Origin: Acidimicrobiales bacterium
GTDB taxonomy: Bacteria; Actinomycetota; Acidimicrobiia; Acidimicrobiales; VFJN01
Direction: 5' to 3'
Length of the DNA stretch: 63,651 nt
Assembly (NCBI GenBank): GCA_030681555.1
Contig: JAUXRW010000038.1
Span: 1-63,651 of the forward strand
Part shown: positions 1 through 63,651 of the stretch, piece by piece
Numbering within the stretch: the first letter of the stretch is position 1
How the letters are laid out: every line of letters starts with the position of its first letter
Position numbers and translations under genes: made by a program
The notes under the pieces: model-generated
What the model saw: the letters and a program-made list of their open reading frames with translations, nothing else
Told to the model about the DNA's origin: nothing
The model's database searches: none

Positions 1-70
1 CCAGCCATGCTCTTCGATCCACGCCCACTTCGCGAATCGAACCGCTCACCGCCGATTGCTCAGCAGTCTC

Positions 71-373
71 CTAGGCCTTCACGAGGCGCTCGATGGCCTT
101 CGTGGCCTCGGCGATCATCTTCTCGAGGTTGGCCTCGTCGCCGACTGCCACGGCGTTGCGCACGCAATGGCGGACGTGCTCGTCGAGGAGGTTCACGGCG
201 ACTGCTTGGAGGGCCTTGGTGGCGGCGCTCACCTGGGTGAGGACGTCGATGCAGTAGGTGTCCTCGTCGATCATCCGGGCGATGCCTCGCACCTGGCCCT
301 CGATGCGGCTGAGCCGCTTGGCGTAGTCCGCCTTGCCCTCGGTGTACCCGCGTTCGGTCGGGGTGTCGGTCAT
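71..373 (-). CDS. csoR: CsoR/RcnR-family copper-sensing repressor
   Basis: 100 aa; [12 protein letters not shown]...YCIDVLTQ...LLDEHVRHC (Cys/His/Cys copper ligands); ATGA-coupled to copA. Confidence 0.93.
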
Positions 374-2646
374 CGGGCGTGGAACCTCCGGAGGCGCAGG
401 CTGTTGGACACCACGAACACGCTAGAGAACGCCATCGCCGCGCCGGCAAGCATCGGGTTGAGCAGGCCGGCGGCGGCCAGTGGCAGAGCCCCGACGTTGT
501 AGGCGAACGCCCAGAAGAGGTTCCCCTTGATCGTCGCCAGGGTCCGACGCGACAGTCCGATGGCGTCGGCGGCCGCCCGAAGGTCGCCGCGAACCAGGGT
601 GATGTCGCTGGCCTCGATGGCCACATCGGTGCCCGTCCCCATGGCGAGGCCGAGGTCGGCCTGAGCGAGTGCGGCCGCATCGTTCACGCCGTCGCCGACC
701 ATGGCCACGACCTTGCCCTCCCCCTGCAGACGCCGGATCACGTCGACCTTGTCCTCCGGCATCACCTCGGCGATGACTTCGGCGATGCCCACCTGATCGG
801 CCACGGCTCGTGCCGCCCGCTCGTTGTCCCCGGTGAGCAGCACCGGGCGGAGACCGAGCTCTCGAAACTGCTGGATGGCCCCCGGGGACGTGTCCTTGAT
901 GGTGTCGGAGACCACCAGGACCCCCCGGGCGACCCCGTCCCACCCGACCAGCACGGGCGTGCGACCGGCGGCCTCCGCCTCTCGCTTGGCTGACTGCAGC
1001 TCGGCCGGGAGCACGAGGGACCAGTCGGCCAGGAACCGCTCCCGACCAGCGACCACAGCGTGACCGTCGACGACACCCTGGATGCCCAAACCCTGGGTGT
1101 TGGCGAACGACTCCACCGGGAGGAGCGACGCGCCCCGCTGGCGGGCTCCGGCGGCGATGGCCCGGGCGATGGGGTGCTCGCTCGCATCCTCGAGCGATCC
1201 GGCGAGGCGCAGGACCTCGTCTTCGTCGGTGCCTTCGGCGGGGACGACGGCGACGAGCTCCATGCGGCCGGTGGTGACCGTGCCGGTCTTGTCGAGGACG
1301 ATGGTGTCAACCTGCCTCGTGGACTCGAGCACCTCGGGGCCCTTGATGAGGATGCCGAGCTGAGCGCCTCGGCCGGTGCCGACCATCAGCGCGGTCGGCG
1401 TGGCCAGCCCGAGGGCGCAGGGGCAGGCGATGATCAGGACGGCGACGCCGGCGGTGAATGCGGCCGTGGCGCTGTCGGTGGCGGCGGCGGTGAGCCAGAA
1501 CCCGAGGGTCGCCACGGCGAGAGCGATGACGATGGGGACGAAGACGGCGGACACCCGATCGGCCAGCCGCTGCACGGGCGCCTTGCCCGTCTGCGCATCC
1601 TGCACCAGCCGGGCGATCTGGGCCAGAGCGGTGTCGGCGCCGACGCGGGTGGCTTCGACCACGAGCCGGCCGCCGGCGTTGACGGTGGCTCCAGTCACTG
1701 CATCACCCGGGCCGACCTCGACGGGGACGGGTTCGCCGGTGAGCAGCGAAGCATCGATGGCCGAGGTGCCCTCGACCACGGTGCCGTCGGTCGCCACCTT
1801 CTCGCCGGGCCGGACGATGAAGCGGTCGCCGACCGCCAGGTCGCCGATGGGGATGCGCACCTCGTCGCCGTTGCGGAGGACGGCGACGTCCTTGGCCCCG
1901 AGCTCGAGCAGGGCGCGGAGGGCCGCGCCGGAGCGCCGCTTCGCCCGCGCCTCGAAGTAGCGACCAGCGAGGATGAAGACGGTGACGCCGGCCGCGACCT
2001 CCAGGTACACCTGGGAGTCGCCAGCCCCTCGCTCGGCGGTCCAGGAGAACCCGTGGGTCATGCCGATCTCTCCGGCCGTGCCCCAGAACAGGGCGTAGAG
2101 GGACCACCCGAAGGCCGCCAGGACGCCCACCGAGATCAGGGTGTCCATGGTGGCGGTGGCGTGGCGGAGGTTGACCCAGGCGGCACGGTGGAACGGCCAG
2201 GCGCCCCACGTGACCACCGGTGCGGCCAACGTGAGGGACAGCCACTGCCAGGCGTCGAACTGCAACGCCGGCACCATGGCCAGCACGATCACGGGCACCG
2301 TGAGCGCCACGGAGGCCAGCAGGCGGATACGAAGCGGAGCTGTCTCGTCCGGCTCGGGCTCGCCGCCCTCGGTCGGTGATGCCGGGTCGGTCGCCGCCCC
2401 GATGGGCCGGGGCACACGGGCGGTGTAGCCCGCCGCCTCCACCTGGGCGATCAGGTCCTCCGAGCTGACGCCGTCGGGGACGGTGACCTTGGCCTGCTCG
2501 GTGGCGTAGTTGACGGTGGCGGTGACGCCGTCGACCTTGTTCAGCCGCTTCTCGATGCGGGCGGCGCAGGAGGCGCAGGTCATGCCACCGATGACGAGGT
2601 CGACGGTGGTCGTGCTGGGAGAGGTGTCGGTGCTCATGGCGCTCAT
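370..2646 (-). CDS. copA: Cu(I)-exporting P1B-1 ATPase
   Basis: N-terminal GMTCASC HMA domain, TGE, CPC, DKTGT, GDGVNDA, YN and MAFSS motifs. Confidence 0.95.
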
Positions 2647-3527
2647 CCCTCGTGGGCGCCGTGGGAGGCGCCGGGCTGCTCGTCGACCTCGAGGACGAAC
2701 CGGGCCGTGCGCACGACGCCGTCGACCTGGAAGTCGAAGAACAGTGCGTACGTCCCGATGGAGGGGACCTCGACGGCGAAGCGGACGGGGCCGCTGGGCT
2801 CGTCGTCGAGCGGGTGGACGTGGAGGTAGGCGAGGTCGCCGTCGCGCAGGGCGACGAGGTGTCCGGCCGCCGCCAGGTAGGGCTCCGTGACGACGACGTC
2901 GCCGTCTCGGTAGACCGTGACCGTCAGCTCGGTCCCGTCTTCACCGGTCTGGGGGTCGAGCCGCACCTCGAGCCCGTCCACATCATCGACGAACGAGGGC
3001 GCAAGGGGCGCTGAGCGCACTGCGGCACCGGGTGCCGTGAGGTCGATGCCGAGGGTGTACTGCTCGGCACCTGCGGGCTGGAAGTCGGCGAACGCCCGGT
3101 AGGGGCCGGGCGGGAGCTCGGGGAGGTCGACCGTCCAGCGCCCGTCGGCGTCGCGCGTGGGGTGGAGGTGGGCGTAGCCCTGCAGGTCTCGCGAGGCGAC
3201 GATGAGGTGCAGCTCGCGGTCGTGGAGCAGCTCGTAGTCCTGCACCGGCTCGCCGTCGGGCCCGATGATGGTGAAGGCGAAGGCCCCGGGGTCGGCGGTG
3301 CGGTCTTCCGGGGCGAAGGAGTAGCCGTCCTGGGAGACCAGGAGGCCGCCGGCCGGGAGCTCGGCGGTGGAGGTGGTGGGCATGGTGGGTTCCTCTTCGG
3401 TGTGGGTGTCGTGCGGCGCGTCGCCGCCGACGTCGATGGGCCCTGCCGCGGCGCCCACGACCGCCCCACCGCCGAGGACGGCGGCGAGGACGAGGCCGTA
3501 GGCGCCGAGCTTGGTGCCGGCGTTCAT
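2643..3527 (-). CDS. Secreted/membrane His-motif protein of actinobacterial cop operons (function unknown)
   Basis: True start MNAGTKLG at 3527 (ATGA overlap with copZ stop); signal-like N-terminus; repeated HLIV..AHLHP and HLVAL..LHVHP motifs. Confidence 0.8.
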
Positions 3528-3730
3528 CGGACGACCGTGTAGCCGGCCTCGTCGACGGCGGCCTCGACGGCGGCGTCGTCCACGGGCTGGTCGGACTCGA
3601 CGGTGACCTTGCCGGACTGGAGGTCGACGTCGACGGTGGTGACGCCGTCGAGCTTGCTGACCTCCTGGGTGACCGAAGCGACGCAGTGGCCGCAGGTCAT
3701 GCCCTCGACGGTGAAGGTGGTGGTGCTCAT
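3524..3730 (-). CDS. copZ: Copper chaperone, HMA domain
   Basis: 68 aa, GMTCGHC motif. Confidence 0.93.
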   Translation of the reverse strand: MSTTTFTVEGMTCGHCVASVTQEVSKLDGVTTVDVDLQSGKVTVESDQPVDDAAVEAAVDEAGYTVVR

Positions 3731-3750
3731 CGGGGGGTCCTTCCGTGGGG

Positions 3751-4281
3751 TCAGGCCGAGGCGGCCAGGTGGTCGGGTTCCAGGCCGGCGACCAGGTTGA
3801 AGGTGCCGGTGAGGACGTTGAGGGCCACGAGGCCGACGACGTCGAGGACGTCGCGGTCGCGGAAGCCGAGGTCGCGCAGCAGGCGGATGTCGTCGTCGCC
3901 GATGGACGACGGCTCCTGGTGGACCCGCGCGCCGAAGGCGACGATGGCGGCGACCCGTGGGTCGGCGGAGGTGCCGAGCTTGGCCCGCTCGATCTCCTGC
4001 TCGTCGACGCCCGCGGCACGAGCGCCGTTGGCGTGGGCCTCCAGGCAGAGGGCGCAGCCGAGGCGGGCCTGCACCGCGAGCGAGATCCGCTCCGCGATGC
4101 CCCGTTCGAGCCGCGACCGCTTCATGGCTCGGCTCAGGTCCAGGTAGCCGCCGAGCACGGAGGGGGACCCGGCCATGGTGCGGACCATCGCTCTGGCGGA
4201 CCCGTTCCTGGACACGATGTCGGCGAGCAGCTCGGCGGCCTTGCCGTCGGCGGAGTCTGGGGTGTGGGTCGGGAAGCGCAT
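3751..4281 (-). CDS. AhpD/carboxymuconolactone decarboxylase-family protein
   Basis: ERISLAV...CALCLEAH CxxC motif; AAGGAGAG RBS before ATG at 4281 (MRFPTH). Confidence 0.85.
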   Translation of the reverse strand: MRFPTHTPDSADGKAAELLADIVSRNGSARAMVRTMAGSPSVLGGYLDLSRAMKRSRLERGIAERISLAVQARLGCALCLEAHANGARAAGVDEQEIERAKLGTSADPRVAAIVAFGARVHQEPSSIGDDDIRLLRDLGFRDRDVLDVVGLVALNVLTGTFNLVAGLEPDHLAASA

Positions 4282-4320
4282 CAGGACTCTCCTTCGGTAC
4301 CCCGGCGGGGTACGGACGAC

Positions 4321-4339
4321 TATACCGGCGGGGGGTATA
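4321..4339. promoter_or_regulatory. CsoR-type operator
   Basis: TATACC-GGCGGGG-GGTATA inverted repeat with G tract, upstream of the ahpD-like-copZ-copA-csoR operon. Confidence 0.75.
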
Positions 4340-6465
4340 TCAGCCAACCTCGTCGGGCAGCTTCGGACGGAGGTCGAGGCGGCGCAGCAGTTGGGCGTTG
4401 GCGGCCACGACGATGGTCGAGACGCTCATGAGGACCGCGGCGACGGCGGGGGGCATCGACACGCCTGCCCACGCCAGCGCACCGGCGGCGAGGGGGATGG
4501 CGGCGACGTTGTAACCCGCCGCCCACCAGAGGTTCTGGAGGCTCTTGCGGTAGGCCGCCTGGGAGAGCCGGATGATGCCGGTGACTGCTCGGGGGTCGGA
4601 GCTGGCGAGGATCAACCCGGCCGACTCGATGGCGACGTCCGTTCCGGCCCCGATGGCGATGCCGACGTCGGCGCGGGCCAGGGCCGGGGCGTCGTTGACC
4701 CCGTCTCCGACCATCGCAACCTTGAGGCCCCGGGCTTGCAGCTCGGCGACCTTGGCGTCCTTGTCCTCCGGGAGCACCTCGGCGAAGACCTCGTCGACGC
4801 CGAGGTCCGAACCGACGGCCTCGGCGACCTGACGGGCATCGCCGGTGATCATCACGACCTTCCGGCCCATGGCCTGCAGCTCTCGAACGGCCGCTCGCGC
4901 CTCGGGCCGCACCTCGTCCTCGAGGGCGATGGCACCGACGATCGAGTCGCTGCGGACCAGGTAGAGCACCGCAGCGCCGCGTGCCTTCCAGCCGTCGGTG
5001 GTGGCGGCCAGTTCGTCCGGCTCAGCGAGCGTGCGCTCCCGCAGGAGCGCGGGCCCACCCATGGCGTAGCTCGTTCCGTCGATGGTGGCCTCGACGCCTC
5101 GGCCGGTGATCGACCGAAAGTCGGTGGCCTTCGCCAGGCTGCCCGGGCCGGTCGCCGCCGCGACGATCGCTCGTGCGAGCGGGTGCTCGCTGTCGGACTC
5201 CACGCCGCCGGCCAAGCGCAGGACCTCGTCCTCCTCGAGGCCCACCCCTGCGACGCCCACGACCGTGTGCTGGCCCTTGGTGAGGGTCCCGGTCTTGTCG
5301 AAGAGGAAGGCGTCGATCGTGCGGCTCTGCTCGAGGGCGAGCCGATCCTTGACGAGGATCCCGTTGCGGGCGGCCATCGCCGAGGACAGCGAGGTCGTCA
5401 ACGGGATGGCGAGGCCCAGGGCGTGGGGGCACGAGATCACCAGCACGGTGACGACCCGCACCACAGCGTCGTCGACGTCGCCGACGGCCAGCCACACCAC
5501 GGCCGTGACGGCGGCTGCGGCGGTGGCCACGTAGAAGAGCAGTGCGGAAGCCCGATCGGCGAGGACCTGGGCTCGGGACCGGGAGTCCTGCGCCTCGGCC
5601 ACCAGCCGCCCGATGCCGGCGAGGGCGGTGTCATCACCGATCGCGTCGATCGGATCCGGATGGCCGAGTCGGTGGAGACCGTCCCGGCGACGACCCGGTC
5701 GCCCGGATCCTTCGACACGGGCTTGGACTCGCCGGTGATCATCGACTCGTCCAGCTCAGCGGACCCCTCGACGATCTCACCGTCGGCCGGGACCCGTCCG
5801 CCCGAGCGCACGAGGACGACGTCACCTGCGGCGAGGTTGCCCAGGGCAACCACCTCGACCTGGCCATCGGCGCCAACGCGCTCCGCCTCGTCCGGGAGAA
5901 GGGCCGCCAGCGCAGCCAGGGCGTCCTGGGCCTGGCCGAGCGCCTTCATCTCCTGCCAGTGGCCGAGCAGCATGATGGTGACGAGAAGCGAGAGCTCCCA
6001 CCAGAAGTCGAGGTCGAACCAGTCGAGCGAGGTCGCCATCGACGCGCCGTAGGCCACCGTGATCGCCATCGCGATCAGCAGCATCATGCCCGGCTGCCGT
6101 TCCCGGACCTCCTGCCGCCCGCCTGCGAGGAACGGCCAGCCGGCCCAGAGGAAGATGAACGAGCCAAGGATCGGTCCGACGGACTCCATGCCGTAGAAGT
6201 CGAGCTCATAGGCGAACCAGTCCATGACCATGTGGCTGGTCGCCACGACGGGGACGGTCAGGACGAGCGTCCACCAGAACCGGCGTCGGAACATCTCGAC
6301 GTGGTGGCCGGCGTGCTTCCCGTGCCCGCCTCCGTGGTTGGCGTGACCACCATCGCCCTGGGCGGGGGCGTGGCCGGCATCCGCACCGTGGGTGCGTGTC
6401 CGGCTCTCCGGCAGGTGATCGGCATGGGCGCTGGCTTCGCGGCTGTCGAGCTCGAGGTGGTTCAT
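4340..6465 (-). pseudogene. copB: CopB-type (P1B-3) copper ATPase, frameshifted near 5651
   Basis: His-rich N-terminus, TGES, CPH, DKTGT, GDGVNDA, YN, MSVST; reading IRIR-(1 nt missing)-IDAIGDDTALAGI joins ORFs 5437-6525 and 4340-5602. Confidence 0.85.
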
Positions 6466-6493
6466 CGGATGCTCCCTTCGCATGCCGTTCAAG

Positions 6494-6533
6494 ATACCCC
6501 CCTGGGGTATACTTGTAAACCCCATAGGGGTAT
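6494..6533. promoter_or_regulatory. Two tandem CsoR-type operators
   Basis: ATACCCC-CCT-GGGGTAT (6494-6510) and AAACCCC-ATA-GGGGTAT (6517-6533) just upstream of copB. Confidence 0.85.
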
Positions 6534-6727
6534 GGGCTGAACGATCTCACGACGGCGCCTCCGCTGGGGCAGCGGGAACGAGCGAGCAGACCAGGGCCAG
6601 GTTGGTGGATCGCGTCCGACGGAGGGTGTCCAGCGCAGCGCTCGTTCGATCAGCAGCATGCCCCCTTCGACAGCGGCCGCTCACCGACCGCCTTTGTTGA
6701 TCCGAGGTTCGGCGGTGAGCGGACCGC

Positions 6728-7813
6728 TCACCCGCGCGCCTCCAGGGCAGCCGCGTACCGCTCCAGATCCGAGGGGGACACCGAGCTGGTCAGACGCACC
6801 CAGTGGTCGTCGTCGACGGCGATTCGGATTTCGCTGCCGGTCGTGCCCAGGTGGAGTGTTGCGTCGCCCAGGGTCGAGCCGACCTCAGAAGCTGCGTCAC
6901 GCTGGTCGATGCTCCCGGTGCCCGCCTCCACGGTGAGGAAGTCGCCGCCGCGCTCCATCACCCACGCGCTCGTCGACAGCGGCCCGAGCGCTCGGTCGAC
7001 CGATGCGGTCTGGAACCGGCCCGTGCGCCGGAAGCCACGGGGCAAGGGGGGTTCCGCGATGAAAGAGGAGATCCTCGTCACCGCCCTGACCATCGGGCCC
7101 TGGGCGAGCGATGCGTCCGTAGGCGCTGGGTCCCCCAGCTCGCCGAGCGCATCGAGCTCGGGCTTTTCGTCGACGGCGACGGCTGTGCGCACGAACACGA
7201 GCTCCCCATCGAGCTCCCACACCTCCCGTAGTACGAGTCCGGCCTCGTCGAGGCACAATGTGGCGCGGGAGTCGGCGGTGGGCGCAGCGAGGACGCGTGC
7301 ACCCGGCTCGTTCACTGCGAAGAGCCGACACGGTCGGCCGAGGACGCGCTCGTCCTCGCTGAGCGCGACCGCGCGGTCGAGCCGAACCGCGTCCTCCAGT
7401 ACCGCCGCAAGCGCTTGATCGCCGATGGCGACCGTCGGGACGCGACCCTGCACGGGAACCGACTGCCCGTTGGTGATGGACAGGATCAGCGATCCCAGGC
7501 TCTCGGTCCCGGAGGTCTCCGGGTCGTCGATGTCGACCTCGCGGGATCGCGACCCAAGCAGCCTCCCGTCGAAGGGGCGGCGGACGAGGCGTTCCTCGAA
7601 GGTCGTCGACGAAGGGTCCTGAAGCACCTCCACGCGGTAGAGGATCCGAAAGGCGGTGGGACCGGGACGACGACCGAGCTGGAGGCCGTCGGGTTCGGCG
7701 GTGCTCCATACCGCGAGGGCGAGCGTGAGCGCCAAGGCGATCGGCAAAGCAGATAGAAGCGGTCTGGTGCGTGCCGTGTGGATCGCCCAGCGGATCGGTC
7801 GGGGTGCCCCCAT
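6728..7813 (-). CDS. Uncharacterised membrane-anchored exported protein (possible LolA/RseB-like fold)
   Basis: 361 aa; N-terminal hydrophobic helix; beta-rich stretch RPCRLFAV...ATLCLDEAGLVLREVW; divergent from the P450. Confidence 0.65.
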   Translation of the reverse strand: MGAPRPIRWAIHTARTRPLLSALPIALALTLALAVWSTAEPDGLQLGRRPGPTAFRILYRVEVLQDPSSTTFEERLVRRPFDGRLLGSRSREVDIDDPETSGTESLGSLILSITNGQSVPVQGRVPTVAIGDQALAAVLEDAVRLDRAVALSEDERVLGRPCRLFAVNEPGARVLAAPTADSRATLCLDEAGLVLREVWELDGELVFVRTAVAVDEKPELDALGELGDPAPTDASLAQGPMVRAVTRISSFIAEPPLPRGFRRTGRFQTASVDRALGPLSTSAWVMERGGDFLTVEAGTGSIDQRDAASEVGSTLGDATLHLGTTGSEIRIAVDDDHWVRLTSSVSPSDLERYAAALEARG

Positions 7814-7834
7814 GGTGCTCCAAAAACTTTCTTA

Positions 7835-7863
7835 TTGATCAATCGGTAAACTAGTTCTACGCT
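7835..7863 (+). promoter_or_regulatory. Sigma-A-like promoter of the P450 operon with overlapping operator-like motifs
   Basis: TTGATC-17 nt-TACGCT within an AT-rich intergenic patch. Confidence 0.55.
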
Positions 7864-7920
7864 ACCTGGACACACACCAGCGGGCGCGCCGCGCCCCTGC
7901 GGAGCAGGGTGGAGCCCAGC

Positions 7921-9228
7921 ATGACCACGACCACCAACCCGGTCAGCGAGTTCTTCAACCAGGACGTCATCGAAGACCCGTACCCCACGTACGAAAAGCT
8001 TCGATCCCAGGGCCCGGTCGCGTATGTCGACAGCCTCGACGCCTACATGGTGACCGGCCACGCCGAATGCATGACGGCCATGCGGAACCACGACGTGTTC
8101 CGGCAGTGGGACGGCTCCGAGCTGAACGCCATCAACCCTGACGTCGCCGAGGAGCTGGCCGAGATGTTCGGCGTGGACGCCGAGACCGCGCAGAAGGGCG
8201 GGCTGCGGGGCATCGCCTCGACCTCTGGCTTTGGCCTCATGGTCGACACGCTCGTCACGGCCAACCCGCCCGAGCACACGCGCTACCGCCACGTGACGAA
8301 CCAGGCCTGGTCGGCCAAGCGCACGGCGGTGGACGCCGAGCCGCGCATCCGGGAGGTGACCAACTTCCTCGTCGACGACTTCGCCGGCTCCGGAAAGGTG
8401 GAGTTCATGTCGAGCTTCGCTGCGCCGATGCCGTCGCTCGTGATCTCGGAAATCCTCGGCCTGCCCAAGGAGGACTGGACGAAGTTCAAGGAATGGTCCG
8501 ATGTTGGTCTCACGTTGCTCGGCGGAAACCTCGAGCGGGACCAGGTCCGCGCCGCGGTGACGGCAATGATGAACCTCACTGCCTACCTGGGAGCGGCCAT
8601 CGAGACACGCCGCAGCGAGTCCACCGACGACGCGCTCTCGGCGCTCCTGCGGGCCAAGGACCGCGACGGCGTCGGCCTCGAGCAGCAGGAGCTCCTGAGC
8701 ATCGCGCTGCACCTACTCGGCGCCGGCCACGAGACCACGATCAACGCCATGGGCAACATGATGTGGCTCATCCTGCGCGACGCCGAGGTTCGCGACGCGA
8801 TCCTGGCCGACCGCTCCCTGATCCCCAACGCCGTCAACGAGTCGCTACGCCTCGAGGCGCCGGTGCAGTTCCTCTTCCGCCAGACGAGCGAGGCGAGCAC
8901 GCTCGGCGGAACCGAGGTGCCGGGCGATGCCAAGGTGTGCCTCATCTTCGCGGCGGCCAACCGGGATCCTGCCGTGTTCCCGGATCCGGACCGCTTCGAT
9001 CTGCACCGGGAGAACTCGCGGCACCACGTCTCGTTCGGCTTCGGCATCCACCGCTGCATCGGTGAGCCGCTGTCGATCAAGGAGTTGGAGCTGGCCGTCG
9101 ACACGCTGCTCACGCGCCTGCCCGATCTGCAATTGCACCCCGACCAGTCGTTCGACCACAACCCCCACCCCTTCCTGCGCCGCTTCAAGGAGCTTCAGCT
9201 CACCTACGGCTCGTCTGTCGCCAGCTGA
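7921..9228 (+). CDS. Cytochrome P450
   Basis: AGHETT I-helix, ESLR (ExxR), FGFGIHRCIG heme motif; alternative GTG start at 7909. Confidence 0.96.
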   Translation: MTTTTNPVSEFFNQDVIEDPYPTYEKLRSQGPVAYVDSLDAYMVTGHAECMTAMRNHDVFRQWDGSELNAINPDVAEELAEMFGVDAETAQKGGLRGIASTSGFGLMVDTLVTANPPEHTRYRHVTNQAWSAKRTAVDAEPRIREVTNFLVDDFAGSGKVEFMSSFAAPMPSLVISEILGLPKEDWTKFKEWSDVGLTLLGGNLERDQVRAAVTAMMNLTAYLGAAIETRRSESTDDALSALLRAKDRDGVGLEQQELLSIALHLLGAGHETTINAMGNMMWLILRDAEVRDAILADRSLIPNAVNESLRLEAPVQFLFRQTSEASTLGGTEVPGDAKVCLIFAAANRDPAVFPDPDRFDLHRENSRHHVSFGFGIHRCIGEPLSIKELELAVDTLLTRLPDLQLHPDQSFDHNPHPFLRRFKELQLTYGSSVAS

Positions 9229-9237
9229 ACCCACCCA

Positions 9238-9465
9238 ATGACGGCGCTGCGCATCGAGATCGATCACGGCCTATGCGGAGGAGCGTCGGAGTGCGTGCGG
9301 GCGCAGCCCGAGCTCTTCGAGCTGAACCAGGAGGGGCGGGCGTCGCTGCGCCGAGTGCCCGGCGACCACGAGCGGGACGCCTGCCTGGCCGCTGCGTGGG
9401 CCTGCCCGACGTCCGCCATCCGCGTGTTCGAAGGTGACGAGGAGCTGGATCCCTACCCAGGATGA
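9238..9465 (+). CDS. Ferredoxin ([3Fe-4S]/[4Fe-4S] type), likely P450 partner
   Basis: CGGASEC...ACP motif, 75 aa, directly after the P450. Confidence 0.88.
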   Translation: MTALRIEIDHGLCGGASECVRAQPELFELNQEGRASLRRVPGDHERDACLAAAWACPTSAIRVFEGDEELDPYPG

Positions 9466-9908
9466 AGACCATGCCCGACACACGATTCATCGACCCGTCC
9501 ATCGCCACCTGGCCGGGGGAAGCTGCCCGCCTGCTCGGAGGCCGCTGCGACGGTTGCGCCGTGGTGACCTTCCCGGCCCCGAAGGGCTGCCCGGCATGCG
9601 GCGGCGGCGACGTGTCGCAGGTGGAGCTCGATCCGGTGGGAACCGTCTGGACCTACACCGTGCAGGGCTTCCCCCCACCGGCGCCGCCCTACCTCGGACC
9701 GGCATCTCCGGATACCTTCCGGCCCTTCGCGGTCGCCTACGTGGATCTCGGCTCGGTGCTGGTGGAAGGGCCTGTGCTCGGAGATCCCTCATCCGTTCGC
9801 ATCGACGATCCGGTCCGGGTCGTGTTTCCCGTTCTCGGGCAGGACCAGGACGGCAACGATGTCGTGGCCTTCGCGTTCGAGCCCATCGAGGAGGGCAGCC
9901 ATGCCTGA
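9462..9908 (+). CDS. DUF35 Zn-ribbon/OB-fold protein
   Basis: RCDGC..CPAC Zn ribbon, GTVWTYTV, PFAVAYVDL; overlaps the thiolase gene. Confidence 0.9.
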   Translation: MKTMPDTRFIDPSIATWPGEAARLLGGRCDGCAVVTFPAPKGCPACGGGDVSQVELDPVGTVWTYTVQGFPPPAPPYLGPASPDTFRPFAVAYVDLGSVLVEGPVLGDPSSVRIDDPVRVVFPVLGQDQDGNDVVAFAFEPIEEGSHA

Positions 9909-11049
9909 GTCCGAGGTCGTCATCGTCGGGGTCGGCATCCACCCCTTCGGTCGCCACGAAGGCCTGTCGGGCCTCGAGCAGGGGGCCATCGCGGCCCAGG
10001 CGGCGCTCGCCGACGCCGGGTGTGCGTGGCCTGACATCGACGTCGCCTACGGAGGCAGCGTGGCATCTGGCGCTGCCGATTCGCTCGTCAGCATCCTCGG
10101 CCTGACCGGGGTGCCCTTCGTCAACGTCGCGAACGGGTGCGCGACCGGCGGCAGTTCCCTGATGGCGGCCTTCGACGCCCTTCGATCGCGCCAGTGCGAT
10201 CTCGGGCTCGTGGTCGGCTTCGACAAGCACCCCCGTGGCGCGTTCAATGCAGATCCGGCCCTGCTCGGCCTACCCGACTGGTACGCCGAGGCGGGGATGA
10301 TGCTCACCACCCAGTTCTTCGGTATGAAGTTGCGACGCTACATGCACGACTTCGGCATCACCGAGGACGCGCTGGCCCGTGTGGCGGCCAAGGCCTTCCG
10401 CAACGGGGAGCGCAACCCGAACGCCTGGCGTCGCAAGCCGATCACCGAGGAGGAGATTCGCAACTCCTTCGTCATCGCTGACCCCCTCACCCAGTACATG
10501 TTCTGCGCCCCCGCCGAGGGAGCGGTGGCGTTGGTCGTGGCCCGGGCCGAGTCAGCGCCGGCAGGGAGCCGACCGGTCACCCTCCGCTCCGCTGTGCTTG
10601 CGTCGCGCCGTCACGGGACCTTCGAGGTCTTCAGCCCCAGCCTGTCGAGCACCCGCGCGCCGAGCCCCTCGGTGTTCGCGGCGCAGGGGGCGCTCGAGAT
10701 GGCCGGGGTGTCGGTCTCCGAGATCGATGTGGCGCAGATCCAGGACACCGAGAGCGGAGCGGAGATCATGCACATGGCCGAGACGGGACTGTGCGCGGAC
10801 GGCGACCAGGAAGCGCTGATCATGAGCGGGGCCACCGAGGTCGATGGCAGCCTTCCCGTGAACACCGACGGCGGTTGCCTGGCCAACGGAGAGCCCATCG
10901 GCGCGTCGGGTTTGCGCCAGATCCACGAGAACGTGGTGCAGCTGCGCGGCGACGCAGGTGAGCGCCAGGTCCCTGGCGAGCCGCGGGTCGCGCTCTCGCA
11001 CGTCTACGGCGCTCCAGGGATCAGCGCCTGCACCGTCATCACTGCCTGA
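9901..11049 (+). CDS. SCP2-type thiolase-family protein
   Basis: IVGVGIHPFGR, NVANGCATG, QDTE, NTDGGCLANGEPIGASG. Confidence 0.9.
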   Translation: MPESEVVIVGVGIHPFGRHEGLSGLEQGAIAAQAALADAGCAWPDIDVAYGGSVASGAADSLVSILGLTGVPFVNVANGCATGGSSLMAAFDALRSRQCDLGLVVGFDKHPRGAFNADPALLGLPDWYAEAGMMLTTQFFGMKLRRYMHDFGITEDALARVAAKAFRNGERNPNAWRRKPITEEEIRNSFVIADPLTQYMFCAPAEGAVALVVARAESAPAGSRPVTLRSAVLASRRHGTFEVFSPSLSSTRAPSPSVFAAQGALEMAGVSVSEIDVAQIQDTESGAEIMHMAETGLCADGDQEALIMSGATEVDGSLPVNTDGGCLANGEPIGASGLRQIHENVVQLRGDAGERQVPGEPRVALSHVYGAPGISACTVITA

Positions 11050-11089
11050 TCGCACCTGCGGTCAGCGCCACGAGAGGGAAGGACATGCC

Positions 11090-11827
11090 ATGGAGTTGTC
11101 GGGGAAGGTGGCCGTGGACCCCGGGGCGGGGTCGGGCATCGGCCGGGCGTCGGCCTCGCTGCTGGCCAGCAAGGGCGTGAAGGTCGTGGTGGCGGACATC
11201 GACGAGGACGGGGGCCGCGAGACGGTCGCCACCATCGTGGGCCAAGGCGGGGACGCCCACTTCGTCTTCGTCGACGTGACCGACCCTGGCTCGGTCACAT
11301 CGCTCTACGCCGCGGCCGTCGAGCACTACGGTGGCCTCGACATCAGCCACAACAACGCCGGCATCGTGGCCGGCAACCCCCCCTGGCCGGAGACCCCCAT
11401 GGAGCGGCTCATGCAGCTCGCCATGGTGAACCTGGGCGGCGTCATGCCCTGCACCCGTGCGGCGGTGGACCACCTCCGCAACCGAGGTGGCGGAGCCATC
11501 GTCAACACTGCGTCCATCGCGGCCCAGTTCCCCATGGCCGACGACGCGGCCTACTCGGCCACCAAGGCTGGCGTGGCCATGTTCACGCAGGCGTGTGCCG
11601 CGCTGAAGGACCGCGACGGGATCCGGGTGAACGCGGTGCTCCCGGGTCTCGTCGACACGCCGATCATCAACAAGACTGGCGACGGCACCAAGCCGGCCGA
11701 CTGGCTGGTCGCTGCGCTGGAGGTGGTGCCCCCCCTCAAGCCCGAGGAGGTCGCCGAAGCGGTGCTCGAGCTCATCGTTGACGACAACGCCTACTCCCAG
11801 CTGAAGCCAGTGATGGCCGGGCTGTGA
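11090..11827 (+). CDS. Short-chain dehydrogenase/reductase
   Basis: GAGSGIG, NNAG, YSATK, NAVLPG. Confidence 0.9.
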   Translation: MELSGKVAVDPGAGSGIGRASASLLASKGVKVVVADIDEDGGRETVATIVGQGGDAHFVFVDVTDPGSVTSLYAAAVEHYGGLDISHNNAGIVAGNPPWPETPMERLMQLAMVNLGGVMPCTRAAVDHLRNRGGGAIVNTASIAAQFPMADDAAYSATKAGVAMFTQACAALKDRDGIRVNAVLPGLVDTPIINKTGDGTKPADWLVAALEVVPPLKPEEVAEAVLELIVDDNAYSQLKPVMAGL

Positions 11828-11860
11828 CCGACCACCTGATCACCGAAAGGACGCCCGCAC

Positions 11861-12847
11861 ATGGCTGACGACGCCACGCTCGACCCCGCGGTCCACCGCG
11901 GCCTCTACCGGACGATGAGCCTGATCAAGCAGTGCGACGACCGGTTCCGCACCATGCTCTCCAGCGGCCAGATCTTCATCGTGTACTACTCGCCTCGCGG
12001 CCAGGAGGCCATCTCGGCCGGTGTCGGAGCCCACCTCCGCCCGGACGACTCGGTGGTCACCACCTACCGCGGCCTGCACGACCACCTGGCCAAGGGCGTC
12101 GACCTGCGGGGGCTCTGGGCCGAGTTCCTCGGCAAGTCCACCGGTCTGTGCAAGGGCAAGGGCGGCCCCATGCACATCACCTCTCCCTCCGACGGGCTGA
12201 TGGTGACCACCGGGATCGTGGGCGCCGGCCTCCCCATCGCCAACGGTTTCGCCATGGCTGCCCAGCTCGACGGGTCGGACGCCGTCACGGTGGTGAACTT
12301 CGGCGACGGGGCGTCGAACATCGGCGCCTTCCATGAGGCGGTCAACCTGGCCGCGATCTGGAAGCTGCCGGTGGTGTTCGTCTGCCACAACAACCTCTAC
12401 GCGGAGCACACGGCCTTCGAGGCGGGCACCGCAGGCGGGTCGGTCGCCGGACGCGCCAGCGCCTACGGGATCGCCGGTCAGCGGGTGGACGGCAACGACC
12501 CTGTGGAGGTGTACCTGGCTGCTCAGGAGGCGGTCAGGCGCGCCCGTGCCGGCGAGGGGCCCACCATCGTCGAGTGCATGACCTACCGTTTCCACGGCCA
12601 CGTGGTCGGGGACGCGATGGAGTACCAGCCCCCGGACGAACGGGCCGCCGCCATGGCGGCTGACCCGGTCGATCGCTACCGAGCTCGGCTCGTCACCGAC
12701 GCGACCCTCACCGAGGCCGAGCTGGCCGACATCGACTCCACCATTGCGGCCGAGATCGACGACGCCGTGGAGTTCGCGCAGTCCAGCCCTGCCCCGGACC
12801 TGTCCGAGCTGTATACCGATGTCTACGCCGAGGGGGTCGCGCCGTGA
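11861..12847 (+). CDS. TPP-dependent dehydrogenase E1 alpha subunit (AcoA/PdhA-like)
   Basis: GQEA, GKGGPMH, GDGA...HNN TPP motif, TYRFHGH. Confidence 0.92.
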   Translation: MADDATLDPAVHRGLYRTMSLIKQCDDRFRTMLSSGQIFIVYYSPRGQEAISAGVGAHLRPDDSVVTTYRGLHDHLAKGVDLRGLWAEFLGKSTGLCKGKGGPMHITSPSDGLMVTTGIVGAGLPIANGFAMAAQLDGSDAVTVVNFGDGASNIGAFHEAVNLAAIWKLPVVFVCHNNLYAEHTAFEAGTAGGSVAGRASAYGIAGQRVDGNDPVEVYLAAQEAVRRARAGEGPTIVECMTYRFHGHVVGDAMEYQPPDERAAAMAADPVDRYRARLVTDATLTEAELADIDSTIAAEIDDAVEFAQSSPAPDLSELYTDVYAEGVAP

Positions 12848-13839
12848 CCGCCACGGAGACCACCCGAGTCATGATGGTGCGTGAGGCCATCAACGACGCG
12901 CTCGATCGAGCGCTCGCCTCCGACGACAAGGTGGTGCTGCTCGGGGAGGACATCGCAGACCCTGGTGGTGGGGTGTACGGCATCACCAAGGGCCTGTCCA
13001 CGAAGTACGGTCTCGACCGTGTGCGGCCCACGCCGATCTCGGAGCAGGCCATCGTGGGCGCGGCAATCGGCGCTGCCGTAGCCGGGTATCGGCCGGTGGC
13101 GGAGATCATGATCATGGACTTCTTCGGGGTCTGCCTCGATCAGGTGGCGAACCACGCCGCCAAGCTCCGATACATGTCCGGCGGCCAGACCACCGTCCCG
13201 CTCACCATCCGCTGCTCAGCCGGGGCTGCGATGTCCCTGGGCGCCCAGCACTCGCAGATGCTCGAGGCCTGGCTGGTCCACACTCCCGGCCTGAAGGTGT
13301 GCATCCCGAGCAACTCGGCTGACGCCAAGGGGATGCTCACCACCTGCATCTTCGACGACGATCCTTGCGTCTTCGTCGAGCAGGTCATGGGCTACTTCAA
13401 TGGCTCGGAGTGCCCCGAGGGGGAGCACCGAGTGCCGATCGGTGAGGCCGCCATCCGGCGTGAAGGCGACGCCATCACCCTCGTGAGCTACGGCCGCCAG
13501 ATGAACGACGTTCTGACGGCGGCCGATCAGCTCGCAGCTGACGGGATCGACGCGGAGGTCATCGACCTGCGCTGGCTGCAGCCGCTCGACACTGCGACGA
13601 TCCTGGCCTCTGTTCGTAAGACAGGTCGGCTGGCCATCCTGCACGAGGCCGTCAAGCGGGGAGGTGTCGGGGCGGAGATCGCAGCGGTCGTCGCAGAGGA
13701 GGCCTTCGACTCGCTCCGGGCACCCGTGGTGCGCATCGCCGGCAAGAACACCCCCGTCCCCTACGCACGGGAGCTCGAGGCGGCGTTCCTGCCCACGGTG
13801 GGCGATCTCGTGGCTGCAGCCAGGGCCCTGGTGAGCTGA
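12844..13839 (+). CDS. TPP-dependent dehydrogenase E1 beta subunit
   Basis: LGEDI, TPISEQAIVG, EIM..DF, QHSQ, EVIDLR. Confidence 0.93.
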   Translation: MTATETTRVMMVREAINDALDRALASDDKVVLLGEDIADPGGGVYGITKGLSTKYGLDRVRPTPISEQAIVGAAIGAAVAGYRPVAEIMIMDFFGVCLDQVANHAAKLRYMSGGQTTVPLTIRCSAGAAMSLGAQHSQMLEAWLVHTPGLKVCIPSNSADAKGMLTTCIFDDDPCVFVEQVMGYFNGSECPEGEHRVPIGEAAIRREGDAITLVSYGRQMNDVLTAADQLAADGIDAEVIDLRWLQPLDTATILASVRKTGRLAILHEAVKRGGVGAEIAAVVAEEAFDSLRAPVVRIAGKNTPVPYARELEAAFLPTVGDLVAAARALVS

Positions 13840-13841
13840 GG

Positions 13842-14072
13842 GTGAAGATCAACGTGCCCCGCCTGGGGTTCTCGATGACCGAAGGCACCCTCGTCGAGTG
13901 GGTGGTCCCCGACGGCGGGCAAGCCGTCGCTGGGGAGGTGTTGTACATCCTCGAGTCCGAGAAGGTCGAGAACGAGGTCGCGGCGCCCCTCACGGGCACG
14001 CTGCGCCACATCGCGGCGCCTGGCGACACGCTCGACGTCGGCGCGCCACTGGGCGAGATCGAGCCGGCCTGA
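13842..14072 (+). CDS. Stand-alone lipoyl-carrier domain
   Basis: 76 aa; PRLGFSMTEG...LESEKVENEV with the lipoyl Lys; stop codon directly after the domain. Confidence 0.88.
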   Translation: MKINVPRLGFSMTEGTLVEWVVPDGGQAVAGEVLYILESEKVENEVAAPLTGTLRHIAAPGDTLDVGAPLGEIEPA

Positions 14073-14150
14073 CGGTCCGGAGCGCGCGACGCAGTCTCCG
14101 CTCCCCCCGGAGAGCCAGATGGGTGGCGAGCCCGACGGGCCGCCACCCAT

Positions 14151-15011
14151 CTACGCGTCGGGACCCTCCGTGGGCGGACGCTGCCTGCGCTGCCGGACCA
14201 GACCAGAGGGATCGATCGGCAGATCGAAGCGCTCGCGGTTGTGGGAGTGGGCAAGGGAGTGCAGCCCGAACGCGCCCCGCATCGCGGTCCAGAAGCCCTG
14301 CGCCTCGAGGGCCTGGTTCACCGACTCCTTGGCCAGCTTGAGCGCAAACGAGGGCTTGGTCGCGATGCGCTCGGCCAGCACCAGGGCCTCGGTGTCCAGA
14401 TCGTCCCGGGACGGGACGACCCGGTTGACCATGCCGAGCTGCTGCGCCTCGGCGGCCGTGATCGCGTCGCCGGTGAAGAGGAGCTCCTTCGCCTTGCGAG
14501 CACCGAGCTCCCACGGGTGGGCGAAGTACTCGACTCCGTTGACGCCGAGGGCGACGGTGATATCGCTGAAGGTGGCTTCGGCGCTGGCGATGACCAGGTC
14601 GCAGACCCAGATCAACATCAGTGCGCCGGCGATGGAACGGCCGTGCACGGCGGCGATCGTGGGTTTCGGCAGGTTGCGCCAGCGCCAACACATGTTGAGA
14701 TAGACCTCCTCCTCCCAGGCCATGAATCCCTCCGCTCCTGGCCGGTCGAACGATGCCGACGTGCCCACGACGGCGTGGGTCTCGCCCATGGTTTGATCGG
14801 CGAGATCATGCCCGGAGCAGAAGTCGGGCCCGCGCCCGGCGAGGATGACGACCTTCACGGCGTCGTCCTGGGCCGCTCGGTCGAAGGCGGTGTTGAGCTC
14901 GTAGGTCATGCGCCGGCTCTGCGCGTTCCTGCGCTCCGGACGGTCGAGCACGATGCGTGCCACCCCCGGCGCGGGCTCTTCGTAGGCGATGGTTGTGAAC
15001 GTGGTGGACAC
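14151..15011 (-). CDS. Enoyl-CoA hydratase/isomerase (EchA13-like)
   Basis: LDRPERRNAQ, FCSGHDL, PKPTIAAVHG, AGALML..VCDL. Confidence 0.92.
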   Translation of the reverse strand: MSTTFTTIAYEEPAPGVARIVLDRPERRNAQSRRMTYELNTAFDRAAQDDAVKVVILAGRGPDFCSGHDLADQTMGETHAVVGTSASFDRPGAEGFMAWEEEVYLNMCWRWRNLPKPTIAAVHGRSIAGALMLIWVCDLVIASAEATFSDITVALGVNGVEYFAHPWELGARKAKELLFTGDAITAAEAQQLGMVNRVVPSRDDLDTEALVLAERIATKPSFALKLAKESVNQALEAQGFWTAMRGAFGLHSLAHSHNRERFDLPIDPSGLVRQRRQRPPTEGPDA

Positions 15012-15036
15012 GGGTCCTCATCGGGGTGGGAGGCGG

Positions 15037-15066
15037 TTGGACAGTTTCTAACTGATTGACTAGAAT
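15037..15066 (+). promoter_or_regulatory. Putative promoter with operator-like motif in the spacer
   Basis: TTGGAC-18 nt-TAGAAT; spacer contains ACTGATTGAC. Confidence 0.5.
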
Positions 15067-15135
15067 GTCACTTCGCTACGGTGCGCGGACCACAACTTCG
15101 GTGGTCTGCCACGAGACCTTACGACGGGGGCAAGG

Positions 15136-16359
15136 ATGCAGATCGAGGTGTTCCGGGAGGAGGCCGTCCGGTGGCTGAAGACCACCGCGGTACCGCGCGC
15201 CGACATCGCGGGGGACGCTCCGCTCGTGTGGGGGGCCGGCAGCGATTCGGTCGCCGTGTTCGAGAACACCACCGAGGAGGAGGAGCGACTCCAGGCCGAG
15301 CGGATCTCCGACTGGCAGAGCACCAAGTTCGACGCCGGGTACGGCGCCATCGCCTGGCCCACCGAACTCGGCGGCCGAGGGCTGACCCCCGCCCACGAGG
15401 CCGCCTTCCGGGCGGAGGAGGCGAAGTTCGAGACTCCGGGCTTCAACGAGCTGTTCGGCGTGACGATCGGCCTCGTGGCTCCCACCATCGGCATCTTCGG
15501 CACTCCGGAGCAGCAGCAGCGGTTCATCCCGTCGCTCCTGCGCACCGACCTCCTCGCCTGCCAGCTCTTCAGCGAGCCCGGTGCGGGCAGCGACCTGGCG
15601 TCGTTGTCGTGCCGGGCCGAGCGTGACGGCGACGGGTGGCGCATCACCGGGCAGAAGGTATGGACCTCCGGAGCCAGGGTGGCCCACTACGGCGAGGCCA
15701 TCTGTCGCACCGACCCCAGTGCCCCCAAGCACCATGGCATGACCGCCTTCCTCGTGCCCCTCGACGCGCCTGGCGTCGAGGTGCGGCCCATCCGCCAGAT
15801 GACCGGTGGGTCCACCTTCAACGAGGTGTTCCTCGAGGACGTGCTCGTGCCCGACGACCTCCGACTGGGAGCCCCCGGCGACGGGTGGAAGGTCGCGCTC
15901 ACCACGTTGGGCTTCGAGCGAGGGCTCTCCAGCGCGGGTGGTGGCGGGCTCGGCGGGTCCTTCCGACGGCTCCACGCCCTCTCCCGGCAGCTCGACCGCA
16001 CCACCGAGCCCGTGACCCGCCAGCAGCTGGCGAAGCTCTACATCGGCGAGCGGCTCCTCTCGATGCTCGGCCAGCGGGCCCGTGCCGCCATGGAGGCGGG
16101 AGGGCCACCGGGGCCGGAGGGCTCGGTGGGCAAGCTGCTCTGGACGCAGAACATGAGCCGCACGAGCGACCTGGCCTCTACCCTCCTCGGCCCCCGCCTC
16201 GGGGCGGACACCGGCGAGTGGGGCACCTTCGCCTGGGCGGAGCACCTGCTGGGTGCCCCCGGGTACCGGATCGCCGGCGGGAGTGACGAGATCCAGCGCA
16301 ACATCATCGGCGAGCGGGTTCTCGGCCTGCCCCGGGAGCCGAGGCCCGCCGCTCCATGA
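15136..16359 (+). CDS. Acyl-CoA dehydrogenase (FadE-type)
   Basis: CQLFSEPGAGSDLA, GQKVWTS, FNEVF, GGSDEIQRNIIGERVLGLPREP. Confidence 0.94.
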   Translation: MQIEVFREEAVRWLKTTAVPRADIAGDAPLVWGAGSDSVAVFENTTEEEERLQAERISDWQSTKFDAGYGAIAWPTELGGRGLTPAHEAAFRAEEAKFETPGFNELFGVTIGLVAPTIGIFGTPEQQQRFIPSLLRTDLLACQLFSEPGAGSDLASLSCRAERDGDGWRITGQKVWTSGARVAHYGEAICRTDPSAPKHHGMTAFLVPLDAPGVEVRPIRQMTGGSTFNEVFLEDVLVPDDLRLGAPGDGWKVALTTLGFERGLSSAGGGGLGGSFRRLHALSRQLDRTTEPVTRQQLAKLYIGERLLSMLGQRARAAMEAGGPPGPEGSVGKLLWTQNMSRTSDLASTLLGPRLGADTGEWGTFAWAEHLLGAPGYRIAGGSDEIQRNIIGERVLGLPREPRPAAP

Positions 16360-16378
16360 CCGTCACCCGGAGGTTTCC

Positions 16379-17917
16379 ATGTCGATCGTGACCCGCCGAG
16401 GTCGAGCCGACGACGAGCGCGCCGTCGCACTGGCCGACGCCACGCAGGAGCTCACCTGGGACGCCCTCGACCAGGTCCTCAACCGCATCGGCAACGCCCT
16501 GCTGACGGAGCTGAGCCCAGGCGCTGATCGCGTGGCCATCTTCGCGGAGAACGCCCTCGAGACGGTGGCCGCCCACCTCGGTGCCATCGGCGTAGGCGTG
16601 TCGTCCGTCCCCGTCAGCTTCCACCTCACCGAGGACGAGCTGGCCTACATCCTCAAGGACTCCGGGAGCCGGCTGCTGCTGGTCGGCCCCGAGACGGCGC
16701 CCCGCGGCGTGGCCGCAGCGCAGCAGGCTGGTATCACCGTCGTGGGCTGGCGGTGTGAGGGCCAGCCGGGGGTCGAGGACTGGGACGCGTGGCTCGCTCG
16801 CGCCGACGCCTCCGAGCCACCCACGGACGTGCCGCCGCGGCCCTTCCTCCACTACACCTCGGGCACCACGGGTTTGCCGAAGGGCACCGACACACCTCCG
16901 GCGATGTTCGCGGGGGGCGAGACGTTGGAGGAGCACTTCGACAACGTCGCGGCTACGAACCTCTTCACAGGCACCAACCTGATCGTCAGCCCCGTCTACC
17001 ACACGGGCCCCCTCTCCACGCTGCGAGCGCTCGCTGCCGGCACGCGACTGGTGGTGCTGGGCCGGTTCGACCCCGAGGGCGTCCTGCGGGCGATCGATCG
17101 CTACAAGGTGACCTCGACGGTGATGGTGCCCACCCACTTCGCCCGGCTCCTGAGCCTGCCCGAGGACGTGCGGAAGCGTTACGACCTCTCCAGCCTGGCC
17201 GTAGTGGCGCACACGGGGGCCTCGTGCCCCGTAGAGGTCAAGCGCCGGATGATCGACTGGTTCGGGCCCGTGTTGATCGAGGCCTATGGCGCCACCGAGT
17301 CAGGCACGACCAACATGATCACCTCTCCCGAGTGGCTCGAGCACCCGGGGTCGGTCGGTCGCACGCTCCCGCCCTTCGAGGTGGTGGTGGTGAGCGAGGA
17401 GGGGGAGGAGCTCCCGACCGGCGAGGTCGGGGTCCTCTACTTCCGCGACACGACCGGACGGGGCATCCGCTACCACAACGACCCGGAGAAGACGGCCAAG
17501 GCCCACCGCCGACCGGGCGAGTTCACCCTGGGCGACGTGGGCTACGTGGACCCCGACGGCTACGTGTACATCACCGACCGCACGTCCGACATGGTCATCT
17601 CGGGAGGGGTCAACATCTACCCGGCCGAGGCGGAGGCGGTGTTACTCGAGCATCCGGCCGTGGACGACGTGGCCTGCATCGGCGTACCCCACATCGAGAT
17701 GGGCGAGCAGCTGCAGGCCCTCGTCGTGCTGCGGGCCGGCGAGCCGGCCCCCACCGAAGCCGAGCTCATCGACTTCGCCCGAGGTCGGATCGCCCACTAC
17801 AAGTGCCCCCGCTCCGTCGACTTCGTCGAGGACCTGGGCCGCAACGCCATGGGCAAGCTGAACAAGCGCGCCCTGCGCGCCCCCTACTGGCCCAGCGACC
17901 GGACGATCGGCGGCTGA
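16379..17917 (+). CDS. Acyl-CoA synthetase (AMP-binding)
   Basis: YTSGTTGLPKG, YGATE, GDVGYVD, SGGVNIYP, GKL. Confidence 0.94.
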   Translation: MSIVTRRGRADDERAVALADATQELTWDALDQVLNRIGNALLTELSPGADRVAIFAENALETVAAHLGAIGVGVSSVPVSFHLTEDELAYILKDSGSRLLLVGPETAPRGVAAAQQAGITVVGWRCEGQPGVEDWDAWLARADASEPPTDVPPRPFLHYTSGTTGLPKGTDTPPAMFAGGETLEEHFDNVAATNLFTGTNLIVSPVYHTGPLSTLRALAAGTRLVVLGRFDPEGVLRAIDRYKVTSTVMVPTHFARLLSLPEDVRKRYDLSSLAVVAHTGASCPVEVKRRMIDWFGPVLIEAYGATESGTTNMITSPEWLEHPGSVGRTLPPFEVVVVSEEGEELPTGEVGVLYFRDTTGRGIRYHNDPEKTAKAHRRPGEFTLGDVGYVDPDGYVYITDRTSDMVISGGVNIYPAEAEAVLLEHPAVDDVACIGVPHIEMGEQLQALVVLRAGEPAPTEAELIDFARGRIAHYKCPRSVDFVEDLGRNAMGKLNKRALRAPYWPSDRTIGG

Positions 17918-17922
17918 CCAGG

Positions 17923-19233
17923 ATGGATCGATGGCGTGGCGCGCTCTCGAGGTTCCGCGTGTCCGCGCGGACCCTCCTGCTCGCGGCCACGACGGCCTTC
18001 GGCGTGGCCGCTGCGGTCGCGATCCTGCGCGTGACCGAGGTGTCCGAACCCCGGCTCACCCTGCCCGTGGAGCGGCCCGCTCGAACCCGGCCAACGGCGA
18101 TGCGGCAGACCACGGTCACCACCGGGCAGGGCGCCCCCACCACCCAGCTCTCCGACACCACTGCGTCGTCGCCGCCGGGTGGTGGAACGACCATCTCGGC
18201 CGGCCTCGCCTACCGCTGGTCACCGATCGCAGGGGTGGACGAATTCAGCGCGCCAGACGCGGGAGGCGGGCTGACCGCAGTCGCCGCCGTCGAGGGCGAG
18301 GGTCTGATCGCGGTAGGCGGCTCGCGCGACGCCCCGCTGGTCCTCGTGTCACCCGACGGGCTCGGTTGGTCCCGGGTCGATGCCGCGGAGGAGGATCTCC
18401 AGGGTGCCGCCCTGCGGGACGTCGCCGTGGTCGACGGTCGCCTCGTGGCCGTCGGATCACTGCGGGGCGCCCCCGCCGCCTGGACGTCGCTCGACGCCGT
18501 GCAGTGGAGCCGGGTGCCCGTGACCGACCCGGCCAACGAGCTGGGCGTCGGCCTGCTCGAGGCCCTGGCCCAGTCGCCTGACGGGTCGGTGTTCGCCGTG
18601 GGGTTCAGTCCCGGCAGCGCCGGCATCTGGGCCCTTCACGACGGTCGATTCGAGCCAGAGTCGTCCGCGAGGACACCGAGCGTCGGCCAGGTGCTCTCCG
18701 ATGTCGTCTCCACCTCGAAGGGTGTCGTCGCGGCCGGGAACGATGCTGAAGGCCAGCCCATCGCCCTCCGGTCGACGGGTGAGGGCACCTGGTCCACTGC
18801 GGTGCTCCCCGCCGAAGGTGGCCGTGCCTCGGTCGCCGCGCTGGGAGAGATCGGCGACGTCGTGGTCGCCGTGGGCTACGGCGTCCCGGGCCCGCTGGTT
18901 TGGTCGTCGGCAGACGCGCAGAGCTGGTCGGCCGTGACCGCCCCGACGACGTCCCCCGGCCGCCCCGCCGGGCTCTACGCGGTGGCACCGGGACCGGGTG
19001 GCGCGCTGGCCGGCGGTCAACGTCCCGGGGGACCGCTGTGCTCGTCCTCGACCGATGGAACGTCATGGTCCGAATGCGACGGCGAGGACGGGCTGCGGAC
19101 GGCGGCCGTGAGAGATCTTCTCGCCGTAGGCGCGGGTTTCGTCGCCGTCGGTACCTCGACGCCAGAGGACGGCCAGGCAGGTCCGGCCATATGGCACGTC
19201 GAACGTGAACCACGAGCAGCGCAGGCGCGCTGA
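17923..19233 (+). CDS. Exported beta-propeller-like protein with Asp-box-like repeats
   Basis: N-terminal hydrophobic helix, Thr/Pro linker, about 7 repeats of the form VAVG...WxSxDGxxW. Confidence 0.7.
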   Translation: MDRWRGALSRFRVSARTLLLAATTAFGVAAAVAILRVTEVSEPRLTLPVERPARTRPTAMRQTTVTTGQGAPTTQLSDTTASSPPGGGTTISAGLAYRWSPIAGVDEFSAPDAGGGLTAVAAVEGEGLIAVGGSRDAPLVLVSPDGLGWSRVDAAEEDLQGAALRDVAVVDGRLVAVGSLRGAPAAWTSLDAVQWSRVPVTDPANELGVGLLEALAQSPDGSVFAVGFSPGSAGIWALHDGRFEPESSARTPSVGQVLSDVVSTSKGVVAAGNDAEGQPIALRSTGEGTWSTAVLPAEGGRASVAALGEIGDVVVAVGYGVPGPLVWSSADAQSWSAVTAPTTSPGRPAGLYAVAPGPGGALAGGQRPGGPLCSSSTDGTSWSECDGEDGLRTAAVRDLLAVGAGFVAVGTSTPEDGQAGPAIWHVEREPRAAQAR

Positions 19234-19248
19234 AGGGGGAAGCAGAGA

Positions 19249-21057
19249 ATGGTCAACCCGGTCCTACGTCGATACACGCCGGTCATCATCTTCTTGGTGG
19301 CGCAGCTCCTCATCGTCGCGATGGTGCCTGTCGACGACGACGAGCTGTCCGCCAGCTCCAGCGTTACTTCCGGCTCGGGGCTCGTAGCTCAGCCCGGCGA
19401 CTCGGTCGTCGGTTCGGACGGCCAGCCGCTGTCGAGCGACGACGCGAGCCTCGTCGCCGGTACGAACGGCGAGGCTGCGCCCAGCGGCTCCGGCGGTGCG
19501 CAGGCGCTGCCCAGCGGGGCAGGGATCAAGCCGGCGCCTGGCGTCCAGGGCCTGGTGTCGGGTCTGAACGCTGCTGAAGAGGGCGTGTGGCCCTGGACGA
19601 ACCCTTGGCTCCTCGAGGGCGACCGGAGCAAGTGCGGCCCCGGCGGGCAGCTCCAGGACGAGGTGCTGGTGTTCTCGATCCCCTGCGTGCCTGCCTACAC
19701 GGGCGACAACGGCGGTGCGACCTACTCCGGCGTCACGGAGGACGAGATCCGGCTCGTGATGATCGTCCCCAAGGCCAACCCCGCCATCGTCGCCGCGCTG
19801 TCAGGCGTCGGCCTGTGGGCCACCCCTGAGCAGTGGGACGCCGGGGGCAAGGCCTTCGCCAAGTTCTTCAACGAGCACTACAACTTCTACGGCCGCCGCA
19901 TCAAGGCCTACACCCACCTGGCCGAGTGCGAGGGCGGCCCCTTCGGCGGCGGCGGCGGCTCCACCGACCTGGCCTGCTGGCGAGAGCAGGCCAGGATCAT
20001 CCAGGCCAAGTACAAGCCCTTCGTGACCTTCTTCACCTCCCCCCATCCTGCCGAGGTGTTCGACGAGCTGAGCCGGCTCAAGATCCTGAACGTGGGCGGC
20101 TGGCTGTACGACGCCGGCTTCAGCAAGGACCGGGCGCCCTACCACTGGGACCTGTTCACCGACGGCTCCCGCACGGCGGCCAACGTTGCCAACTACTGGT
20201 GCAACCGCATGGTCGGGCAGAAGGCGTCCCGAGCCGGCGACCCGGGCCTTAAGGACAAGGTCCGCAAGCTCGCCATCGTCACCCCGGAGTACCCCTTCTA
20301 CGTGTCGGCGGCGAAGTTCCTGGCCGAGCAGGTCTCGGGCGGCCAGTGCGGCGCCGGGGGCGACGTGCCGAAGGTCTACCAGTACTCCCAGTCGGACCTG
20401 GCCAAGGCGCAGGAGCAGATGACGCTCATCGCCACGCAGATCAAACAGGACCAGGCCACCACCGTCACCTGCCTCTGCGACCTTCTCGCTCCGGTGTACC
20501 TAACCAGCGAGCTCGACAACCAGCAGTGGTTCCCCGAGCACCTCCTGGCCCTGCAGGAGGGTGCCGACCACGACTACCCGGCCCGGCTCTACAGCCCCCG
20601 CCAGTGGGACAACGCCTTCGGACCCAGCCCCCGGCCGATGGAGATCCCCAAAGAGCAGCAGGACGACTACGTGATGTGGAAGATGGCCGGCAACACGTCC
20701 GAGCCTCCCTACGTGCTCACGGTCGTACAGATGTACTACCACCTCATCGCAGCGATGCTGCAGTGGGCCGGCCCCAACCTCACGCCCGAAACCGTGCAGC
20801 GGGGCGCCTTCAGCCTCTCCCAGCTCGGCGGGTTCGGGGGCGAGGCGCCCTGGCCCGGCTGGCAGGGCAACGATCCCCGGGTGCAGCTGTGGACCTTCGG
20901 CCCTGACGACTACACGGCCAACGACGACACCAAGGAGGTGTACTTCTCGTCCTCGGCGCGATCCCGCATCGACGACCAGCCCGGGACCTACATCTGCGCC
21001 AGGGACTGCGCTCGCACGCCCATTGCGGGCTGGTCGAAGGGCGCGCCGCTCCAGTGA
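19249..21057 (+). CDS. LIV/HAAT-type ABC substrate-binding protein (atypical, membrane-anchored)
   Basis: 602 aa; N-terminal TM without lipobox; GDNGGATYSGVTEDEIR, YGRRI; precedes the fused transporter. Confidence 0.8.
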   Translation: MVNPVLRRYTPVIIFLVAQLLIVAMVPVDDDELSASSSVTSGSGLVAQPGDSVVGSDGQPLSSDDASLVAGTNGEAAPSGSGGAQALPSGAGIKPAPGVQGLVSGLNAAEEGVWPWTNPWLLEGDRSKCGPGGQLQDEVLVFSIPCVPAYTGDNGGATYSGVTEDEIRLVMIVPKANPAIVAALSGVGLWATPEQWDAGGKAFAKFFNEHYNFYGRRIKAYTHLAECEGGPFGGGGGSTDLACWREQARIIQAKYKPFVTFFTSPHPAEVFDELSRLKILNVGGWLYDAGFSKDRAPYHWDLFTDGSRTAANVANYWCNRMVGQKASRAGDPGLKDKVRKLAIVTPEYPFYVSAAKFLAEQVSGGQCGAGGDVPKVYQYSQSDLAKAQEQMTLIATQIKQDQATTVTCLCDLLAPVYLTSELDNQQWFPEHLLALQEGADHDYPARLYSPRQWDNAFGPSPRPMEIPKEQQDDYVMWKMAGNTSEPPYVLTVVQMYYHLIAAMLQWAGPNLTPETVQRGAFSLSQLGGFGGEAPWPGWQGNDPRVQLWTFGPDDYTANDDTKEVYFSSSARSRIDDQPGTYICARDCARTPIAGWSKGAPLQ

Positions 21058-24000
21058 CCTCGCCCTCAGGCGCGTGGGTGGCTCGGCTGCGCACGGATCC
21101 CCGGCTCGGTCCCGTCCGGATGGCGGGCGCCACCCTCGCAGTGATCTTGGCGCTCCGGCTCGCCTTCCGACCCGGGGCCCCCCCGGGCGTGTTCCTCAAC
21201 GGCGCCATCGTCGGCGGCCTGTACGGGCTGATCGCGATGGGGCTCATCCTGATCTACAAGTCCGACCGCATCATCAGCTTCGCCCAGGCAGGTCTCGGCG
21301 CCTTCCCAGCGGTCCTGGCGCTGAACCTGTACATCCAGCGCGACTGGCCCTTTGCCCTGTGCCTGGTACTGGCTCTGGCCGGGTCCTTCGCCATCGGCGC
21401 CCTCGCCCAGCGCCTCATCATCCGCCGCTTCGCCTCCTCCCCACGCCTGATCCTCACCGTGGCCACGATCGGGCTGGCCCAGCTCCTGGCCTTCGCGGAG
21501 TTCATGAGCCCCACCTGGATCGGCGGTGAGGTGACCCCCACCGGGGCCGTGCGCACGCCGGTGAGCGGGATCACTGCGGACATCGGGGGCATCGTGTTCC
21601 GTGGCGACCACCTTGCTGCGGTCGTCGTCGTGGTCCTTGCCGCCCTCGGCCTGGGATGGTTCCTGAACGGGACCCGGGTGGGTGTGGCGGTCCGTGCGGT
21701 GGCCGAGAACCGTGACCGGGCCCAGCTCGCCGGCGTGCCCGTGGCCCGCCTCGGCACCATCGTATGGGGGGTGGCTGGGTTGCTCTCGGGCATCGGCGTG
21801 TTCTTCCGGGCGCCGATCACAGGGCTGCCACTCGGAAGCCTCATCGGGCCACAGGTGCTCCTGTTCGCCCTCGCAGCCGCGGTCATTGCTCGCATGGAAC
21901 GACTGGGCGTAGCCCTGCTGGCCGGCGCACTCCTGGGCATGTTCGACCAGGCGGCGTTCTACTCGACGCGCACGGCGAGCATCTCCACCGCTCTGCTCCT
22001 GCCCATCGTGCTCGCTGCCCTTTTGGTGCAGCGCCGTCACCTGTCCCGGGCGGCGGACTCCGGTAGCGCCACCTGGCAGGCGGTGCGACCCCTGCGCACG
22101 CTGCCTCCACTGGTCCGCCGCCTGCCCGAGGTGCGGGTGGCCCGCGGTCTCGGCGCGGGGCTCTTCGCCGCCCTCCTCCTGGGTGCGCCCTTCCTCGTCG
22201 ACGAGCTCCGCCGCAACGACCTCTCCCAGGTGCTCCTCTTCGGAGTCATCGCCGTCTCACTCGTGGTCCTCACGGGCTGGACCGGCCAGATCAGCCTCGG
22301 CCAGTTCGCCTTCACCGGCGTCGGCTCAGCGGTGGCCGGCGGCCTGGCGGGCAAGGCCGGCGCGGACTTCTTCGTCGCCCTCCTCCTCGGCGGCCTGGCC
22401 GGGGCGGCGCTGTCCATGGTCGTAGGCATCCCCGCGCTACGCGTCAAGGGCTTCTTCTTAGCCCTGACCACGTTGGCCTTTGCCGCCTCGACGCAGGCCT
22501 ACGTGCTCAACCGGGAGCACTTCTCATGGCTGCTCCCCGAGATCGGCGACGCCATCGATCGCCCCAAGCTGTGGGGCGTGCTCGACCTGCGATCCGATTC
22601 CTCCTACTACTTCACCTGCCTCGCCCTGCTGCTGCTCGCGGTCGCCGGCGCCCGCAACCTCCGTCGGTCGCGCGCCGGTCGGGCCCTGGTGGCCACCCGT
22701 GACAACGAGCGAGCAGCGCAGAGCTACGGCATCAACCTCGCACGCGCCCGCCTCGGCGCCTTCGCCATCGCCGGATTCCTGGCCGGGAGCGCGGGCGCTC
22801 TCTACGTGTACCTCTACGAGGCAGTCGACCCGGAGAGCTTCGGCTCGAGCCGGAGCATCGACGTGTTCGCCATGGCGGTGATCGGAGGGCTCGGCTCGAT
22901 CGGAGGCGGCTTGGCGGGGGCCGTCTACGTCGTCGGCATCAAGGAGTTCCTCCCGCGCTACGAGCTGTTGGCTTCGGGCGGCGGGCTCCTCCTGCTGCTC
23001 ATGTTCCTCCCCGGCGGGCTGGCCGAGGTGGGCGTGCGCCTGCGCGACGCCTTCGTGAAGCTCGTCGCCCGCCGCCACGGGCTCGACGAACGAGCGTTGA
23101 AGTGGGGGGTGGAGGACGAGGGCGCAGTCACCGTGCTCGATTCGCACGCCTCCACCGACCCGGCCCCTGTCGTGGTAGGAGCTTCCTCCGCCGACGACGC
23201 CACCCTTCTGTGCCGCGGCGTCGATGCCGGCTATGACCGGGTGCAGGTGCTCTACGGGATCGACCTCGAGGTGCACCGCGGGGAGATCGTGGCGCTACTG
23301 GGCACGAACGGCGCCGGGAAGAGCACGCTCCTGCGCACCATCTGCGGTCTCCAGCCGGCCACCGCCGGGTCGGTGCGGTTCCGGGGCGAGGAGATCGTCG
23401 GCACCTCGGCGAGCGACATCGCCCGCCAGGGCCTCGTCTACATGCCCGGAGGTCGCGGTGTGTTCCCCACGCTCAGCGTGGAGGAGAACCTGCAGGTAGC
23501 CACCTGGCTCCTCTCGCCCGAGGAGGCCGAGGGTGCGGTGGAACGGGCTCTGGAGCAGTTTCCCCGCCTGCAGGAACGGATCGGCCAGATGGCCGGCAAC
23601 CTCTCCGGCGGTGAGCAGCAGATGCTCTCGCTGGCGATGGCGTTCGTCATGGTCCCCGATCTGCTCGTGATCGACGAGCTGTCGCTGGGGCTGGCGCCCG
23701 TCGTGGTGGGCCAGCTGGTGGAGTTCGTCAAAGCGATGAACCGCGCCGGGACGACGGTGCTCATCGTCGAGCAGTCCGTCAACCTGGCCCTCACCCTGGC
23801 TGATCGGGCCTACTTCATGGAGAAGGGCCAGGTGCGGTTCACGGGACCGACAGCTGAGCTCCTCGAGCGCGGCGACCTCCTGCGGGCCGTGATGCTACGG
23901 GGGGGACCCGACACGCCCGAGCCCTCACCCGAGCCGGTGCCCGAAGCCATCCCGGCCGCATCTCGCCGGCCGATCGTGGCGACACCGGCCTCTCCGGCGG

Positions 24001-25121
24001 CTCCTGACGTCTCGCCCGAGGGGGCGGGCGGCAGCGAGCCTGCCCACACCGGTCCGCTCCTCTCCCTCACCGACGTGCGGAAGCGCTTCGGGGGGGTCAC
24101 CGCTGTCGCCGGTGCCACCTTCGAGGTCCACCCCGGCGAGGTCCTCGGCATCATCGGTCCGAACGGCGCCGGCAAGACCACGACGTTCGACCTCATCTCG
24201 GGCTTCCTCCAGCCCGACGCCGGACAGATCCAGTTCCTCGGGGAGGACATCACGGGCCGCGCCCCCGACGTGCGAGCCCGCGCTGGGCTGGGCCGACTGT
24301 TCCAGGACTCGCTCCTGTTCCCGTCGATGACCGTCACCGAGAACCTGGCGGTGGCGTTCGAGCGCCACATCCCCATCCACGACGACCTGGCCGCCCTGCT
24401 CGGCCTGCCGGAGGTCCGCCGGGCCGAGGGCGACATTGCCTGGTCGGTCCACGACCTCCTGGAGCTCTTCGACCTGGGTCTCGTGCGCGACCTGTTGGCA
24501 GGAGAGCTCTCCACCGGCACGCGGCGCGTCGTCGACCTCGCCATGGCCGTGGCCCACGCCCCCGCAGTCCTTCTGCTTGACGAGCCGTCCTCGGGGCTGG
24601 CCCAGCGCGAGACGGAGGCCTTGACCCCCATGCTGCGCCGCATCCAACGCGAGACAGGTGCGGCGATGGTGATCATCGAGCACGACATGAGCCTCATCAC
24701 CGAGGTGTCCGATCGGATGCTGGCCCTCGAGGTCGGCGTGGTAATCGCGCAGGGTTCGCCGTCTGAGGTCGTGTCCCATCCGCGGGTGGTGTCGTCCTAT
24801 CTGGGTGGCGACGACGCCGCCATCGGCCGCTCCGGCCCGCCACGGCGATCCACCGCACGTCGGGCGCCGGAGCCAGGCAACGGCACGGCGCCGGGAGGAC
24901 GGTCGGGGAAGGCCCCGGCCGAGCCGGGGCCCCAGCGGGCTGCGACGGCGAAGGCGTCGGCAACCGCCGCGAAGGCGAAGCCCAAGGCGGCTGCGACGCC
25001 CAACGGGTCGGGCGCCGATAACGCCAAGGCGAGCGGGGCCGGCATCCCCCGACGCGCGGCCCGATCACGTGACGAGACGCTCACCGCTGCGGGTTCGCGG
25101 CGGACGACGACGAAAGGATGA
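21054..25121 (+). CDS. Single-chain LIV-type ABC transporter (LivH-LivM-LivF-LivG fusion)
   Basis: 1355 aa; NFAQ-type LivH and GQISLGQ LivM TMDs; NBD1 GTNGAGKS/LSGGEQQM/DELSLGLAP; NBD2 GPNGAGKT/LSTG/DEPSSGL/EHDM. Confidence 0.92.
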   Translation: MTSPSGAWVARLRTDPRLGPVRMAGATLAVILALRLAFRPGAPPGVFLNGAIVGGLYGLIAMGLILIYKSDRIISFAQAGLGAFPAVLALNLYIQRDWPFALCLVLALAGSFAIGALAQRLIIRRFASSPRLILTVATIGLAQLLAFAEFMSPTWIGGEVTPTGAVRTPVSGITADIGGIVFRGDHLAAVVVVVLAALGLGWFLNGTRVGVAVRAVAENRDRAQLAGVPVARLGTIVWGVAGLLSGIGVFFRAPITGLPLGSLIGPQVLLFALAAAVIARMERLGVALLAGALLGMFDQAAFYSTRTASISTALLLPIVLAALLVQRRHLSRAADSGSATWQAVRPLRTLPPLVRRLPEVRVARGLGAGLFAALLLGAPFLVDELRRNDLSQVLLFGVIAVSLVVLTGWTGQISLGQFAFTGVGSAVAGGLAGKAGADFFVALLLGGLAGAALSMVVGIPALRVKGFFLALTTLAFAASTQAYVLNREHFSWLLPEIGDAIDRPKLWGVLDLRSDSSYYFTCLALLLLAVAGARNLRRSRAGRALVATRDNERAAQSYGINLARARLGAFAIAGFLAGSAGALYVYLYEAVDPESFGSSRSIDVFAMAVIGGLGSIGGGLAGAVYVVGIKEFLPRYELLASGGGLLLLLMFLPGGLAEVGVRLRDAFVKLVARRHGLDERALKWGVEDEGAVTVLDSHASTDPAPVVVGASSADDATLLCRGVDAGYDRVQVLYGIDLEVHRGEIVALLGTNGAGKSTLLRTICGLQPATAGSVRFRGEEIVGTSASDIARQGLVYMPGGRGVFPTLSVEENLQVATWLLSPEEAEGAVERALEQFPRLQERIGQMAGNLSGGEQQMLSLAMAFVMVPDLLVIDELSLGLAPVVVGQLVEFVKAMNRAGTTVLIVEQSVNLALTLADRAYFMEKGQVRFTGPTAELLERGDLLRAVMLRGGPDTPEPSPEPVPEAIPAASRRPIVATPASPAAPDVSPEGAGGSEPAHTGPLLSLTDVRKRFGGVTAVAGATFEVHPGEVLGIIGPNGAGKTTTFDLISGFLQPDAGQIQFLGEDITGRAPDVRARAGLGRLFQDSLLFPSMTVTENLAVAFERHIPIHDDLAALLGLPEVRRAEGDIAWSVHDLLELFDLGLVRDLLAGELSTGTRRVVDLAMAVAHAPAVLLLDEPSSGLAQRETEALTPMLRRIQRETGAAMVIIEHDMSLITEVSDRMLALEVGVVIAQGSPSEVVSHPRVVSSYLGGDDAAIGRSGPPRRSTARRAPEPGNGTAPGGRSGKAPAEPGPQRAATAKASATAAKAKPKAAATPNGSGADNAKASGAGIPRRAARSRDETLTAAGSRRTTTKG

Positions 25122-26206
25122 GCATGATGGGCAAGTTCGGACGAGGTCCCGGTCGGCTCGGCGCGGGGCTGGCGGCGGCGGCCTTCGCCGTGCTTGTCGT
25201 CACCCCCACGGCGGCGGCGGCTCCACGACAGGAAGATCCACCGGTGACGCTGCCTCCGCCGCCCGTCACGGTGCAGCAGGTGATCAACGAGCTGCTCCCG
25301 CTGATCCGCCAGCTCGATCCGCTGACCCAGCAGGTAGGGCCGGTGCTCGCCCAGCTCGACGGGCTCTTCGTCGCCGGAGGTGAGTTCGCGACCCAGTTCG
25401 CCGCCCTCGGTCAGCAGCTCGATCCGATCCTGTCCACCGCAGGGACCCCGATCGGCTCGCTGGGCGCGGCCCTGGAACCGCTGTTCGTCACCATCGACGA
25501 GCAGGTGTCCCCTCAATTGCAGGACCTGCTCGCGCTCCTCGGGCCCTACGTCAACCAGGTCGATCTCGCCACGGCGTTCCAGCTCATCGGGCCGCTCGCG
25601 CCGAGCGCCCTCAAGGTCATCCCCACGCTGAACAAGTTCTATGACGGCGTGGATGCGATCACGGGCCCGGTCACCTACCCGATCACCTGCCCGCTGGCCC
25701 GCGCCGTTCCCCAGCAGAAGCTGCTCGATATCGTCGTTCCCTTCCTGTGCTACGACACGCTGGCGGCGGTCGGCCAGATCTCCGATGGCGCGCCCGCCGA
25801 CCCGCTCCCACCCGCCGACATGCCCCCCAGCGATTCGGTGGAGGTGCCGGGAAACGATCCCGTCGCCGATCCCGTCGATCCCCTCACTGACCCCGTCGTT
25901 GATCCATCGGCGCTGACCTCGGGAGGGTCCTCGCTGGATGCCTTGCCCCCCCTGGCCTCGACGCCCACGGCATCGAGCAACAGCGTGCCAAGAGCGTCGG
26001 GTACGGCGGCCGAACCCCTCGCGACGCTCAACGCGAGCGACGCGCAGGTGGAAGCGCTCGAGGACCGCATGCGGCTCATGGCCATCCTCGCCGTCGCCAT
26101 CGGCGCTCTCCTGTGGAGCGCGTTCCGCGCCCCCGCGGATGACGGGAGGGGTGGGCTCGGGGCGTTCCGCAAGTCCCGTGCTGAGCCACCGCCAACGCTG
26201 AGCTGA
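25118..26206 (+). CDS. Secreted, C-terminally anchored helical protein (unknown)
   Basis: Signal peptide AAAAP, amphipathic helical repeats, Pro/Asp linker, TM LMAILAVAIGALLW, short tail. Confidence 0.75.
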   Translation: MSMMGKFGRGPGRLGAGLAAAAFAVLVVTPTAAAAPRQEDPPVTLPPPPVTVQQVINELLPLIRQLDPLTQQVGPVLAQLDGLFVAGGEFATQFAALGQQLDPILSTAGTPIGSLGAALEPLFVTIDEQVSPQLQDLLALLGPYVNQVDLATAFQLIGPLAPSALKVIPTLNKFYDGVDAITGPVTYPITCPLARAVPQQKLLDIVVPFLCYDTLAAVGQISDGAPADPLPPADMPPSDSVEVPGNDPVADPVDPLTDPVVDPSALTSGGSSLDALPPLASTPTASSNSVPRASGTAAEPLATLNASDAQVEALEDRMRLMAILAVAIGALLWSAFRAPADDGRGGLGAFRKSRAEPPPTLS

Positions 26207-26245
26207 CCGTCCGTCCCGCCATCCCACGTCCCATCGGAGATCCCT

Positions 26246-27622
26246 TTGAGCACTCCCGCCCGTTCGCTTGGCCCTGCCCCCGCGAGCCTGCTCCTGCCCA
26301 AGTCCCGGCTGCGCAAGCGCCGAGCGGCGCGGATCGTGTGGACCGGTGTCCGCCACTCGGCGGTGTTCGGCGGACGCGTGATCCGGCGCCCCCGTAACGG
26401 TGTGGCCGCTCCCGGGGCATCGGAGATGCGGCGCGCCTTCGAGAACCTCGGCCCGACCTTCGTGAAGTTCGGTCAGGTCATCGCCTCGTCGCCGGCGTTC
26501 CCGGTGTCCCTGGTCCAGGAGTTCGAGCGGTGCCTCGACCAGGTACGCCCTGAGCCGATCGAGGCCGTGCGCCGGACGATCGAGGAGTCGATCGGTGATG
26601 TCGAGGAGCACTACGCCCGCGTCGACTGGACCCCGGTGGCCGCGGGTTCGATCGCACAGGTCTTCCGGGCCTGGGGCCACGACGGTGAGGCTCTCGTCAT
26701 CAAGGTGCAGAGACGCAACCTGCAGGAGGTGCTGCGCAACGACGTGCGGATGCTGCACCTCGGCGCACGCGCGATCTCCCGTGTCGTCCCATCGCTCCGG
26801 TCGATCAACCCTGTCGGCGTCGTCGAGGACTTCGCCGCCACGCTGGCCCAGGAGCTGAGCTTCGTCGAGGAGGCCAGGCAGATGGAGGTCCTGGCCGCCT
26901 CCCTGGAGGGCTGGCCGGTGCGTGTCCCCGAGGTCCGCTGGGACCGTACGACGGAGAAGGTCCTCACCATGACTCACCTCGAGGGCGTCAAGATCTCCGA
27001 CCTCGACGGCCTCGACCGCTACGGCGTCGACCGATCCAAGCTCGTCGACGTGGTTTTCGGCCTGCTGCTCTACACGGCGTGCCGCCACGGGATGTTCCAC
27101 GGTGACATGCACGCGGGGAACATCATCGTGCAGCCCGACGGGAAGGTCGCACTCATCGACTTCGGCATCGTGGGTCGGCTTCCGGGCCAGCTCCGCCTGC
27201 AGGTCTCCGAACTGCTCCAGTGCCTGTTCGAGGAGCGCTGGGATCGGCTGGCGCCCCTCTGCTTCGAGATGGCCGACATGGACGACGTGGACCTGGAGGG
27301 AGCGATCGGCGACCTCACCCAGGTGGCGGAGAAGTACCTGGCAATGCCCCTCCACGAGATGCCCCTCGCCGAGATGGTCGGCGACATCCTTCAGCGCTGC
27401 AACAAGTACGGGTTCGTGATGCCCTCAGACGTGATCTTGTTCTTCAAGAGCCTCATGTACCTCGATGGGCTGGGAATCCGGATCCACCCGGGCTATGAGG
27501 TGCTCAACCCCGAGCACGGCCTCGCGTTGCGGCCCTTCCTTGCGCCGGAGACCGGCGGGAGCCCCCAGGGCGTGGAGCCCACCTATGGCTACGAGAGCGT
27601 TCTGCAACTTGTCGATAACTGA
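26246..27622 (+). CDS. ABC1/UbiB/AarF-family atypical kinase/ATPase
   Basis: LGPTFVKFGQ, AGSIAQV, VIKVQR, FHGDMHAGN, DFG. Confidence 0.92.
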   Translation: MSTPARSLGPAPASLLLPKSRLRKRRAARIVWTGVRHSAVFGGRVIRRPRNGVAAPGASEMRRAFENLGPTFVKFGQVIASSPAFPVSLVQEFERCLDQVRPEPIEAVRRTIEESIGDVEEHYARVDWTPVAAGSIAQVFRAWGHDGEALVIKVQRRNLQEVLRNDVRMLHLGARAISRVVPSLRSINPVGVVEDFAATLAQELSFVEEARQMEVLAASLEGWPVRVPEVRWDRTTEKVLTMTHLEGVKISDLDGLDRYGVDRSKLVDVVFGLLLYTACRHGMFHGDMHAGNIIVQPDGKVALIDFGIVGRLPGQLRLQVSELLQCLFEERWDRLAPLCFEMADMDDVDLEGAIGDLTQVAEKYLAMPLHEMPLAEMVGDILQRCNKYGFVMPSDVILFFKSLMYLDGLGIRIHPGYEVLNPEHGLALRPFLAPETGGSPQGVEPTYGYESVLQLVDN

Positions 27623-27637
27623 TTGATCGATTAGTAT
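27609..27637 (+). promoter_or_regulatory. Putative promoter with a palindromic operator in the spacer
   Basis: TTGTCG-17 nt-TAGTAT; near-palindrome ACTGATTGATCGATTAGT. Confidence 0.55.
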
Positions 27638-27687
27638 GTGCCGTCTTCTGGTGACGCCGGTCACATCTAGGGAGAGAGGGAGGGAGC

Positions 27688-27993
27688 GTGCCCACCGTTC
27701 GGGTCGAACCCGCCGGACTGGAGTTCGAGGTGGGGGCCGCGGAGACCATGATGGAGGCGGCACTGCGCCACGGCTATCGATGGCCCACGATCTGCGGGGG
27801 CCGGGGGCAATGCCGTGCATGTTTCGTCGAGGTGCTCGACGGGGGTGACCAGTTCGGCCCGATCGGGAGATGCGAGGCTGAGGGGATCCAGATCCTTGCC
27901 GAGAGCGGTGAGGATCCGGCAGCTGTGCGGCTGGCCTGTCAGGCCAGCGTCCGCGGTTCGGTGACGGTGCGCAAGCGAGGTGTTCGTAGGTGA
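27688..27993 (+). CDS. [2Fe-2S] ferredoxin
   Basis: CGGRGQCRAC...RLACQ. Confidence 0.9.
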   Translation: MPTVRVEPAGLEFEVGAAETMMEAALRHGYRWPTICGGRGQCRACFVEVLDGGDQFGPIGRCEAEGIQILAESGEDPAAVRLACQASVRGSVTVRKRGVRR

Positions 27994-28060
27994 CACGACG
28001 CCGCAGGCGGCGTGGTGGATGGACGTGGATCCAGCTGAATGGGAGAGGGAGAGCAACCTG

Positions 28061-29482
28061 ATGGACTTCGACGTGGTGGTGGTGGGCAGTGGAGCTGCCG
28101 GACTCAGTGCGGCTCTGGAGGCGAGCGCGGCGGGCTCGTCGGTGCTCCTCGTAGACGGGCAGGGGTGCACCGGAGGCTCCTCGGCGCTGTCGGGCGGCAT
28201 CGTGATGGCGGCCGGCACCTCTGTCCAGCGCAAGGCGGGGATCGAGGACAGCGCCGAGCAGCTCTTCCGTGACTACCTGCTGTTCAACCAGTACAAGGTC
28301 GAGCCGGCGCTGGCTCGCCGCCTGGCCTATGGCGGAGGTCCGGCCATCGAGTGGCTGATCGATCTGGGGGTCGAGTTCCACGACCAGCTGATGTTCGCCG
28401 CTGAGGAACGAGCCCCGCGCTCTCATGTCCCCAAGATGATGGGCTTCGGGGTGATCGACGTCCTGCAGAGCCGGGTGCGGGAGAAGCCCTCCGTCGAGGT
28501 CGCGCTCGGGCAGCGCGTCAACCGGCTGCTCGTGAAGGAGGGCCGGGTGGTCGGGGTCGCCGTGGACGACGATGAGCTCACGGCCGGCGCGGTGGTGATC
28601 GCCACCGGCGGCTTCGGCGCGAACCGGGCGCTGTGGCCCGAGCACCTGCCCTCGATCGCCGCCTCGGGCTCGGCTGCCTGGTACATCGGCACCGATGGCG
28701 CCCAGGGCGACGCATTCGCCCTCGGCGCACAGGTCGGCGCCGCCGTGGTCGGTCACGATCGCTCCCTGATCCTGCCCACACCGGACTTCTTCTCGAACCT
28801 CGAGGTGTACTTCCCCGGGTGGCTGGTCATGGTGAATCGCGCCGGCCGGCGGTGCGTCGACGAGTCGACCTCCTATGCCGTGATGCAGCTGGCCAACCAG
28901 CAGCACGGGCCGCTGTTCGCCGTGCTCGACGACGCCGCCAAGCGGGCGGCTCAACCCGACGCGCCCCCGCAGTACAAGCAGTCGATCCCGGGGACCGAGG
29001 GCATGACCCTGCCGTCCAACTGGACCGAGCCCAACATCGATGACGCGGTGGCCAAGGGCAAGATGAGGCAGGCGGGTTCGCTCACCGAGCTCGGTCGCCT
29101 GCTCGGCGTCGATCCGGCCGGGTTCGCGGCGTCGGTGGAGCGCTACAACACCAATTGCGCTGACGGGGCCGATCCCGAGTACTTCAAGGACCCAAAGTTC
29201 CTGCGGCCCATCTCCACCCCGCCCTTCTACGGAGCGGAGCTCCGCATGGGCATCCTCTGCCTCACGTCCAAGGGACTGCGGATCGACGAGCACGCACGTG
29301 TGCTCGATCGCAGCGGCGGCCCGATCCGCGGCCTCTACGCGGCGGGAGAGTGCACCGGTGGGGTGCTGGGCGACGTGTACATGGGCAGCGGGAACTCCTA
29401 CGCCAACTGTGTCGTGTTCGGTCGCACCGCGGGCCAGTCGGCTGCCGCCTTGGCCTCCGAGCTGGCCGAGGCCGCGGTGTGA
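28061..29482 (+). CDS. FAD-dependent oxidoreductase (flavocytochrome c / 3-ketosteroid dehydrogenase-like)
   Basis: VVVGSGAAG, GGSSALSGG, ATGGFG, TSKGLRID, GLYAAGE, GNS; start MDFDVV at 28061. Confidence 0.88.
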   Translation: MDFDVVVVGSGAAGLSAALEASAAGSSVLLVDGQGCTGGSSALSGGIVMAAGTSVQRKAGIEDSAEQLFRDYLLFNQYKVEPALARRLAYGGGPAIEWLIDLGVEFHDQLMFAAEERAPRSHVPKMMGFGVIDVLQSRVREKPSVEVALGQRVNRLLVKEGRVVGVAVDDDELTAGAVVIATGGFGANRALWPEHLPSIAASGSAAWYIGTDGAQGDAFALGAQVGAAVVGHDRSLILPTPDFFSNLEVYFPGWLVMVNRAGRRCVDESTSYAVMQLANQQHGPLFAVLDDAAKRAAQPDAPPQYKQSIPGTEGMTLPSNWTEPNIDDAVAKGKMRQAGSLTELGRLLGVDPAGFAASVERYNTNCADGADPEYFKDPKFLRPISTPPFYGAELRMGILCLTSKGLRIDEHARVLDRSGGPIRGLYAAGECTGGVLGDVYMGSGNSYANCVVFGRTAGQSAAALASELAEAAV

Positions 29483-30201
29483 CCGGACCGCTGCTCTCCG
29501 TGCGTGACCTCGAGGTCAGCTACGGCACCATCCCCGCGGTGCGGGGTGTCTCGCTCGACGTGGGAGCAGCCGATCGGGTAGCCATCGTGGGGCGCAACGG
29601 GGCGGGCAAGACGTCCACCCTGCGGGCCATCGCCGGGATCACGCCGGCCAAGGGCGGTCGCATCGAGTACGACGGGGTCGACATCACCCGGCAGGCCCCC
29701 GGCAAGCGGTTGGCTCGTGGCTTGGCCCTGGTGCCGGAAGGTCGGGGCCTGTTCGGGCAGCTGACCGTAGAGGAGAACCTCGTCATGGGCGCCTACCACC
29801 GCGACCTGCGCGGCCCCGCCCTCGCCGAGGAGATGGAGCGCGTCACCGAGCGCTTCCCACGCGTGCGCGAGCGCATGAGCCAGCTTGCCAACAGCATGTC
29901 CGGGGGGGAGCAGCAGATGCTGGCCATCGCTCGAGGCCTGATGACCGCGCCGTCGGTGCTGGTCGTGGACGAGCCTTCGCTGGGTCTGTCCCCCGTGCTC
30001 GTCGACGAGATCTACGAGTTGTTCGCTGCGCTCAGCGCCGAGGGCACTGCCGTCGTCGTCGTCGAGCAGTACGTAGCGCTGGCGCTGCGTTTCGCGCGCC
30101 ACGCGTACGTTCTCGACAAGGGTGCCGTGGCGCTGGCCGGCGACGCCTCGGAGCTCTCGGCCAACCCCGATCTCGTCGACGTCTACATGGCGGCGGTCTG
30201 A
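29479..30201 (+). CDS. LivF-like ABC ATPase
   Basis: GRNGAGKT, MSGGEQQM, DEPSLGLSP, VEQ. Confidence 0.93.
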   Translation: MTGPLLSVRDLEVSYGTIPAVRGVSLDVGAADRVAIVGRNGAGKTSTLRAIAGITPAKGGRIEYDGVDITRQAPGKRLARGLALVPEGRGLFGQLTVEENLVMGAYHRDLRGPALAEEMERVTERFPRVRERMSQLANSMSGGEQQMLAIARGLMTAPSVLVVDEPSLGLSPVLVDEIYELFAALSAEGTAVVVVEQYVALALRFARHAYVLDKGAVALAGDASELSANPDLVDVYMAAV

Positions 30202-30202
30202 G

Positions 30203-31108
30203 GTGGGGTCGCATCGCGGACCGGCCGAGCTCACGGTGCACGGCGTCACGGTGCGGTTCCGGGGCCTGGTGGCCAACTCCGAGGTCGACCTCGAGGTGCC
30301 GGCGGGTTCGATCTCGGCCTTGATCGGGCCCAACGGTGCCGGCAAGACGACACTGTTCAACGTCATCAGTGGCCTGGTGGCACCATCGACGGGCCGCCTT
30401 GCGCTCGACGATACGGATATCACGTCGCTCTCCACGGTCCGGAGGGCCGAACTCGGAGTTGCTCGAACCTTTCAGAGCTTGCAGCTCGCGCCGACCCTCA
30501 CTGCCCTCGACAATGTGCTCGTCGGAGTGGCTCGGCTGGGCCGATTCGGTCGGCTCGTGAACCTGGGCCGACGCGATGCGCTGAGCTCGGCCGGGCTGCG
30601 ACGGATCTCCGCCCGCGCGCTCGAGTTCGTAGGCCTCGGCCACCGGGCCGACGACCGGGTGGAGCAGCTTCCCTTCGGCGACCGTCGTCGCGTAGAGCTC
30701 GCTCGCGCCCTGGCCGGAGCGCCCAGGTTGCTTCTGCTCGACGAGCCGGCATCGGGCTTGCCTCAGGAGGAGACGGTCGAGCTGATCGACATCCTGCGCC
30801 GTGCACGTGACGAGCTGGACCTCACCCTGCTCGTGGTCGAGCACGACATGTCGTTTGTGCGGGCACTGGCGGAGCGGGCGGTGGTGCTGGACTTCGGTTC
30901 GGTGCTGGCCTCGGGCATGACCGAGGAAGTTCTCGCCGACGAGCAGGTTGTGACCGCCTTCCTCGGAACCGGGGCCGCAGGCCAGGCCGGCGCTGCGAAC
31001 GGGGCTGTTCCGCACCTCGACGACACGGTCGAGCTACGGCCAGGTCGTCGGAAGCCCCTCGTGGCGGCGGCACCCGGTCCCGAGACCAACAGTAAGGCAG
31101 CGCGATGA
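30203..31108 (+). CDS. LivG-like ABC ATPase
   Basis: GPNGAGKT, LPFGDRR, DEPASG, EHDM. Confidence 0.93.
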   Translation: MGSHRGPAELTVHGVTVRFRGLVANSEVDLEVPAGSISALIGPNGAGKTTLFNVISGLVAPSTGRLALDDTDITSLSTVRRAELGVARTFQSLQLAPTLTALDNVLVGVARLGRFGRLVNLGRRDALSSAGLRRISARALEFVGLGHRADDRVEQLPFGDRRRVELARALAGAPRLLLLDEPASGLPQEETVELIDILRRARDELDLTLLVVEHDMSFVRALAERAVVLDFGSVLASGMTEEVLADEQVVTAFLGTGAAGQAGAANGAVPHLDDTVELRPGRRKPLVAAAPGPETNSKAAR

Positions 31109-32637
31109 CGGGAACCGGTGGCACCGGACCGCGCCGGCAGATCCGCCGACTCCTCGGCGCCCTCGCGGCGGGCCTGCTTCTCTTGGCCGTCCTGCCACCA
31201 GCGCGGGCGCAAACAGCGCCGGCCGGAGCTCGCGGGCCGGACGACTGGGACGTGTCGATCAACTCGCTGCCGGTTGCTTTCCAGACCAGCGTGCCCCCCG
31301 TTCTCCCCATCGACGTTGGCGCCGGGGTCGGCTTCGCGGGGATCGCTGGTTCCAGCCTTCCGCTCATCCTCGCAACGGTCGGGCCGGTCTACGCGCCTGT
31401 GCTCGACGCGCTCGGCCTCCTCGGCGGCACCGGCGCTCTCGCCCCGATCGCGCTGAAGCTGATTCCCAGCCTCCTCCTCGGGGGCAGCACCGTCTTCGGC
31501 CTGCCGCCGCTCCCCATCGACCCGGCGCTCCTGCCTCAGCCGCCTGCCCTCCCCCTTCCGTCTCCTGAGCTGCCGGTCGTGCAGTGCACGGCCGAGTTCC
31601 CGGGCGACCCCAGGCAGGTGACCTGCGGTGGTCCCCAACAGATCTTCCTGGGCTCACAGGTTGGAGCGTTCAGCGGTACCGCCCAGGTCGACGGTGACCC
31701 CACCGACACCGACACCATCGATGCCCGCTCGTCGGTCCGCGCGTCAGGCCTGGAACCCGATGCGGGGTCCACGCTGGCACCGGTGTCGGCCAACGTGCTG
31801 AACGCGACCTCGACCTTGAAGACGACCGGGGGCTCGATCCAAGGGGCCACATCGGTCGAGGTGGGTGGCATCGACCTTCTCGACGGCCTCGTCCATGTTG
31901 AGTCGGTACGGACGAGCATCGCTGCGTCGCTCACCGGCCGCCCGGGCGAAGCGGCGGTGAACGTGCAGCCTTGCGAGATCGCCGGTGTGAAGATTGCGGG
32001 GGTGCCGGTGACGATGAGTGCCGAGGGCCTCACCGTGGACAGGAGTACCACGCCCATTCCGATCGGGGGGTTGCTCGGTGGGGTGGCCGATCTCGTCCGT
32101 GAGCTGACCCAGCAGGGCGGCCAGTCCTTGCGTCAGCTCTCGTTCCCCGCCGACTTTGGCGTGGTCAGCATCAAGGCGCTCCCGCCGGTGGTGCCCGCCG
32201 TGGCCGAGGACGGTACGCGCATCGAGGCTCGCGCCAGCTGCCTCGAGGTGTCCTACACGATCGCCGCCAGCGCTTCGTCCATCCGAACCACGGTCGGCCA
32301 GTCGGCCCTCAGCATGTCCGCGTTCCGCGGTGACTCCGGGGGCGGACCGCCCAGCGATGGTGACGGCGGATCGGGAGGGCTCACCCTCGACGCCGCGGGC
32401 GGGATCCCGTCGCCGGAGCTCGGCAGCGCCCCCGCTCTGGTGCCGGATCTGGCTGACCTTCCCGAGGCGCCCCCGGCGGGGAGCGGGGCTCCGCCGCCCA
32501 GCGACGTGCCGGTGTTCCGGACGGTGGTCGCTCGAGCCCCCGACTGGCTCCCGGTGCTGCTGGCGGCGTTGGGTGCCGGGGTGATGAGCCTGGGCCTCGT
32601 CCGAGGTCGTCGCGCCACCTGGCGGGGAGCGGTCTGA
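31105..32637 (+). CDS. Secreted beta-rich protein with C-terminal membrane anchor (transporter accessory candidate)
   Basis: Signal PPARA-Q, beta-strand pattern, Pro/Gly linker, TM WLPVLLAALGAGVMSLGLV, basic tail. Confidence 0.78.
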   Translation: MTGTGGTGPRRQIRRLLGALAAGLLLLAVLPPARAQTAPAGARGPDDWDVSINSLPVAFQTSVPPVLPIDVGAGVGFAGIAGSSLPLILATVGPVYAPVLDALGLLGGTGALAPIALKLIPSLLLGGSTVFGLPPLPIDPALLPQPPALPLPSPELPVVQCTAEFPGDPRQVTCGGPQQIFLGSQVGAFSGTAQVDGDPTDTDTIDARSSVRASGLEPDAGSTLAPVSANVLNATSTLKTTGGSIQGATSVEVGGIDLLDGLVHVESVRTSIAASLTGRPGEAAVNVQPCEIAGVKIAGVPVTMSAEGLTVDRSTTPIPIGGLLGGVADLVRELTQQGGQSLRQLSFPADFGVVSIKALPPVVPAVAEDGTRIEARASCLEVSYTIAASASSIRTTVGQSALSMSAFRGDSGGGPPSDGDGGSGGLTLDAAGGIPSPELGSAPALVPDLADLPEAPPAGSGAPPPSDVPVFRTVVARAPDWLPVLLAALGAGVMSLGLVRGRRATWRGAV

Positions 32638-34622
32638 TGGGTAAGTACCTGGACGCTGCGGTCGTCGGCATCGCGGTGGGTGGCCCCTACTCGCTGATGG
32701 GCATCTCACTGACCCTCATGTTCCGCACAACGGGCGTGCTCTCGTTCGCGCACGCGGGGTTCGCCATGATCGCCGGGTTCACCTACGGAGAGCTGGCTGG
32801 AGCGCGCGCCTGGCCCGCTCTGGTGGCGGGCCTGGTGGCCGTGCTGCTGTCGGTGGGGGCCGCGCTGCTCACCGAGCGTCTTGCCATGCGCCCCATCGCC
32901 CGCACGGGCCCGGCCGTCAAGCTCATCGCCACCCTGGGAGTCCTGTCGGTGATCACCGGTCTGATCACCCAATTCTTCGGGGGACAACCCGACGAGACTC
33001 CGCTCGTCTTCCCGTCCGGCGTGATGCGCATCGGCGGCGCCGCCATCACCTACCAACAGCTGGGAATTCTGGCCATCACGATCGCCACTGCTCTCGGTCT
33101 CCGGGCCTTCCTGCAACGCTCGAGGTTCGGCATCGCCATCCGAGCCGTCCAGGTCAACGCCGAAGCCGCCGAGCTCCTCGGGGTGCCGATCACCAGGGTC
33201 GACCAGTTCAACTGGGCGCTGGCCGGCCTGCTCTCCGGAGTCGTCGGCGTGCTCCTCACGCCACTGATCGCAGCCACCGTCGCCACCTACCCCTTGGTGC
33301 TGGTGAAGGCCCTTGCCGGCACGCTCTTCGGCGGCCTGCTGTCGCTGCCGCTCACATTCGCGGGCGGTGTGGCGGTGGGCGTGATCGAGAGCGCGGCGAG
33401 GGTGGGTTTCTCAGTACGGGGTGCTCCCGAGGTGGCCGTGATGTTCACGGTGGCCATCCTGCTCCTGGTCCGCCGCTCGTGGGGCGACGACGACAACGCC
33501 ACGGCCGTGGCCAGCAGCGGGTCCACCGTCGGCCCGGTCCGCTTCCGGATCAACCAACAGCTCGATCGGGTGCCGTGGGTCGGGGGATCGACGAGGTCGA
33601 TCCTGCTCGTGGGCATGGCCCTCCTGATCGTCGCCGGTTCGTTCGTGGCCGCCGGGGACGAGTACTGGGGTTCGGTGGGCGCGGTGTCGCTCTTCTACGC
33701 CATCGAGGTCATCTCGATGGTCGTCCTCACGGGGTGGGGCGGGCAGGTCAGTCTCATGCACGGCGCGTACGTGGGCATCGGCACGTTCGTCACCGGCTGG
33801 CTGGTCGGGGTCCAGGACGTCCCCCTCGAGTTGGCCATCCCGATGGCAGGGCTCGTCGGCGTCGCCCTCGGGGCGATCCTCGGCCTCCCGGCGCTGCGGC
33901 TCAACGGCGTGCAGTTCGCCATCGCGTCGACGGTGTTCGCGGCGGCGGCGACGGCCTGGCTCTTCGAGCTGCCCGACCTGCCGCGCAACATGAACCGAGG
34001 AACGCTGTTCGGCATCGACCTGTTCGAGTCGAGCAACGTCTACCTGATCATGCTCGTGGTGACGGCCCTGATGCTGGCGGTGGCGGCAGCCCTCCGCCGC
34101 TCTACGTGGTGGCGCCTGCTCATCGCCGCCCGGGACGTGCCCGACGCGGTACGGCACGCCGGCCTCCGGCCGGGCCCGATCCGGATCGTGGCCTTCTCGG
34201 TGGCGAGCTTCATGGCCACCGTCGGCGGTTGCTTCTACGGCATCATCGCCACGAGCTACAGCCCATTCAACTTCTCGCTGCTCCTGTCCTTCTCGCTGCT
34301 CCTGTACGCCGTCGTGGGCGGGCTCGAGTCGTTGCTCGGCCCAGTCGTGGCGGCCATGGCCTTCGGACTGCTCCCCCAGGTGCTCCAGCAGGAGGCCGGG
34401 GCGAGCAGTAGTGCCTGGCCGATCGTCGTGTCCGGTGTCGCCGTCATCGCCCTGCTGGTCCTTCGGCCCTCTGGGGTGGCGTCGATGCTGCGGCCTCGCG
34501 GTCTGTCCGAGGGCCACCTCGACTTCGGTCGCTTCGATGCCGTCGTCAGCACCGGGTGGCAACACGAGGACGACACCTCCCCGGCAAGTAATCCGTCGCC
34601 GACCCTGGCGCCGAAGTCCTAA
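32637..34622 (+). CDS. Fused LivH-LivM ABC permease
   Basis: 661 aa; LSFAHAG and GQVSLMH permease motifs in tandem. Confidence 0.92.
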   Translation: MGKYLDAAVVGIAVGGPYSLMGISLTLMFRTTGVLSFAHAGFAMIAGFTYGELAGARAWPALVAGLVAVLLSVGAALLTERLAMRPIARTGPAVKLIATLGVLSVITGLITQFFGGQPDETPLVFPSGVMRIGGAAITYQQLGILAITIATALGLRAFLQRSRFGIAIRAVQVNAEAAELLGVPITRVDQFNWALAGLLSGVVGVLLTPLIAATVATYPLVLVKALAGTLFGGLLSLPLTFAGGVAVGVIESAARVGFSVRGAPEVAVMFTVAILLLVRRSWGDDDNATAVASSGSTVGPVRFRINQQLDRVPWVGGSTRSILLVGMALLIVAGSFVAAGDEYWGSVGAVSLFYAIEVISMVVLTGWGGQVSLMHGAYVGIGTFVTGWLVGVQDVPLELAIPMAGLVGVALGAILGLPALRLNGVQFAIASTVFAAAATAWLFELPDLPRNMNRGTLFGIDLFESSNVYLIMLVVTALMLAVAAALRRSTWWRLLIAARDVPDAVRHAGLRPGPIRIVAFSVASFMATVGGCFYGIIATSYSPFNFSLLLSFSLLLYAVVGGLESLLGPVVAAMAFGLLPQVLQQEAGASSSAWPIVVSGVAVIALLVLRPSGVASMLRPRGLSEGHLDFGRFDAVVSTGWQHEDDTSPASNPSPTLAPKS

Positions 34623-34631
34623 GGAGACACC

Positions 34632-34988
34632 ATGGCCACCACGCACCCGCTCATGGCGGAAGAGCACGAGGACGAGGTCCTCGATCGCGAGCCGGCACCG
34701 CGGCGCCGGGAGGTCGACTGGCGACAGCCGATGGCCTACGTGGCCATGGGTTTCTCCCTCCTCTCCTTCCTCGTCGGCTGGTTCCAGATCGCCAACACCG
34801 AGCAGGAGTGGGAGCAGCTCCCCTATCTCGCCTCGGCCGGTGGCGTCGGCGTCGTCGCCCTCGGGGTTGCAGTGGCGCTGCTCGTGTCGATCGAGCACAC
34901 CCGCGATCGTGAGGCGGTTGGCGAGCTGCTGAAGGAGATCCGCTCGCTGAAGCGGCGGATCGAGGCCATGGACAGCAGCACCGGGTGA
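34632..34988 (+). CDS. Small 2-TM membrane protein with QxPYLxS motif
   Basis: 118 aa; TM-EWEQLPYLASA-TM then coiled-coil; AAGGAG RBS. Confidence 0.78.
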   Translation: MATTHPLMAEEHEDEVLDREPAPRRREVDWRQPMAYVAMGFSLLSFLVGWFQIANTEQEWEQLPYLASAGGVGVVALGVAVALLVSIEHTRDREAVGELLKEIRSLKRRIEAMDSSTG

Positions 34989-35040
34989 TGACGACAGCGG
35001 CTCCGACCCCGGAGCCCCGGACGCGCAGGGAGACATCGCA

Positions 35041-36585
35041 GTGAACGGTCACCACCGCACAAGGCAGGTCGAGCGAGGCAAAGGGCTGCGGGGATGGGTG
35101 CTGGCGTTGACGATGGCGCTGCTCGCCTCCGCCTGCGGGTCGATGGTCGACAGTGCGTCCGTCCGTGCCAACGGCCCTGGTGCGGAGGGCGTGGCGTCGG
35201 ATGCCGACGGCAGCACCGACGCCGGGCTGTCGACCAACGTCGGTGATGGTGGCTCGACGCCCGGTGGCACCGCGGGAGGCAGCGCGGGCGCCGGCGGAGG
35301 CGCCGGCGGAGGCGCCGGGACAGGCACCGCGGCCGGCGGAGGCACCGGTGGGGCGGGACCCTCGGGCGCATCCGCCGGGGGTACGCCGCTCCAAGGCTTC
35401 ACCGACGACGAGATCCGCATCGGGCTGACCGCGCCCATCTCGGGCCTCTTCGGCGAGGTCATCGGCGAGGAGATCTCGGGCACGCTCGACTCCTACTTCA
35501 AGGATCTCAACGCCCGGGGTGGCATCGGTGGGCGCAAGCTGCGGCTGATCGCCTACGACGACGCCTTGGACCTCACCCAGACGCTCATCAACGTCCGGCG
35601 CCTGTGGGAGCAGGACAAGGTGGCCATGGTGCTCACCACGTTCCCGGACGGCGTGGCCGACTACGTCACCCGCAACAAGATCCCGACCTTCGTGCTGGGC
35701 TTCAGCGCCTCGGCGTTCAGCTCCGCCTACCCCACAATCTTTCCGATCCTGCAGAGCGGGGCCAGCGCCACCTACTCCTTCACCTACGGGTTGAAGGAGG
35801 CCGGCGTCCCCACCGAGGGCATGCGGGTGGGGATGCTCTACGACACGCAGATCATCGACACCCGGCCCTACCTCGACTCCGCCAAGGACGCCTGGAGCAT
35901 CGTGGGCTCCGAGGTGGTGGCCGCCGAGCCGTTCAACTTTGCCGACGGCGACTGCACGGCGCTCGTGGTGAAGATGCGCGACCTGAACATCGACTGGTGG
36001 GACTTCGAGGGGCTGGGCTGGTCGTTGTGCGTGTCGGCGGCGCAGCGCCAGAACTACGAGCCCAAGGTGGGCTGGGGCAACTGGCCGACCAACATCGGCT
36101 ATCTGGCCAAGTACGCCGGCCCCCACGTTGACGGCGTGTGGTTCATGGCTCCGGCCGACGAGAACTCGGGGTACCCCCGCCAGCGCACGCCGGAGCACCA
36201 GCGCTACCTCGAGGTGCTCAAGCGCTACCACCCTCGCCTCACCGACCCGGTGCACCTCGACTCCGTGGTCACGCAGACCTACTGGATCGTCGGCCGGGTG
36301 ATCGAGGCGGCGTCGAACGCGATCAAGGACAACCCGACGCAGGAGGGCATCATCGGCTACCTGCAGGGCATCAAGAACTTCGACACGGGGATCGCGCCTC
36401 CCATCGAGAGCTGGGCGCCGGACTGCAAGGTGGGCGTCAACACCATCTGGATCGGTGTGTGGCGGTGGAAGGACGGAGGGCCCGCCCGAGAGCCCCGTTC
36501 CGGCTACCTGTCCAACCCGTTCGCCAGGGAGCGCTACGGCCAGTGCTTCGTGACCGAGCTGGCCGACGCAGTGGTCAAGAAGTAG
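35041..36585 (+). CDS. LIV/HAAT-type ABC substrate-binding lipoprotein
   Basis: Lipobox LLASAC, Gly/Ala linker, GFTDDEIRIG, GGIGGRKLRLIAYDD. Confidence 0.9.
   Translation: MNGHHRTRQVERGKGLRGWVLALTMALLASACGSMVDSASVRANGPGAEGVASDADGSTDAGLSTNVGDGGSTPGGTAGGSAGAGGGAGGGAGTGTAAGGGTGGAGPSGASAGGTPLQGFTDDEIRIGLTAPISGLFGEVIGEEISGTLDSYFKDLNARGGIGGRKLRLIAYDDALDLTQTLINVRRLWEQDKVAMVLTTFPDGVADYVTRNKIPTFVLGFSASAFSSAYPTIFPILQSGASATYSFTYGLKEAGVPTEGMRVGMLYDTQIIDTRPYLDSAKDAWSIVGSEVVAAEPFNFADGDCTALVVKMRDLNIDWWDFEGLGWSLCVSAAQRQNYEPKVGWGNWPTNIGYLAKYAGPHVDGVWFMAPADENSGYPRQRTPEHQRYLEVLKRYHPRLTDPVHLDSVVTQTYWIVGRVIEAASNAIKDNPTQEGIIGYLQGIKNFDTGIAPPIESWAPDCKVGVNTIWIGVWRWKDGGPAREPRSGYLSNPFARERYGQCFVTELADAVVKK
35287..35320 (+). 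repeat. In-frame 12-bp tandem repeat in the SBP linker
   Basis: GGCGCCGGCGGA twice plus a partial copy, encoding GAGG repeats. Confidence 0.7.
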
Positions 36586-36646
36586 CGGCAGCCGCCGCCC
36601 GCCGAGCCAACGGGGCCCGGCGATCTGAACCAGGAGGTGTCTTTCC

Positions 36647-38614
36647 ATGGCCGAGCGCTACAGCCTGCTCCGAGCGCCGATCACGATCGGCGACTGCACG
36701 ATCCCCAATCGCATCGTCCGCACCGCCCACGCCACCGGCTTCGCCTTCGGCCTGGTCAGCGACCGCCTGATCGCCTATCACGAGGCTCGTGCCCGAGGCG
36801 GGGTGGGGCTCAACTTCCTGGAGATCGCCTCCGTGCACCAGACCTCGCCCGGGTCACTGATGGCCTGGGACGACATGGTGATCGAGGGTCTCACGACGAT
36901 CACCGACCGGATCCATGCCCACGGCTCCAAGGTGTTCCAGCAGCTGTGGCACGGCGGGGCCAACGCCAAGCCCTTCGACGGCACGCCCAGCTGGGCGCCC
37001 TCGGAGGTGCCCGAACCCACGTACAACACGATGCCCCAGGCGATGACCAAGGCGATGATCGACGAGGTGGTCGACGGGTTCGGGTCGGCCGCCAAGCGAT
37101 GCCAGACGGCGGGCATGGATGGGGTGGAGATCCACGGTGCCCACGGCTACCTGGTGGGCCAGTTCCTCAGCCCCAAGACGAACCTGCGGACCGACGACTA
37201 CGGCGGATCCCTCGACAACCGGGTGCGCTTCGCGGCCGAGGCGCTCGCGTCCATACGAGCCGCGGTAGGCCCTGGCTTCCCGGTCGGGATCCGCCTCTCG
37301 GGCACGGAGGGGATCCCCGACGGCATCCAGCCCCATGAGGCAGCAGCCACCGCCGCGATGCTCGAGGCCCAGGGCCTCGTCGACTTCGTCAACGTCTCGA
37401 TGGGCAGCTACTACGCGTTCTCGAAGTTCATCGGGGCGATGCACGAGCCGCTCGGCTACGAGCTGCCGACCAGTCGGGTCGTAACAGCCGCCGTCCGGGT
37501 TCCGCGGATCGTCACGGGGCGGATCATGGATCTCCACGACGCCGAACGGGTGATCGCGGACGGGATCGCTGATCTGGTGTCGATGGTGCGCGCCACCATC
37601 GCCGACCCCGAGATCGTGGCCAAGAGCTTCGCCGGCGAGGCCGACCGCGTCCGCCCCTGCCTCAGCTGCAACCAGGGGTGCGTCGGCGGCATCTTCGGGC
37701 CCGCCGCTTCCCTCGGTTGCGTGGTGAACCCGGACGCGGGGCACGAGCACCTCGGCATCGACCCCTACCCGGCGGCGCCGAAGACACGCAACGTGGTCGT
37801 GGTGGGCGGGGGACCAGCCGGCCTGGAAGCGGCCAGCACCGCAGCTCGCCGAGGTCACTCCGTGGTGCTGTGCGATGCGGCCGACGAGCTCGGGGGCCAG
37901 CTCCGCTGGGCCCGACGGGCGCCTCATCGCCAGGACATTGCCGCTTCCACGGACTGGCTCGTGGAGGAGTGCCGGCGACTCGGCGTCACGCTGCACACCG
38001 GGACGCTGGTAGACCTCGCGTACCTCGAGGGTCTCGAAGTCGATGCCGTGATCCTGGCCACCGGCGCCGAGCTCCGTCGCGACGGGGTCCAGGCGCAGCG
38101 CCCTGACGCCGAGGTGCCTGGCGTCAGCCTCCCCCACGTGGCCACCACCATCGACGTCCTCGGTGGGTGGACCAAGCCGGCCGAGCGGGCCGTCGTCTTC
38201 GATGATCGTGGGGACATCGGGGCGGTGTCGGTCACTGAGCACCTCCTGGCACAGGGGATGGAGGTGGTCCTGGTGACGAGCCGTGCGGAGATCGCGGCGG
38301 AGCTGGGCCCGTCACTGCAACGCGAGCCCGCCCAGCAGCGGCTCCGGTCGCACCCGCGGTTCCAGGAGCGGGTCGCGCAGGCGCTCGTGTCGGTGAGCGA
38401 CTCGAGCGTGACCATCGAGGGCCTCGACGACGCCAGGTCGGAGATACTTCCCGCAGACCTCGTGGTGCTCGACACGGGCGCTGAGCCGCGCCGCGACCTC
38501 CTCGCCGAGCTCGAGGCGGCTGGCTACGAGGTGCATCTCGCCGGCGACGCGCTGGCGGCCGAGGATCTGCAGCACGCGATGGCCAGCGCTCGGGAGGTGG
38601 CGAGGTCGGTTTGA
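36647..38614 (+). CDS. Old-yellow-enzyme Fe-S flavoprotein (2,4-dienoyl-CoA reductase / BaiCD-like family)
   Basis: GVEIHGAHGYL, NLRTDDYGGSL.NR, CLSCNQGC, VVGGGPAGLEAA. Confidence 0.92.
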   Translation: MAERYSLLRAPITIGDCTIPNRIVRTAHATGFAFGLVSDRLIAYHEARARGGVGLNFLEIASVHQTSPGSLMAWDDMVIEGLTTITDRIHAHGSKVFQQLWHGGANAKPFDGTPSWAPSEVPEPTYNTMPQAMTKAMIDEVVDGFGSAAKRCQTAGMDGVEIHGAHGYLVGQFLSPKTNLRTDDYGGSLDNRVRFAAEALASIRAAVGPGFPVGIRLSGTEGIPDGIQPHEAAATAAMLEAQGLVDFVNVSMGSYYAFSKFIGAMHEPLGYELPTSRVVTAAVRVPRIVTGRIMDLHDAERVIADGIADLVSMVRATIADPEIVAKSFAGEADRVRPCLSCNQGCVGGIFGPAASLGCVVNPDAGHEHLGIDPYPAAPKTRNVVVVGGGPAGLEAASTAARRGHSVVLCDAADELGGQLRWARRAPHRQDIAASTDWLVEECRRLGVTLHTGTLVDLAYLEGLEVDAVILATGAELRRDGVQAQRPDAEVPGVSLPHVATTIDVLGGWTKPAERAVVFDDRGDIGAVSVTEHLLAQGMEVVLVTSRAEIAAELGPSLQREPAQQRLRSHPRFQERVAQALVSVSDSSVTIEGLDDARSEILPADLVVLDTGAEPRRDLLAELEAAGYEVHLAGDALAAEDLQHAMASAREVARSV

Positions 38615-38651
38615 CTCGCCTCGACAGCGGCGCCCTCGGCCCGTTCTCAGG

Positions 38652-39332
38652 TCACGGTGCCGACGCCGCAGCGGCACGCTGGTCGACCAGCGTGCCGGCG
38701 AAGAGGCGTTCGACCACGAGCACCGCAGCAGTGTGCTCCTCAAGGCCCTCATCGAGGGTGGCGAAGTGGGCCAGCCCCGTCGTGATGGACAGGAGCATGT
38801 TGGCGACGGCCCCTGGCGACACGTCCGGCTGCAGCTCGCCGGCGTCGGCGGCGTCCTGGGCCAGCTGGTGGAAGAAGCCAAGACCGCGGCCCCACAGCTC
38901 GGCAGGGACCCGATCGGCGAGGTCCTTGTGCCTGAGCAGCTCGACCGGGTACACCGTGCTGAACCGAGCCAGGGAGGCGTCTTCTCGATGCAGCTCGATC
39001 GCGATGTCGAGCAGCCCGCGAACCCGGTCGACGAAGCTCGACGATTCCTCGAGCACACGGTCGAACTCGCTGAAGATCCGGGTCACCACCTGCTCGGTGA
39101 CCGCCCCGAACAGCTCGTCCTTGGAGTCGAAGTAGTGGTAGATCGCGCCGGCCGTCAACCCGGCCCGCTCGCCGATGTCGCGGTTGGTGGTGCTGGCGTA
39201 TCCGAGCTCGGCGAAGCAGCTGCGGGCGGCTCCGAGGATGCGCTCCCGGGTCTCGGCGCTCTCGGCGGCGGGCGGCCTCCCGAGAGGTCGGGCGGTCTTC
39301 CGTCGGCTTGGTCGGCTGCTCGTTGGGCCCAT
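38652..39332 (-). CDS. TetR/AcrR-family regulator
   Basis: TRERILGAARSCFAELGY...GLTAGAIYHYFDSK; likely start MGPTSS at 39332. Confidence 0.92.
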   Translation of the reverse strand: MGPTSSRPSRRKTARPLGRPPAAESAETRERILGAARSCFAELGYASTTNRDIGERAGLTAGAIYHYFDSKDELFGAVTEQVVTRIFSEFDRVLEESSSFVDRVRGLLDIAIELHREDASLARFSTVYPVELLRHKDLADRVPAELWGRGLGFFHQLAQDAADAGELQPDVSPGAVANMLLSITTGLAHFATLDEGLEEHTAAVLVVERLFAGTLVDQRAAAASAP

Positions 39333-39361
39333 GGAGACGGCTCCTGTACGTGAATCGCGGG

Positions 39362-39408
39362 TTGACCGGGCGCTCGCTGCAATCCTATGATATCTAATCA
39401 ACAGATTA
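39362..39408 (+). promoter_or_regulatory. Promoter and palindromic operator in the tetR/Rieske divergent region
   Basis: TTGACC-18 nt-TATGAT followed by the perfect palindrome TAATC-AACA-GATTA (39395-39408). Confidence 0.65.
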
Positions 39409-39470
39409 AATAGCCCATTGCCGGGCGCCAGAAACAATAGGCGTGAGCGAAGGTCCCAGGAGGAACGGTA

Positions 39471-40871
39471 GTGGACATGAATTCAGCTGGGCCTGCTGGT
39501 GCGGTGCGATCCCCGGGGGCGACGGTGCAGCAACTCCTCGACCGGGACAGCCATGAGGTCCCGGTGACACTCCGCGTCCACGCAGCAGCGGATCTCGGCG
39601 ATGCCGACCTGTCCGTGGACCGGTATTTGTCCCGGGAGTTCCACGACCTCGAGGTCGAGCGGCTGTGGGGCCGGGCTTGGCAGCTCGCTTGCCGCGAGGA
39701 GGACATCCCGGAGGTCGGCGACACGACGATCTACGACATCGCCGACCGGTCGCTTCTCATCGTGCGAGAGGCCCCGGAGCGCATCCGGGCGTACCACAAC
39801 GCGTGCCTCCACCGTGGCCGCCAACTGCGGTCCGAGCCCGGGTGGAACGCCGAGCTCCGGTGTCCCTTCCACGGTTTCACGTGGCGCCTCGATGGGAGCC
39901 TCAAGGAGATCCCGTGCGACTGGGACTTCCCCCACGTCGACCCGGCAGCGTTCGCGCTCCCGGAGGCGCTGGTGGCGACCTGGGGCGGCTGGGTGTTCAT
40001 CAACATGGACCCCGCCGCCGCCCCGTTCGAGGACTTCATGGGAACCTTCGCCGAGCACTTCCCGTGGCGCCAGGAGGACCTCACCAAGGGGGTTCACGTG
40101 GCCAAGGTGCTCCGCGCCAATTGGAAGGTTGCGCTCGAGGCCTTCATCGAGTCGTACCACGTGATCGCCACGCACCCCCAGCTCCTGGTGAGCCTCGGCG
40201 ACGCCAACACCCAGTACGACGTCTTCGACGAGCAGCCGCGGTGGAACCGGATGATCACCGCGATGGGCACACCGTCGCCTCACCTGCCCTACGAGGTTTC
40301 CGAGCAGGACATCATGGACGACCTCATGGAGCAGTTCATGGGGCCCGGCGTCACGTTTCCACTAGCTGAAGGCAAGACAGCGCGCGAGATGATGGGCGAC
40401 CTGATCCGGGGGCAGGTCGGTGGCGTGACCGGTGAGCCCTGTGAGGTCTCCGACTCGGAGGCCTTCGACGCCATCGAGTACTACCTGTTCCCGAACTTCG
40501 TCCCATGGGGGGGCTACTCGCGGATCAACTACCGGTTCCGGCCCTATGGCAACGATCCCGACATGTGCATCATGGACGTGATGCTGCTCGCCCCCTTCAA
40601 CAAGGCGGAAGGCCGGCCACCGGCGCCGCCCGTGCACTGGCTCGGACCCGACGACGAGTGGACCGACGCGCCGGAGCTGGGCCTCCTGGCCAAAGTGTTC
40701 GTGCAGGACACCTTCAACATCCCTCGCGTCCAGCGGGGCCTGAAGGCGACCGTGAAGCCCGGTGTCACGCTGGCGCACTACCAGGAGAGCCGGATCCGCC
40801 ACTATCACCAGGAGCTGGATCGCTGGCTCCAGGTGGAACTCGCCCCGAGCACGAACGGCCACTCAGGGTGA
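39471..40871 (+). CDS. Rieske non-heme iron oxygenase alpha subunit
   Basis: CLHRG...CPFHG Rieske cluster, NWK..EAFIESYH...H, distal Asp in VQD. Confidence 0.94.
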   Translation: MDMNSAGPAGAVRSPGATVQQLLDRDSHEVPVTLRVHAAADLGDADLSVDRYLSREFHDLEVERLWGRAWQLACREEDIPEVGDTTIYDIADRSLLIVREAPERIRAYHNACLHRGRQLRSEPGWNAELRCPFHGFTWRLDGSLKEIPCDWDFPHVDPAAFALPEALVATWGGWVFINMDPAAAPFEDFMGTFAEHFPWRQEDLTKGVHVAKVLRANWKVALEAFIESYHVIATHPQLLVSLGDANTQYDVFDEQPRWNRMITAMGTPSPHLPYEVSEQDIMDDLMEQFMGPGVTFPLAEGKTAREMMGDLIRGQVGGVTGEPCEVSDSEAFDAIEYYLFPNFVPWGGYSRINYRFRPYGNDPDMCIMDVMLLAPFNKAEGRPPAPPVHWLGPDDEWTDAPELGLLAKVFVQDTFNIPRVQRGLKATVKPGVTLAHYQESRIRHYHQELDRWLQVELAPSTNGHSG

Positions 40872-40879
40872 AGCACGCC

Positions 40880-41053
40880 ATGAGCGGGGCGGAGTACGAT
40901 TTCGACCCGGAACAGGGATTGGTTCGCGTGGTCGACCGTGATGGTCGGGAAGGCTTCTTTCATCCCGACGGTCGGTGGCACTCGGGCGAGCTGCGCTTCG
41001 CCGATCCGCAAGCGTGCTCGTGGGTCGCCGGCCCCGCCCTGCCGGCCTTTTGA
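40880..41053 (+). CDS. Small hypothetical protein coupled to the Rieske gene (57 aa)
   Basis: MSGAEYDFDPEQGLVRV...GRWHSGELRFADPQACSWVAGP; upstream in-frame GTG overlaps the Rieske stop. Confidence 0.65.
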   Translation: MSGAEYDFDPEQGLVRVVDRDGREGFFHPDGRWHSGELRFADPQACSWVAGPALPAF

Positions 41054-41116
41054 TTACGGTCCGGACATCGCCCAAACTGTCATATCGCTAGGCCACCCAA
41101 GGAGGACATCGTTCCA

Positions 41117-41503
41117 ATGAGTCACGAGTTCATGTCAGACGACTGGTTCAACGCCGTCGAGGCGCTCGCCGCAGAGGCACCCGAACCGCCCGCCGCCCTC
41201 AAGGACCTCACCGTCAACGTCGTCGTCAGCGGGGGGCCCGAGGGGGAGAAGGAGGCGCATCTGGCTGCAGGCCTCTTCAACCGTGGGCTCTCCGATGCCG
41301 CGTCCACGAAGCTGACAGTTCCCTTCGACACCGCGAAGGCCATGTTGATCGAGGGCAACCCCCAGGCCGCCATGCAGGCGTTCATGTCCGGACAGATCAA
41401 GGTGGAGGGAGACATGACCAAGCTCATGGCCATGCAGACCGCCGGTGCGCCGACGCCGGAGCAGGCCGCCTTCCAGGAAAAGCTCAAGGCGCTCACGGCG
41501 TAA
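41117..41503 (+). CDS. SCP2 sterol/lipid-binding domain protein
   Basis: 128 aa; FMSDDW start and AFMSGQIKVEGDM C-terminal SCP2 motif; AAGGAGG RBS. Confidence 0.85.
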   Translation: MSHEFMSDDWFNAVEALAAEAPEPPAALKDLTVNVVVSGGPEGEKEAHLAAGLFNRGLSDAASTKLTVPFDTAKAMLIEGNPQAAMQAFMSGQIKVEGDMTKLMAMQTAGAPTPEQAAFQEKLKALTA

Positions 41504-41560
41504 GAAGCGCGGAGGCTTCGCCGGAAGGTGCCGGTGTGGTTCCCGTAAACGGCATCTGAC

Positions 41561-41596
41561 GCCCCGGTCGGGCCGAGTTTAGGGCCCGACCGGGGC
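41561..41596 (+). terminator. GC-rich hairpin, probable terminator
   Basis: 14-bp perfect stem GCCCCGGTCGGGCC / GGCCCGACCGGGGC with an 8-nt loop after the SCP2 gene. Confidence 0.7.
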
Positions 41597-41627
41597 GGCA
41601 GTCACTGCGCCCCCAAGCAGGCAGGAG

Positions 41628-42407
41628 TTGGCAACGTTGACCCGTGTGAGCGAACCCGCCTCAAGCGAGGGCCCGCCGGCGGCATCAGGATCCTCCCGCA
41701 CCAGGGCGATCCGTCATAGCCTCATTCGGCGCCGAACGGCCGAGCACTTGCGGCGTTCGGTCGACACGTCCGCACACGTCTACTCGTCGATCGAGGTCGA
41801 CTTCGAGGCGGTCGACGCGGTGCGTCGGGTGCGGGCAGCGGACTGGAAGCAGCGGGAGGGCTTCGGGCTGTCGTACCTTCCCTTCACCGCGCGGGCGGCC
41901 GCACAAGCTATCGCGACCTTTCCGGAGGTGAACGGTACGTTCACCGCCGATGCCTTGCTGGTTCACGCCGACGTGCACCTGGGCATTGCGGTCGACCTCG
42001 ACTTCAAGGGCCTCATGGTCCCAGTGGTGCGGGATGTCACGTCCAAGAAGGTGCCCGCGATCGCACGCGAGGTGCACGAGCTCGCGAGGCGTGCTCGAGC
42101 CAAGGAGCTGGCGCGCGAGGACGTCGTCGATGGCACGTTCACCATCACGAACCCGGGGCCCTACGGCACTCTGCTCACGATGCCGATCATCAACCAGCCA
42201 CAGGTGGCCATCCTCGCCACCGACGGGGTGCGACGCCGACCCGTCGCCGTGACGGGCGCCGACGGGTCCGAGGACATCGTCGTACACCCCGTGGGAAACA
42301 TCGTGCTCACCTGGGACCATCGCGCCTTCGACGGGGCCTACGCGGCCGCGTTCCTCAACGAGATCAAAGAACGCCTCGAGACCTCTGACTGGGACTCGGA
42401 GTTCTGA
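41628..42407 (+). CDS. Stand-alone 2-oxoacid dehydrogenase E2 acyltransferase catalytic domain
   Basis: 259 aa; IRRRTAEHL, GTFTITNPG, MPIINQPQ, DHRAFDG; no lipoyl or E3-binding domain. Confidence 0.9.
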   Translation: MATLTRVSEPASSEGPPAASGSSRTRAIRHSLIRRRTAEHLRRSVDTSAHVYSSIEVDFEAVDAVRRVRAADWKQREGFGLSYLPFTARAAAQAIATFPEVNGTFTADALLVHADVHLGIAVDLDFKGLMVPVVRDVTSKKVPAIAREVHELARRARAKELAREDVVDGTFTITNPGPYGTLLTMPIINQPQVAILATDGVRRRPVAVTGADGSEDIVVHPVGNIVLTWDHRAFDGAYAAAFLNEIKERLETSDWDSEF

Positions 42408-42510
42408 GCGCCCTCAGCGAGCGCAAAGTCGCTCTGCGCGATGGACCGTGGTGAGGGCCTCGCTGGGTAACTGTGAGGGGCCACCGTTGAGGCCAACCGT
42501 GGCCTCATAA

Positions 42511-43484
42511 GAGGCCGCGCGGATAGGCGCTGAGGAAGACCATCCACCGGTCGTGGTGATGGCCCGGTTTTGATGCCGGGCGCATCCCAAGACCACGACC
42601 AGGTGGAGGTCCCCCTCATCATGCGCGCGTTCGACCCCGAAGTGGGAGATGCCGTCTGGCACGCCCTTGAGCCGCTGGTGCCTGTGCCTGTCGATGATCA
42701 TCCGTTGGGCTGCCATCGGCCCCGTATCCCTGACCGGGTCTGCTTCCAAGGGATCCTCATCCGCCTCGTCACCGGCTGCGCCTGGGTCGACGTCGAGACG
42801 CTCCTTGGCGGGCAGGTCTCCGACACCACCCTTCGGGCCCGGCGCGACGGGTGGATCGCCGCCGGGGTGTTCGACGCGCTCATCGCAGAGGCCCTGGCTG
42901 CCTATGACCGCATCATCGAGCTCGACCTCACCGAGGTGAGCCTGGACGGCTCTCAACACACGGCACCCTGCGGGGGCGAAGGGACCGGCCCGAACCCCAC
43001 CGATCGGGGCCGTTCGGGCTGGAAGTGGTCGATCGTCGCCGGCGCCGATGGGATCCCGTTCGGGTGGGCGCTCGACGGCGCCAACCGCCACGACATGCGA
43101 CTGCTCGAACCCACCCTGGCAGCGGCCGCCCAGCGCGGGCTGCTCACGGACATCGAAACCCTGCATCTCGATCGGGGCTACGACAACGGCGTCACCCGGA
43201 CGCTGTGCGACAGGCTCGGCCTCGACGACTTGGTCTGTGCTCGCAAACGGTCCCGCGGCGTCACGAAGCTCAAGAAGAAGCTCGTGCCGCTCGGGATGCG
43301 CTGGCCCATCGAACGCACCAACTCCTGGCTGTCGAACTTCGGGCAGCTCCGCCGCAACACCGACCGCCGAACCCAGCACCGCCACGCCCAACTCTCCCTC
43401 GCCGTAACCCTGCTCATCACCGCCAAACTCATCGACTGGCGCGACCGCTGGAGCCCGGAGTGAAGCACCTATCCGCGCACGCTC
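42511..43484 (+). mobile_element. IS5-family insertion sequence (974 bp)
   Basis: Terminal IRs GAGgccGCGCGGATAGGcGCT and (rc) GAGcgtGCGCGGATAGGtGCT enclose a transposase; flanks are TAA and TGA. Confidence 0.88.
42570..43463 (+). CDS. IS5-family transposase
   Basis: RPRIPDRVCF..ILIRLVTGC.W, SLDGS, LDRGYD, RWPIERTNSWL. Confidence 0.92.
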   Translation: MMPGASQDHDQVEVPLIMRAFDPEVGDAVWHALEPLVPVPVDDHPLGCHRPRIPDRVCFQGILIRLVTGCAWVDVETLLGGQVSDTTLRARRDGWIAAGVFDALIAEALAAYDRIIELDLTEVSLDGSQHTAPCGGEGTGPNPTDRGRSGWKWSIVAGADGIPFGWALDGANRHDMRLLEPTLAAAAQRGLLTDIETLHLDRGYDNGVTRTLCDRLGLDDLVCARKRSRGVTKLKKKLVPLGMRWPIERTNSWLSNFGQLRRNTDRRTQHRHAQLSLAVTLLITAKLIDWRDRWSPE

Positions 43485-44071
43485 TGAGTCGGCCCGCAGC
43501 TCCCGGCCGTCGTCGAGCTCGACGCGGTCGGGTCCCACAGCGACGGCCCCGGCCGGGAACTCCTCGACGCCGAGCTTCTCGCCAGCGAGGGCCAGGGCGG
43601 CGAGCGCCTTGCGCGGGTTGACCTGGTGATCGCCGGGGACCCACAGGCCCCCTCGTGTGCCGGGCCCCAGGGCCGGTTCATGCCGGCGGACCGCCCGGCC
43701 CGACAGTCGCTCGACGTGAAGTCCGAGTTCGTCGAGGTAGCCGGCGAGGTAGTGGAGTGGAGCTCGGTCATGTCGTCGCCGTCGCGGGCGACTGCGAGGG
43801 TGCCGCACTCGACGAACCCGGGATCCGCCCCGACCTCCCGCCCCAGCTCGGCGGCGAAGCTCGGCCACCGTCGGGCCGATGCGAGGTTCAGGCCGAGCAG
43901 GGCCTCCTCCCCGTAGTGGATCTCGGTAACCGGCGCCAGCATCCCCGCGGCCACCTGCGCCGCCGCCCGCGACGGGTCGGGATCGACGAGGACGACCCGC
44001 ACTCGACGCTGTGCGAGCCGCCACGCCACGGCCCGCCCGATGATCCCGGCGCCGACGACGACGGCCCTCAC
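43485..44071 (-). pseudogene. thiO: Glycine oxidase, 5' part; frameshift near 43760 and truncated by IS5
   Basis: VVVGAGIIG, AAGMLAP; second frame LERLSGRAVRRHEPAL..GGLWVPGDHQVNPR; ends at RELRADS/IS. Confidence 0.85.
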
Positions 44072-44680
44072 GACAGCAGATCCAGGAGCTCGGCCACCGC
44101 GCCGACAGGATCGGGGGCCCCGTAGACCCCCCCCACCACCGCCACGCCCCAGGCGCCGGCGTCGAGCAGCTCAGGCACATGCTTGGCGGTCACACCGGCG
44201 ATGGCGATGACCGGCACCCCGACCGCCCGGGCGATCGTCTCCACGCCGGCCGGTCCGATCGCATCGGGAAGCCCTGTCTTGGTCGAGGTCACATACGTGG
44301 GACCCACACCCTGACGCCGGCGGCGACGGCCCGGCGGGCCGCCTGTGGGTTCCGGCAGGTGGCGCCGACTACGGCGTGGTCGCCGAGCAGGCGCCGCACC
44401 ACCGCGACCGGGAGGTCGTCGTCTCCGACGTGCACCCCGTCGGCGCCGAGGGCGAGGGCCACATCGGCACGGTCGTTGACCAGGCATGTAGCCCGGGCAT
44501 CCCGCGCTGCAGCGAGGATCTCAGCGGTGTGGGCGAGGCGGACCCGGTCGATCACGTCCTTGGTCCGGACCTGCACCAGCGGCGCACCCGCTGCGAGTAC
44601 GGCCCGGGTGGTGTCGACGACGCTCGACTCCGCCACCGGTGGGGTGACCACGTGCAATCGGGGGATGTCGGGTATCTCGG
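44068..44680 (-). pseudogene. thiE: Thiamine-phosphate synthase, frameshifted near 44315
   Basis: VQVRTK, LVNDRADVAL..GADGVHVG; other frame GVGPTYVTSTK, PVIAIAGV; no clear start codon. Confidence 0.85.
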
Positions 44681-44772
44681 GCTCCCTGCGTCGGCATGAT
44701 CCGCATCAGGTTCATACGGTCGAGGGCGGTGTCAGCCCTCCTCTCAGCCCGCTGCCGCGGACTCCCGTGTCG
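44681..44772 (-). ncRNA. TPP riboswitch (THI element)
   Basis: Minus strand GGGAG...CTGAGA...GACCGTATGAACCTGATGCGGATCATGCCGACGCAGGGAG directly upstream of thiE. Confidence 0.93.
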
Positions 44773-44974
44773 GCGCCCACCATAGCGGCACACCGCTGCC
44801 GCCGTGCCCGAAGTCCCCCACACAATCTTCGCCGTACGCGGAGGACCTCGGTGTCGTTCCAGAGGTCGTGCTCAATCCGCGCGCGAGACCCCAGACGGGC
44901 CCCCGGATCGGATGACACACCTTGATCCCAGAGGCGGACGTCCCCTTCCCGTGAACCGGAGTGAATGCCGGCGG

Positions 44975-45018
44975 TTGACACCCTATCGATGATAGGTGAT
45001 ACTCCGATCACCGATAGG
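44975..45018 (+). promoter_or_regulatory. Promoter with two tetO-like operators
   Basis: TTGACA-CCCTATCGATGATAGGT-GATACT, then CCGATC-ACC-GATAGG. Confidence 0.75.
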
Positions 45019-45034
45019 AGAAACGGAGCGACTG

Positions 45035-45517
45035 ATGGCCTTCCTGCAACAGACCCTCGACCACGACGAAGTGAGCCTGGTGATGGCGAGCACACCAGAG
45101 GTGCTCTACGACCTTCTCTCGGACGTCACCCGCATGCGCGAGTTCAGCCCCGAGGTCGTCGAGAGCCGGTGGATCGACGGGGCGACGGGCCCGGCCGTCG
45201 GCGCCCGGTTTGCGAACAAGAGCAGGTTCAGCCGGGGCCCGGCGATCGGCAACAAGGCGACGATGACCGTCCTTGAGCCCGGCAAGAAGGTGGCGTGGAG
45301 CCGGACCGAGCCGTTCGGCGGCACGGTCGAATGGGCCTACGAGCTCCTTCCGCACGCGGAGGGCGTCGAGGTCGTCGAGTCGTACTCCTTCAGCCGGCCG
45401 GTCAGCCGGATCGGCTGGCTGATCATCACCCCGTTCACCAGCCGCGACCGAGGGGCGCAGATGCACGCCGGCATGGAAGAGACCCTGCAACGGCTCCGTA
45501 GGTACGTCGAGTCCTAG
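45035..45517 (+). CDS. SRPBCC/START-like (polyketide cyclase) ligand-binding protein
   Basis: LYDLLSDVTRMREFSPE...GPAVGARF...W.Y..; 160 aa. Confidence 0.88.
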   Translation: MAFLQQTLDHDEVSLVMASTPEVLYDLLSDVTRMREFSPEVVESRWIDGATGPAVGARFANKSRFSRGPAIGNKATMTVLEPGKKVAWSRTEPFGGTVEWAYELLPHAEGVEVVESYSFSRPVSRIGWLIITPFTSRDRGAQMHAGMEETLQRLRRYVES

Positions 45518-45521
45518 TCAG

Positions 45522-46106
45522 GTGAGCACCAGCAAGGTCACGGTCCGACGAGAGGCAAAGATCGCCTCGATCGTCGCAACGGCGTGGGAGCTCGCGGAGG
45601 CGGACGGTGTCGCGGGCCTCTCCCTGCACGCGCTGGCGCGGGCGGTGGGACTGCGCCAGCCGTCTCTCTATGAGTACTTCGACTCGAAGCATGCGCTGTA
45701 CGACGAGATGTTCGCCGATGGCAACCGCCAGCTCCAGGCCCACCTTGCCGCGTTGACGTTGCCGCGGGAACCGCGGCGTGCGCTGAAGAGGTATCTGGGC
45801 GCGCTCGCTTCGTTCGCACTCGAGCGCCCGGCTCGCTACGAGCTCATGTTCCTGCGTCACCTGCCGAACTTCACGCCGTCGGACGCGTCCTACGCGATCG
45901 CTGGCGAGGTGCTCGGCACCTTCGTGGAGCGGATGACGGCCGCTGGAGTGACGAAGCCCGACGATGTCGACTGCCTGGTGGCGATGACCGCCGGGCTCAT
46001 CGATGCGCAGCTGGCAAACGAACCGAACACGGACCGGTGGATCCGCCACCTCGATCGTCTCATCGACCTCCTGGTCGACGACGCGATCCGGAGGAGTGCC
46101 CAGTGA
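45522..46106 (+). CDS. TetR/AcrR-family regulator
   Basis: LSLHALARAVGLRQPSLYEYFDSK HTH; ARYELMF. Confidence 0.92.
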   Translation: MSTSKVTVRREAKIASIVATAWELAEADGVAGLSLHALARAVGLRQPSLYEYFDSKHALYDEMFADGNRQLQAHLAALTLPREPRRALKRYLGALASFALERPARYELMFLRHLPNFTPSDASYAIAGEVLGTFVERMTAAGVTKPDDVDCLVAMTAGLIDAQLANEPNTDRWIRHLDRLIDLLVDDAIRRSAQ

Positions 46107-46249
46107 TCAACGAACCAGCGAACCCGGCGACATCCAGCGCACCGTGGCTCCTCATCGCCGGGCGGGGAGCGTCGACCATCGGTGACGGCTGTTACGCGGT
46201 GGCCTTGCCCTTGTTCGTCCTCGGTGATCACGGCAGTGCTGCGACGCTC
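46103..46249 (+). pseudogene. 5' fragment of an MFS transporter, truncated by IS debris
   Basis: GTG overlaps the tetR stop; WLLIAGRGASTIGDGCYAVALPLFVL resembles MFS TM1. Confidence 0.6.
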
Positions 46250-46254
46250 AAAAA

Positions 46255-46368
46255 AGCGCGACGATCGAGATGGTCACCGAGTTCCGCAACCGACCCCTCG
46301 ATCAAGGCCCCTACACGTATGTGTGGATAGACGCGCTCACGCAGAAGGTCCGCAAGGGCGGGAGGTAT
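46255..46368 (+). mobile_element. IS256-family transposase internal fragment
   Basis: EMVTEFRNRPLDQGPYTYVWIDALTQKVRKGGR. Confidence 0.82.
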
Positions 46369-47012
46369 GGCGGGTTCAGGCGGTGGCCGCAACGACCTGC
46401 GCGTAAGCCTCTGATGGTGTCATGTACCGAGGGTCTTGCGGGGACGGCCGTTGAGGCCGCGCTGGATGCGCTTCAGATCGGCAGCCGTCTGCTTGGAAAG
46501 GTCGGTGCCCTTGGGCAGGTATTGGCGCAGGAGCCCGTTGGTGTTCTCGTTCGAGCCGCGCTGCCAAGGCGAGTGCGGGTCGCAGAAGTAGACCGGGATC
46601 CCCGTCGCTGTCGTGAAGGTCGCGTGGGTCGACATCTCCGCTCCTTGGTCCCACGTGATCGACCGTCGCAGCTCGCCAGGCAGCGTGGCGACGGCCCGAC
46701 GCATCGCGGCCTCGACGCTCACCGCGGAGCGGCCGTCGGGGAGGTGCAGGAGCAGCACGAGCCGAGTGGTCCGCTCGACCAGGGTGCCCACAGCGCTGCG
46801 GCCACCCTCGCCCAAGATGAGGTCGCCTTCCCAGTGGCCAGGCACAGCGCGATCGGCGACCTCGGCGGGCCGTTCGGAGATGTTGACCATGTTCGGGATC
46901 CGGCCCCGGCGTTCGACGATGCCCTCCGATCCGAGTATCCGGCCCCGTCACCAGCAGCGGGTGGACCCTCCCGACTCCACGCGGAAACGACCCGTCTCCA
47001 GGAGGCGGGGTA
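46369..47012 (-). mobile_element. IS30-family remnant (3' half and right end)
   Basis: [52 protein letters not shown]; end GTTGCGGCCACCGCCTGAACCCGCC. Confidence 0.9.
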
Positions 47013-47536
47013 ACGGAGAACGTCCTCGCCCGCGTCCCAAAGGCCTCCACCGAGATGGTCGCCGCCGCGATCCGCACGATCTTCGCTCAACCCGGAGCAC
47101 GTCCGCTCCCAACTGACCGAAGTCACCACCATGCTGCAGAGCCAGTTCCCCGACGTCGCCGACATGCTCACCGACGCCGCCGACGACCTCCTCGCGTTCA
47201 CCGGCTTCCCCCAAGCCCACTGGCGCAAGATCTGGTCAACGAACCCCCTCGAACGGCTCAACGGCGAGATCAAGCGCGCACCAACGTCGTCGGCGTGTTC
47301 CCCAACGACGCCTCCGTCGCCCGGCTCGTCACCGCCGTCGTCGTCGAGACCCACGACGAATGGGCCGTCGCCGAACGCCGCTACCTCTCCGAAGAATCCA
47401 TGGCCAAGCTCTACGCGAAGCCCGAACCCGACACCATCGTCGAGGAGCCGCCCCTCGTCATCACCGCCTGAGCCACACTGTCAACGACATCGAGCTCACG
47501 CCGACGTCGAACTACACCACTCCGCGGGGCGTCATC
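47013..47536 (+). mobile_element. IS256-family remnant (3' part, two frameshifts, right end)
   Basis: NVLARVPK..MVAAAIRTIFAQP, IWSTNPLERLNGEIKR, VGVFPN, HDEW..RRYLSE; end CTACACCACTCCGCGGGGCGTCATC. Confidence 0.88.
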
Positions 47537-47688
47537 CGACTCGAAGCGCTACCGTCTTGCGCGACAGTAAGGACAAATGATAGAAATTTTTTCTCTGGAC
47601 GTCTTAAAGAAGAAGGTCGCAGACTCCCGGTCGGCGAACCCTGGGGAGAGTCGTCGACCGTGGGTCGAAACAGGAGGGGGGGGTCTCG

Positions 47689-49068
47689 ATGCGACGAACG
47701 ATGAAGGTGTTGGCCATGTTGAGCACGCTCGGTCTACTGGCCGCGTGTGCTTCCACCGTCCCGGGCGGCGCAGGTCAGAACGCGGCGCTCGCCACCCGAA
47801 ACCAAGCCACCGGCGGTCTTGGCCCGACGGCGGCAACCGGGCCCGGACAGACCTCCGGGCCCGGACAGACCTCAACCCAAGCTAGCGGCAACGACCAGAC
47901 TGCCGCAGTCGGTGACGGATCGCAGGCCGACGCGGCCGGACCTGCCCAGGCAGCCAGCGGGGACCCGATCAAGATCGGCGCGATCTTTCCAGTGGGCTCG
48001 GGTTTCGGACAGGTGCTCGACGCGAACGGGCTGATCGGCATCTCGGAGAAGTACATCGCCAAGATCAACGCGGAGGGCGGCATCAATGGCCGGCCGGTGC
48101 AACTCGTTTGGTACGACGACGGCTTCGACCCGACCAAGGGCGTCGAGCTCGTCCGCAAGCTCGTCGAACAGGACCAGGTGCTCGCGCTCGTGAACCCCAT
48201 CACGACCTTCACGATCGAAAACGCAGCGCAATATCTGGCCGACAACGGTGTGACCACGATCGCGCCTGACGGGTACCAGGCGATCTCGTACCAATCGCCG
48301 TGGATCTACCCGGTCACCAACTTCTTTGACCGGCAGGGCTACCGCATCGGCAAATACCTGAGTTGCGATCTCGGCATCAAGCGCGTCGGCGTCTGGAGCA
48401 TCGGTACCTATGACGGGTCCCGTCGCGGCGGCGATGCGATCGTGAAGGGAGTCCAGGAGTGTGGCGGCACCGTGACCGACCGCGAGGATGTGTCGATGTG
48501 GGAGGCGAATTTCACGCCGTTCATCCTGCGCATGCGCGGCTCCAACCCGGACGTCATTGCCTCATCGATGCACCCCCTCGGCGACGCCCTCATGGTCACG
48601 ACTGCCCAGGCGCAGAACTACAAGCCGCCGAAGGGGATGATGTTCCTCTCCGCCACGGCAGGTTTCAGCGCGATCGCCGAGGGCTTTGGCGACTACGGCA
48701 ACGGTTTCTACGCAGTCTCGGAGTTCGACGGCGCCTCGGTGAGCGCCGACAACCAGAAGTTCCAGGAGTTCGCTTCTTGGGCGCGCGACAACGGGTTCAA
48801 TCCGCTCGATCGGTTCCCACAACAGATGTGGGCCGGGTTGGAGATCTTCCGCACGGCCGCGACGAGCGCAGGGGCCAACCTCGACCGGGCGAGCTTCAAA
48901 GCAGCGCTCGACGCGCTGCCGGCATTCGATTTCGGCTTCGCTTGCCAACCGATCCAGTTCGGCGCAGGGCCCCACGACCCGAACCCTTGCCTGCGGGTGG
49001 TCCAGTGGGACGCGAGCGACAAGGTTTGGAACACGGTCGTCCCATTCGCTCCAGCACCGAAGCCCTGA
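47689..49068 (+). CDS. LIV/HAAT-type ABC substrate-binding lipoprotein
   Basis: Lipobox LLAAC, Thr/Gly/Gln linker, DPIKIG, GGINGRPVQLVWYDDG. Confidence 0.92.
   Translation: MRRTMKVLAMLSTLGLLAACASTVPGGAGQNAALATRNQATGGLGPTAATGPGQTSGPGQTSTQASGNDQTAAVGDGSQADAAGPAQAASGDPIKIGAIFPVGSGFGQVLDANGLIGISEKYIAKINAEGGINGRPVQLVWYDDGFDPTKGVELVRKLVEQDQVLALVNPITTFTIENAAQYLADNGVTTIAPDGYQAISYQSPWIYPVTNFFDRQGYRIGKYLSCDLGIKRVGVWSIGTYDGSRRGGDAIVKGVQECGGTVTDREDVSMWEANFTPFILRMRGSNPDVIASSMHPLGDALMVTTAQAQNYKPPKGMMFLSATAGFSAIAEGFGDYGNGFYAVSEFDGASVSADNQKFQEFASWARDNGFNPLDRFPQQMWAGLEIFRTAATSAGANLDRASFKAALDALPAFDFGFACQPIQFGAGPHDPNPCLRVVQWDASDKVWNTVVPFAPAPKP
47837..47872 (+). repeat. Exact 18-bp tandem duplication in the SBP linker
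   Basis: CCGGGCCCGGACAGACCT twice (GPGQTS repeat). Confidence 0.8.
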
Positions 49069-49071
49069 TCG

Positions 49072-50712
49072 ATGGCCGACCGCAGGCGGTACCCGGGACA
49101 CCGACGTACGCGATGGCTGCGGCAGGCGTACATCAGCGCGATTGCGTTAACCGTGCTTACAGTCGCTCTTGTGCCCTCGGTCGCGACCACGCAACGGGCC
49201 CACGCCGACGAGCCCACCGGGCAGCCGACGCCGCCCGACGCTGCATCGCTCGGCCCGACCGTCGGCGATGCTGCGGCCGTACGCGCTCGCTGGCGCCAGC
49301 TGAGCGCATCGGCCGATGCCTACGGCGTCCGAGCCGGCCAGCAGTCGGGCGTCATCAAGGTGAACCTCGCCCGCGCGTTCACTGAGGCGACCGACAGCCC
49401 GCTCAGCCACGCATTGGCATCCCCGGTCGATGTCGGCGCCGTCCAGGTGCTGCTCGGGCTCGCGCTCAACCTGCCGTTCCCGGTGTCGTCGGAGACCCTC
49501 TACCCAGCGGGTGCGACAGACCAAAGCTTCGATGACACGTCGCCCGGCGCAGCCCTCAACCCCTTGGTGCCGGTAGCGGCACGCTCGCTGTACTCGGAGG
49601 CCCACAGTCGGCCAGCGCCCTCCGCGACGGCCTACACCAGCTACGCAGGCGCCAACACCAAGGACACGAGCGACCTGCTGAAGCTCGCCTCGAACGCGGT
49701 GGTGTTGGCGAAAGGCACCGCCGAGGTCGCGCTCGGCCCGGTGGTGGGCGACGCCGCCCAAGACATCAGCTCGTTGATCGATCAGCTCTCAGTTGCGGCC
49801 GCACTGCTCGAGTCGGTGGGCGACATCGTGCAGGTCGAGAACGTCGCCTCTCGTTCTGACACCGTTGACACCGAGGACGGCAAGGTGCGCGCTGAGGCAG
49901 TCACTGAGCTGTCGGGTGTCACGATCGCCGGGGTCCTCAAGATCGACGCGATCCTCTCCCGTACCGTTGTCACGTTCGATCCGGCCCGGGGCGCCGACCC
50001 CTATGACCCTCAGCAGAGCACCTTCATCGGTGGGGCATCGGTGCTGGGCATACCAGTCAACATCGACCAAAATGGCATCAACGTCGCCGGTGCCGGCCTA
50101 GGTGTTACCCCCGTCGTCACGTCGGCGCTGTCCAGCGCGCTCTCGCAATCCGGCGTCCTCGATGTGCGCATCACCGCACCGTTGATCGTACGGGACGAAA
50201 CCACGGGCGCAGTGGACGCGACCACTGGGGCTCTTCGCATCAACTTCAACCCGCCGAAGGCGCTCAGCGATCTCGTCAACGTCCTTACCCCACTCGAGGT
50301 GGCTCTCGGCGAGACGCACGTCAAGCTCAAAGCAGTACCAGCTCCCGTAGCGCCCTCGACGCCCAGTGCAGAGGCGCCGAGCGGCGGCGGACAAGGCTCC
50401 GGGACCCGTCAACCGGTCGACTCGTCAGTGACCGCACGCCTCCCGACGACCAAGCCGGCGACCAGCATCGAAGTGACCCCGACGCGCCCATCGGCATCCA
50501 CATCGAACACAGACGCCACGTTACCGATTGGGTTCAGCGAAGTCGATGAGATCCTCCTATGGCTGCTCGTCATTTCCGGCGTCAGCTTGCTGATCTCGAT
50601 CGCTCAGCTGTGGCGATGGACGACCGAAGGCGAGACCGGCGCGACGCTCTACAGCCGTGCTGGCGCAGTTCTCGGGGAGCGCCTGGTCGCTGGCCGAACG
50701 ACACTCCAATGA
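49072..50712 (+). CDS. Secreted beta-rich protein with C-terminal membrane anchor (transporter accessory candidate)
   Basis: Signal QRAHA-D; GVTIAGVLKIDAI and IGGASVLGIPVNIDQNGINV; Pro/Ser/Thr linker; TM ILLWLLVISGVSLLISIAQLW. Confidence 0.78.
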   Translation: MADRRRYPGHRRTRWLRQAYISAIALTVLTVALVPSVATTQRAHADEPTGQPTPPDAASLGPTVGDAAAVRARWRQLSASADAYGVRAGQQSGVIKVNLARAFTEATDSPLSHALASPVDVGAVQVLLGLALNLPFPVSSETLYPAGATDQSFDDTSPGAALNPLVPVAARSLYSEAHSRPAPSATAYTSYAGANTKDTSDLLKLASNAVVLAKGTAEVALGPVVGDAAQDISSLIDQLSVAAALLESVGDIVQVENVASRSDTVDTEDGKVRAEAVTELSGVTIAGVLKIDAILSRTVVTFDPARGADPYDPQQSTFIGGASVLGIPVNIDQNGINVAGAGLGVTPVVTSALSSALSQSGVLDVRITAPLIVRDETTGAVDATTGALRINFNPPKALSDLVNVLTPLEVALGETHVKLKAVPAPVAPSTPSAEAPSGGGQGSGTRQPVDSSVTARLPTTKPATSIEVTPTRPSASTSNTDATLPIGFSEVDEILLWLLVISGVSLLISIAQLWRWTTEGETGATLYSRAGAVLGERLVAGRTTLQ

Positions 50713-50752
50713 TCGACGAATCCAGCGTTTGCGCTCGAGAGGGGATTGCTCA

Positions 50753-51199
50753 ATGACCGCCTCCCATTCGACCCCGGACCCGACCGACGGGGTCACGGAG
50801 GGCCAAACGACGAACCGCCGGCACCCCGGCATACCTCTGGATCGCAGCCTCACGATGCTCGTGCTTGGCATGGTGTCGGGAGCAGGGGGCCTTGTCGGCA
50901 TGTTCGTCTCGCTCAGCCGAGTCCGGCCCGAACCCGAGGTGTTCCGTCAATTCCCCTACCTCATCAGCGCGATCATCGCGACGGGCTTCTTCGTCGTCGG
51001 CGCCATCCTGGTGCTCGGCCACTTCGTCTGGCGTTCGTACCAGGAGACGCGGACCCTGACGCGCGAGTTGGAGGAAGCGGCGGCCGCCCTCATGTGGGAA
51101 CAGCTCGGGCTGCCAGCGGCGAACGGCTCACCGCCCGCGTCGGAGCCCGATCGAGGGGCGCGGCCGCTCACCTCAGCGCGGCGCAACACGGGTAGATGA
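50753..51199 (+). CDS. Small 2-TM membrane protein with QxPYLxS motif
   Basis: 148 aa; TM-EVFRQFPYLISA-TM then coiled-coil. Confidence 0.78.
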   Translation: MTASHSTPDPTDGVTEGQTTNRRHPGIPLDRSLTMLVLGMVSGAGGLVGMFVSLSRVRPEPEVFRQFPYLISAIIATGFFVVGAILVLGHFVWRSYQETRTLTRELEEAAAALMWEQLGLPAANGSPPASEPDRGARPLTSARRNTGR

Positions 51200-52059
51200 G
51201 CGAGTTCACCCAGTTCCTGATCATTGGCCTCGTGACAGGGGTCCTCTACGCGCTTATCGCTCTGGGCATCATCTTCATCTATCGAGGCTCGAACATCGTC
51301 AACTTCGGCCACGGCGGCTTCGCTGCCCTCGGCGCCTTTGCCTTCGTGTCGGTGTATGACAAGGGCAGCCGGCCCTACGCCCTCGCTCTGCTGGCCGCGT
51401 GTGTTCTGACCGCGGCCATCGCGGGGGTCGCACAACAGATCGCCATCCGTCAGGTCGTCGATCGTGATCCCATCGATGGAGCAGTGATCACCCTTGGCTT
51501 GTTGACCATCCTGACGTTCAGCATCGGGATCGTGTGGGGCGCCACCCCCCGCCAGATGCCGCAAGCCTTTGGCAGCGAAGGTATGACGATCGGCGACCTG
51601 GTGGTGAGCTACCACCAGGTCATGGCGGTCGTCATCGGCGTTGCCCTCTTCACCGCGGTAGGCTTCTTCCTGCAGGCCACCCGCATGGGCCGCGCCTTCC
51701 GGGCGATCTCCGAGAAGCGCCAGGTCGCACAGCTGATGGGCATACCCACCCCCGCGTACGACCTCGGAGTGTGGATGCTCGGAGGAGCGATCGCGGCACT
51801 TGCCGGCATCTTGGTGGCGCCCACGACCGGCCTCACCACGACGGCACTCACGTTCATCATGGTCAAGGCCTTGGCCGCCGCCATGATCGGCCAGCTGGTC
51901 AGCATCCCGCGCACGATCGTCGGCGCCCTGGCCATCGGAGTGGCGGAGAGCATGGCGATCTGGAAACTGCCAGATGTCACCGGCATCCGGGAGATCCTTG
52001 CCTTCGCAGTCATCACCGGAGCCCTGCTTCTCGCCCCGCGTGAGCGAGTGCTCGCATGA
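51196..52059 (+). CDS. LivH-like ABC permease
   Basis: YALIALG, VNFGHG, TRMGRAFRA, ALAAAMIG. Confidence 0.93.
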   Translation: MSEFTQFLIIGLVTGVLYALIALGIIFIYRGSNIVNFGHGGFAALGAFAFVSVYDKGSRPYALALLAACVLTAAIAGVAQQIAIRQVVDRDPIDGAVITLGLLTILTFSIGIVWGATPRQMPQAFGSEGMTIGDLVVSYHQVMAVVIGVALFTAVGFFLQATRMGRAFRAISEKRQVAQLMGIPTPAYDLGVWMLGGAIAALAGILVAPTTGLTTTALTFIMVKALAAAMIGQLVSIPRTIVGALAIGVAESMAIWKLPDVTGIREILAFAVITGALLLAPRERVLA

Positions 52060-54050
52060 ACCGAACTGACGAGGCCGAGTCGTCGGAGCGCACCTCGGTG
52101 GGCGAAGCACACCGGGCCCCGACGCAGGTCAACCCGCTATGGCGTCTCTTCGTTGCTCGCCAGGCGATGCGCGGAGGCGTTCTCGCAAGCCGGGGTCAGG
52201 CGATGCTCGCCACCGAACGGCGCCGACGCCAGGGCCTGCAGCGGCGCTGGGAAGGTGCCACACCAACGCAACGTCGAGTCTTGACCGCGGTCGCCGTCGT
52301 GGCCGCCAGCGTGTATCCGTTCATCGTTGACTCGGTCTGGACCTACGTTGCGCTGCTGGCCATCGTCGGCTCAGTGATCGGGCTCAGCTTCATCGTGCTC
52401 ATCGGCTGGTCGGGCCTCGTCTCGTTCGCGCAGGCAACGCTCATGGGCATCGGGGCCTACACCGCATTCCACTTCGATCGGGCTGGCTGGCCATTCCCGA
52501 TCGCAATCCTCGGGAGTGGTCTGGTCGTGGCCGCGGCAGCCGCGATAATGGGGATCCCTGGGCTCCGGTTACGAGGCCTCAGCCTCGGGATCCTCACGCT
52601 CGCGTTCGCGGGGGTCGGCGATGGGGCAGTCTTCGCGAACCGCTGGTTCACCGGCGGCGTCCAAGCGGGCGCAGTCCTGAAGCCGGCTTCGCTCTTTGGC
52701 ATCGACCTCGTGACGAATCGGTCGTTCTACTACGCGAGCTGGGCCGTGCTGCTGCTGCTGCTCATCGCGCTGCGCAACATCCAGCGGCGCAGCAGCGGAC
52801 GAACCTTTCTCGCCGTCAAGAGCTCCGAGGCGGGCGCGATCGCCACCGGCTTGAACCCATCGGGCGTGAAGATCGAAGCGTTCGTGCTGAGCGGTTTCCT
52901 GGCCGGGGTCGCCGGTGCGCTCTTCGCTTACTCGCTGCGCTCCCTTGCCGCCTACTCCTTCGCGGTCCCGGTGTCGCTGAACCTGGCAGTGGTCTCGGTC
53001 GTCGGCGGAGTGAACAACCTCATCGGGGCGCTCCTTGCTGGCTTCGTGTACGCGTTCGCTCCCGCGCTCGTCACCGACTGGGGCATCTCGGGCGACTGGG
53101 TGTGGATCGGGACTGGTGCGTCGCTGATCCTCCTGGTGATCGTGAACCCGACTGGGCTCGGCGGGTTGGCCGCGCGCTGGCTCAACCTGCCCGACCGGCC
53201 CGAGCCGATCGGACCTGTCCGCTCGGCCAGGTCCGCGCCGCCACGCGCCCGGCTGCTTGAGCACACCCGAAGCGACCTCTCCGGACGCGGGCTGCTGCTG
53301 TCGGTCGACGCACTCAGCCAATCGTTCGGCGGCGTCTCCGCCCTGCGAGACGTGTCGCTCGAGGTGCAGCGAGGCTCCATCACTACGCTCATCGGTCCGA
53401 ACGGCGCTGGCAAGTCGACGCTGTTCCGGGTCGTCACCGGCCAGATCAAGCCCGACCATGGCCGGGTGGCCTTCGCTGGGAACGACATCACCACCGTTGC
53501 GTCCCACAAGCGGGCGCAACGAGCGTTGAGCTGGACGTACCAGAGCAATCAGCTCTTCGGGGAGCTCACCGTTGCCGAGAATCTCATGGTTGCTCTGCAT
53601 CGGCATCGTCCGTGGGACATCCTGACCGATGCGGTGGGACTTCCGGCCAGCACCAGGCGGGAGCGTTCGCTCCGGCAGGAGGCCGACGAGCTGCTCGAGC
53701 TCAGCCAGCTCGGTGCCTTCCGAGACCGCCGTGTTTCCGATCTCCCCTTCGGGGCTCAGCGGCGTGTTGATGTGACCCGAGCGGTCGCGCTTCGGCCGTC
53801 GCTGCTCCTCCTCGACGAGCCGGCGACCGGCATGAACCCCGAGGAGACAGCGGACTTCGGCGAGTACCTGCGGCGGCTGCACGACGATCGGGACGTCACG
53901 CTGTTGTTCATCGAACACGACATGGAGCTGGTGATGTCGCTGTCGGACTATGTGTATGTGCTCGACTTCGGACAGCTCATCGCAGAGGGAACTGCCGCGC
54001 AGGTTCGGGCGAACCCGCGGGTCATCGATGTCTACCTTGGCAAAGGCTGA
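52056..54050 (+). CDS. Fused LivM permease-LivG ATPase
   Basis: GLVSFAQ TMD followed by GPNGAGKS, LPFG, DEPATG, EHDM. Confidence 0.93.
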   Translation: MNRTDEAESSERTSVGEAHRAPTQVNPLWRLFVARQAMRGGVLASRGQAMLATERRRRQGLQRRWEGATPTQRRVLTAVAVVAASVYPFIVDSVWTYVALLAIVGSVIGLSFIVLIGWSGLVSFAQATLMGIGAYTAFHFDRAGWPFPIAILGSGLVVAAAAAIMGIPGLRLRGLSLGILTLAFAGVGDGAVFANRWFTGGVQAGAVLKPASLFGIDLVTNRSFYYASWAVLLLLLIALRNIQRRSSGRTFLAVKSSEAGAIATGLNPSGVKIEAFVLSGFLAGVAGALFAYSLRSLAAYSFAVPVSLNLAVVSVVGGVNNLIGALLAGFVYAFAPALVTDWGISGDWVWIGTGASLILLVIVNPTGLGGLAARWLNLPDRPEPIGPVRSARSAPPRARLLEHTRSDLSGRGLLLSVDALSQSFGGVSALRDVSLEVQRGSITTLIGPNGAGKSTLFRVVTGQIKPDHGRVAFAGNDITTVASHKRAQRALSWTYQSNQLFGELTVAENLMVALHRHRPWDILTDAVGLPASTRRERSLRQEADELLELSQLGAFRDRRVSDLPFGAQRRVDVTRAVALRPSLLLLDEPATGMNPEETADFGEYLRRLHDDRDVTLLFIEHDMELVMSLSDYVYVLDFGQLIAEGTAAQVRANPRVIDVYLGKG

Positions 54051-54770
54051 ATGATGCTGCAAGCGACAGGTGTGTCCGCAGGCTACGGCGACCTCGAGGT
54101 GTTGCGTTCCATCAACATCCGTGTCGCTCCTCGGCAGATCAATGCCCTCTTCGGCGCCAACGGCGCCGGGAAGACGACGACATTGAGCGTCCTGACCGGC
54201 TTGATCTCGCCATGGTCTGGCACCGTCGAACTCGATGGCGCGAGCATGCGCGGGCGTAGGGCCGACCAAGTTGCCCGCGCCGGAGTCGCGATGGTGCCAG
54301 AGGGTCGCGGGATCTTCGCTCGCCTCACGGTCGAGGAGAACCTCCAAATCGGCGCGTACCACATGCCGCCCGGCGTCCGATACAGCGAGGAGCTCGACCG
54401 GGTGGTGCTGTTGTTCCCCCGGCTCGCGGAGCGTCGCAAGCAGATGGCGGGCACGCTCTCGGGCGGCGAGCAACAGATGCTCGCGATCGGTCGCGCGCTC
54501 ATCCGCCAGCCCCGCTTCCTCCTCGTCGATGAGCTCTCGCTCGGTCTGGCGCCGGTGGTCGTGGACGAGCTGTTCGCGGTGCTTCCCCGTATCGCGGCTG
54601 ACGGTGTTGGGGTCCTGCTTGTCGAGCAGTTCGTCGAGCGTGCGTTGCGAGTCGCGACCGATTGCTTCGTCATGGAGAAGGGGGCGATCGTGATCGACGC
54701 GCCGGCCGCGACGTTGCGTGACAACCCGGAGATGCTGCGCGCCGCGTACCTCGGCGCGGCGATGACCTGA
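54051..54770 (+). CDS. LivF-like ABC ATPase
   Basis: GANGAGKT, LSGGEQQM, DELSLGLAP, VEQ. Confidence 0.93.
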   Translation: MMLQATGVSAGYGDLEVLRSINIRVAPRQINALFGANGAGKTTTLSVLTGLISPWSGTVELDGASMRGRRADQVARAGVAMVPEGRGIFARLTVEENLQIGAYHMPPGVRYSEELDRVVLLFPRLAERRKQMAGTLSGGEQQMLAIGRALIRQPRFLLVDELSLGLAPVVVDELFAVLPRIAADGVGVLLVEQFVERALRVATDCFVMEKGAIVIDAPAATLRDNPEMLRAAYLGAAMT

Positions 54771-54880
54771 CGGCGGACCAGCGCCCTGTCTCGGTCGACT
54801 TCTCGGTTGGCGCCGGTCCGAGGCGCGGCTAGTCTACTGGCGCGACGGTAGAAGCAGAGGAGGGTAGGGTGGGACGAGCG

Positions 54881-55276
54881 GTGAACCCGGCGACGCTCAT
54901 GCGATCGCCTGGCTACTCGCAGGGCTATCTCGTCGGGGGCACGACGCTCTACGTCAGCGGGCAGCTCGGGACCGACGAGCACGGTCAGTATCCGGGCGGT
55001 GACGACGTGGCCGCGCAGTTCGATCAGGCGCTCAGCAACCTGGTAGCGGTGGTGCGCGAGGCTGGCGGCGTCCCTGACGACGTCGTGAAGATGACGTTTT
55101 TCGTCACCGATCTCGACGAGTGGTACGGCGCGATGGATCGGTTGGGGCCGATCTACCGCACGCATTTCGGGAAGCACTTCCCGGCGATCACCCTGCTCCA
55201 GCAAGCCCGGATGACCATCCCCGGGGGCAAGGTCGAGGTCGAAGGCATCGCCGTGTTCGGCTCGGCCCGAGACTGA
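54881..55276 (+). CDS. RidA/YjgF/UK114-family protein
   Basis: GYSQG, LYVSGQ, VVKMTFF, FPAITL, VEVEGIA. Confidence 0.9.
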   Translation: MNPATLMRSPGYSQGYLVGGTTLYVSGQLGTDEHGQYPGGDDVAAQFDQALSNLVAVVREAGGVPDDVVKMTFFVTDLDEWYGAMDRLGPIYRTHFGKHFPAITLLQQARMTIPGGKVEVEGIAVFGSARD

Positions 55277-55300
55277 CCGCAACGACGGAGAGGAACCACC

Positions 55301-55477
55301 ATGGACCGCCAACAGGAGATCGAGCTTCTGCACCGCTTGCTCGATGACGCGAAGCAGCTCGCTCGCTCGAGTGATCCAGTCCTCACGCTGGCGATGCCGA
55401 GGATCTCGGCCATCGCGCATGACGCCTTGCGGTTGGTCGACTTGGACTATGTCGACAACCTCGTCGCCGCTGAGTGA
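55301..55477 (+). CDS. Small hypothetical protein (58 aa, not in the supplied track)
   Basis: GGAGAGG RBS; MDRQQEIELLHRLLDDAKQL...; fills the gap between rid and the convergent E1 gene. Confidence 0.5.
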   Translation: MDRQQEIELLHRLLDDAKQLARSSDPVLTLAMPRISAIAHDALRLVDLDYVDNLVAAE

Positions 55478-55495
55478 GCCGCGCCGCCGACTGAG

Positions 55496-57457
55496 CTAGA
55501 CCCGGGCGGTCGCGACGATTGCCTGCCGGATGCGAGCGACGTCTGGCAGCCACGCCTGCTCGAGCGACGGCGCGTAGGGCGGCGGGCTCGCGGCTGCGCC
55601 GATGCGTCGAATGGGCGCGTCGAGATGCCAGAACGCCTCGTCGGCGACGAAGGCGGCGATCTCGCCACCGATCCCGAACTCCAGGACCGCCTCGTGGGCG
55701 ATCACGAGGCGTCCGGTCTTGCGCACCGACGTCAAGATCGTGGCCCGATCGAGCGGGGTCACGGTCCGCAAGTCGATGACCTCCGCATCGATGCCGTCAG
55801 TGGCGGCCTCGGCGGCGGCAGCCACACAATCGTGCACCATCCGTGAGACCGACACCACGGTCACGTCGGTTCCCGGTCGTCGCACCACGGCAGAGCCGAG
55901 CGGAACGAGGTGATCTGGCGGCGGCTTCGGTCCCTTCATCCCGTAGATCTGGCGATTCTCGATGAAGATCACGGGGTTGGGGTCCTGGATCGCGGCCCGG
56001 AGCATTCCGTAGGTGTCCGCTGGCGTCGACGGCATCGCGACGGTCAGCCCCGGGATGTGGGCCAGCAGCGCTTCCAAGCTCTGGCTGTGTTGGCTCCCGG
56101 CGGACCGCCCCGCACCGAACTGGGTGCGTACAACGAGTGGCAGCGTGGTCCGCCCTCCGGTCATGAACCGCAGCTTGGCCGCTTGGTTCATCAGTTGGTC
56201 GAGGCAGACGCCGATGAAGTCGAGGTACATGAGCTCGACAACCGGGCGGGTGCCCGCCATCGCACCTCCGACGGCGATTCCCATGATCGCCATCTCCGAG
56301 ATCGGGGTGTCGCGGACCCGGTCCGGCCAGCGGTCATGGAGGTGACGGGTGACGGCGAACACGCCGCCGCCGGCGCCGATGTCGATGCCAGCGAGAAAGA
56401 CGCTCGGATCATGTTCGAGCTCGTGCGCAAGGGCGGACTGGACGGCGTCCATCACGCGAAAGGTGGTTCCGTCGTCCACGCATGCTGGTTGCGGCCCGAT
56501 CTTGGGTCGTGGCGCGGTCACGAAGTCCAGCAGGGTGGCGGGATCGGGCTCGGCGCCCTCGGCGGCGGCAAGCGCGGCGGCATCGATCTCGACGGCGAGC
56601 TCGACGTCGAGCGCGTCGAGCTCGGGTGCCGCGCAACCCATCGCAGTGAGCTGCTCGCGCGCGATCAGGAGTGGATCGCGCTGCTTCCAGTCGTCGAGCT
56701 CGGTGGCCGTCCTGTATCGCTGCGGATCGCCTTCGTAGTGACCGTGCCATCGGTAGGTGTCCGCCTCAACGATCACCGGCCCGCGCCCAGTGCGCACGTC
56801 GCTGATCAAGTCGGTCATGACTGCCGCGACCGCCGAGACGTCGTTGCCGGCCACCGCGATGTGGTCGACGCCGTACCCGCTGGCGCGGTCCTTGAGGCTG
56901 GCGCCGTGCTGGGCCGCTTCGGCAGAGAACTCGGCGTAGTGGTTGTTCTCGCAGAAGAAGATCACCGGCAAGCTCCAGACGCGGGCGAGGTTCACCGACT
57001 CGTGGAACATGCCCTGCGCGACAGCGCCGTCGCCGTGGAAGGCGACGACCACCCGTCCGTCGCCGCGCACGACTGCGGCGGTGGCAGCCCCGACCGCGAT
57101 CGGAAGCCCGGCGGCGACGATGCCGTTAGCGCCGAAGATGCCAAGACCGGGGTCGGCGATGTGCATCGAGCCGCCCCGTCCGTGGCAGGTCCCCGTCTCT
57201 CGCCCCAGTAGTTCGGCGAACATGGACTCCGGATCGAGGCCCTTTGCCAGGCAGTGGCCGTGTCCTCGATGGGTCGAGGTGATGATGTCGTCGCGTCCGA
57301 GAGGCCAACAAGCCCCGACCGCGGTCGCCTCCTGGCCGATGGACAGATGGACAAACCCGGGTATGGCGCCGTCTCGGTATAGTTGAGCGGCTCGCTCTTC
57401 GAAACGGCGGACGAGCACCATCCGCCGAAAGAGCTCTGTCAGGGTGTCTCTGTCCAT
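55496..57457 (-). CDS. Fused E1 alpha-beta TPP-dependent dehydrogenase (AcoAB-like)
   Basis: Start MDRDTL at 57457; HLSIGQEA, STHRGHGH, GDGA..ENN, TYRWHGH, then DTPISE, QHSQ, EVIDLR. Confidence 0.92.
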   Translation of the reverse strand: MDRDTLTELFRRMVLVRRFEERAAQLYRDGAIPGFVHLSIGQEATAVGACWPLGRDDIITSTHRGHGHCLAKGLDPESMFAELLGRETGTCHGRGGSMHIADPGLGIFGANGIVAAGLPIAVGAATAAVVRGDGRVVVAFHGDGAVAQGMFHESVNLARVWSLPVIFFCENNHYAEFSAEAAQHGASLKDRASGYGVDHIAVAGNDVSAVAAVMTDLISDVRTGRGPVIVEADTYRWHGHYEGDPQRYRTATELDDWKQRDPLLIAREQLTAMGCAAPELDALDVELAVEIDAAALAAAEGAEPDPATLLDFVTAPRPKIGPQPACVDDGTTFRVMDAVQSALAHELEHDPSVFLAGIDIGAGGGVFAVTRHLHDRWPDRVRDTPISEMAIMGIAVGGAMAGTRPVVELMYLDFIGVCLDQLMNQAAKLRFMTGGRTTLPLVVRTQFGAGRSAGSQHSQSLEALLAHIPGLTVAMPSTPADTYGMLRAAIQDPNPVIFIENRQIYGMKGPKPPPDHLVPLGSAVVRRPGTDVTVVSVSRMVHDCVAAAAEAATDGIDAEVIDLRTVTPLDRATILTSVRKTGRLVIAHEAVLEFGIGGEIAAFVADEAFWHLDAPIRRIGAAASPPPYAPSLEQAWLPDVARIRQAIVATARV

Positions 57458-57509
57458 GAGCGAGGTCCTCTCGTTGCGGGTGCCGGGATCATCGCTTACT
57501 GTCGGGGCA

Positions 57510-57527
57510 GTCAAACGATAGTTTGTC
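57510..57527. promoter_or_regulatory. Palindromic operator candidate in a divergent intergenic region
   Basis: GTCAAAC-GATA-GTTTGTC. Confidence 0.5.
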
Positions 57528-58338
57528 AGCCATGGTTCATGACCAGATCGCAGGAGAGGCCCCGCGACCGATCGTGGTACCCCGCGTCTTGCCGCTTCCC
57601 GGTGCGGTCGCCGGGAAGCGGGTGGTCGTGACCGGTGCCAGTCGGGGCCTGGGAGTGGTGATCTCGACCGCGTTCGCTCGGGCTGGCGCCCGAGTCGCGC
57701 TCGCGGCACGCAACGGGGCCGCGCTCGAACTGTTGGCGGCGGAGCTCGGTTCTGAGACGTTGGTCGTCCCAACCGATTGCAGCCTGCCCGAGGACAACGA
57801 ACGCCTCGCCCAAACGGTGATCGCCGAGTGGGGTGGCCTCGACGTGTGGATCTCGAATGCGGGCATCAGCCCGGTCCTCGGCGGGCCGGCGCGCACGACC
57901 CCGGATCTCTGGCGTCAGGTTATCGATGTGAACCTGAGCGGCGCGTACTACGGCGCCCGAGCCGCGGCGGCCGTGATGACCGATGGGGGTCGCATCATGG
58001 TGACCGCCTCGGTCCTGGCGGATCGGCCCCGGAAGGGGCTCGTCGCCTACTCGGCGTCGAAGGCAGGGATCGTGGCCATGGTCAAGGCCTTGGCGCTCGA
58101 TCTCGCCGATGACGGGATCTTGGTGAACGCAGTGGCGCCGGGGTGGTTCGACTCGCCCCTCACCGAGGCCTGGCAGGCGAACGAGAGGCTTGGCGAATCG
58201 ATCCTTGGTCACACGGCGCTGCACCGTTGGGGAAGCGTCGATGAGCTCGTTGGCGCGTACCTGTTCCTCGCGTCCTCGGCCGCTTCGTTCATCACCGGAA
58301 CGGTGATCACCGTCGACGGAGGATACGCGATCTCGTGA
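57523..58338 (+). CDS. Short-chain dehydrogenase/reductase
   Basis: VVTGASRGLG, NAG, YSASK, NAVAPG; start could be 57532. Confidence 0.92.
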   Translation: MSAMVHDQIAGEAPRPIVVPRVLPLPGAVAGKRVVVTGASRGLGVVISTAFARAGARVALAARNGAALELLAAELGSETLVVPTDCSLPEDNERLAQTVIAEWGGLDVWISNAGISPVLGGPARTTPDLWRQVIDVNLSGAYYGARAAAAVMTDGGRIMVTASVLADRPRKGLVAYSASKAGIVAMVKALALDLADDGILVNAVAPGWFDSPLTEAWQANERLGESILGHTALHRWGSVDELVGAYLFLASSAASFITGTVITVDGGYAIS

Positions 58339-59393
58339 GGTCACTCGTGTGGCACGGCGCGCGCGATCTGCGCCTCGAGGAGGTGCCAGAGCCCGACCGG
58401 GTCGGCCTGGGTGAGGCGATCGTGCAGGTGAGGTTCTGCGGGATCTGCGGCACTGATCTGCACGAGTACGCCGAGGGCCCCGTCATGATCCGGCCCGGCC
58501 GCCATCCGCTCACTGGTGAGGCGCCGCCGTTCGCGCTCGGTCATGAGTTCACGGGGCGCGTCGTTGCGGTGGGCGTCGACGTCGAGGTTCCGGTCGGCGC
58601 GCGGGTCGCAGTCGACCCTTGCTGGAGGTGCGGCACGTGCTACTGGTGCCGCCGTGGGGAGTACCACATCTGTCGCACTGGCGGTTCCGTTGGCCTCGCC
58701 TCCCCCGGCGCCCTCGCGCCGTTGGTGCGCGTCCCGGCCGCTGGGCTCGTGGTGGTTCCCGATGCCGTCGACGATCGCTCGGCGGCCCTTGCCGAACCTC
58801 TGTCGGTCGGGTTGCACGCGGTGTCGCGAGGTGATGTGCGGGTGGGCGACACCGTGTTGGTCCACGGCTTCGGTCCGGTCGGTGCCGCAGTCCTGCTCGC
58901 CGCCCAGCTGGCCGGCGCGGCCGCCACCTTTGTCAGTGAGCCGAGTGCGGAGCGCCGGCAGTGGGCCGCGCGACTCGGCGCAACCGCGGTGTTCGATCCG
59001 CTCGTGGATGATGTCCGTGCGGAAACGTACCAAGCGACCGGTCGAGTCGGGGCTGACGTCGTCTTCGAATGCACGGGGGTGCCCGCACTGCTCGACGGCG
59101 TGGTCGACACCGCCCGCCGCGGTGGTCGGATCGTGCTGGTGGGCGTGGGACACGGCCACGGCGAACTGAGGACGAACCGCGTCGTTCTGTTCGAGCGGCA
59201 GCTCATCGGCAGCTTGGGGTACAACCACGACCTGCCCCGGGTGATCGAGCTCATCGCCGCCGGTCGCCTGGACCCAACGCCTCTCATCACGGGGGTTGTG
59301 CCTCTCGATCGCGCAGTTGAAGACGCGTTCGAGGTGTTGCTCGCTGACCGCGGCAGCCACATGAAGGTGCTCATCGACGTGGGGGAGGTGTGA
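58335..59393 (+). CDS. Zn-dependent alcohol dehydrogenase (2,3-butanediol dehydrogenase-like MDR)
   Basis: CGICGTDLHEY, GHE, CWRCGTCYWC..C structural Zn site, GFGPVG. Confidence 0.92.
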   Translation: MRSLVWHGARDLRLEEVPEPDRVGLGEAIVQVRFCGICGTDLHEYAEGPVMIRPGRHPLTGEAPPFALGHEFTGRVVAVGVDVEVPVGARVAVDPCWRCGTCYWCRRGEYHICRTGGSVGLASPGALAPLVRVPAAGLVVVPDAVDDRSAALAEPLSVGLHAVSRGDVRVGDTVLVHGFGPVGAAVLLAAQLAGAAATFVSEPSAERRQWAARLGATAVFDPLVDDVRAETYQATGRVGADVVFECTGVPALLDGVVDTARRGGRIVLVGVGHGHGELRTNRVVLFERQLIGSLGYNHDLPRVIELIAAGRLDPTPLITGVVPLDRAVEDAFEVLLADRGSHMKVLIDVGEV

Positions 59394-60542
59394 ATGGATT
59401 TCGAGCTATCAGCTGATCAGGAAGCTCTGCAGGGGCTGGCGCGTCGATTCGCGCGCGAGGTGATCGCCCCGCAGGCCGCTGACTGGTGGGAGAAGGAGTA
59501 CTTCCCTGTCGATGTGATGCGCCAGCTCGGCCAGCTCGGGCTGATGGGCCTCCTGGTGCCCGAGCGTTACGGCGGGACCGATGCCGGGATGGTGGGCTAC
59601 GTCGCGGCAATGGAGGAGATCGGCGTCGCGGATCAATCGTTCGCAGCGGCGTGGAACGCGCACACCACGATCGGCTCGCTGCCCTTGCTCGCCTTTGGCA
59701 CTGAGGAGCAACGGGAACGTTGGCTTCGACCCTTGGCCGAAGGCACCAAGCTAGGCGCCTTCGGATTGACCGAGGCCGAGGCCGGCTCGGACGCCGCCGG
59801 CATCCGCACCCGAGCGGTCCGCGACGGCGACGAATGGGTCATCAACGGGACGAAGATGTTCATCTCCAATGCCGGTACGGAGATGTCCCTCGGTGTGACG
59901 TTGCTAGCGTTGACCGGCCGCGAGGAGGACGGGCGCAAGCGGTACGGCTCGTTCGTCGTGCCGGCGGGTACACCGGGGTTCAAGCTGGGAGAGCGGCTCA
60001 AGAAGCTCGGATGGCATGGGTTGGACACGCGGGAGCTCGTCTTCGATGATTGCCGGGTACCCGCTGATCACCTCGTCGGGGCCGAGGGGGCCGGACTCCG
60101 GCAGTTCCTTGAGATCCTCGGAGCCGGACGGATCTCGATCGCCGCGCTGTCGGTGTCGTTGGCACGTGCGTCGCTCGAGCTCGCACTTGCACATGCCAAG
60201 GATCGCCGCCAGTTCGGACGCTCGATCTCAGAGTTCCAGGCGATCCAGCACAAGCTGGCGGACATCGCTACGGAGCTGCAAGCGGCCCGGTGGCTCACCT
60301 ATCGGGCTGCCTCGCTGTACGATGCGGGCCGGCCGTACGCGACCGAGGCGGCGATGGCCAAGCTCTTCGCCTCGGAGGTGGCGAACCGCTCAGCGTCGGA
60401 GGCGTTGCAGATCCACGGCGGGTATGGCTACATGCGCGAGAGCGCCATTTCACGGTTCTATGCCGACGCGAAGATCCTCGAGATCGGCGAAGGCACCAAT
60501 GAGATCCAACGGACCGTCATCGCTCGGGCGCTCGGGTGCTGA
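59394..60542 (+). CDS. Acyl-CoA dehydrogenase
   Basis: FGLTEAEAGSDA, NGTKMFISN, FQAIQHKLA, IHGGYGY, EIGEGTNEIQR. Confidence 0.95.
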   Translation: MDFELSADQEALQGLARRFAREVIAPQAADWWEKEYFPVDVMRQLGQLGLMGLLVPERYGGTDAGMVGYVAAMEEIGVADQSFAAAWNAHTTIGSLPLLAFGTEEQRERWLRPLAEGTKLGAFGLTEAEAGSDAAGIRTRAVRDGDEWVINGTKMFISNAGTEMSLGVTLLALTGREEDGRKRYGSFVVPAGTPGFKLGERLKKLGWHGLDTRELVFDDCRVPADHLVGAEGAGLRQFLEILGAGRISIAALSVSLARASLELALAHAKDRRQFGRSISEFQAIQHKLADIATELQAARWLTYRAASLYDAGRPYATEAAMAKLFASEVANRSASEALQIHGGYGYMRESAISRFYADAKILEIGEGTNEIQRTVIARALGC

Positions 60543-60563
60543 TCAACGTCGCTCGTACCTGCT

Positions 60564-61205
60564 ATGCAGTGGCCAGTGAAGAGAGGTCTGGAGGGAGTCC
60601 GGCGAGTGCCGACCGATCGGCTGGATAACACGCGGCGCGAGGAGATCCTCGATGTGGCCGCGGAGATCTTCGGGAAGAAGGGGTACCGGGCGGCCACCCT
60701 GAACGACGTCGCGAAGGCGATGGGGTTCACTCGTGCCGCGCTCTACTACTACTTCGAGAACAAGCAGGAGATGCTGGCGGCCCTATCAGATATGGCCGGT
60801 TTGCACCTCATGACGCAGCTTGACAAGCGCTTGGCCGAGGACGGAACGACCTTGGACAAGGTGCGCGGGATCCTGCTGGATCACGCGAGCGCGTTCATCC
60901 GTCAGCCTCGGCTCTTCTCTGTCTTCCAGGCGGAGGTCTCGGAGCTTCCGACTGCAGCCCGTCAGCGGCTTGAGTCGGGTGAGCGGGCCTACATCGGTGC
61001 CATCGCCAGCCTGCTGGAGGTCGGCATGGACGAGGGTACGTTCGCGCGGCGGCCGGCGAAGCCGTCGGCGCTGGCGATGGTGGGCATGGCGAACTCGGTT
61101 GCACGCTGGTATCGACCGCAAGCGGGTTTGTCGGCAAAGGAGGTGGGTGAGCTCATCGTCGACCTCTGCGTGGGAGGGCTGACCACGCCGTCTGCGTTGT
61201 CATGA
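60564..61205 (+). CDS. TetR/AcrR-family regulator
   Basis: RREEILDVAAEIF..KGY...GFTRAALYYYFENK; start may be GTG 60606. Confidence 0.92.
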   Translation: MQWPVKRGLEGVRRVPTDRLDNTRREEILDVAAEIFGKKGYRAATLNDVAKAMGFTRAALYYYFENKQEMLAALSDMAGLHLMTQLDKRLAEDGTTLDKVRGILLDHASAFIRQPRLFSVFQAEVSELPTAARQRLESGERAYIGAIASLLEVGMDEGTFARRPAKPSALAMVGMANSVARWYRPQAGLSAKEVGELIVDLCVGGLTTPSALS

Positions 61206-63503
61206 CGCCGTCGCATCGGGTCGGTGCGCGGCGCGCCAGACCTTCTCTGGCGTCAGGGGCGGATCGATGTGGCGAACACCGAGGTGGCTCAGCGCATCAC
61301 AGACGGCGCTCACGACGGCGGGGGTCGAGCCGATCGAGCCGGACTCCCCGACGCCTTTGACGCCGAGCGGGTTCAACGGGCTGGGGGTGACCACTTCGTG
61401 GGTCTCGAACCGGGGGAGCTCTGACGCTGCCGGGGTGAGGTAGTCGGTCAGGGTCGTGGCCTGTGGTTGACCTTCTGCGGTGAACGAGATCTCCTCGAAC
61501 AGCGCCTGCGCCACGCCTTGGGCGAGGCCGCCGTGGATCTGGCCCTCCACGATTAGCGGGTTGAGGATGTTGCCGCAGTCGTCGACCGCGACCAGCCTGA
61601 GGAGATCGACCTTGCCGGTGTCGGGGTCGACGTCGACGACTGCGCCGTGCGCGCCAGAGGGGAACGTGACGCCCGCCTGGGTGAAGGTGGTTTCGACGCG
61701 GAGCCCTTCTTCGAAGTCGGCGGGACGGCGGGTCGGGTCGGCCGCGGCGACCGCAAGCTCTTGCAACGTGACTGCTTTGGCCGGTGTGCCCCGCACCGCC
61801 GCAGCGCCAGCTATGAGCTCGATATCCTCAGGCGCGGCTTCGAACAGGTGAGCGGCGAGGTCGCGCAGGCGGTCCGCGAGCTGTGCTGACGCCTTCTGCA
61901 CCGCGGAGCCGCCGAACTGGGCAGAGCGGCTTCCGACGGTGCCGCCTCCTGTGGGCACGAGCGCCGTGTCTCCGTGGATCACCTTGATGTGGTCCATCGG
62001 CACGCCGAGCTCGTCCGCGACGATCTGCGACCACGTCGTGGCGTGACCCTGACCGTGTGGCGACGTGCCGGTCAGGACCTGTACGCGGCCGTTGTCGAGA
62101 ACCTCGACGGTGGCGTCCTCGCTGAGGCCGATGCCACCAGTGATCTCCACGTAGCAGGCGATTCCGATGCCGAGCAGTGGGCTGGCACCCGAGCTTCGTC
62201 GCCGGTGCTGCTCGGCCCGCAGTTCCTCATAGCCCATCGCTGCGAGGAGCGTCTCGAGCAGGGCAGGGTAGTTCCCGCTGTCGTAGGTCACTCCCGTGAC
62301 GGTCGCGTAGGGGAACGCGTCGGCCGGGATCAGGTTGCGTCGACGCAGCTCGGCGGGGTCCATGTCGAGCTCGAGGGCGAGGTGATCGAGCGCTCGTTCG
62401 ATCAGGTACGTGGCCTCCGGGCGGCCAGCGCCGCGGTAGGCCGACGTCGGGGTCGTGTTGGTCATCGCCCCGCGCGAGCTGACGTGCACACGTGGAAACC
62501 GATAGGTGCCTTGCGCCATCATGCCAGTGGCCATCAAGAGCATCGGTGTCATGCTCGGATACGCGCCGACATCACCGACGAGCTCTGCGCTGAGCGCCAC
62601 CACGGTCCCGTCCTGTTTCGCGCCGATCGTGAAGTGCTGGTGCTGCGCCCGTCCATGGGTGGTCGCGATCATGTTCTCACTCCGTGTCTCGGTGTAGCGC
62701 ACGGGGCGCCCGAGCCGGCGAGCGAGCAGGGGGAGGAGGAGCTCCTCGGGGTATGCGTTCGCCTTGGCGCCAAAGCCGCCGCCAACGTCCGGCGCGATGA
62801 CCCGCACCTCGCTCGCTTCGACGTGCAGGGCCGCGGCGATGTCATCGCGCAACTTGTGGGGCTGCTGGGTGGAGGACCACACCGTGAACTCGCCTGATTC
62901 CGGGTGCCAGCCCGCGAGGACGGAACGCGGCTCGAGCGAGACCGACGCAACCCGCTGGTTCAGGATCGCGCCGTCGACGACCACGTCAGCGTCCTTCAGC
63001 AGATCGTCGGGCCTCGGCATTGCCAGACCGCCGATCTGGTTCGTGCCCCACGTTTCCCAGATCACCGGCGACCCAGGATCGAGGGCGGCGATGGGGTCAA
63101 CGACGGCAGCCAGCTGCTCGTAGTCGATCTCGATCGCGCTCGCTCCGTCGACCGCGGCGTAGCGGCTCTCTGCCAAGACGACGGCGATCGGCTCGCCTAC
63201 GTAGCGGACTCGCCCGCGGGCGAGGCTTGGCTGCTCCAGACCGGGAAGGGGGACGAAGCCGCCGCCAGTCGGCACCAGTGGGAGGTCATCGCCCAGGTCA
63301 TCGGCGGTGAACACAGCGACGACCCCGGGACTCGCCGTCGCCCGCGAGGTGTCAATGCCGCGCAGCTCGGCATGTGCTTCGTAGCTTCGGACGAACGCAG
63401 CGTGCAGCATGTCGGGCAGCGCGATGTCCTCCGTGTAGCAGTGCTGTCCGACGAGGAGGCGTGCGTCTTCGACCCGCTCGACCCGGTTTCCGAGAATGCT
63501 CAT
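61200..63503 (-). CDS. Xanthine dehydrogenase-family molybdopterin subunit (CoxL form II / CutA-like)
   Basis: GNRVERVED, GGGFGAK, AYRGAGRPEA, GQGHATT, KGVGESG. Confidence 0.92.
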   Translation of the reverse strand: MSILGNRVERVEDARLLVGQHCYTEDIALPDMLHAAFVRSYEAHAELRGIDTSRATASPGVVAVFTADDLGDDLPLVPTGGGFVPLPGLEQPSLARGRVRYVGEPIAVVLAESRYAAVDGASAIEIDYEQLAAVVDPIAALDPGSPVIWETWGTNQIGGLAMPRPDDLLKDADVVVDGAILNQRVASVSLEPRSVLAGWHPESGEFTVWSSTQQPHKLRDDIAAALHVEASEVRVIAPDVGGGFGAKANAYPEELLLPLLARRLGRPVRYTETRSENMIATTHGRAQHQHFTIGAKQDGTVVALSAELVGDVGAYPSMTPMLLMATGMMAQGTYRFPRVHVSSRGAMTNTTPTSAYRGAGRPEATYLIERALDHLALELDMDPAELRRRNLIPADAFPYATVTGVTYDSGNYPALLETLLAAMGYEELRAEQHRRRSSGASPLLGIGIACYVEITGGIGLSEDATVEVLDNGRVQVLTGTSPHGQGHATTWSQIVADELGVPMDHIKVIHGDTALVPTGGGTVGSRSAQFGGSAVQKASAQLADRLRDLAAHLFEAAPEDIELIAGAAAVRGTPAKAVTLQELAVAAADPTRRPADFEEGLRVETTFTQAGVTFPSGAHGAVVDVDPDTGKVDLLRLVAVDDCGNILNPLIVEGQIHGGLAQGVAQALFEEISFTAEGQPQATTLTDYLTPAASELPRFETHEVVTPSPLNPLGVKGVGESGSIGSTPAVVSAVCDALSHLGVRHIDPPLTPEKVWRAAHRPDATAS

Positions 63504-63651
63504 GTGCGGTCGCTCCTAGTTCGTTCCACTTGCGCGCACGTTAGCGAGGTTGGCGGTCGGTGCGTCGCCCCAGAGGTTGTCCCGGGTCTTGTTGAAGTGA
63601 GGTGGCGGTCCCCCGCCTGAGACCTGCCGGCTGGTAGGTGTCGGGTTCGAC

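Follow-up and report, generated by a model that had tools for sequence, protein, structure and literature searches.

The LIV-I importer of E. coli, a member of the HAAT family (TC 3.A.1.4), is made of LivJ/LivK, LivH, LivM, LivG and LivF. The locus described here lies in a window of 63,651 nucleotides (the whole stretch of DNA that was analysed) from an Acidimicrobiales bacterium. The locus shares with LIV-I the four core domain families and a partner binding protein of type I. It differs from LIV-I in several respects: all four domains are on one chain, the ATPases come in the order F-G while the gene order in E. coli is G-F, the binding protein has a membrane anchor and about 250 additional residues and escapes Pfam, and there are in addition a putative accessory protein and a C-terminal basic tail.

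We propose, with a probability of about 0.8, that this gene codes for a functional and self-contained translocator, belonging to a binding-protein-dependent importer of the HAAT / LIV-I family (TC 3.A.1.4), activity and direction of transport being what we infer from the data below. The chain has two non-identical BPD_transp_2 permease domains, and ATPases of the LivF and LivG types, the latter ending in BCA_ABC_TP_C; the motifs for ATP binding and hydrolysis are intact in both ATPases, and a cognate type I, LivJ-like binding protein is recognised by its predicted fold only.

The frame and the domains of the chain

The gene starts with GTG and runs over 1355 codons with no internal stop (the gene caller of the protein database puts the start 8 codons further in, giving 1347 aa, which is immaterial here). 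A preliminary description of this DNA had proposed four LIV domains on one uninterrupted chain, in the order H-M-F-G, and both proposals are confirmed, the former by translation, Pfam and NCBIfam. In Pfam, BPD_transp_2 (PF02653) matches two stretches of the chain (E 2.2e-52), ABC_tran matches two others and BCA_ABC_TP_C (PF12399) matches residues 1230-1255; both permease stretches are also found in a profile scan of the contigs of the genome (C3:21192-22016 and C3:22221-22952). The order is correct because NCBIfam sets a LivF/UrtE-like ATPase (residues 720-938) ahead of a LivG/UrtD-like ATPase (1001-1252), an assignment that was also checked reciprocally against systems 2 and 3 of the window. 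The features are collected in Table 1.

Table 1. Positions of the single-chain transporter, its parts and its two neighbours in the window
Feature	Position	Strand	Remarks
Cryptic substrate-binding protein (by predicted fold)	19249..21057	+	602 aa; directly upstream of transporter
Single-chain transporter gene	21054..25121	+	1355 aa; H-M-F-G and tail
LivH-like permease domain	21186..22043	+	residues ~45-330; first BPD_transp_2 stretch, AF2 helical bundle, hydropathy
H-M junction	22044..22208	+	residues 331-385; Arg-rich, conserved consensus, net +5
LivM-like permease domain	22209..23048	+	residues 386-665; best BPD_transp_2 stretch 390-632, AF2 helices
M-F linker	23049..23198	+	residues 666-715; partly disordered, Val/Ala/Asp-rich
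LivF-like ATPase	23199..23894	+	residues 716-947; NCBIfam LivF/UrtE alignment, PDB 1ji0 E 1.8e-50
F-G linker	23895..24053	+	residues 948-1000; Pro/Ala-rich, disordered
LivG-like ATPase	24054..24806	+	residues 1001-1251; Pfam, NCBIfam, PDB match 1g6h (LivG)
Basic disordered tail and stop codon	24807..25121	+	residues 1252-1355, 104 aa, net +13
Putative accessory protein	25118..26206	+	362 aa; directly downstream of transporter

The LivH-like domain is preceded by a 44-residue N-terminal extension which is poorly conserved and contains a hydrophobic stretch. The connections between domains had been described as Pro/Ala linkers, which holds for the F-G linker: 14 Pro and 10 Ala were counted among the 57 residues of the region 945-1001, the AF2 pLDDT is below 50 at residues 948-996, and in homologues the linker is 22-66 residues long, with sequences that cannot be aligned. 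The composition of the M-F linker is different; its length is 40-80 residues across homologues, with an AF2 pLDDT below 50 at residues 688-704, and it is this junction that is open in HM+FG relatives. The H-M junction is no Pro/Ala linker either, but a conserved segment of fixed length (45-46 residues between anchor columns in 36 of 36 aligned homologues).

The LivF-like ATPase has the Walker A motif GTNGAGKS, the signature LSGGEQQ and the Walker B motif IDE, with a Q in place of the H-loop His; the corresponding motifs of the LivG-like ATPase are GPNGAGKT, LSTGTRR and LDEP, the H-loop His is present and the C-terminal BCA_ABC_TP_C motif ends in YLG. The Gly-Lys-Ser/Thr core of Walker A and the Asp-Glu pair of Walker B are invariant in both ATPases of 36 homologues, as are most residues of the two signature motifs, the others being at least 90% conserved. 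At both ATP sites, Walker A, Walker B and the signature are intact and conserved across 36-61 homologues. The AF2 model of residues 45-1244 has a pLDDT of 85.4 and a pTM of 0.85, with disorder only in the two linkers of the nucleotide-binding domains, and its tandem ATPase half superposes on the fused DppD and OppD of M. tuberculosis importers. A sequence search of the PDB gave no solved structure that matches the permease half of any Liv-type transporter.

It may be asked whether such a long frame is an artefact, in which mis-assembly, a sequencing frameshift or the decay of a pseudogene has joined separate livH, livM, livF and livG genes. The source assembly is fragmented (162 contigs), DNA of 70% GC does yield spurious long frames, such as an antisense frame of 852 aa at 24797..27355, and the copies of two relatives (G006:C1 and G020:C38) have one internal stop each. 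However, GC3 is uniform along the whole frame (0.83-0.93 in each 300-nt block), full-length frames are intact in six related genomes, the same full-length protein comes from independent assemblies of many studies, the catalytic motifs of both ATPases are conserved and the whole chain is modelled with confidence. Moreover, there is an overlap with the neighbouring gene at either end, the upstream stop and the GTG start lying within GTGA and the transporter's stop and the downstream start within ATGA, which suggests translational coupling. On the grounds of GC3, full-length homologues and these overlaps, the frame is more than chance, and the idea of an artefact is close to refuted. A scan of positions 15000..30000 for promoters and terminators gave no terminator and one promoter-like site, at 15038.

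Partner genes, mechanism and cargo

The 602-aa product of the upstream gene had previously been left as an unknown, with no binding-protein role. Residues 4-24 at its N-terminus form a membrane anchor and residues 27-112 a disordered stalk; the part from about 120 to 600 has a type I periplasmic-binding-protein fold, to which a further beta element is added at the C-terminus. The protein has no match in Pfam, NCBIfam or the PDB, either as a single sequence or as a 23-row profile (Peripla_BP_6 is weakly matched by 2 of the 23 members of the family), and because sequence searches were empty its identity could be reached only by structure prediction. When its AF2 model (pLDDT 79.5, pTM 0.78) is compared with the PDB using Foldseek, the top 25 matches are LivJ-like cluster-B binding proteins, with E-values down to 3e-12 and a target-normalised TM of about 0.7 for the best, while the lower-ranked matches are receptor domains with the same fold; the identity to solved binding proteins is 9-13%, and the assignment is by predicted fold. 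The family adjoins full-length or split transporters of the clade at all three loci of its own genome and in relatives, and also in MAG loci of Dormibacteraeota, Chloroflexota and Acidimicrobiales. The model thus identifies this Pfam-less gene as the predicted substrate-binding protein of the transporter, with a LivJ-like fold. A kinship with the 510-aa unknown of system 2 was considered and rejected, as the comparison showed none. There is then a family of LivJ-fold binding proteins that is currently invisible to Pfam and NCBIfam, and such genomes are therefore annotated with transporters but without receptors.

The 362-aa product of the downstream gene has a signal peptide and an extracytoplasmic domain, and its C-terminal membrane helix leads into a short cytoplasmic tail (GLGAFRKSRAEPPP); family searches with it matched no family. 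Genes of the same layout (328-349 aa) follow the transporter in loci L001, L002, L084 and L086, and a cut gene occupies this position in locus L003. The protein is 59% identical to the L001 copy, and its C-terminal motif, similar to G.GRF.RPR.G.AP, is common to the copies of L001, L002 and L084, whereas the end of the L086 copy differs. BLAST gives no alignment between the proteins of the window and of L002, which are linked only via intermediates and the common C-terminal motif. This small anchored protein is probably a third component of the transporter.

In the mechanism that we propose, the H-like and M-like permease domains together would build the membrane pore, the F-like and G-like ATPases would be tethered behind them by the two flexible linkers, and these ATPases would pair head to tail beneath the pore, with nucleotide sandwiched between them in the usual way. 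The membrane-anchored LivJ-fold binding protein, from a gene that is probably translationally coupled, would hand the substrate to the chain. The fusion would set a 1:1:1:1 stoichiometry and cut assembly steps, leaving the mechanism unchanged.

Regarding the cargo, the genes next to the transporter encode an acyl-CoA ligase, a UbiB-type kinase and an FAD oxidoreductase, with no amino-acid metabolism genes among them, and acyl-CoA-ligase genes are nearby in 4 of 6 contexts. The best fold matches of the binding protein bind aromatic acids (4eyg, 4q6w, 4ey3), and the fatty-acid binder 4n03 is at rank 11. Because of these ligase neighbours and fold matches, we tentatively suggest that hydrophobic or aromatic carboxylates may be a likelier cargo than branched-chain amino acids.

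The more conventional view would be that of a classical importer of branched-chain or general amino acids with the role of E. coli LivHMGF, its fusion and tail being neutral packaging. The Liv families are indeed the best or near-best match for all four domains, LivJ structures (4gnr, 1z15, 2liv) are among the fold matches of the binding protein, and the frequent flips of the fusion state suggest no functional shift. Yet neither the gene neighbours nor the aromatic-acid binders just mentioned are in its favour, the binding protein is too diverged for the Peripla_BP_6 model of Pfam, and there are about 11 Liv-type systems in this genome of 3.3 Mb, which implies diversified cargo. The ATPases also miss the equivalog cut-offs (NF008449/NF008626): the score is 301 bits against 362 for LivG and 257.6 bits against 441 for LivF, so that the chain is no orthologue of E. 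coli LivG or LivF, and the name LIV therefore says nothing on cargo. We consider an amino-acid importer of the classical kind unlikely.

Distribution, fusion states and the basic tail

At least 120 full-length homologues are listed (1166-1423 aa), all but one covering 86-99% of the query, and the identity of the listed full-length homologues (more than 100) is 45-78%. When protein-representative clusters were searched with residues 41-1239, about 50 of the best 150 clusters at 50% identity were full length. Among 21 related genomes, full-length matches occur in eight, without a stop in six cases and with one internal stop in two; an even sample of the class (150 other genomes) gave four full-length matches and one more of three-domain, H-M-F length. 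The distant homologues that carry a name are from MAGs of Acidimicrobiales, Frankiales and other Actinomycetota. In a scan of species-representative genomes, generic Walker-A patterns dominated the matches, most of which were ordinary Liv operons without fusion. Judging from these sequences, the single-chain architecture appears fairly common in uncultured Actinomycetota and neighbouring phyla, and the rarity that the preliminary description implied is contradicted by its wide occurrence in metagenomic and MAG data. On the other hand, we saw no sign that it has been characterised: within an incomplete coverage of the literature, no account was found of a Liv or ABC importer with four domains on one chain. 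Since it is unstudied yet fairly common, we regard it as an under-described variant and not as a one-off oddity.

The H-M fusion of system 2 (32637..34622) and the M-G fusion of system 3 (52056..54050, with LivH at 51196..52059 and LivF at 54051..54770) are both present as had been claimed. The window thus holds three fusion states, but these do not form one series, for the clade of system 1 excludes systems 2 and 3, which are separated from it with 100% support in the tree of the F-G half. The true series is on three different contigs of the genome, where the same subfamily occurs as HM+F+G, HM+FG and HMFG, all three with the same binding-protein family. In the tree, the HMFG and HM+FG forms are interleaved, and well-supported branches force at least four changes at the M|F junction (6-7 by parsimony), which appears to have been fused or split at least four times. 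In our scheme, the subfamily would have opened and closed this junction several times, its paralogues running in all three states.

The basic C-terminal tail, estimated earlier at about 100 residues, proved to be of that length. It contains 26 Ala, 15 Gly, 13 Arg, 11 Pro and 7 Lys, laid out as a proximal GDDAAIGRSG, a Lys/Ala/Pro/Gly-rich spacer and a degenerate distal RSRDETLTAA. It is not a feature of the fusion, since tails of this kind are also found on split F-G proteins of the subfamily; it goes with the G-type ATPase, varies in length and is usually basic. It can be seen as an expanded form of a C-terminal appendage of the subfamily, made of D-x-A-A-I-x-R-S-G, a variable, mostly basic spacer and often RRxPL(K/R/V)A, which may act as a tethered regulatory or membrane-docking peptide with little constraint on spacer length.

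Whether the 104 residues have a function is nearly an even question, and that they are empty, a low-complexity expansion typical of high-GC genomes, is only slightly the less plausible answer. Such an expansion would be tolerated because the tail hangs off the end of the last domain. The median tail of the family is only 26 aa, the tails of relatives that are 78% and 72% identical are of 61 and 34 aa, the protein sequence of the window tail does not align with the tails of its closest relatives, its DNA gives no meaningful alignment with that of the closest relative, and the tail is as rich in GC at codon position 2 as at position 3. Against an empty tail speak a net charge that is positive in 90 of 119 homologues, the repeated origin of long Lys/Ala-rich tails (at least 50 aa in 13 of 119 homologues, several of them Lys/Ala-rich) and the two short motifs around the spacer, the proximal one near-universal among homologues, the distal one present in 19 of 119 where shuffles would give about 2 (a roughly ninefold enrichment). 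Because of these three observations, the family tails point to selection on charge and tethered motifs, without selection on the spacer sequence. The window tail itself could be largely a neutral low-complexity expansion, since its distal motif is degenerate. A bolder proposal, which we make as a long shot, sees in the appendage a regulator built into the importer, so far undescribed for ABC importers, that gates ATP turnover: the tethered peptide would have its docking site on the ATPase dimer, anionic lipids or the conserved G-x-G-R-F-x-R-P-R cytoplasmic tail of the accessory protein. If this were true, the single-chain form would be a fully autonomous, self-regulating importer.

What is new here is the predicted identity of the upstream binding protein, the presence of three states of one subfamily in one genome and the fact that the tail belongs to the G-type ATPase. 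The practical value of the single chain is greater than its conceptual value: a chain of fixed stoichiometry with a confident model would be a convenient target for cryo-EM and reconstitution in a very large family. The genome is also a natural experiment, in which one subfamily with the same binding-protein family uses three, two or one translocator chain(s), so that a direct test of what fusion buys is possible.

Comparison with other described transporters

The models of UrtE and UrtD are among the best NCBIfam matches of the chain, and UrtA structures (7s6e, 8tg1) are among the fold matches of the binding protein. A UrtBCDE urea transporter was nevertheless rejected: the UrtD score is 291 against a cut-off of 304, no UrtA model matches the binding protein, and the ATPase order is reversed, Urt systems having D (G-like) and then E (F-like). 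The UrtE cut-off is passed (304.8 against 285.8) only because both ATPase domains add to the score. No urease or urea-related genes were seen near the transporter.

OppABCD and DppABCD of M. tuberculosis are, like the present system, actinobacterial importers that depend on a binding protein and carry both ATPases on a single chain, and no structures match the F-G half better than OppD/DppD (PDB 8j5q-8j5s, 8wd9-8wdb), which also match it in sequence. The two importers differ in that they belong to the peptide/Opp-type family, have separate permease subunits and keep their ATPases unfused to the membrane domains. ABCB1/P-glycoprotein has its four core domains on a single polypeptide as well, but in the order TMD-NBD-TMD-NBD, with an exporter fold and without a binding protein, whereas the chain described here is TMD-TMD-NBD-NBD with importer-type permeases. 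A full transporter of the ABCB/ABCC type is excluded by this domain order; the ABCB1 matches cover the ATPases only (TM about 0.3, rmsd above 25 Å).

Further parallels are other Liv fusions of Actinomycetota, which belong to the same family and have the same tendency to fuse: H-M, M-G, H-M-G, H-M-F, F-G and MFS-F-G forms were found in the window, in relatives, in a Nocardioides isolate (L007) and in database clusters. Unlike these partial fusions, the HMFG chain is the complete four-domain end state, a translocator that would have no need of a partner subunit.

Architecture and abundance of the four-domain chain

The preliminary description had read the gene of system 1 as LivH-, LivM-, LivF- and LivG-like domains (H, M, F and G) in that order on one 1355-aa chain, which domain searches bear out. 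In Pfam, the permease family BPD_transp_2 and the ATPase family ABC_tran each match the chain in two stretches, and BCA_ABC_TP_C, a C-terminal motif specific to Liv systems, matches at residues 1230-1255. The order H-M-F-G is correct, because the LivF/UrtE-type models of NCBIfam align at residues 720-938 and the LivG/UrtD-type models at residues 1001-1252. GC3 is 0.83-0.93 in every 300-nt block of the frame; in DNA of 70% GC, such uniformly high values mark a single genuine reading frame. The gene overlaps both of its neighbours, its GTG start with the upstream stop codon (GTGA) and its own stop with the downstream start codon (ATGA). Modelled with AlphaFold2, residues 45-1244 give a confident overall structure (pLDDT 85.4, pTM 0.85), with disorder only in the M-F linker (688-704) and the F-G linker (948-996). 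In both ATPases, the Walker A/B and signature motifs vary little or not at all among 36-61 homologues.

A homologue search of 5.8 billion proteins, restricted by length, returned more than 3000 matches. The best 120 of these are all 1166-1423 aa long and 45-78% identical, with a query coverage of 86-99% in all but one; the named sources among the homologues listed are MAGs of Acidimicrobiales, Frankiales, Mycobacteriales, other Actinomycetota, Chloroflexota and Dormibacteraeota, and they are annotated generically as 'ATP-binding cassette domain-containing protein'. Of the best 150 representatives in a library of 50%-identity clusters, about 50 have all four domains at full length; the others are H-M, F-G, H-M-F and X-F-G forms. 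A full-length match is present in 8 of about 20 related genomes (uninterrupted in 6 of the 8) and in 4 of 150 other genomes that evenly sample the class; one further genome of this sample has a match of H-M-F length only, that is three domains. The four-domain frame is not an artefact. Neither is the chain rare, as had been implied: public data contain many generically named copies, which counts against novelty.

According to a standard review (PMC3971661), two, occasionally three subunits are fused in prokaryotic ABC transporters. Our full-text literature searches found no description of a four-domain importer chain, and none of the solved structures resembles the permease half in sequence. 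We rate the chain as an uncharacterised form within the known Liv family, whose main value is to provide a structural and biochemical handle on this family; system 1 also points to an unannotated receptor family.

Positions of the features discussed (L, loci from other assemblies; C, contigs of the window's genome)
Feature	Position	Strand	Remarks
Single-chain transporter gene (system 1)	21054..25121	+	1355 codons, one open frame, GTG start
System 2 F- and G-type ATPases	29350..31108		
System 2 H-M fusion	32637..34622		
System 3 LivH	51196..52059		
System 3 M-G fusion	52056..54050		
System 3 LivF	54051..54770		
Paralogous system, H-M + F-G	C86:10250-15548		outside the window; headed by the Pfam-invisible binding-protein family
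Paralogous system, H-M + F + G	C135:14048-19388		outside the window; headed by the same family
Acyl-CoA ligase gene	16253..17917		
436-aa protein gene	17923..19233		membrane-anchored; no family match
Putative receptor gene	19249..21057		602 aa
Receptor homologue in two pieces	L085:8824-11269		195 aa and 443 aa
Accessory proteins	25118..26206; L001:4141-5190; L002:9705-10709; L084:5255-6265		C-terminal motif in common, on the cytoplasmic side of the membrane helix
UbiB/ABC1-type atypical kinase gene	26246..27622; L001:5233-6591		follows the accessory gene
MFS-F-G genes	L004:6022-9039; L005:3105-6152		about 1000-1040 aa; proteins P0203, P0236
H-M-G chain	L007:4027-7701		1225-aa open frame

History of the fusion and of the C-terminal tail

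The H-M junction has a conserved sequence and, in each of the 36 homologues aligned, a length of 45-46 residues. The M-F and F-G linkers range across homologues from 40 to 80 and from 22 to 66 residues, respectively, and their sequences cannot be aligned. For the F-G half, a tree was computed from 27 single-chain forms and 12 two-chain forms (H-M on one chain, F-G on the other), with systems 2 and 3, the other Liv-type transporters of the window, as the outgroup. The single-chain and two-chain forms make up one clade (100% support) and are intermingled within it; the well-supported branches require four or more changes of state, and parsimony counts 6-7. The conserved junction of fixed length and the intermingled states show that H-M is an old, integrated fusion, and that the M-F join is labile, easily made and broken, presumably through the gain or loss of a stop and a start between neighbouring genes.

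The H-M fusion of system 2 and the M-G fusion of system 3 that had been claimed are both real, and the window does show three fusion states, but these are not one series of one lineage, since systems 2 and 3 are other Liv lineages that fall outside the system 1 clade in the F-G-half tree. A better series is found within the genome: the system 1 subfamily occurs as three chains (H-M, F and G) on contig C135, as two (H-M and F-G) on contig C86 and as one in the window (contig C3), which is a natural three-, two- and one-chain series. The genome has 22 BPD_transp_2 domains in its 3.3 Mb, which amounts to about 11 systems.

Two other Liv fusions, MFS-F-G and H-M-G, were confirmed. In two loci, a complete MFS_1 domain lies ahead of a LivF-LivG tandem ATPase, and the gene directly follows an H-M permease gene. 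This layout, found in many 50%-identity clusters, belongs to the clade of system 1. In several relatives, the H-M and F-G matches are 1.6 kb apart, a gap that MFS_1 would fit. The H-M-G chain (two BPD_transp_2 stretches and one ABC_tran) comes from a cultured isolate, Nocardioides sp. BGMRC 2183, and is a possible laboratory entry to fused Liv transporters.

The basic low-complexity C-terminus that had been described is indeed present: residues 1252-1355 are rich in Ala, Gly, Arg, Pro and Lys, with a net charge of +13. This 104-residue tail is the longest among the 120 homologues listed, in which the median is 26 residues with a net charge of +4; 90 of 119 have a net-positive tail, and thirteen others have one of at least 50 residues, several being Lys/Ala-rich with AAKK-like runs. 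Beyond the YLG that ends the G-type ATPase, most homologues have a conserved D-x-A-A-(I/V)-x-R-S-G motif and then a short Arg-rich stretch. Of 119 tails, 19 have a distal RRxPL(K/R/V)A motif (shuffles: mean 2, maximum 6), which is also present in several relatives; it is degenerate in the window (RSRDETLTAA) and reads RPRKEPLVAS in the closest relative. The tail has 61 residues in a 78% identical relative and 34 in a 72% identical one, and its DNA gives no meaningful alignment between the window and the closest relative. We infer that the charge and the flanking motifs are under selection, the spacer being free to drift and expand. The F-G proteins of split systems bear the same appendage, which makes it a trait of the subfamily's G-type ATPase rather than of the four-domain fusion.

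A putative receptor and the neighbouring genes

The transporter had been called complete, which is true of the four translocator domains, but no binding-protein gene is recognisable by sequence. The 602-aa protein encoded upstream has no match among Pfam, NCBIfam or PDB sequences, even as a 23-sequence profile; 2 of 23 relatives give a weak match to Peripla_BP_6 (Pfam). In its AlphaFold2 model (pLDDT 79.5, pTM 0.78), a membrane helix and a disordered stalk of 85 residues precede an alpha/beta domain of two lobes. The top 25 Foldseek matches of this model are, without exception, binding proteins of the LivJ type (cluster B, type I), with E-values to 3e-12 and a target-normalised TM of about 0.7 for the best; they include aromatic-acid binders, a fatty-acid binder, LivJ itself and UrtA. 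As judged from the predicted fold, this gene would encode the transporter's missing receptor.

The family has three copies in the window's genome, each directly upstream of a transporter of the system 1 clade. It also lies beside the single-chain gene in Dormibacteraeota-like loci (L002, L003), a Chloroflexota MAG (L084) and an Acidimicrobiales MAG (L086), and across the relatives it adjoins the transporters, whether these are full-length or split: the family is linked to this clade. In a long-contig assembly (L085), the homologue is downstream of the single-chain gene and split in two, probably by a frameshift in that assembly.

In the window and four loci, the transporter is followed by a fast-evolving accessory protein of 328-362 aa, with a signal peptide and a C-terminal membrane helix; L003 has a cut gene at this position. 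A cytoplasmic end resembling G-x-G-R-F-x-R-P-R-x-G-x-A-P is kept in the copies of the window (GLGAFRKSRAEPPP), L001, L002 and L084, and is a candidate docking peptide for the cytoplasmic side of the transporter. The operon goes on with the UbiB-type kinase and an FAD oxidoreductase; the kinase gene is also present in the closest relative locus (L001) and absent from the more distant loci compared. On the other side, the gene of the 436-aa protein sits between those of the acyl-CoA ligase and the receptor, with gaps of 5 and 15 nt, and is probably in the same operon.

Mechanism, cargo and comparison with known systems

System 1 is most likely an ordinary binding-protein-dependent importer. The anchored receptor would bind its ligand outside and then dock onto the H/M pore, and the tethered F and G domains would close on two ATP molecules, resulting in alternating access; the fusion would ensure equimolar domains and their co-insertion. 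That the M-F join was gained and lost repeatedly argues against a new mechanism.

Regarding the cargo, the chain fails the NCBIfam equivalog tests for both E. coli LivG and LivF, with scores below the cut-offs, and it passes that of UrtE only through the summing of two ATPase domains. An acyl-CoA ligase gene is nearby in 4 of 6 contexts. The best fold neighbours of the receptor model bind aromatic acids, the fatty-acid binder ranking 11th. The low Liv scores, the ligase neighbours, the operon content and the fold neighbours make us lean weakly towards hydrophobic carboxylates.

All the defining features of the HAAT family that can be tested by sequence and fold are found in system 1, the receptor by predicted fold only. 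The tandem F-G half of the chain resembles DppD and OppD of M. tuberculosis, which are naturally fused ATPase subunits and provide a precedent for this arrangement in Actinomycetota.

Follow-up and report, generated by a model that had tools for sequence, protein, structure and literature searches.

Canonical LIV-I/HAAT importers are, to our knowledge, without additional membrane subunits, and literature searches returned nothing on such subunits in these systems. The mycobacterial Mam/Omam proteins are small or bitopic membrane proteins; their genes accompany those of an actinobacterial ABC importer, whose complex they are believed to stabilise. Regarding the ligands of Liv-type transport, substrate-binding proteins (SBPs) of COG0683 from R. 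palustris have mainly aromatic acids, fatty acids and dicarboxylates as ligands rather than branched-chain amino acids (PMC3223731). One Liv-type transporter of R. palustris, with the SBPs RPA3723/RPA3724, adjoins pimFABCDE; these SBPs bind fatty and dicarboxylic acids (PMC3223731).

The window analysed here comprises 63,651 nt (GCA_030681555.1, contig JAUXRW010000038.1, positions 1 to 63,651) of an Acidimicrobiales bacterium (VFJN01). Two of its Liv/HAAT operons, systems 2 and 3, each encode one anchored beta-sheet protein, P0001 and P0002. On the whole, these proteins probably represent a superfamily of extracytoplasmic anchored beta-sheet proteins which are accessory to the Liv/HAAT importer of their own operon.

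Gene organisation of systems 2 and 3

System 2 consists of the following genes:
29350..30201, + strand, ABC ATPase gene 1, Liv G/F type (PF00005 ABC_tran, E 2.1e-28)
30122..31108, + strand, ABC ATPase gene 2 (PF00005, E 1.7e-28)
31105..32637, + strand, P0001, 510 aa, putative anchored beta-sheet accessory protein (translation)
32637..34622, + strand, fused LivH-LivM permease, 661 aa (PF02653 BPD_transp_2, two stretches, E 7.7e-51)
34632..34988, + strand, small 2-TM hairpin protein, 118 aa (translation; no Pfam match)
35041..36585, + strand, substrate-binding lipoprotein (PF13458, E 3.7e-33, aa 124-463)

The true start codon of ABC ATPase gene 1 is uncertain. At the junctions of P0001, its start overlaps the stop of ATPase gene 2 (ATGA at 31105) and its stop overlaps the start of the permease gene (TGATG at 32637). 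The 2-TM protein contains the motif EQLPYLAS and, at the C-terminus, an amphipathic helix; its orthologues occupy the same position in loci L012 and L011. The N-terminus of the SBP shows a lipobox (LLASAC) and a Gly/Ser/Thr/Ala tether of ~90 aa ahead of the Peripla_BP_6 domain.

System 3 is organised as follows:
47689..49068, + strand, substrate-binding lipoprotein (PF13458, E 1.9e-53)
49072..50712, + strand, P0002, 546 aa, putative anchored beta-sheet accessory protein (translation)
50753..51199, + strand, small 2-TM hairpin protein, 148 aa (translation)
51196..52059, + strand, LivH-type permease (PF02653, E 1.1e-31)
52056..54050, + strand, LivM permease fused to ABC ATPase (PF02653, PF00005 and PF12399)
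54051..54770, + strand, second ABC ATPase (PF00005, E 4.3e-27)

The SBP gene, encoding the lipobox LLAAC and a Gly/Gln/Thr/Ser/Ala tether of ~70 aa at the N-terminus, is separated from P0002 by 3 nt (49069-49071). The 2-TM protein has a RQFPYLIS motif and 74% identity with its orthologue in locus L016; the ORF 50746-51195 is the wrong frame for this gene. Both systems thus contain a Peripla_BP_6 SBP, BPD_transp_2 permeases and two ABC ATPases. Catabolic-type genes are located nearby, namely those of a KstD-like flavoprotein, an OYE-type reductase and a Rieske oxygenase.

Architecture and relationship of P0001 and P0002

A preliminary description of the window had credited both proteins with an AxA signal site, a Pro-rich stalk and a C-terminal TM segment at sizes of 510 and 546 aa. 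The translations have these sizes. The signal-like N-terminus of P0001 (signal peptide aa 1-35) ends in ARA, followed by Q, and that of P0002 (signal or anchor segment aa 1-45) in AHA, followed by D; both are predicted cleavage sites. In P0001, the N-terminal module (aa 45-180) is highly conserved and in part hydrophobic, with a conserved stretch of hydrophobic residues at aa 67-133; it is followed by a long-hairpin beta domain (aa 184-311), a helix (aa 324-336), a short-strand beta subdomain (aa 344-407), a disordered Gly/Pro/Asp-rich stretch (aa 408-448) and a conserved APPPS..VFR..DW segment. The TM helix at aa 481-505 (Kyte-Doolittle window aa 480-500; AF2 helix 482-509) leads to a cytoplasmic tail with conserved RGRRAxWR. 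P0002 comprises an N-terminal beta module (aa 74-194), a long helix (aa 196-252), a long-hairpin beta domain (aa 253-338), a helix (aa 346-359), a short-strand subdomain (aa 362-423), a disordered Ser/Thr/Pro-rich linker (aa 424-490; S11, T11 and P10 of 67 residues) and a TM helix at aa 491-514 (Kyte-Doolittle window aa 490-514; AF2 helix 491-519), after which a conserved cytoplasmic helix of ~30 aa follows.

The AF2 models (pLDDT 74.4 and pTM 0.69 for P0001, 74.2 and 0.65 for P0002) predict beta-rich ectodomains with antiparallel strands of 14-18 residues. Low-complexity linkers are present in both proteins (P0001: aa 408-470, with G14, P13, A8 and D7 of 63 residues), so this part of the stalk claim holds. 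However, the P0001 chain rejoins the folded domain after the disordered residues 412-448 (residues 450-475 with pLDDT ~87, strand 470-474). Since this segment packs back on the fold in the model, the stalk of P0001 may be a loop and not a spacer.

No match to Pfam or to PDB sequences was detected for either protein, and none to NCBIfam for P0002. In the 13-member alignment of the P0001 family, D480, W481, R500, R502 and R503 are invariant, as are four Cys, which is consistent with extracytoplasmic disulfides. P0002 has one close homologue, P0015 (48% identity); this pair keeps the TM-proximal/cytoplasmic pattern WRW..G..G..L..RAG.VLG.RL.

P0001 and P0002 are very probably divergent members of one superfamily, because a profile-profile match, transitive library-wide matches and collinear predicted secondary structure link them. 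This agrees with the preliminary description, which had proposed one uncharacterised family with a common motif pattern despite low overall similarity. All four motifs were found, GGIDLLDGLVHVESV (aa 254-268) and IAGVKIAGVPVTMSAEGLTV (aa 292-311) in P0001 (nt 31864-32037) and SGVTIAGVLKIDAI (aa 281-294) and IGGASVLGIPVNIDQNGINV (aa 319-338) in P0002 (nt 49912-50085). BLASTP between the two proteins gave nothing significant (best E-value 0.42). The profile-profile comparison which had been suggested was carried out with hhalign: the family profiles aligned with 78% probability (E 1.8e-5) over 133 columns containing the motifs, and with a four-sequence P0002-side profile 94.7% (E 5.9e-8) was reached. 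The core in common, delimited by hhalign and HMM cross-hits, includes both motifs on each side:
31792..32079, + strand, core of P0001, aa ~230-325
49828..50100, + strand, core of P0002, aa ~253-343

When 1.84 billion representatives were searched exhaustively with the P0002 profile (hmmsearch), P0028 (E 4.7e-6), P0050, P0049, P0031 and P0057 were found. With 354, 237, 150, 138 and 77 bits, respectively, in the A1 HMM, these five are, judged by sequence, unambiguous members of the P0001 family.

A convergent or compositional origin of the motif, i.e. the chance recurrence of a Gly/Val/Ala-rich beta-hairpin pattern in two secreted proteins which are not related, would fit the missing BLASTP match and the Ala/Gly/Val/Pro-rich composition of both proteins with its high HMMER bias terms. 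It would also fit the score of P0002 with the P0001-family HMM, only 5.9 bits and near the shuffle maximum of 5.7. In the reverse comparison, however, the P0002-family HMM scored 13 real P0001-family proteins with 0.8 to 23.3 bits, always at residues ~230-325, and eight of them outscored all 1281 composition-preserving window shuffles (maximum 8.2 bits, 99th percentile 3.0 bits). Secondary structure of the AF2 models agreed at 77% (P0001 244-410) and 74% (P0001 40-183) of the hhalign-aligned columns, compared to 19-52% in shifted controls; this agreement is not fully independent, because both alignments have 13 sequences in common. The hhalign probability of 94.7%, the library-wide significance of the transitive matches, and a genomic niche and partner gene identical in kind for both proteins also speak against convergence, which we regard as extremely improbable. 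Across the superfamily only turn glycines are conserved, and no conserved position resembles a ligand or catalytic site.

A comparison with choice-of-anchor families, also suggested in the preliminary description, proved apt. The core in common is a long-hairpin beta domain which is marginally related to choice-of-anchor P (NF040603), a domain of uncharacterised surface proteins. P0001 reached 22.3 bits with hmmscan and 27.8 bits in a six-frame search (cut-off 27), its long-hairpin core aligning to model positions 45-124. Weak matches (E up to 0.1) were obtained for 12 of the 13 P0001-family members (best 4.9e-7), and 12 of the 48 P0002-profile hits matched at the same limit (best 1e-8). Proteins of both groups are secreted and anchored. 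In contrast, the match covers only about 80 of the 185 model positions and P0002 itself is not detected. Moreover, P0001 and P0002 possess additional N- and C-terminal beta modules, are placed within ABC importer operons and are anchored by a plain TM helix with conserved cytoplasmic tail, not by a sortase or PEP-CTERM-type signal. In this genome, contig C33 encodes a true choice-of-anchor P protein which carries a LADTG sortase-type signal and has no transporter nearby; hence, the domain itself is not transporter-specific.

Association with Liv/HAAT importers

The coupling of both genes to transporter genes, already pointed out in the preliminary description, is visible in their overlapping or abutting start and stop codons, and it turned out to be general. 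Outside this genome and its near-duplicates, a family member adjoins Liv/HAAT ABC genes at 52 of 54 loci, where it is usually followed by the gene of a small 2-TM protein; this genome and its near-duplicate contigs add five cases. All four copies in this genome have HAAT permease, ATPase or SBP genes as neighbours, and the same applies to all 18 loci in relatives which were reached via the accessory gene. When loci in relatives were reached via the permease alone, a family member was found beside the HAAT genes in every case (7/7). It was also found there at seven loci reached from distant representatives and, when other families and classes of the phylum were examined, at 15 of 16 loci. A distant superfamily member, P0018, is an exception and adjoins an ABC-2/GldG-like exporter.

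At orthologous loci the gene set is preserved. Gene order varies between clades; nonetheless the accessory gene is kept within the operon. A fusion of the ectodomain with a polytopic membrane domain of ~400 aa occurs in three congeneric genomes. The accessory protein co-diverges with its operon and is always the most divergent member, with 51% compared to 57-70% for the other operon proteins, 34% to 38-58%, 48% to 64-74% and 30% to 41-52%. The closest paralogue of system 3, on contig C50 of the same genome, has neither accessory gene; thus, the accessory proteins are not obligatory for this transporter type.

No description of an association between anchored beta proteins and Liv importers was found in the searchable literature, in which it therefore appears to be undescribed. 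As the family sits within Liv operons across uncultured Actinomycetota, its members are probably undescribed extra transporter parts.

Proposed role and comparison with known systems

From the genomic association it is quite likely that P0001 and P0002 are accessory components of Liv/HAAT ABC importers. We read these proteins as fast-evolving and lineage-specific, probably located on the outer face and usually paired with the small 2-TM hairpin protein. Their architecture would run from a signal peptide through a beta-rich ectodomain and a low-complexity linker to a single TM helix, with a short, conserved tail on the cytoplasmic side. The ectodomain would lie on the outside of the membrane of a monoderm cell, while TM helix and tail could dock to a membrane complex of permease and small hairpin protein. 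There, the ectodomain might position or retain the long-tethered lipoprotein SBP, or pre-capture poorly soluble organic-acid substrates for it; such a specific docking or capture role is tentative and rather doubtful.

P0001 and P0002 could instead be ordinary cell-surface proteins, e.g. wall-associated or adhesin-like, which are merely co-transcribed with the importers and stand outside the transport machinery. The marginal relationship to a surface-protein family, the fastest evolution in the operon, as known from exposed surface proteins, the absence of binding site conservation and a paralogous transporter (C50) working without such a protein agree with this. Nevertheless we consider it unlikely: in several families and classes of the phylum the gene has remained within HAAT operons although gene order is rearranged, it is translationally coupled on both sides and usually paired with the 2-TM protein gene, the cytoplasmic tails are conserved, and some genomes have the protein fused to a polytopic membrane domain. 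A regulatory module, whose ectodomain senses substrate or envelope state and whose TM helix and tail act with the 2-TM protein's coiled-coil tail to gate the ATPases, would also explain conserved tails, the cytoplasmic amphipathic helix of the small partner and the dispensability in the C50 system. But this idea is purely speculative, no signalling domain was recognised with Pfam or NCBIfam, and the tails of the P0001 family are very short (about 10 residues), so that sensing seems highly improbable.

The preliminary description had raised, as a possibility, an elongated beta-groove lipid conduit through the cell wall. In this reading the proteins would resemble LptA, AsmA or TULIP proteins and carry hydrophobic substrate across the wall to the ABC transporter. 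Beta-rich ectodomains with strands of 14-18 residues, the association with ABC transporters and the conserved hydrophobic segment of P0001 (aa 67-133) are compatible with a conduit; the neighbouring flavoprotein, reductase and oxygenase genes suggest hydrophobic-acid catabolism, and fatty acids can be ligands of Liv-type SBPs. However, the Foldseek search against the PDB returned only outer-membrane beta-barrels among the best 50 matches of both AF2 models (TM 0.08-0.2, rmsd 14-30 A), and LptA, LptD, AsmA, TamB, TULIP, LolA and Mce folds were absent from these. Ser, Thr, Ala, Gly and Asp are abundant in the long central strands, neither face of which is strongly hydrophobic (mean Kyte-Doolittle <= 1.8 for each); both faces are polar or small-residue, and the superfamily has no conserved hydrophobic face. 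Furthermore, HAAT importers receive their substrate from an SBP, which each operon already encodes. In the AF2 model, the P0001 chain rejoins the fold immediately ahead of the TM helix, so that the domain would sit at the membrane instead of spanning the wall. The conduit is not supported by these results; we regard it as very unlikely and prefer the accessory role at the importer.

Like P0001 and P0002, the Lpt (LptC/LptA), AsmA-like, TULIP and Mce proteins are extracytoplasmic, beta-rich partners of ABC transporters, there with hydrophobic cargo. No such fold was among the best 50 Foldseek matches of either model, and the present proteins differ in their polar-faced long strands, in the C-terminal membrane anchor and in the SBP of each operon. 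Mam/Omam resemble them by analogy only: no sequence relationship was detected, the fold is different and Mce does not belong to the HAAT transporter family. The R. palustris RPA3723/RPA3724 system is likewise a HAAT-type importer beside catabolic genes (PMC3223731). With its fatty and dicarboxylic acid SBPs it is a plausible analogue regarding the substrate class, which for systems 2 and 3 may be suggested by analogy only from the COG0683 SBPs. That system is proteobacterial and diderm, with no accessory beta or hairpin protein described. Compared to LIV-I/HAAT (E. coli LivJ/K-LivH-LivM-LivG-LivF; TC 3.A.1.4), systems 2 and 3 encode the full canonical set, but with fused permeases (H-M or M-ATPase), with lipoprotein SBPs on flexible tethers of 70-90 aa, and with two extra genes, one for the anchored beta protein and one for the 2-TM hairpin protein.

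Operons encoding P0001 and P0002

P0001 and P0002 are encoded on contig C3, the window, of a 98%-complete metagenome-assembled genome (MAG) of 3.28 Mb from a groundwater metagenome. The GC content of the window was 66-72%. Relatives found by way of the permease (~35% identity) carry labels of Acidimicrobiia or Actinomycetota MAGs, so that the class of the source genome is a presumed one. The genes of the two operons, named system 2 and system 3, are listed in their order.

System 2
29350-30201 (+), ATPase, first gene
30122-31108 (+), ATPase, second gene
31105-32637 (+), P0001, ORF of 510 aa
32637-34622 (+), fused LivHM permease
34632-34988 (+), small protein with two transmembrane (TM) segments
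35041-36585 (+), substrate-binding protein (SBP), last gene

System 3
47689-49068 (+), SBP, first gene
49072-50712 (+), P0002, ORF of 546 aa
50753-51199 (+), small 2-TM protein
51196-52059 (+), LivH
52056-54050 (+), LivM-ATPase fusion
54051-54770 (+), ATPase, last gene

Both sets belong to the HAAT/Liv family of ABC importers. Neighbouring genes overlap or directly adjoin each other (ATGA, TGATG, a 3-nt gap, TAGATG), and the coupling of P0001 and P0002 to transporter genes claimed in the preliminary description was confirmed. The SBPs of both systems are lipoproteins with flexible tethers of 70-90 residues. A listed ORF at 50746-51195 (+) was rejected as out-of-frame shadow; the real small-protein gene, 50753-51199, is in the frame of the ORF 50657-51199.

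The architecture described for the two proteins was confirmed. The shared motif strings were located at aa 254-268 and 292-311 of P0001 and at aa 281-294 and 319-338 of P0002. A basic, hydrophobic N-terminal segment closes with ARA|Q in P0001 and AHA|D in P0002, as expected for the proposed signal site. The Pro-rich stalk corresponds in both proteins to a low-complexity linker after the folded part, Gly/Pro/Asp-rich in P0001 and Ser/Thr/Pro-rich in P0002. In both, the C-terminal TM segment was recovered as a hydrophobic helix; the short tail behind it is basic or helical. Proteins of this kind, C-terminally membrane-anchored and rich in beta-sheet, are called accessories in the following, and the small 2-TM partners hairpin proteins.

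Fragments of a split Mutator-family transposase were detected directly 5' of system 3 (46270-47471, +). At the orthologous loci L014 and L019 a PaaA/PaaC-like gene precedes the SBP gene, and L014 additionally carries an IclR regulator. It is possible that system 3 became detached here from the catabolic genes that originally accompanied it. At 36647-38614 (+) of the window and at L012:2475-4448 a flavoenzyme is encoded in which Oxidored_FMN and Pyr_redox_2 are fused (2,4-dienoyl-CoA-reductase-like architecture). It occurs near a P0001-type transporter in the source genome and in the genome of the relative P0011, and is a possible substrate clue.

Relationship of P0001 and P0002

With BLASTP no significant similarity of P0001 and P0002 was obtained (best E 0.42). 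Among 5.8 billion proteins, 12 relatives with 46-86% identity were identified for P0001, and a single one, P0015 with 48% identity, for P0002. Comparison of the profiles A1 (P0001 family) and A2 (P0002 family) by hhalign resulted in a probability of 78% and an E-value of 1.8e-5 over 133 columns, which include exactly the motifs noticed before. After the P0002-side profile had been extended by P0016 and P0017, 94.7% and 5.9e-8 were reached. HMM cross-searches between both families placed all matches on one common region. The 13 P0001-family proteins scored up to 23.3 bits and eight of them exceeded all of the 1281 window-shuffled, composition-preserving controls, for which the maximum was 8.2 bits and the 99th percentile 3.0.

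An exhaustive search of 1.84 billion representatives with the P0002 profile yielded 48 proteins at E <=1e-3, with P0001-family members down to E 4.7e-6. Five of the 48 were unambiguously assigned to the P0001 family by the A1 HMM (P0028, 354 bits; P0050, 237; P0049, 150; P0031, 138; P0057, 77). Hence, the two families are linked at library-wide significance. A word-index homologue search with A3, a further superfamily profile, gave three matches only, which we attribute to the limitation of the word index.

AlphaFold2 models were obtained with pLDDT 74.4 and pTM 0.69 for P0001 and with pLDDT 74.2 and pTM 0.65 for P0002. In the columns aligned by hhalign, DSSP assignments agreed at 77% (P0001 aa 244-410) and 74% (aa 40-183), with input alignments that share 13 sequences; shifted controls agreed at 19-52%. 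Residues 184-243 of P0001 are modelled as two long hairpins, and their counterpart in P0002 as a helix of 57 residues. P0001 and P0002 are very probably homologous, as distant members of one superfamily in which the N-terminal module has diverged. The one-family claim of the preliminary description, for which a profile comparison had been proposed, was supported by significant profile-profile matches, by transitive library-wide matches and by scores above the shuffle controls.

Occurrence and variants of the accessory

In the source genome all four accessory copies are located beside Liv/HAAT genes. On its contig C133 (5445-6995, -) the order is permease, accessory, small protein, ATPase, ATPase and SBP, and on contig C86 (8208-9785, +) the accessory gene precedes the gene of a Liv transporter in which several domains are fused. 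The gene sets were unchanged at the orthologous loci of P0011, P0015 and P0016. The transporter coupling was found beyond the window as well: accessory and HAAT genes were adjacent at 18/18 loci found via the accessory in relatives, at all seven loci found via the permease alone, at seven loci reached from distant representatives (8/9 look-ups, when near-duplicate P0015 contigs are counted) and, in other families and classes of the phylum, at 15 of 16 loci. Two exceptions were observed, P0018 and one weak match. P0018 is a distant superfamily member. Its gene (L048:328-1491) immediately precedes an ABC-2 type exporter pair and not a Liv importer; its neighbours are ABC_tran and ABC2_membrane/ABC_transp_aux (GldG-like) genes.

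The small 2-TM gene usually comes after the accessory gene. The accessory co-diverges with its own operon, yet it is always the fastest-evolving member. Sampling of 301 genomes of the class gave matches in 12, and sampling of 401 genomes of the phylum in 37. Both numbers are undercounts, because only 4-5 candidates were scored per genome. An actinobacterial-type operon with LivHM, accessory, small protein and ATPases was also observed in a MAG binned as 'uncultured Burkholderiales' (L026, CAZCVW010000035.1). This contig is probably mis-binned. A pattern search of genome contigs with A1 gave 101 pattern matches, none of which was confirmed. The search for RNA-seq evidence returned DNA runs only, from groundwater and soil metagenomes.

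Furthermore, variants of the system were identified. Within the source genome, the paralogue closest to system 3 (C50:1307-5558, +; SBP E 7e-106, LivM-ATPase E 1e-182) possesses neither the beta accessory nor the hairpin gene. Thus, the accessory is not obligatory. The SBP of this paralogue is a lipoprotein with a shorter, acidic tether (~45 aa). On contig C80 (11589-11963, +) a hairpin gene with the motif GQIPYLLS stands behind two Liv-type ATPase genes, and no beta accessory is close by, so the hairpin protein can occur without the beta protein. In three genomes of the same genus the accessory ectodomain carries an additional, fused polytopic membrane domain of ~400 aa at its N-terminus.

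L028:7393-9939 (-), fused long form
L030:3051-5777 (-), fused long form
L041:4705-7656 (-), fused long form

The polytopic domain comprises 8-9 hydrophobic segments and is 41-78% conserved over its full length. No small 2-TM gene was seen in these three operons. Similarity of the polytopic domain to the hairpin protein, as would be expected if it were a fused hairpin protein, was not significant. Likewise, the sequences of the hairpin proteins of system 2 and system 3 gave no proof of homology: an HMM built from one type only scored 5.6-8.9 bits, below the shuffle maximum of 10.6.

Domain identity, fold and proposed role

No Pfam family was found for P0001, P0002, the 48 superfamily representatives, the small partner proteins or the fused long version. 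PDB sequence searches with the superfamily profiles A4 and A3 gave noise only (E >=0.07), and for 10 representatives no cluster name was given by the source. The choice-of-anchor P model NF040603 matched P0001 with 22.3 bits by hmmscan and with 27.8 bits on a segment by six-frame search, where the curated cut-off of 27 bits refers to the whole-protein score and the match covers model positions 45-124 of 185 only. P0002 was not matched at E up to 1. Matches to this model were also obtained with 12 of 13 P0001 relatives and 12 of 48 superfamily representatives. The family name of choice-of-anchor P implies a varying C-terminal sorting signal (LPXTG, PEP-CTERM and others). In contrast, P0001 and P0002 lack such a signal, and no LPXTG-like motif was found in either. 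A bona fide choice-of-anchor P protein of the same genome (C33:7330-9375, -; 31.4 bits) has a Thr/Ser-rich stalk and a LADTG sortase-type C-terminal signal, with no transporter near. The core of P0001 and P0002 is therefore a marginal relative of this surface-protein module, and at most a putative member of the family.

The only residues that are invariant throughout the superfamily are glycines of turns (G299 and G308 in P0001, G326 and G335 in P0002). This conservation pattern suggests that the role is structural or in binding rather than catalytic. Within the P0001 family, DW.PV before and RGRRAxWR after the TM helix are conserved, four cysteines are invariant, and the partly hydrophobic N-terminal module (aa 45-180) is extremely conserved. 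P0002 and P0015 share a conserved cytoplasmic helix of ~30 aa.

In the preliminary description both proteins were regarded as a possible lipid conduit through the cell wall, to be compared with LptA, AsmA and TULIP folds. Of the strands, the short C-terminal ones alone are amphipathic. Ser, Thr, Ala, Gly and Asp are abundant in the long strands, and neither face is strongly apolar according to the alternate-face hydropathy of the predicted strands, a sequence proxy. With both models, Foldseek against the PDB retrieved nothing but outer-membrane barrels (porins, FadL, OmpT, CymA; E ~5e-4) with TM scores of 0.08-0.2 and an rmsd of 14-30 A, and low-TM look-alikes of outer-membrane barrels were again returned for P0001 from BFVD. 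We take these matches to reflect long antiparallel meanders that resemble each other locally, without a common fold. The reading as porins was rejected on account of the C-terminal TM anchor, the inside-positive tail and the probably monoderm host. The top 50 PDB matches of either model included no structures of Lpt, AsmA, TULIP, LolA or Mce proteins and none with a beta-jellyroll, beta-taco or TULIP fold. The chain of the P0001 model re-enters the fold directly before the TM helix, which would place the domain at the membrane. A lipid conduit of the Lpt, AsmA or TULIP type is highly unlikely.

Instead, P0001 and P0002 are probably accessory components that HAAT importers have on the outer face of the membrane. 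Each would be anchored beside the permease by its TM helix and tail, with the hairpin protein as partner. Tentatively, the accessory could position the tethered SBP or pre-capture poorly soluble organic acids. Such a substrate class is suggested only by the neighbouring catabolic genes and by the precedent of Rhodopseudomonas palustris, where fatty, dicarboxylic and aromatic acids are ligands of Liv-type SBPs (PMC3223731). A further, equally tentative idea is that beta protein and hairpin protein are stoichiometric subunits that define a new architectural HAAT class of monoderm Actinomycetota, in which the variable ectodomain and the long-tethered SBP might capture organic acids of poor solubility at the cell wall or inside it. 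Experiments could target the ectodomain, its conserved cytoplasmic tail and the hairpin partner, and could show how monoderms with long-tethered binding proteins bring hydrophobic substrates to their importers.

Literature searches on choice-of-anchor proteins, on Acidimicrobiia with Liv and on HAAT accessory subunits revealed nothing relevant to P0001- or P0002-type proteins, and the pair of accessory and hairpin protein has no Pfam family, PDB relative or database source name. We describe a HAAT ABC importer with probable accessory membrane proteins for which no description was found in the searchable literature. New here are the very probable homology of BLAST-unrelated accessories, by which the variants of the operon would become one system, the marginal relationship with choice-of-anchor P, the counts across the phylum and the fusion with the polytopic domain. 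With the profiles A3 and A4 the accessory is detected in ~10% of the sampled phylum genomes. Liv/HAAT ABC importers are textbook five-component machines. If accessory and hairpin protein form a recurrent extra membrane pair, the five-component scheme would not be complete for a large share of the Actinomycetota, most of it uncultured.

Follow-up and report, generated by a model that had tools for sequence, protein, structure and literature searches.

The window, by which we mean the whole 63,651-nt stretch of DNA that was analysed, carries two plus-strand operons, each of which combines two BPD_transp_2 permease domains, two ABC ATPases and a Peripla_BP_5/6 binding protein above the Pfam thresholds, as in LIV/HAAT-type ABC importers. 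Operon 1 encodes a LivF-like ATPase (29350..30201; ABC_tran, E = 2e-28; start codon uncertain) and a LivG-like ATPase (30122..31108; ABC_tran, E = 2e-28) whose BCA_ABC_TP_C tail matches below threshold (17.7 bits against a cut-off of 25.5, E = 0.003) and whose true start probably lies downstream of 30122. They are followed by the gene for X1, a secreted, beta-rich protein of 510 aa (31105..32637), a fused LivH-LivM permease (32637..34622; PF02653 in two stretches, E = 8e-51, with BPD_transp_2 domains at 32667-33470 and 33684-34454), the small gene s1 (34632..34988) and a Peripla_BP_6 substrate-binding protein with a long N-terminal linker (35041..36585; PF13458, E = 4e-33). In operon 2, a Peripla_BP_6 substrate-binding protein (47689..49068; PF13458, E = 2e-53) precedes X2, a secreted, beta-rich protein of 546 aa with a C-terminal transmembrane (TM) anchor (49072..50712), the small gene s2 (50753..51199), a LivH permease (51196..52059; PF02653, E = 1e-31), a LivM permease fused to a LivG ATPase (52056..54050; PF02653, ABC_tran and BCA_ABC_TP_C) and a LivF ATPase (54051..54770; ABC_tran, E = 4e-27). 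Pfam thus identifies LIV-type permeases, ATPases and binding proteins in both operons, in agreement with the sequence-only reading, which had placed the two small genes next to permease, binding-protein or accessory genes. Both operons carry the full component set of the LIV-I/HAAT importers (LivJ/K-LivH-LivM-LivG-LivF, UrtABCDE; TC 3.A.1.4), including one ATPase with a BCA_ABC_TP_C tail, and differ from them by their fusions, LivH-LivM in operon 1 and LivM-LivG in operon 2. Genes for a KstD-like flavoprotein, an OYE-type reductase and a Rieske oxygenase lie nearby, and a related locus carries thiolase, MaoC, SCP2 and DUF35 genes; these catabolic neighbours suggest that the substrates are hydrophobic or aromatic acids rather than amino acids.

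Both small open reading frames were found on the plus strand where they had been proposed, and they are genuine genes with Shine-Dalgarno sites. GGAGA stands 5 nt upstream of the s1 ATG, and s1 itself starts 9 nt after the fused LivH-LivM gene stops; AGGGGA stands 7 nt upstream of the s2 ATG. The s2 stop and the livH start overlap as ATGA; s2 is translationally coupled to livH, and s1 and s2 are both coupled inside a structural operon. Their products (118 and 148 aa) share the predicted layout of a first TM helix (TM1), a loop of 4-8 residues, a Q-x-P-Y-L-x-S-A motif that opens a second helix (TM2), and a long heptad helix, and the strings EWEQLPYLASA (s1) and VFRQFPYLISA (s2) were recovered verbatim. 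In s1, TM1 spans residues 34-54, Q62-L-P-Y-L-A-S-A69 opens TM2, and E88-H-x-x-D-R93 is followed by a heptad helix up to residue 117, with hydrophobic residues, read off the sequence, at 96/99-100/103/106/110/113. The AlphaFold2 model of this protein (mean pLDDT 85) has a helix at 31-54, a loop at 55-58 and a single continuous helix at 59-117. In s2, an R-V-R-P-E loop precedes Q66-F-P-Y-L-I-S-A73, which opens TM2, and the predicted cytoplasmic helix reads ELEEAAAALMWE. Judging only from the charge distribution, the C-terminal helix of both proteins would face the cytoplasm.

BLASTP of s1 against s2 gave no significant similarity, so that their homology is visible with profiles only. Comparing the s1-family and s2-family alignments with hhalign returned a 91% probability (E = 1e-6) with the register set on the motif, and a profile built without any sequence of the operon 2 type ranked s2 4th among 32,953 open reading frames of its own genome (E = 2.4e-10) with zero false matches; the full family profile scores s1 at E = 7.5e-37 and s2 at E = 5.7e-29. 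On these profile comparisons s1 and s2 are homologous, and their sharing of the motif exceeds chance: the motif is invariant inside s1's own family and inside s2's own family, and hhalign and the s2-free profile both recover the pair. Over 229 family members, Q is conserved in 99%, S in 97%, Y in 92% and P in 84%. Given this conservation, the QxPYLxSA motif described earlier holds for both window proteins, and its general form is Q-x-P-Y-[LV]-x-S-[GA]-G, the last A being mostly G across the family. We here define the hairpin family by a TM1 that ends in G-W, a short loop, Q-x-P-Y-[LV]-x-S-[GA]-G-x-x-G opening TM2, and a cytoplasmic amphipathic helix; s1 and s2 show these features, except that s2 lacks the G-W at the end of TM1 and the G-x-x-G continuation. 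On the cytoplasmic side, HPL close to the N-terminus, DWRQ ahead of TM1 and EHxxDR past TM2 are conserved as well.

The family comprises 1147 clusters at 50% identity and occurs in 46 of 201 genomes sampled from the phylum and, within the same genus, in 12 of 15, a single genome having as many as 15 copies; a related-loci search with a narrower alignment returned two MAG loci only. All named members, many of them from cultured Streptomyces, are annotated as "hypothetical protein". Pfam, NCBIfam and PDB sequence searches assigned no family to the hairpin, and Foldseek with the hairpin model gave no significant match (all E > 0.001). These are undescribed, actinobacterial two-helix hairpin membrane proteins, for which no database has a name. 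One candidate (L077; profile E = 5e-6), located after two LIV ATPase genes, was dropped as a false positive that lacks the motif. Hairpins duplicated in tandem occur commonly (P0036, P0071, P0080, P0126 and others), and two natural fusions (P0130 and P0161) join a signal peptide, a stalk and a TM anchor to a hairpin. Many members of one clade (clade A) carry a C-terminal Ada-like zinc tail, H/C-x4-C ... C-x2-C, which matches Pfam DUF6233, a domain without known function. One of these matches lies above the Pfam cut-off (28.1 against 27.6 bits) and the rest are weaker, the Ada_Zn_binding matches are also weak, and a Streptomyces family member has a precomputed PF19746 match. DUF6233 covers the clade-A tail only, not the hairpin, and the zinc module is absent from s1 and s2; domain searches found no zinc module and no recognisable DNA-binding or signalling domain in s1, s2 or most of clade B, the clade that holds both window copies.

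If the small proteins belong to the transporters, their genes should be enriched beside LIV-type genes, and here the result was strongly positive. All four hairpin copies of the own genome lie inside LIV operons, accounting for 4 of its 11 LIV operons, and a LIV permease is found no more than 5.2 kb away at 48 of the 59 fetched loci and at 36 of the 40 (90%) loci from other actinobacteria that have at least 8 kb on either side, as compared to a chance rate that we roughly estimate at 13% or less. Both window genes also fall within about 5 kb of such a permease, s1 directly after LivH-LivM and s2 in overlap with livH, and in cultivated Streptomyces the hairpin gene is immediately 5' of livH, in an s-livH-livM-livG-livF locus. 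LIV genes are absent within 9 kb in a subclade of four members (L082, L086, L089 and L096). On the tree of the small proteins, gene layouts fall into clusters (18 changes, as compared to 34.5 with shuffled labels), and the permeases linked to clade A form a single clade with 100% support. Distances among the small proteins and among the permeases are correlated (Mantel r = 0.83, p = 0.001), and 22 pairs of paralogues from within genomes give r = 0.55. Since the loci are phylogenetically related, both the binomial and the Mantel figures overstate independence.

In clade B, the small gene nearly always stands immediately after X, which encodes a secreted, C-terminally anchored, beta-rich protein of about 500 aa, and the two genes overlap or are closely spaced. 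Of the 32 clade-B loci that were fetched, 29 have an X-profile match in the gene immediately preceding the small gene, including 7 loci outside the X alignment; an upstream match is missing at L056, L062 and L064, and at the contig-edge loci L045 and L058. The Streptomyces-type loci, like L056, are without X. The own genome has exactly three X genes, each adjoining a clade-B small gene. As BLASTP of X1 against X2 gave nothing significant, the homology of these proteins, too, is seen with profiles only (E = 4e-62 for X1 and 6e-70 for X2 against the X-family profile, each being itself a row of its alignment). The translation of X1 has a signal peptide, a Pro-rich stalk and a C-terminal TM anchor, and a domain search of it gave a weak choice_anch_P match only. 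The AlphaFold2 model of X2 (pLDDT 71) consists of long antiparallel strands, and Foldseek with this model found no significant PDB match (all E > 0.001, TM-scores about 0.1). A likeness of X to porins or FadL was rejected, the weak matches reflecting long beta-hairpins only. The sequence of the C-terminal TM shows little conservation among X proteins. In the closest paralogue of the operon 2 transporter (contig C50; LivM 59% identical), the binding protein is followed directly by LivH, with no X and no small gene; the X-s pair is therefore an add-on, outside the transport core.

We consider it reasonably probable that s1 and s2 represent an undescribed hairpin family of auxiliary membrane subunits of LIV/HAAT-type ABC importers. 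With a homologous pair, both members lying in transporter operons, and the enrichment beside LIV genes, the proposal of the sequence-only reading that these are candidate structural subunits stays the best one. The linkage and the co-divergence are also expected from any operon-level function, and the zinc module of clade A hints at a signalling or nucleic-acid-binding role, which counts against a subunit, as do the four-member subclade lacking nearby LIV genes, the genome family with a divergently transcribed gene and the weak conservation of X's C-terminal TM.

As a subunit, the hairpin would be embedded in the membrane with both termini in the cytoplasm. TM1 has a small residue at each seventh position (35/42/49 in s1 numbering) and TM2 a near-invariant face of polar and small residues (Q62, Y65, S68, G/A69, G70, G73 and G80), and these faces may permit tight packing against the helix of a partner within the outer leaflet. 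The heptad helix at the C-terminus could dimerise two hairpins, a proposal consistent with the natural tandem-duplicated versions. In the clade of the window genes, the hairpin may be co-produced with the preceding X and would probably bundle with its single C-terminal TM anchor, keeping X at LivH/LivM, where X might aid substrate capture or transfer to the tethered binding lipoprotein. Far more tentatively, a hairpin dimer, X, a long-tethered binding lipoprotein and the LIV core might together form an undescribed envelope machine by which Actinomycetota take up hydrophobic or aromatic substrates, with the hairpin as adaptor between X and the permease, a functional counterpart of Mce on another ABC scaffold.

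The small proteins had also been likened to the Mam/Omam accessory proteins of Mce systems, and of this comparison a loose functional analogy stands. Mam/Mas, OmamA and LucA/LucB are likewise accessory membrane proteins encoded with an actinobacterial ABC importer for hydrophobic substrates. However, Mam/Mas proteins have a single N-terminal TM and an extracytoplasmic domain, whereas the hairpin has two TMs, a 4-residue loop in the AlphaFold2 model, almost nothing outside and a cytoplasmic helix. Searches of Pfam, NCBIfam and PDB and with Foldseek found no similarity in sequence or fold, the profile searches leaving the hairpins without any Pfam or NCBIfam family at all. The neighbours differ as well, Mam genes adjoining YrbE/Mce and hairpin genes a LIV-type transporter (BPD_transp_2, ABC_tran, Peripla_BP_6). 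An mce operon consists of yrbE permeases and six MlaD-domain Mce proteins; the own genome has three ordinary Mce operons on other contigs, with MlaD-domain genes on C1, C16, C138 and C84 and none in the window. That the X-s-LIV module replaces Mce was rejected, as 19 of the 30 family-bearing genomes, including the own genome, also have MlaD-domain genes. MmpS with MmpL, AcrZ with AcrB and KdpF with KdpABC are small single-TM proteins without which the core mechanism runs. They resemble the hairpin in being encoded beside a large transporter to which they are presumed to bind, and differ from it in their unrelated sequence, their single TM and the lack of a Q-x-P-Y-x-x-S-G-G motif and a coiled-coil tail; to our knowledge, none is tied to HAAT importers. 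Described HAAT systems are known with five components and are not known to include either a small hairpin subunit or a large protein anchored at the surface, and the literature searched for accessory LIV transporter parts, HAAT or steroid uptake, and DUF6233 contained nothing relevant.

The hairpin may instead be a membrane-embedded regulator or co-sensor that monitors the transporter's state or that of the membrane, its coiled coil (in clade A, its zinc module) signalling to gene expression or ATPase activity, much as small proteins and 'trigger transporters' modulate sensors. We regard this as unlikely, although the gene and the LIV operon are transcribed divergently in one actinobacterial genome family, as is more usual for regulators, and the Ada-like Zn-ribbon of many clade-A members (with its single DUF6233 match above the cut-off), the conserved HPL, DWRQ and EHxxDR motifs and the dispensability of the module for the core transporter point the same way. 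The window proteins and most of clade B lack a zinc module or any DNA-binding or signalling domain, the window genes are translationally coupled within a structural operon, and a regulator would leave the usual co-occurrence with X unexplained. That co-occurrence, together with the fusions of an anchored stalk to a hairpin, fits an assembly or anchoring factor for envelope parts only, a chaperone or dock for X or the binding lipoprotein with no permease contact. This, too, seems to us improbable, since clade A, to which the own genome's copy on contig C80 belongs, lacks the X gene and is yet tied to LIV operons and co-diverges with the permeases. Finally, an unrelated small membrane protein (holin-like, stress-related or a glycine-zipper pore) that just travels with LIV operons is very improbable: TM2 is glycine-zipper-like and four loci are orphans, but the similarities to actinobacterial Holin-X and MnhG (best E = 0.0028 and 0.00028; matches to the former in 3 and to the latter in 6 of the 26 members) all lie under the Pfam gathering threshold and are typical of TM composition, no phage or lysis genes adjoin s1 or s2 in the Pfam annotation of the window operons, and the LIV association in fully flanked loci and the co-phylogeny across ancient paralogues speak against it.

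HAAT/LIV importers are textbook five-component systems. If the hairpins are indeed auxiliary subunits, a widespread extra membrane subunit, often paired with a large surface protein, would alter the parts list of a major transporter family of Actinomycetota, a phylum that includes Streptomyces and abundant uncultured lineages of soil and water. Since cultivated Streptomyces have the gene directly before livH, the idea can be tested by ordinary genetics, co-purification and cryo-EM. It would also give a context to more than 1000 clusters of "hypothetical proteins", and would hint at the way in which poorly soluble carbon sources enter these bacteria.

Two separate importer operons of the LIV/HAAT type (branched-chain-type ABC importers) lie on the plus strand of the window, which has a G+C content of about 69%. 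Operon 1 encodes an ATPase (29350-30201), a second ATPase whose match to the BCA_ABC_TP_C tail falls below threshold (30122-31108), an uncharacterized 510-aa protein, X1 (31105-32637), a fused LivH-LivM permease (32637-34622), the 118-aa small protein s1 (34632-34988) and a Peripla_BP_6 binding protein (35041-36585). Operon 2 consists of a binding protein (47689-49068), the uncharacterized 546-aa protein X2 (49072-50712), the 148-aa small protein s2 (50753-51199), LivH (51196-52059), a LivM-LivG fusion (52056-54050) and LivF (54051-54770). The s1 start codon lies 9 nt past the permease stop and is preceded, 5 nt upstream of the ATG, by GGAGA; s2 has AGGGGA 7 nt 5' of its ATG, and its TGA overlaps the livH ATG. 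These Shine-Dalgarno-type sites, together with the spacing and the overlap, indicate that both genes are real, co-translated operon members. A third LIV system (19249-26206) has its four core domains all combined in a single 1355-aa chain and is followed by a gene for a helical anchored protein; a search for a hairpin-family gene in this system gave no profile match at E ≤ 1. Between the two transporter regions lies a Mutator-family transposase fragment (46270-47013; the match covers only 32 residues).

The sequence-only reading described s1 and s2 as two-TM proteins sharing a QxPYLxSA motif. This observation was confirmed, with EWEQLPYLASA (s1) and VFRQFPYLISA (s2) both present in the translations. 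Direct BLASTP comparison of s1 and s2 gave no significant similarity (E 0.66), and close homologues are few (15 clusters for s1 and 12 for s2), with the motif invariant inside each set. Aligning the two family alignments with hhalign gave 91% probability (E 1e-6) over 48 columns centered on the motif. Moreover, a profile of diverse members lacking any operon 2-type sequence scored s2 at E 2.4e-10, and matched only the four family members among all 32,953 ORFs of this genome. Homology between s1 and s2 is thus established at the level of sequence profiles.

When 1.84 billion representative proteins were searched with a profile of both families, 1147 clusters were retrieved at E ≤ 0.001, 89 of them at E ≤ 1e-10. 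Over 229 members (s1 numbering), the most conserved positions were Q62 (99%), S68 (97%) and Y65 (92%), followed by G70 and a glycine at position 80 (88% each), G73 (86%), and P64, W50 and a glycine at position 42 (84% each). The family signature comprises a TM1 with small residues at 35/42/49 and a G-W end, a short loop, and Q-x-P-Y-[LV]-x-S-[GA]-G-x-x-G-x6-G; three further motifs are conserved in subsets of the family, namely H-P-L near the N-terminus, D-W-R-Q ahead of TM1 and E-H-x-x-D-R following TM2. Searches against Pfam, NCBIfam and PDB sequences returned nothing above threshold, Foldseek found no significant match to the hairpin model, and the literature on accessory parts of LIV transporters, HAAT/steroid uptake and DUF6233 held nothing relevant. 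Named cluster members, many of them from cultured Streptomyces species, are nearly all labeled "hypothetical protein", the exceptions being "Na+/proline symporter" (one metagenome member) and "Lipoprotein" (two UniRef entries). The family is therefore large, unannotated and undescribed in public resources.

The AlphaFold2 model of s1 (26-sequence alignment, mean pLDDT 85) shows a predicted TM hairpin with a long second helix: residues 31-54, a 4-residue loop, and a continuous helix spanning 59-117. By these limits the motif forms the first two turns of TM2, presumably at the outer membrane face. In the s1 tail, hydrophobic residues at 96, 99/100, 103, 106, 110 and 113 follow heptad spacing. 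The Arg-rich N- and C-terminal segments suggest that both hairpin ends are inside the cell; the s1 loop is acidic, and the orientation of s2 is less clear since its loop itself contains three Arg residues.

All four family members in this genome (s1, s2 and one each on contigs C133 and C80) are encoded inside LIV operons. The gene order is LivH-LivM fusion, X, s, ATPase, ATPase, binding protein on C133, and binding protein, LivH, LivM, LivG, LivF, s on C80. In a phylum-wide sample, 46 of 201 genomes carry the family (at most 8 copies per genome), as do 12 of 15 same-genus genomes (up to 15 copies). We retrieved 60 loci, each with as much as 9 kb of flanking sequence per side, mapped LIV parts using profiles from this genome's genes, and removed one false hit. 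A LIV permease was present in the retrieved flank of 48/59 loci, and in 36/40 of those flanked by 8 kb or more on each side, always within 5.2 kb; chance proximity was roughly estimated at 2-13% from per-genome permease counts. The predicted enrichment beside LIV genes was thus borne out. The nominal P of 7e-28 is overstated, as the loci are phylogenetically non-independent, but the effect is still large.

The commonest layout was binding protein-LivH-LivM-LivG-LivF-X-s (25 loci), with the same order lacking X in 7. The small gene was divergent from the operon in 11 loci. By automatic count it preceded LivH in 5; several of these are artefacts caused by a neighboring second operon, and the unambiguous examples are L062 and L064, both of Streptomyces type. 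Around one tight orphan subclade of four members (L082, L086, L089, L096; motif Q-L-P-Y-V-I-S-G-G-F-G-G-F), no LIV genes occur within 9 kb; in the two loci examined (L082, L096) the hairpin gene is located downstream of groEL and next to an SDR gene. In a same-order genome, a small two-TM protein without Q-x-P-Y (L077:8938-9285) directly follows two LIV ATPase genes and could be a further small partner that is unrelated to the hairpin.

The tree of the small proteins has a two-way split (91% support): clade A, which lacks the X gene and often has a zinc-binding tail, and clade B, to which s1, s2 and the C133 copy belong. On this tree the gene layouts are clustered (18 changes vs 34.5 for shuffled labels). 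In the permease tree, the permeases linked to clade A are monophyletic (100% support), and several subgroups of clade B reappear with identical membership. Pairwise small-protein distances correlated with those of the linked permeases (Mantel r 0.83, p 0.001; r 0.55 among 22 within-genome paralogue pairs). This agreement indicates that the hairpin has remained paired with its own lineage of transporter across ancient duplications, and that the family's link to LIV-type importers is both tight and ancient.

Many clade-A hairpins (including L059, L062, L063, L066 and L068, and those of cultured Streptomyces) carry a cytoplasmic C-terminal H/C-x4-C ... C-x2-C module matching Pfam DUF6233 and, weakly, the Ada zinc-binding domain. 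This Ada-like tail, and the divergent orientation of the clade-A hairpin gene from the LIV operon in one genome family, lend support to a rival reading of the hairpin as a regulator or co-sensor, a role we consider unlikely.

In clade B, the product of the gene directly 5' of s is typically 440-550 aa long, bears a signal peptide and is anchored by a C-terminal TM. X1 and X2, both secreted beta-rich proteins of about 500 aa, are of this kind; X2 sits directly before s2, and the permease gene separates X1 from s1. The X proteins are very divergent: X1 and X2 could not be aligned by BLASTP, were connected by jackhmmer only via intermediates, and belong to no Pfam family. The AlphaFold2 model of X2 (pLDDT 71) combines long antiparallel strands with a pair of long helices and had no PDB match. 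A profile of 25 X proteins matched the upstream gene in 29/32 fetched clade-B loci, 7 of them outside the profile's input (exceptions: L056, L062 and L064, plus the contig-edge loci L045 and L058), and exactly three genes in this genome, each adjoining a clade-B hairpin. Clade B is therefore paired with X in most lineages. In natural fusions (P0130, P0161) the hairpin is joined to a signal peptide, a stalk of low complexity and a TM anchor, and tandem double hairpins are many; these architectures are consistent with a hairpin acting as a dimer and bundling with an anchor that crosses the membrane once. That the hairpin docks envelope proteins only seems improbable to us. Locus L049 has a second X-family gene (14345-16092) after a second LIV operon; the next gene is no hairpin but an unrelated ORF of 104 aa that has a single TM and a C-P-x-C motif. 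At L066, one of the loci with a divergent hairpin gene, the LIV operon begins with the gene for a secreted protein of 443 aa (7471-8799, minus strand); the X profile did not match this protein, which may be a different surface accessory protein.

The nearest paralogue of the operon 2 transporter (contig C50:1307-4613, LivM 59% identical) has its binding protein followed directly by LivH, and lacks both X and s; the X-s pair was therefore gained or lost recently. This genome has 22 BPD_transp_2 domains, corresponding to 11 LIV systems, 7 of which lack a hairpin. The hairpin is thus accessory, not core, to the LIV transporter. That it is an unrelated membrane protein is very hard to credit.

The interpretation offered by the sequence-only reading is partly supported: an accessory subunit is likely, and the family can be classed among the small accessory membrane proteins of transporters. 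The accompanying analogy to the Mam/Omam accessory proteins of Mce systems is weak: we found no homology, the architecture differs, and the likeness would be functional at most. This genome has 18 MlaD domains in three ordinary Mce operons on contigs other than that of the window, and Mce is also present in 19/30 hairpin-bearing genomes.

Some Peripla_BP_6 proteins bind hydrophobic or aromatic acids. Genes for a KstD-like flavoprotein, an OYE-type reductase and a Rieske oxygenase lie near operon 1, and thiolase, DUF35, MaoC, SCP2 and Rieske genes near a homologous locus; this neighborhood points to hydrophobic or aromatic acids as substrates. As a probable accessory subunit of the LIV importer, the hairpin may pack its Gly/Gln/Ser face on partner helices of LivH/LivM and, in clade B, of the X anchor, and may dimerize via its cytoplasmic heptad helix; it would thereby dock a surface capture protein, X, at the importer.
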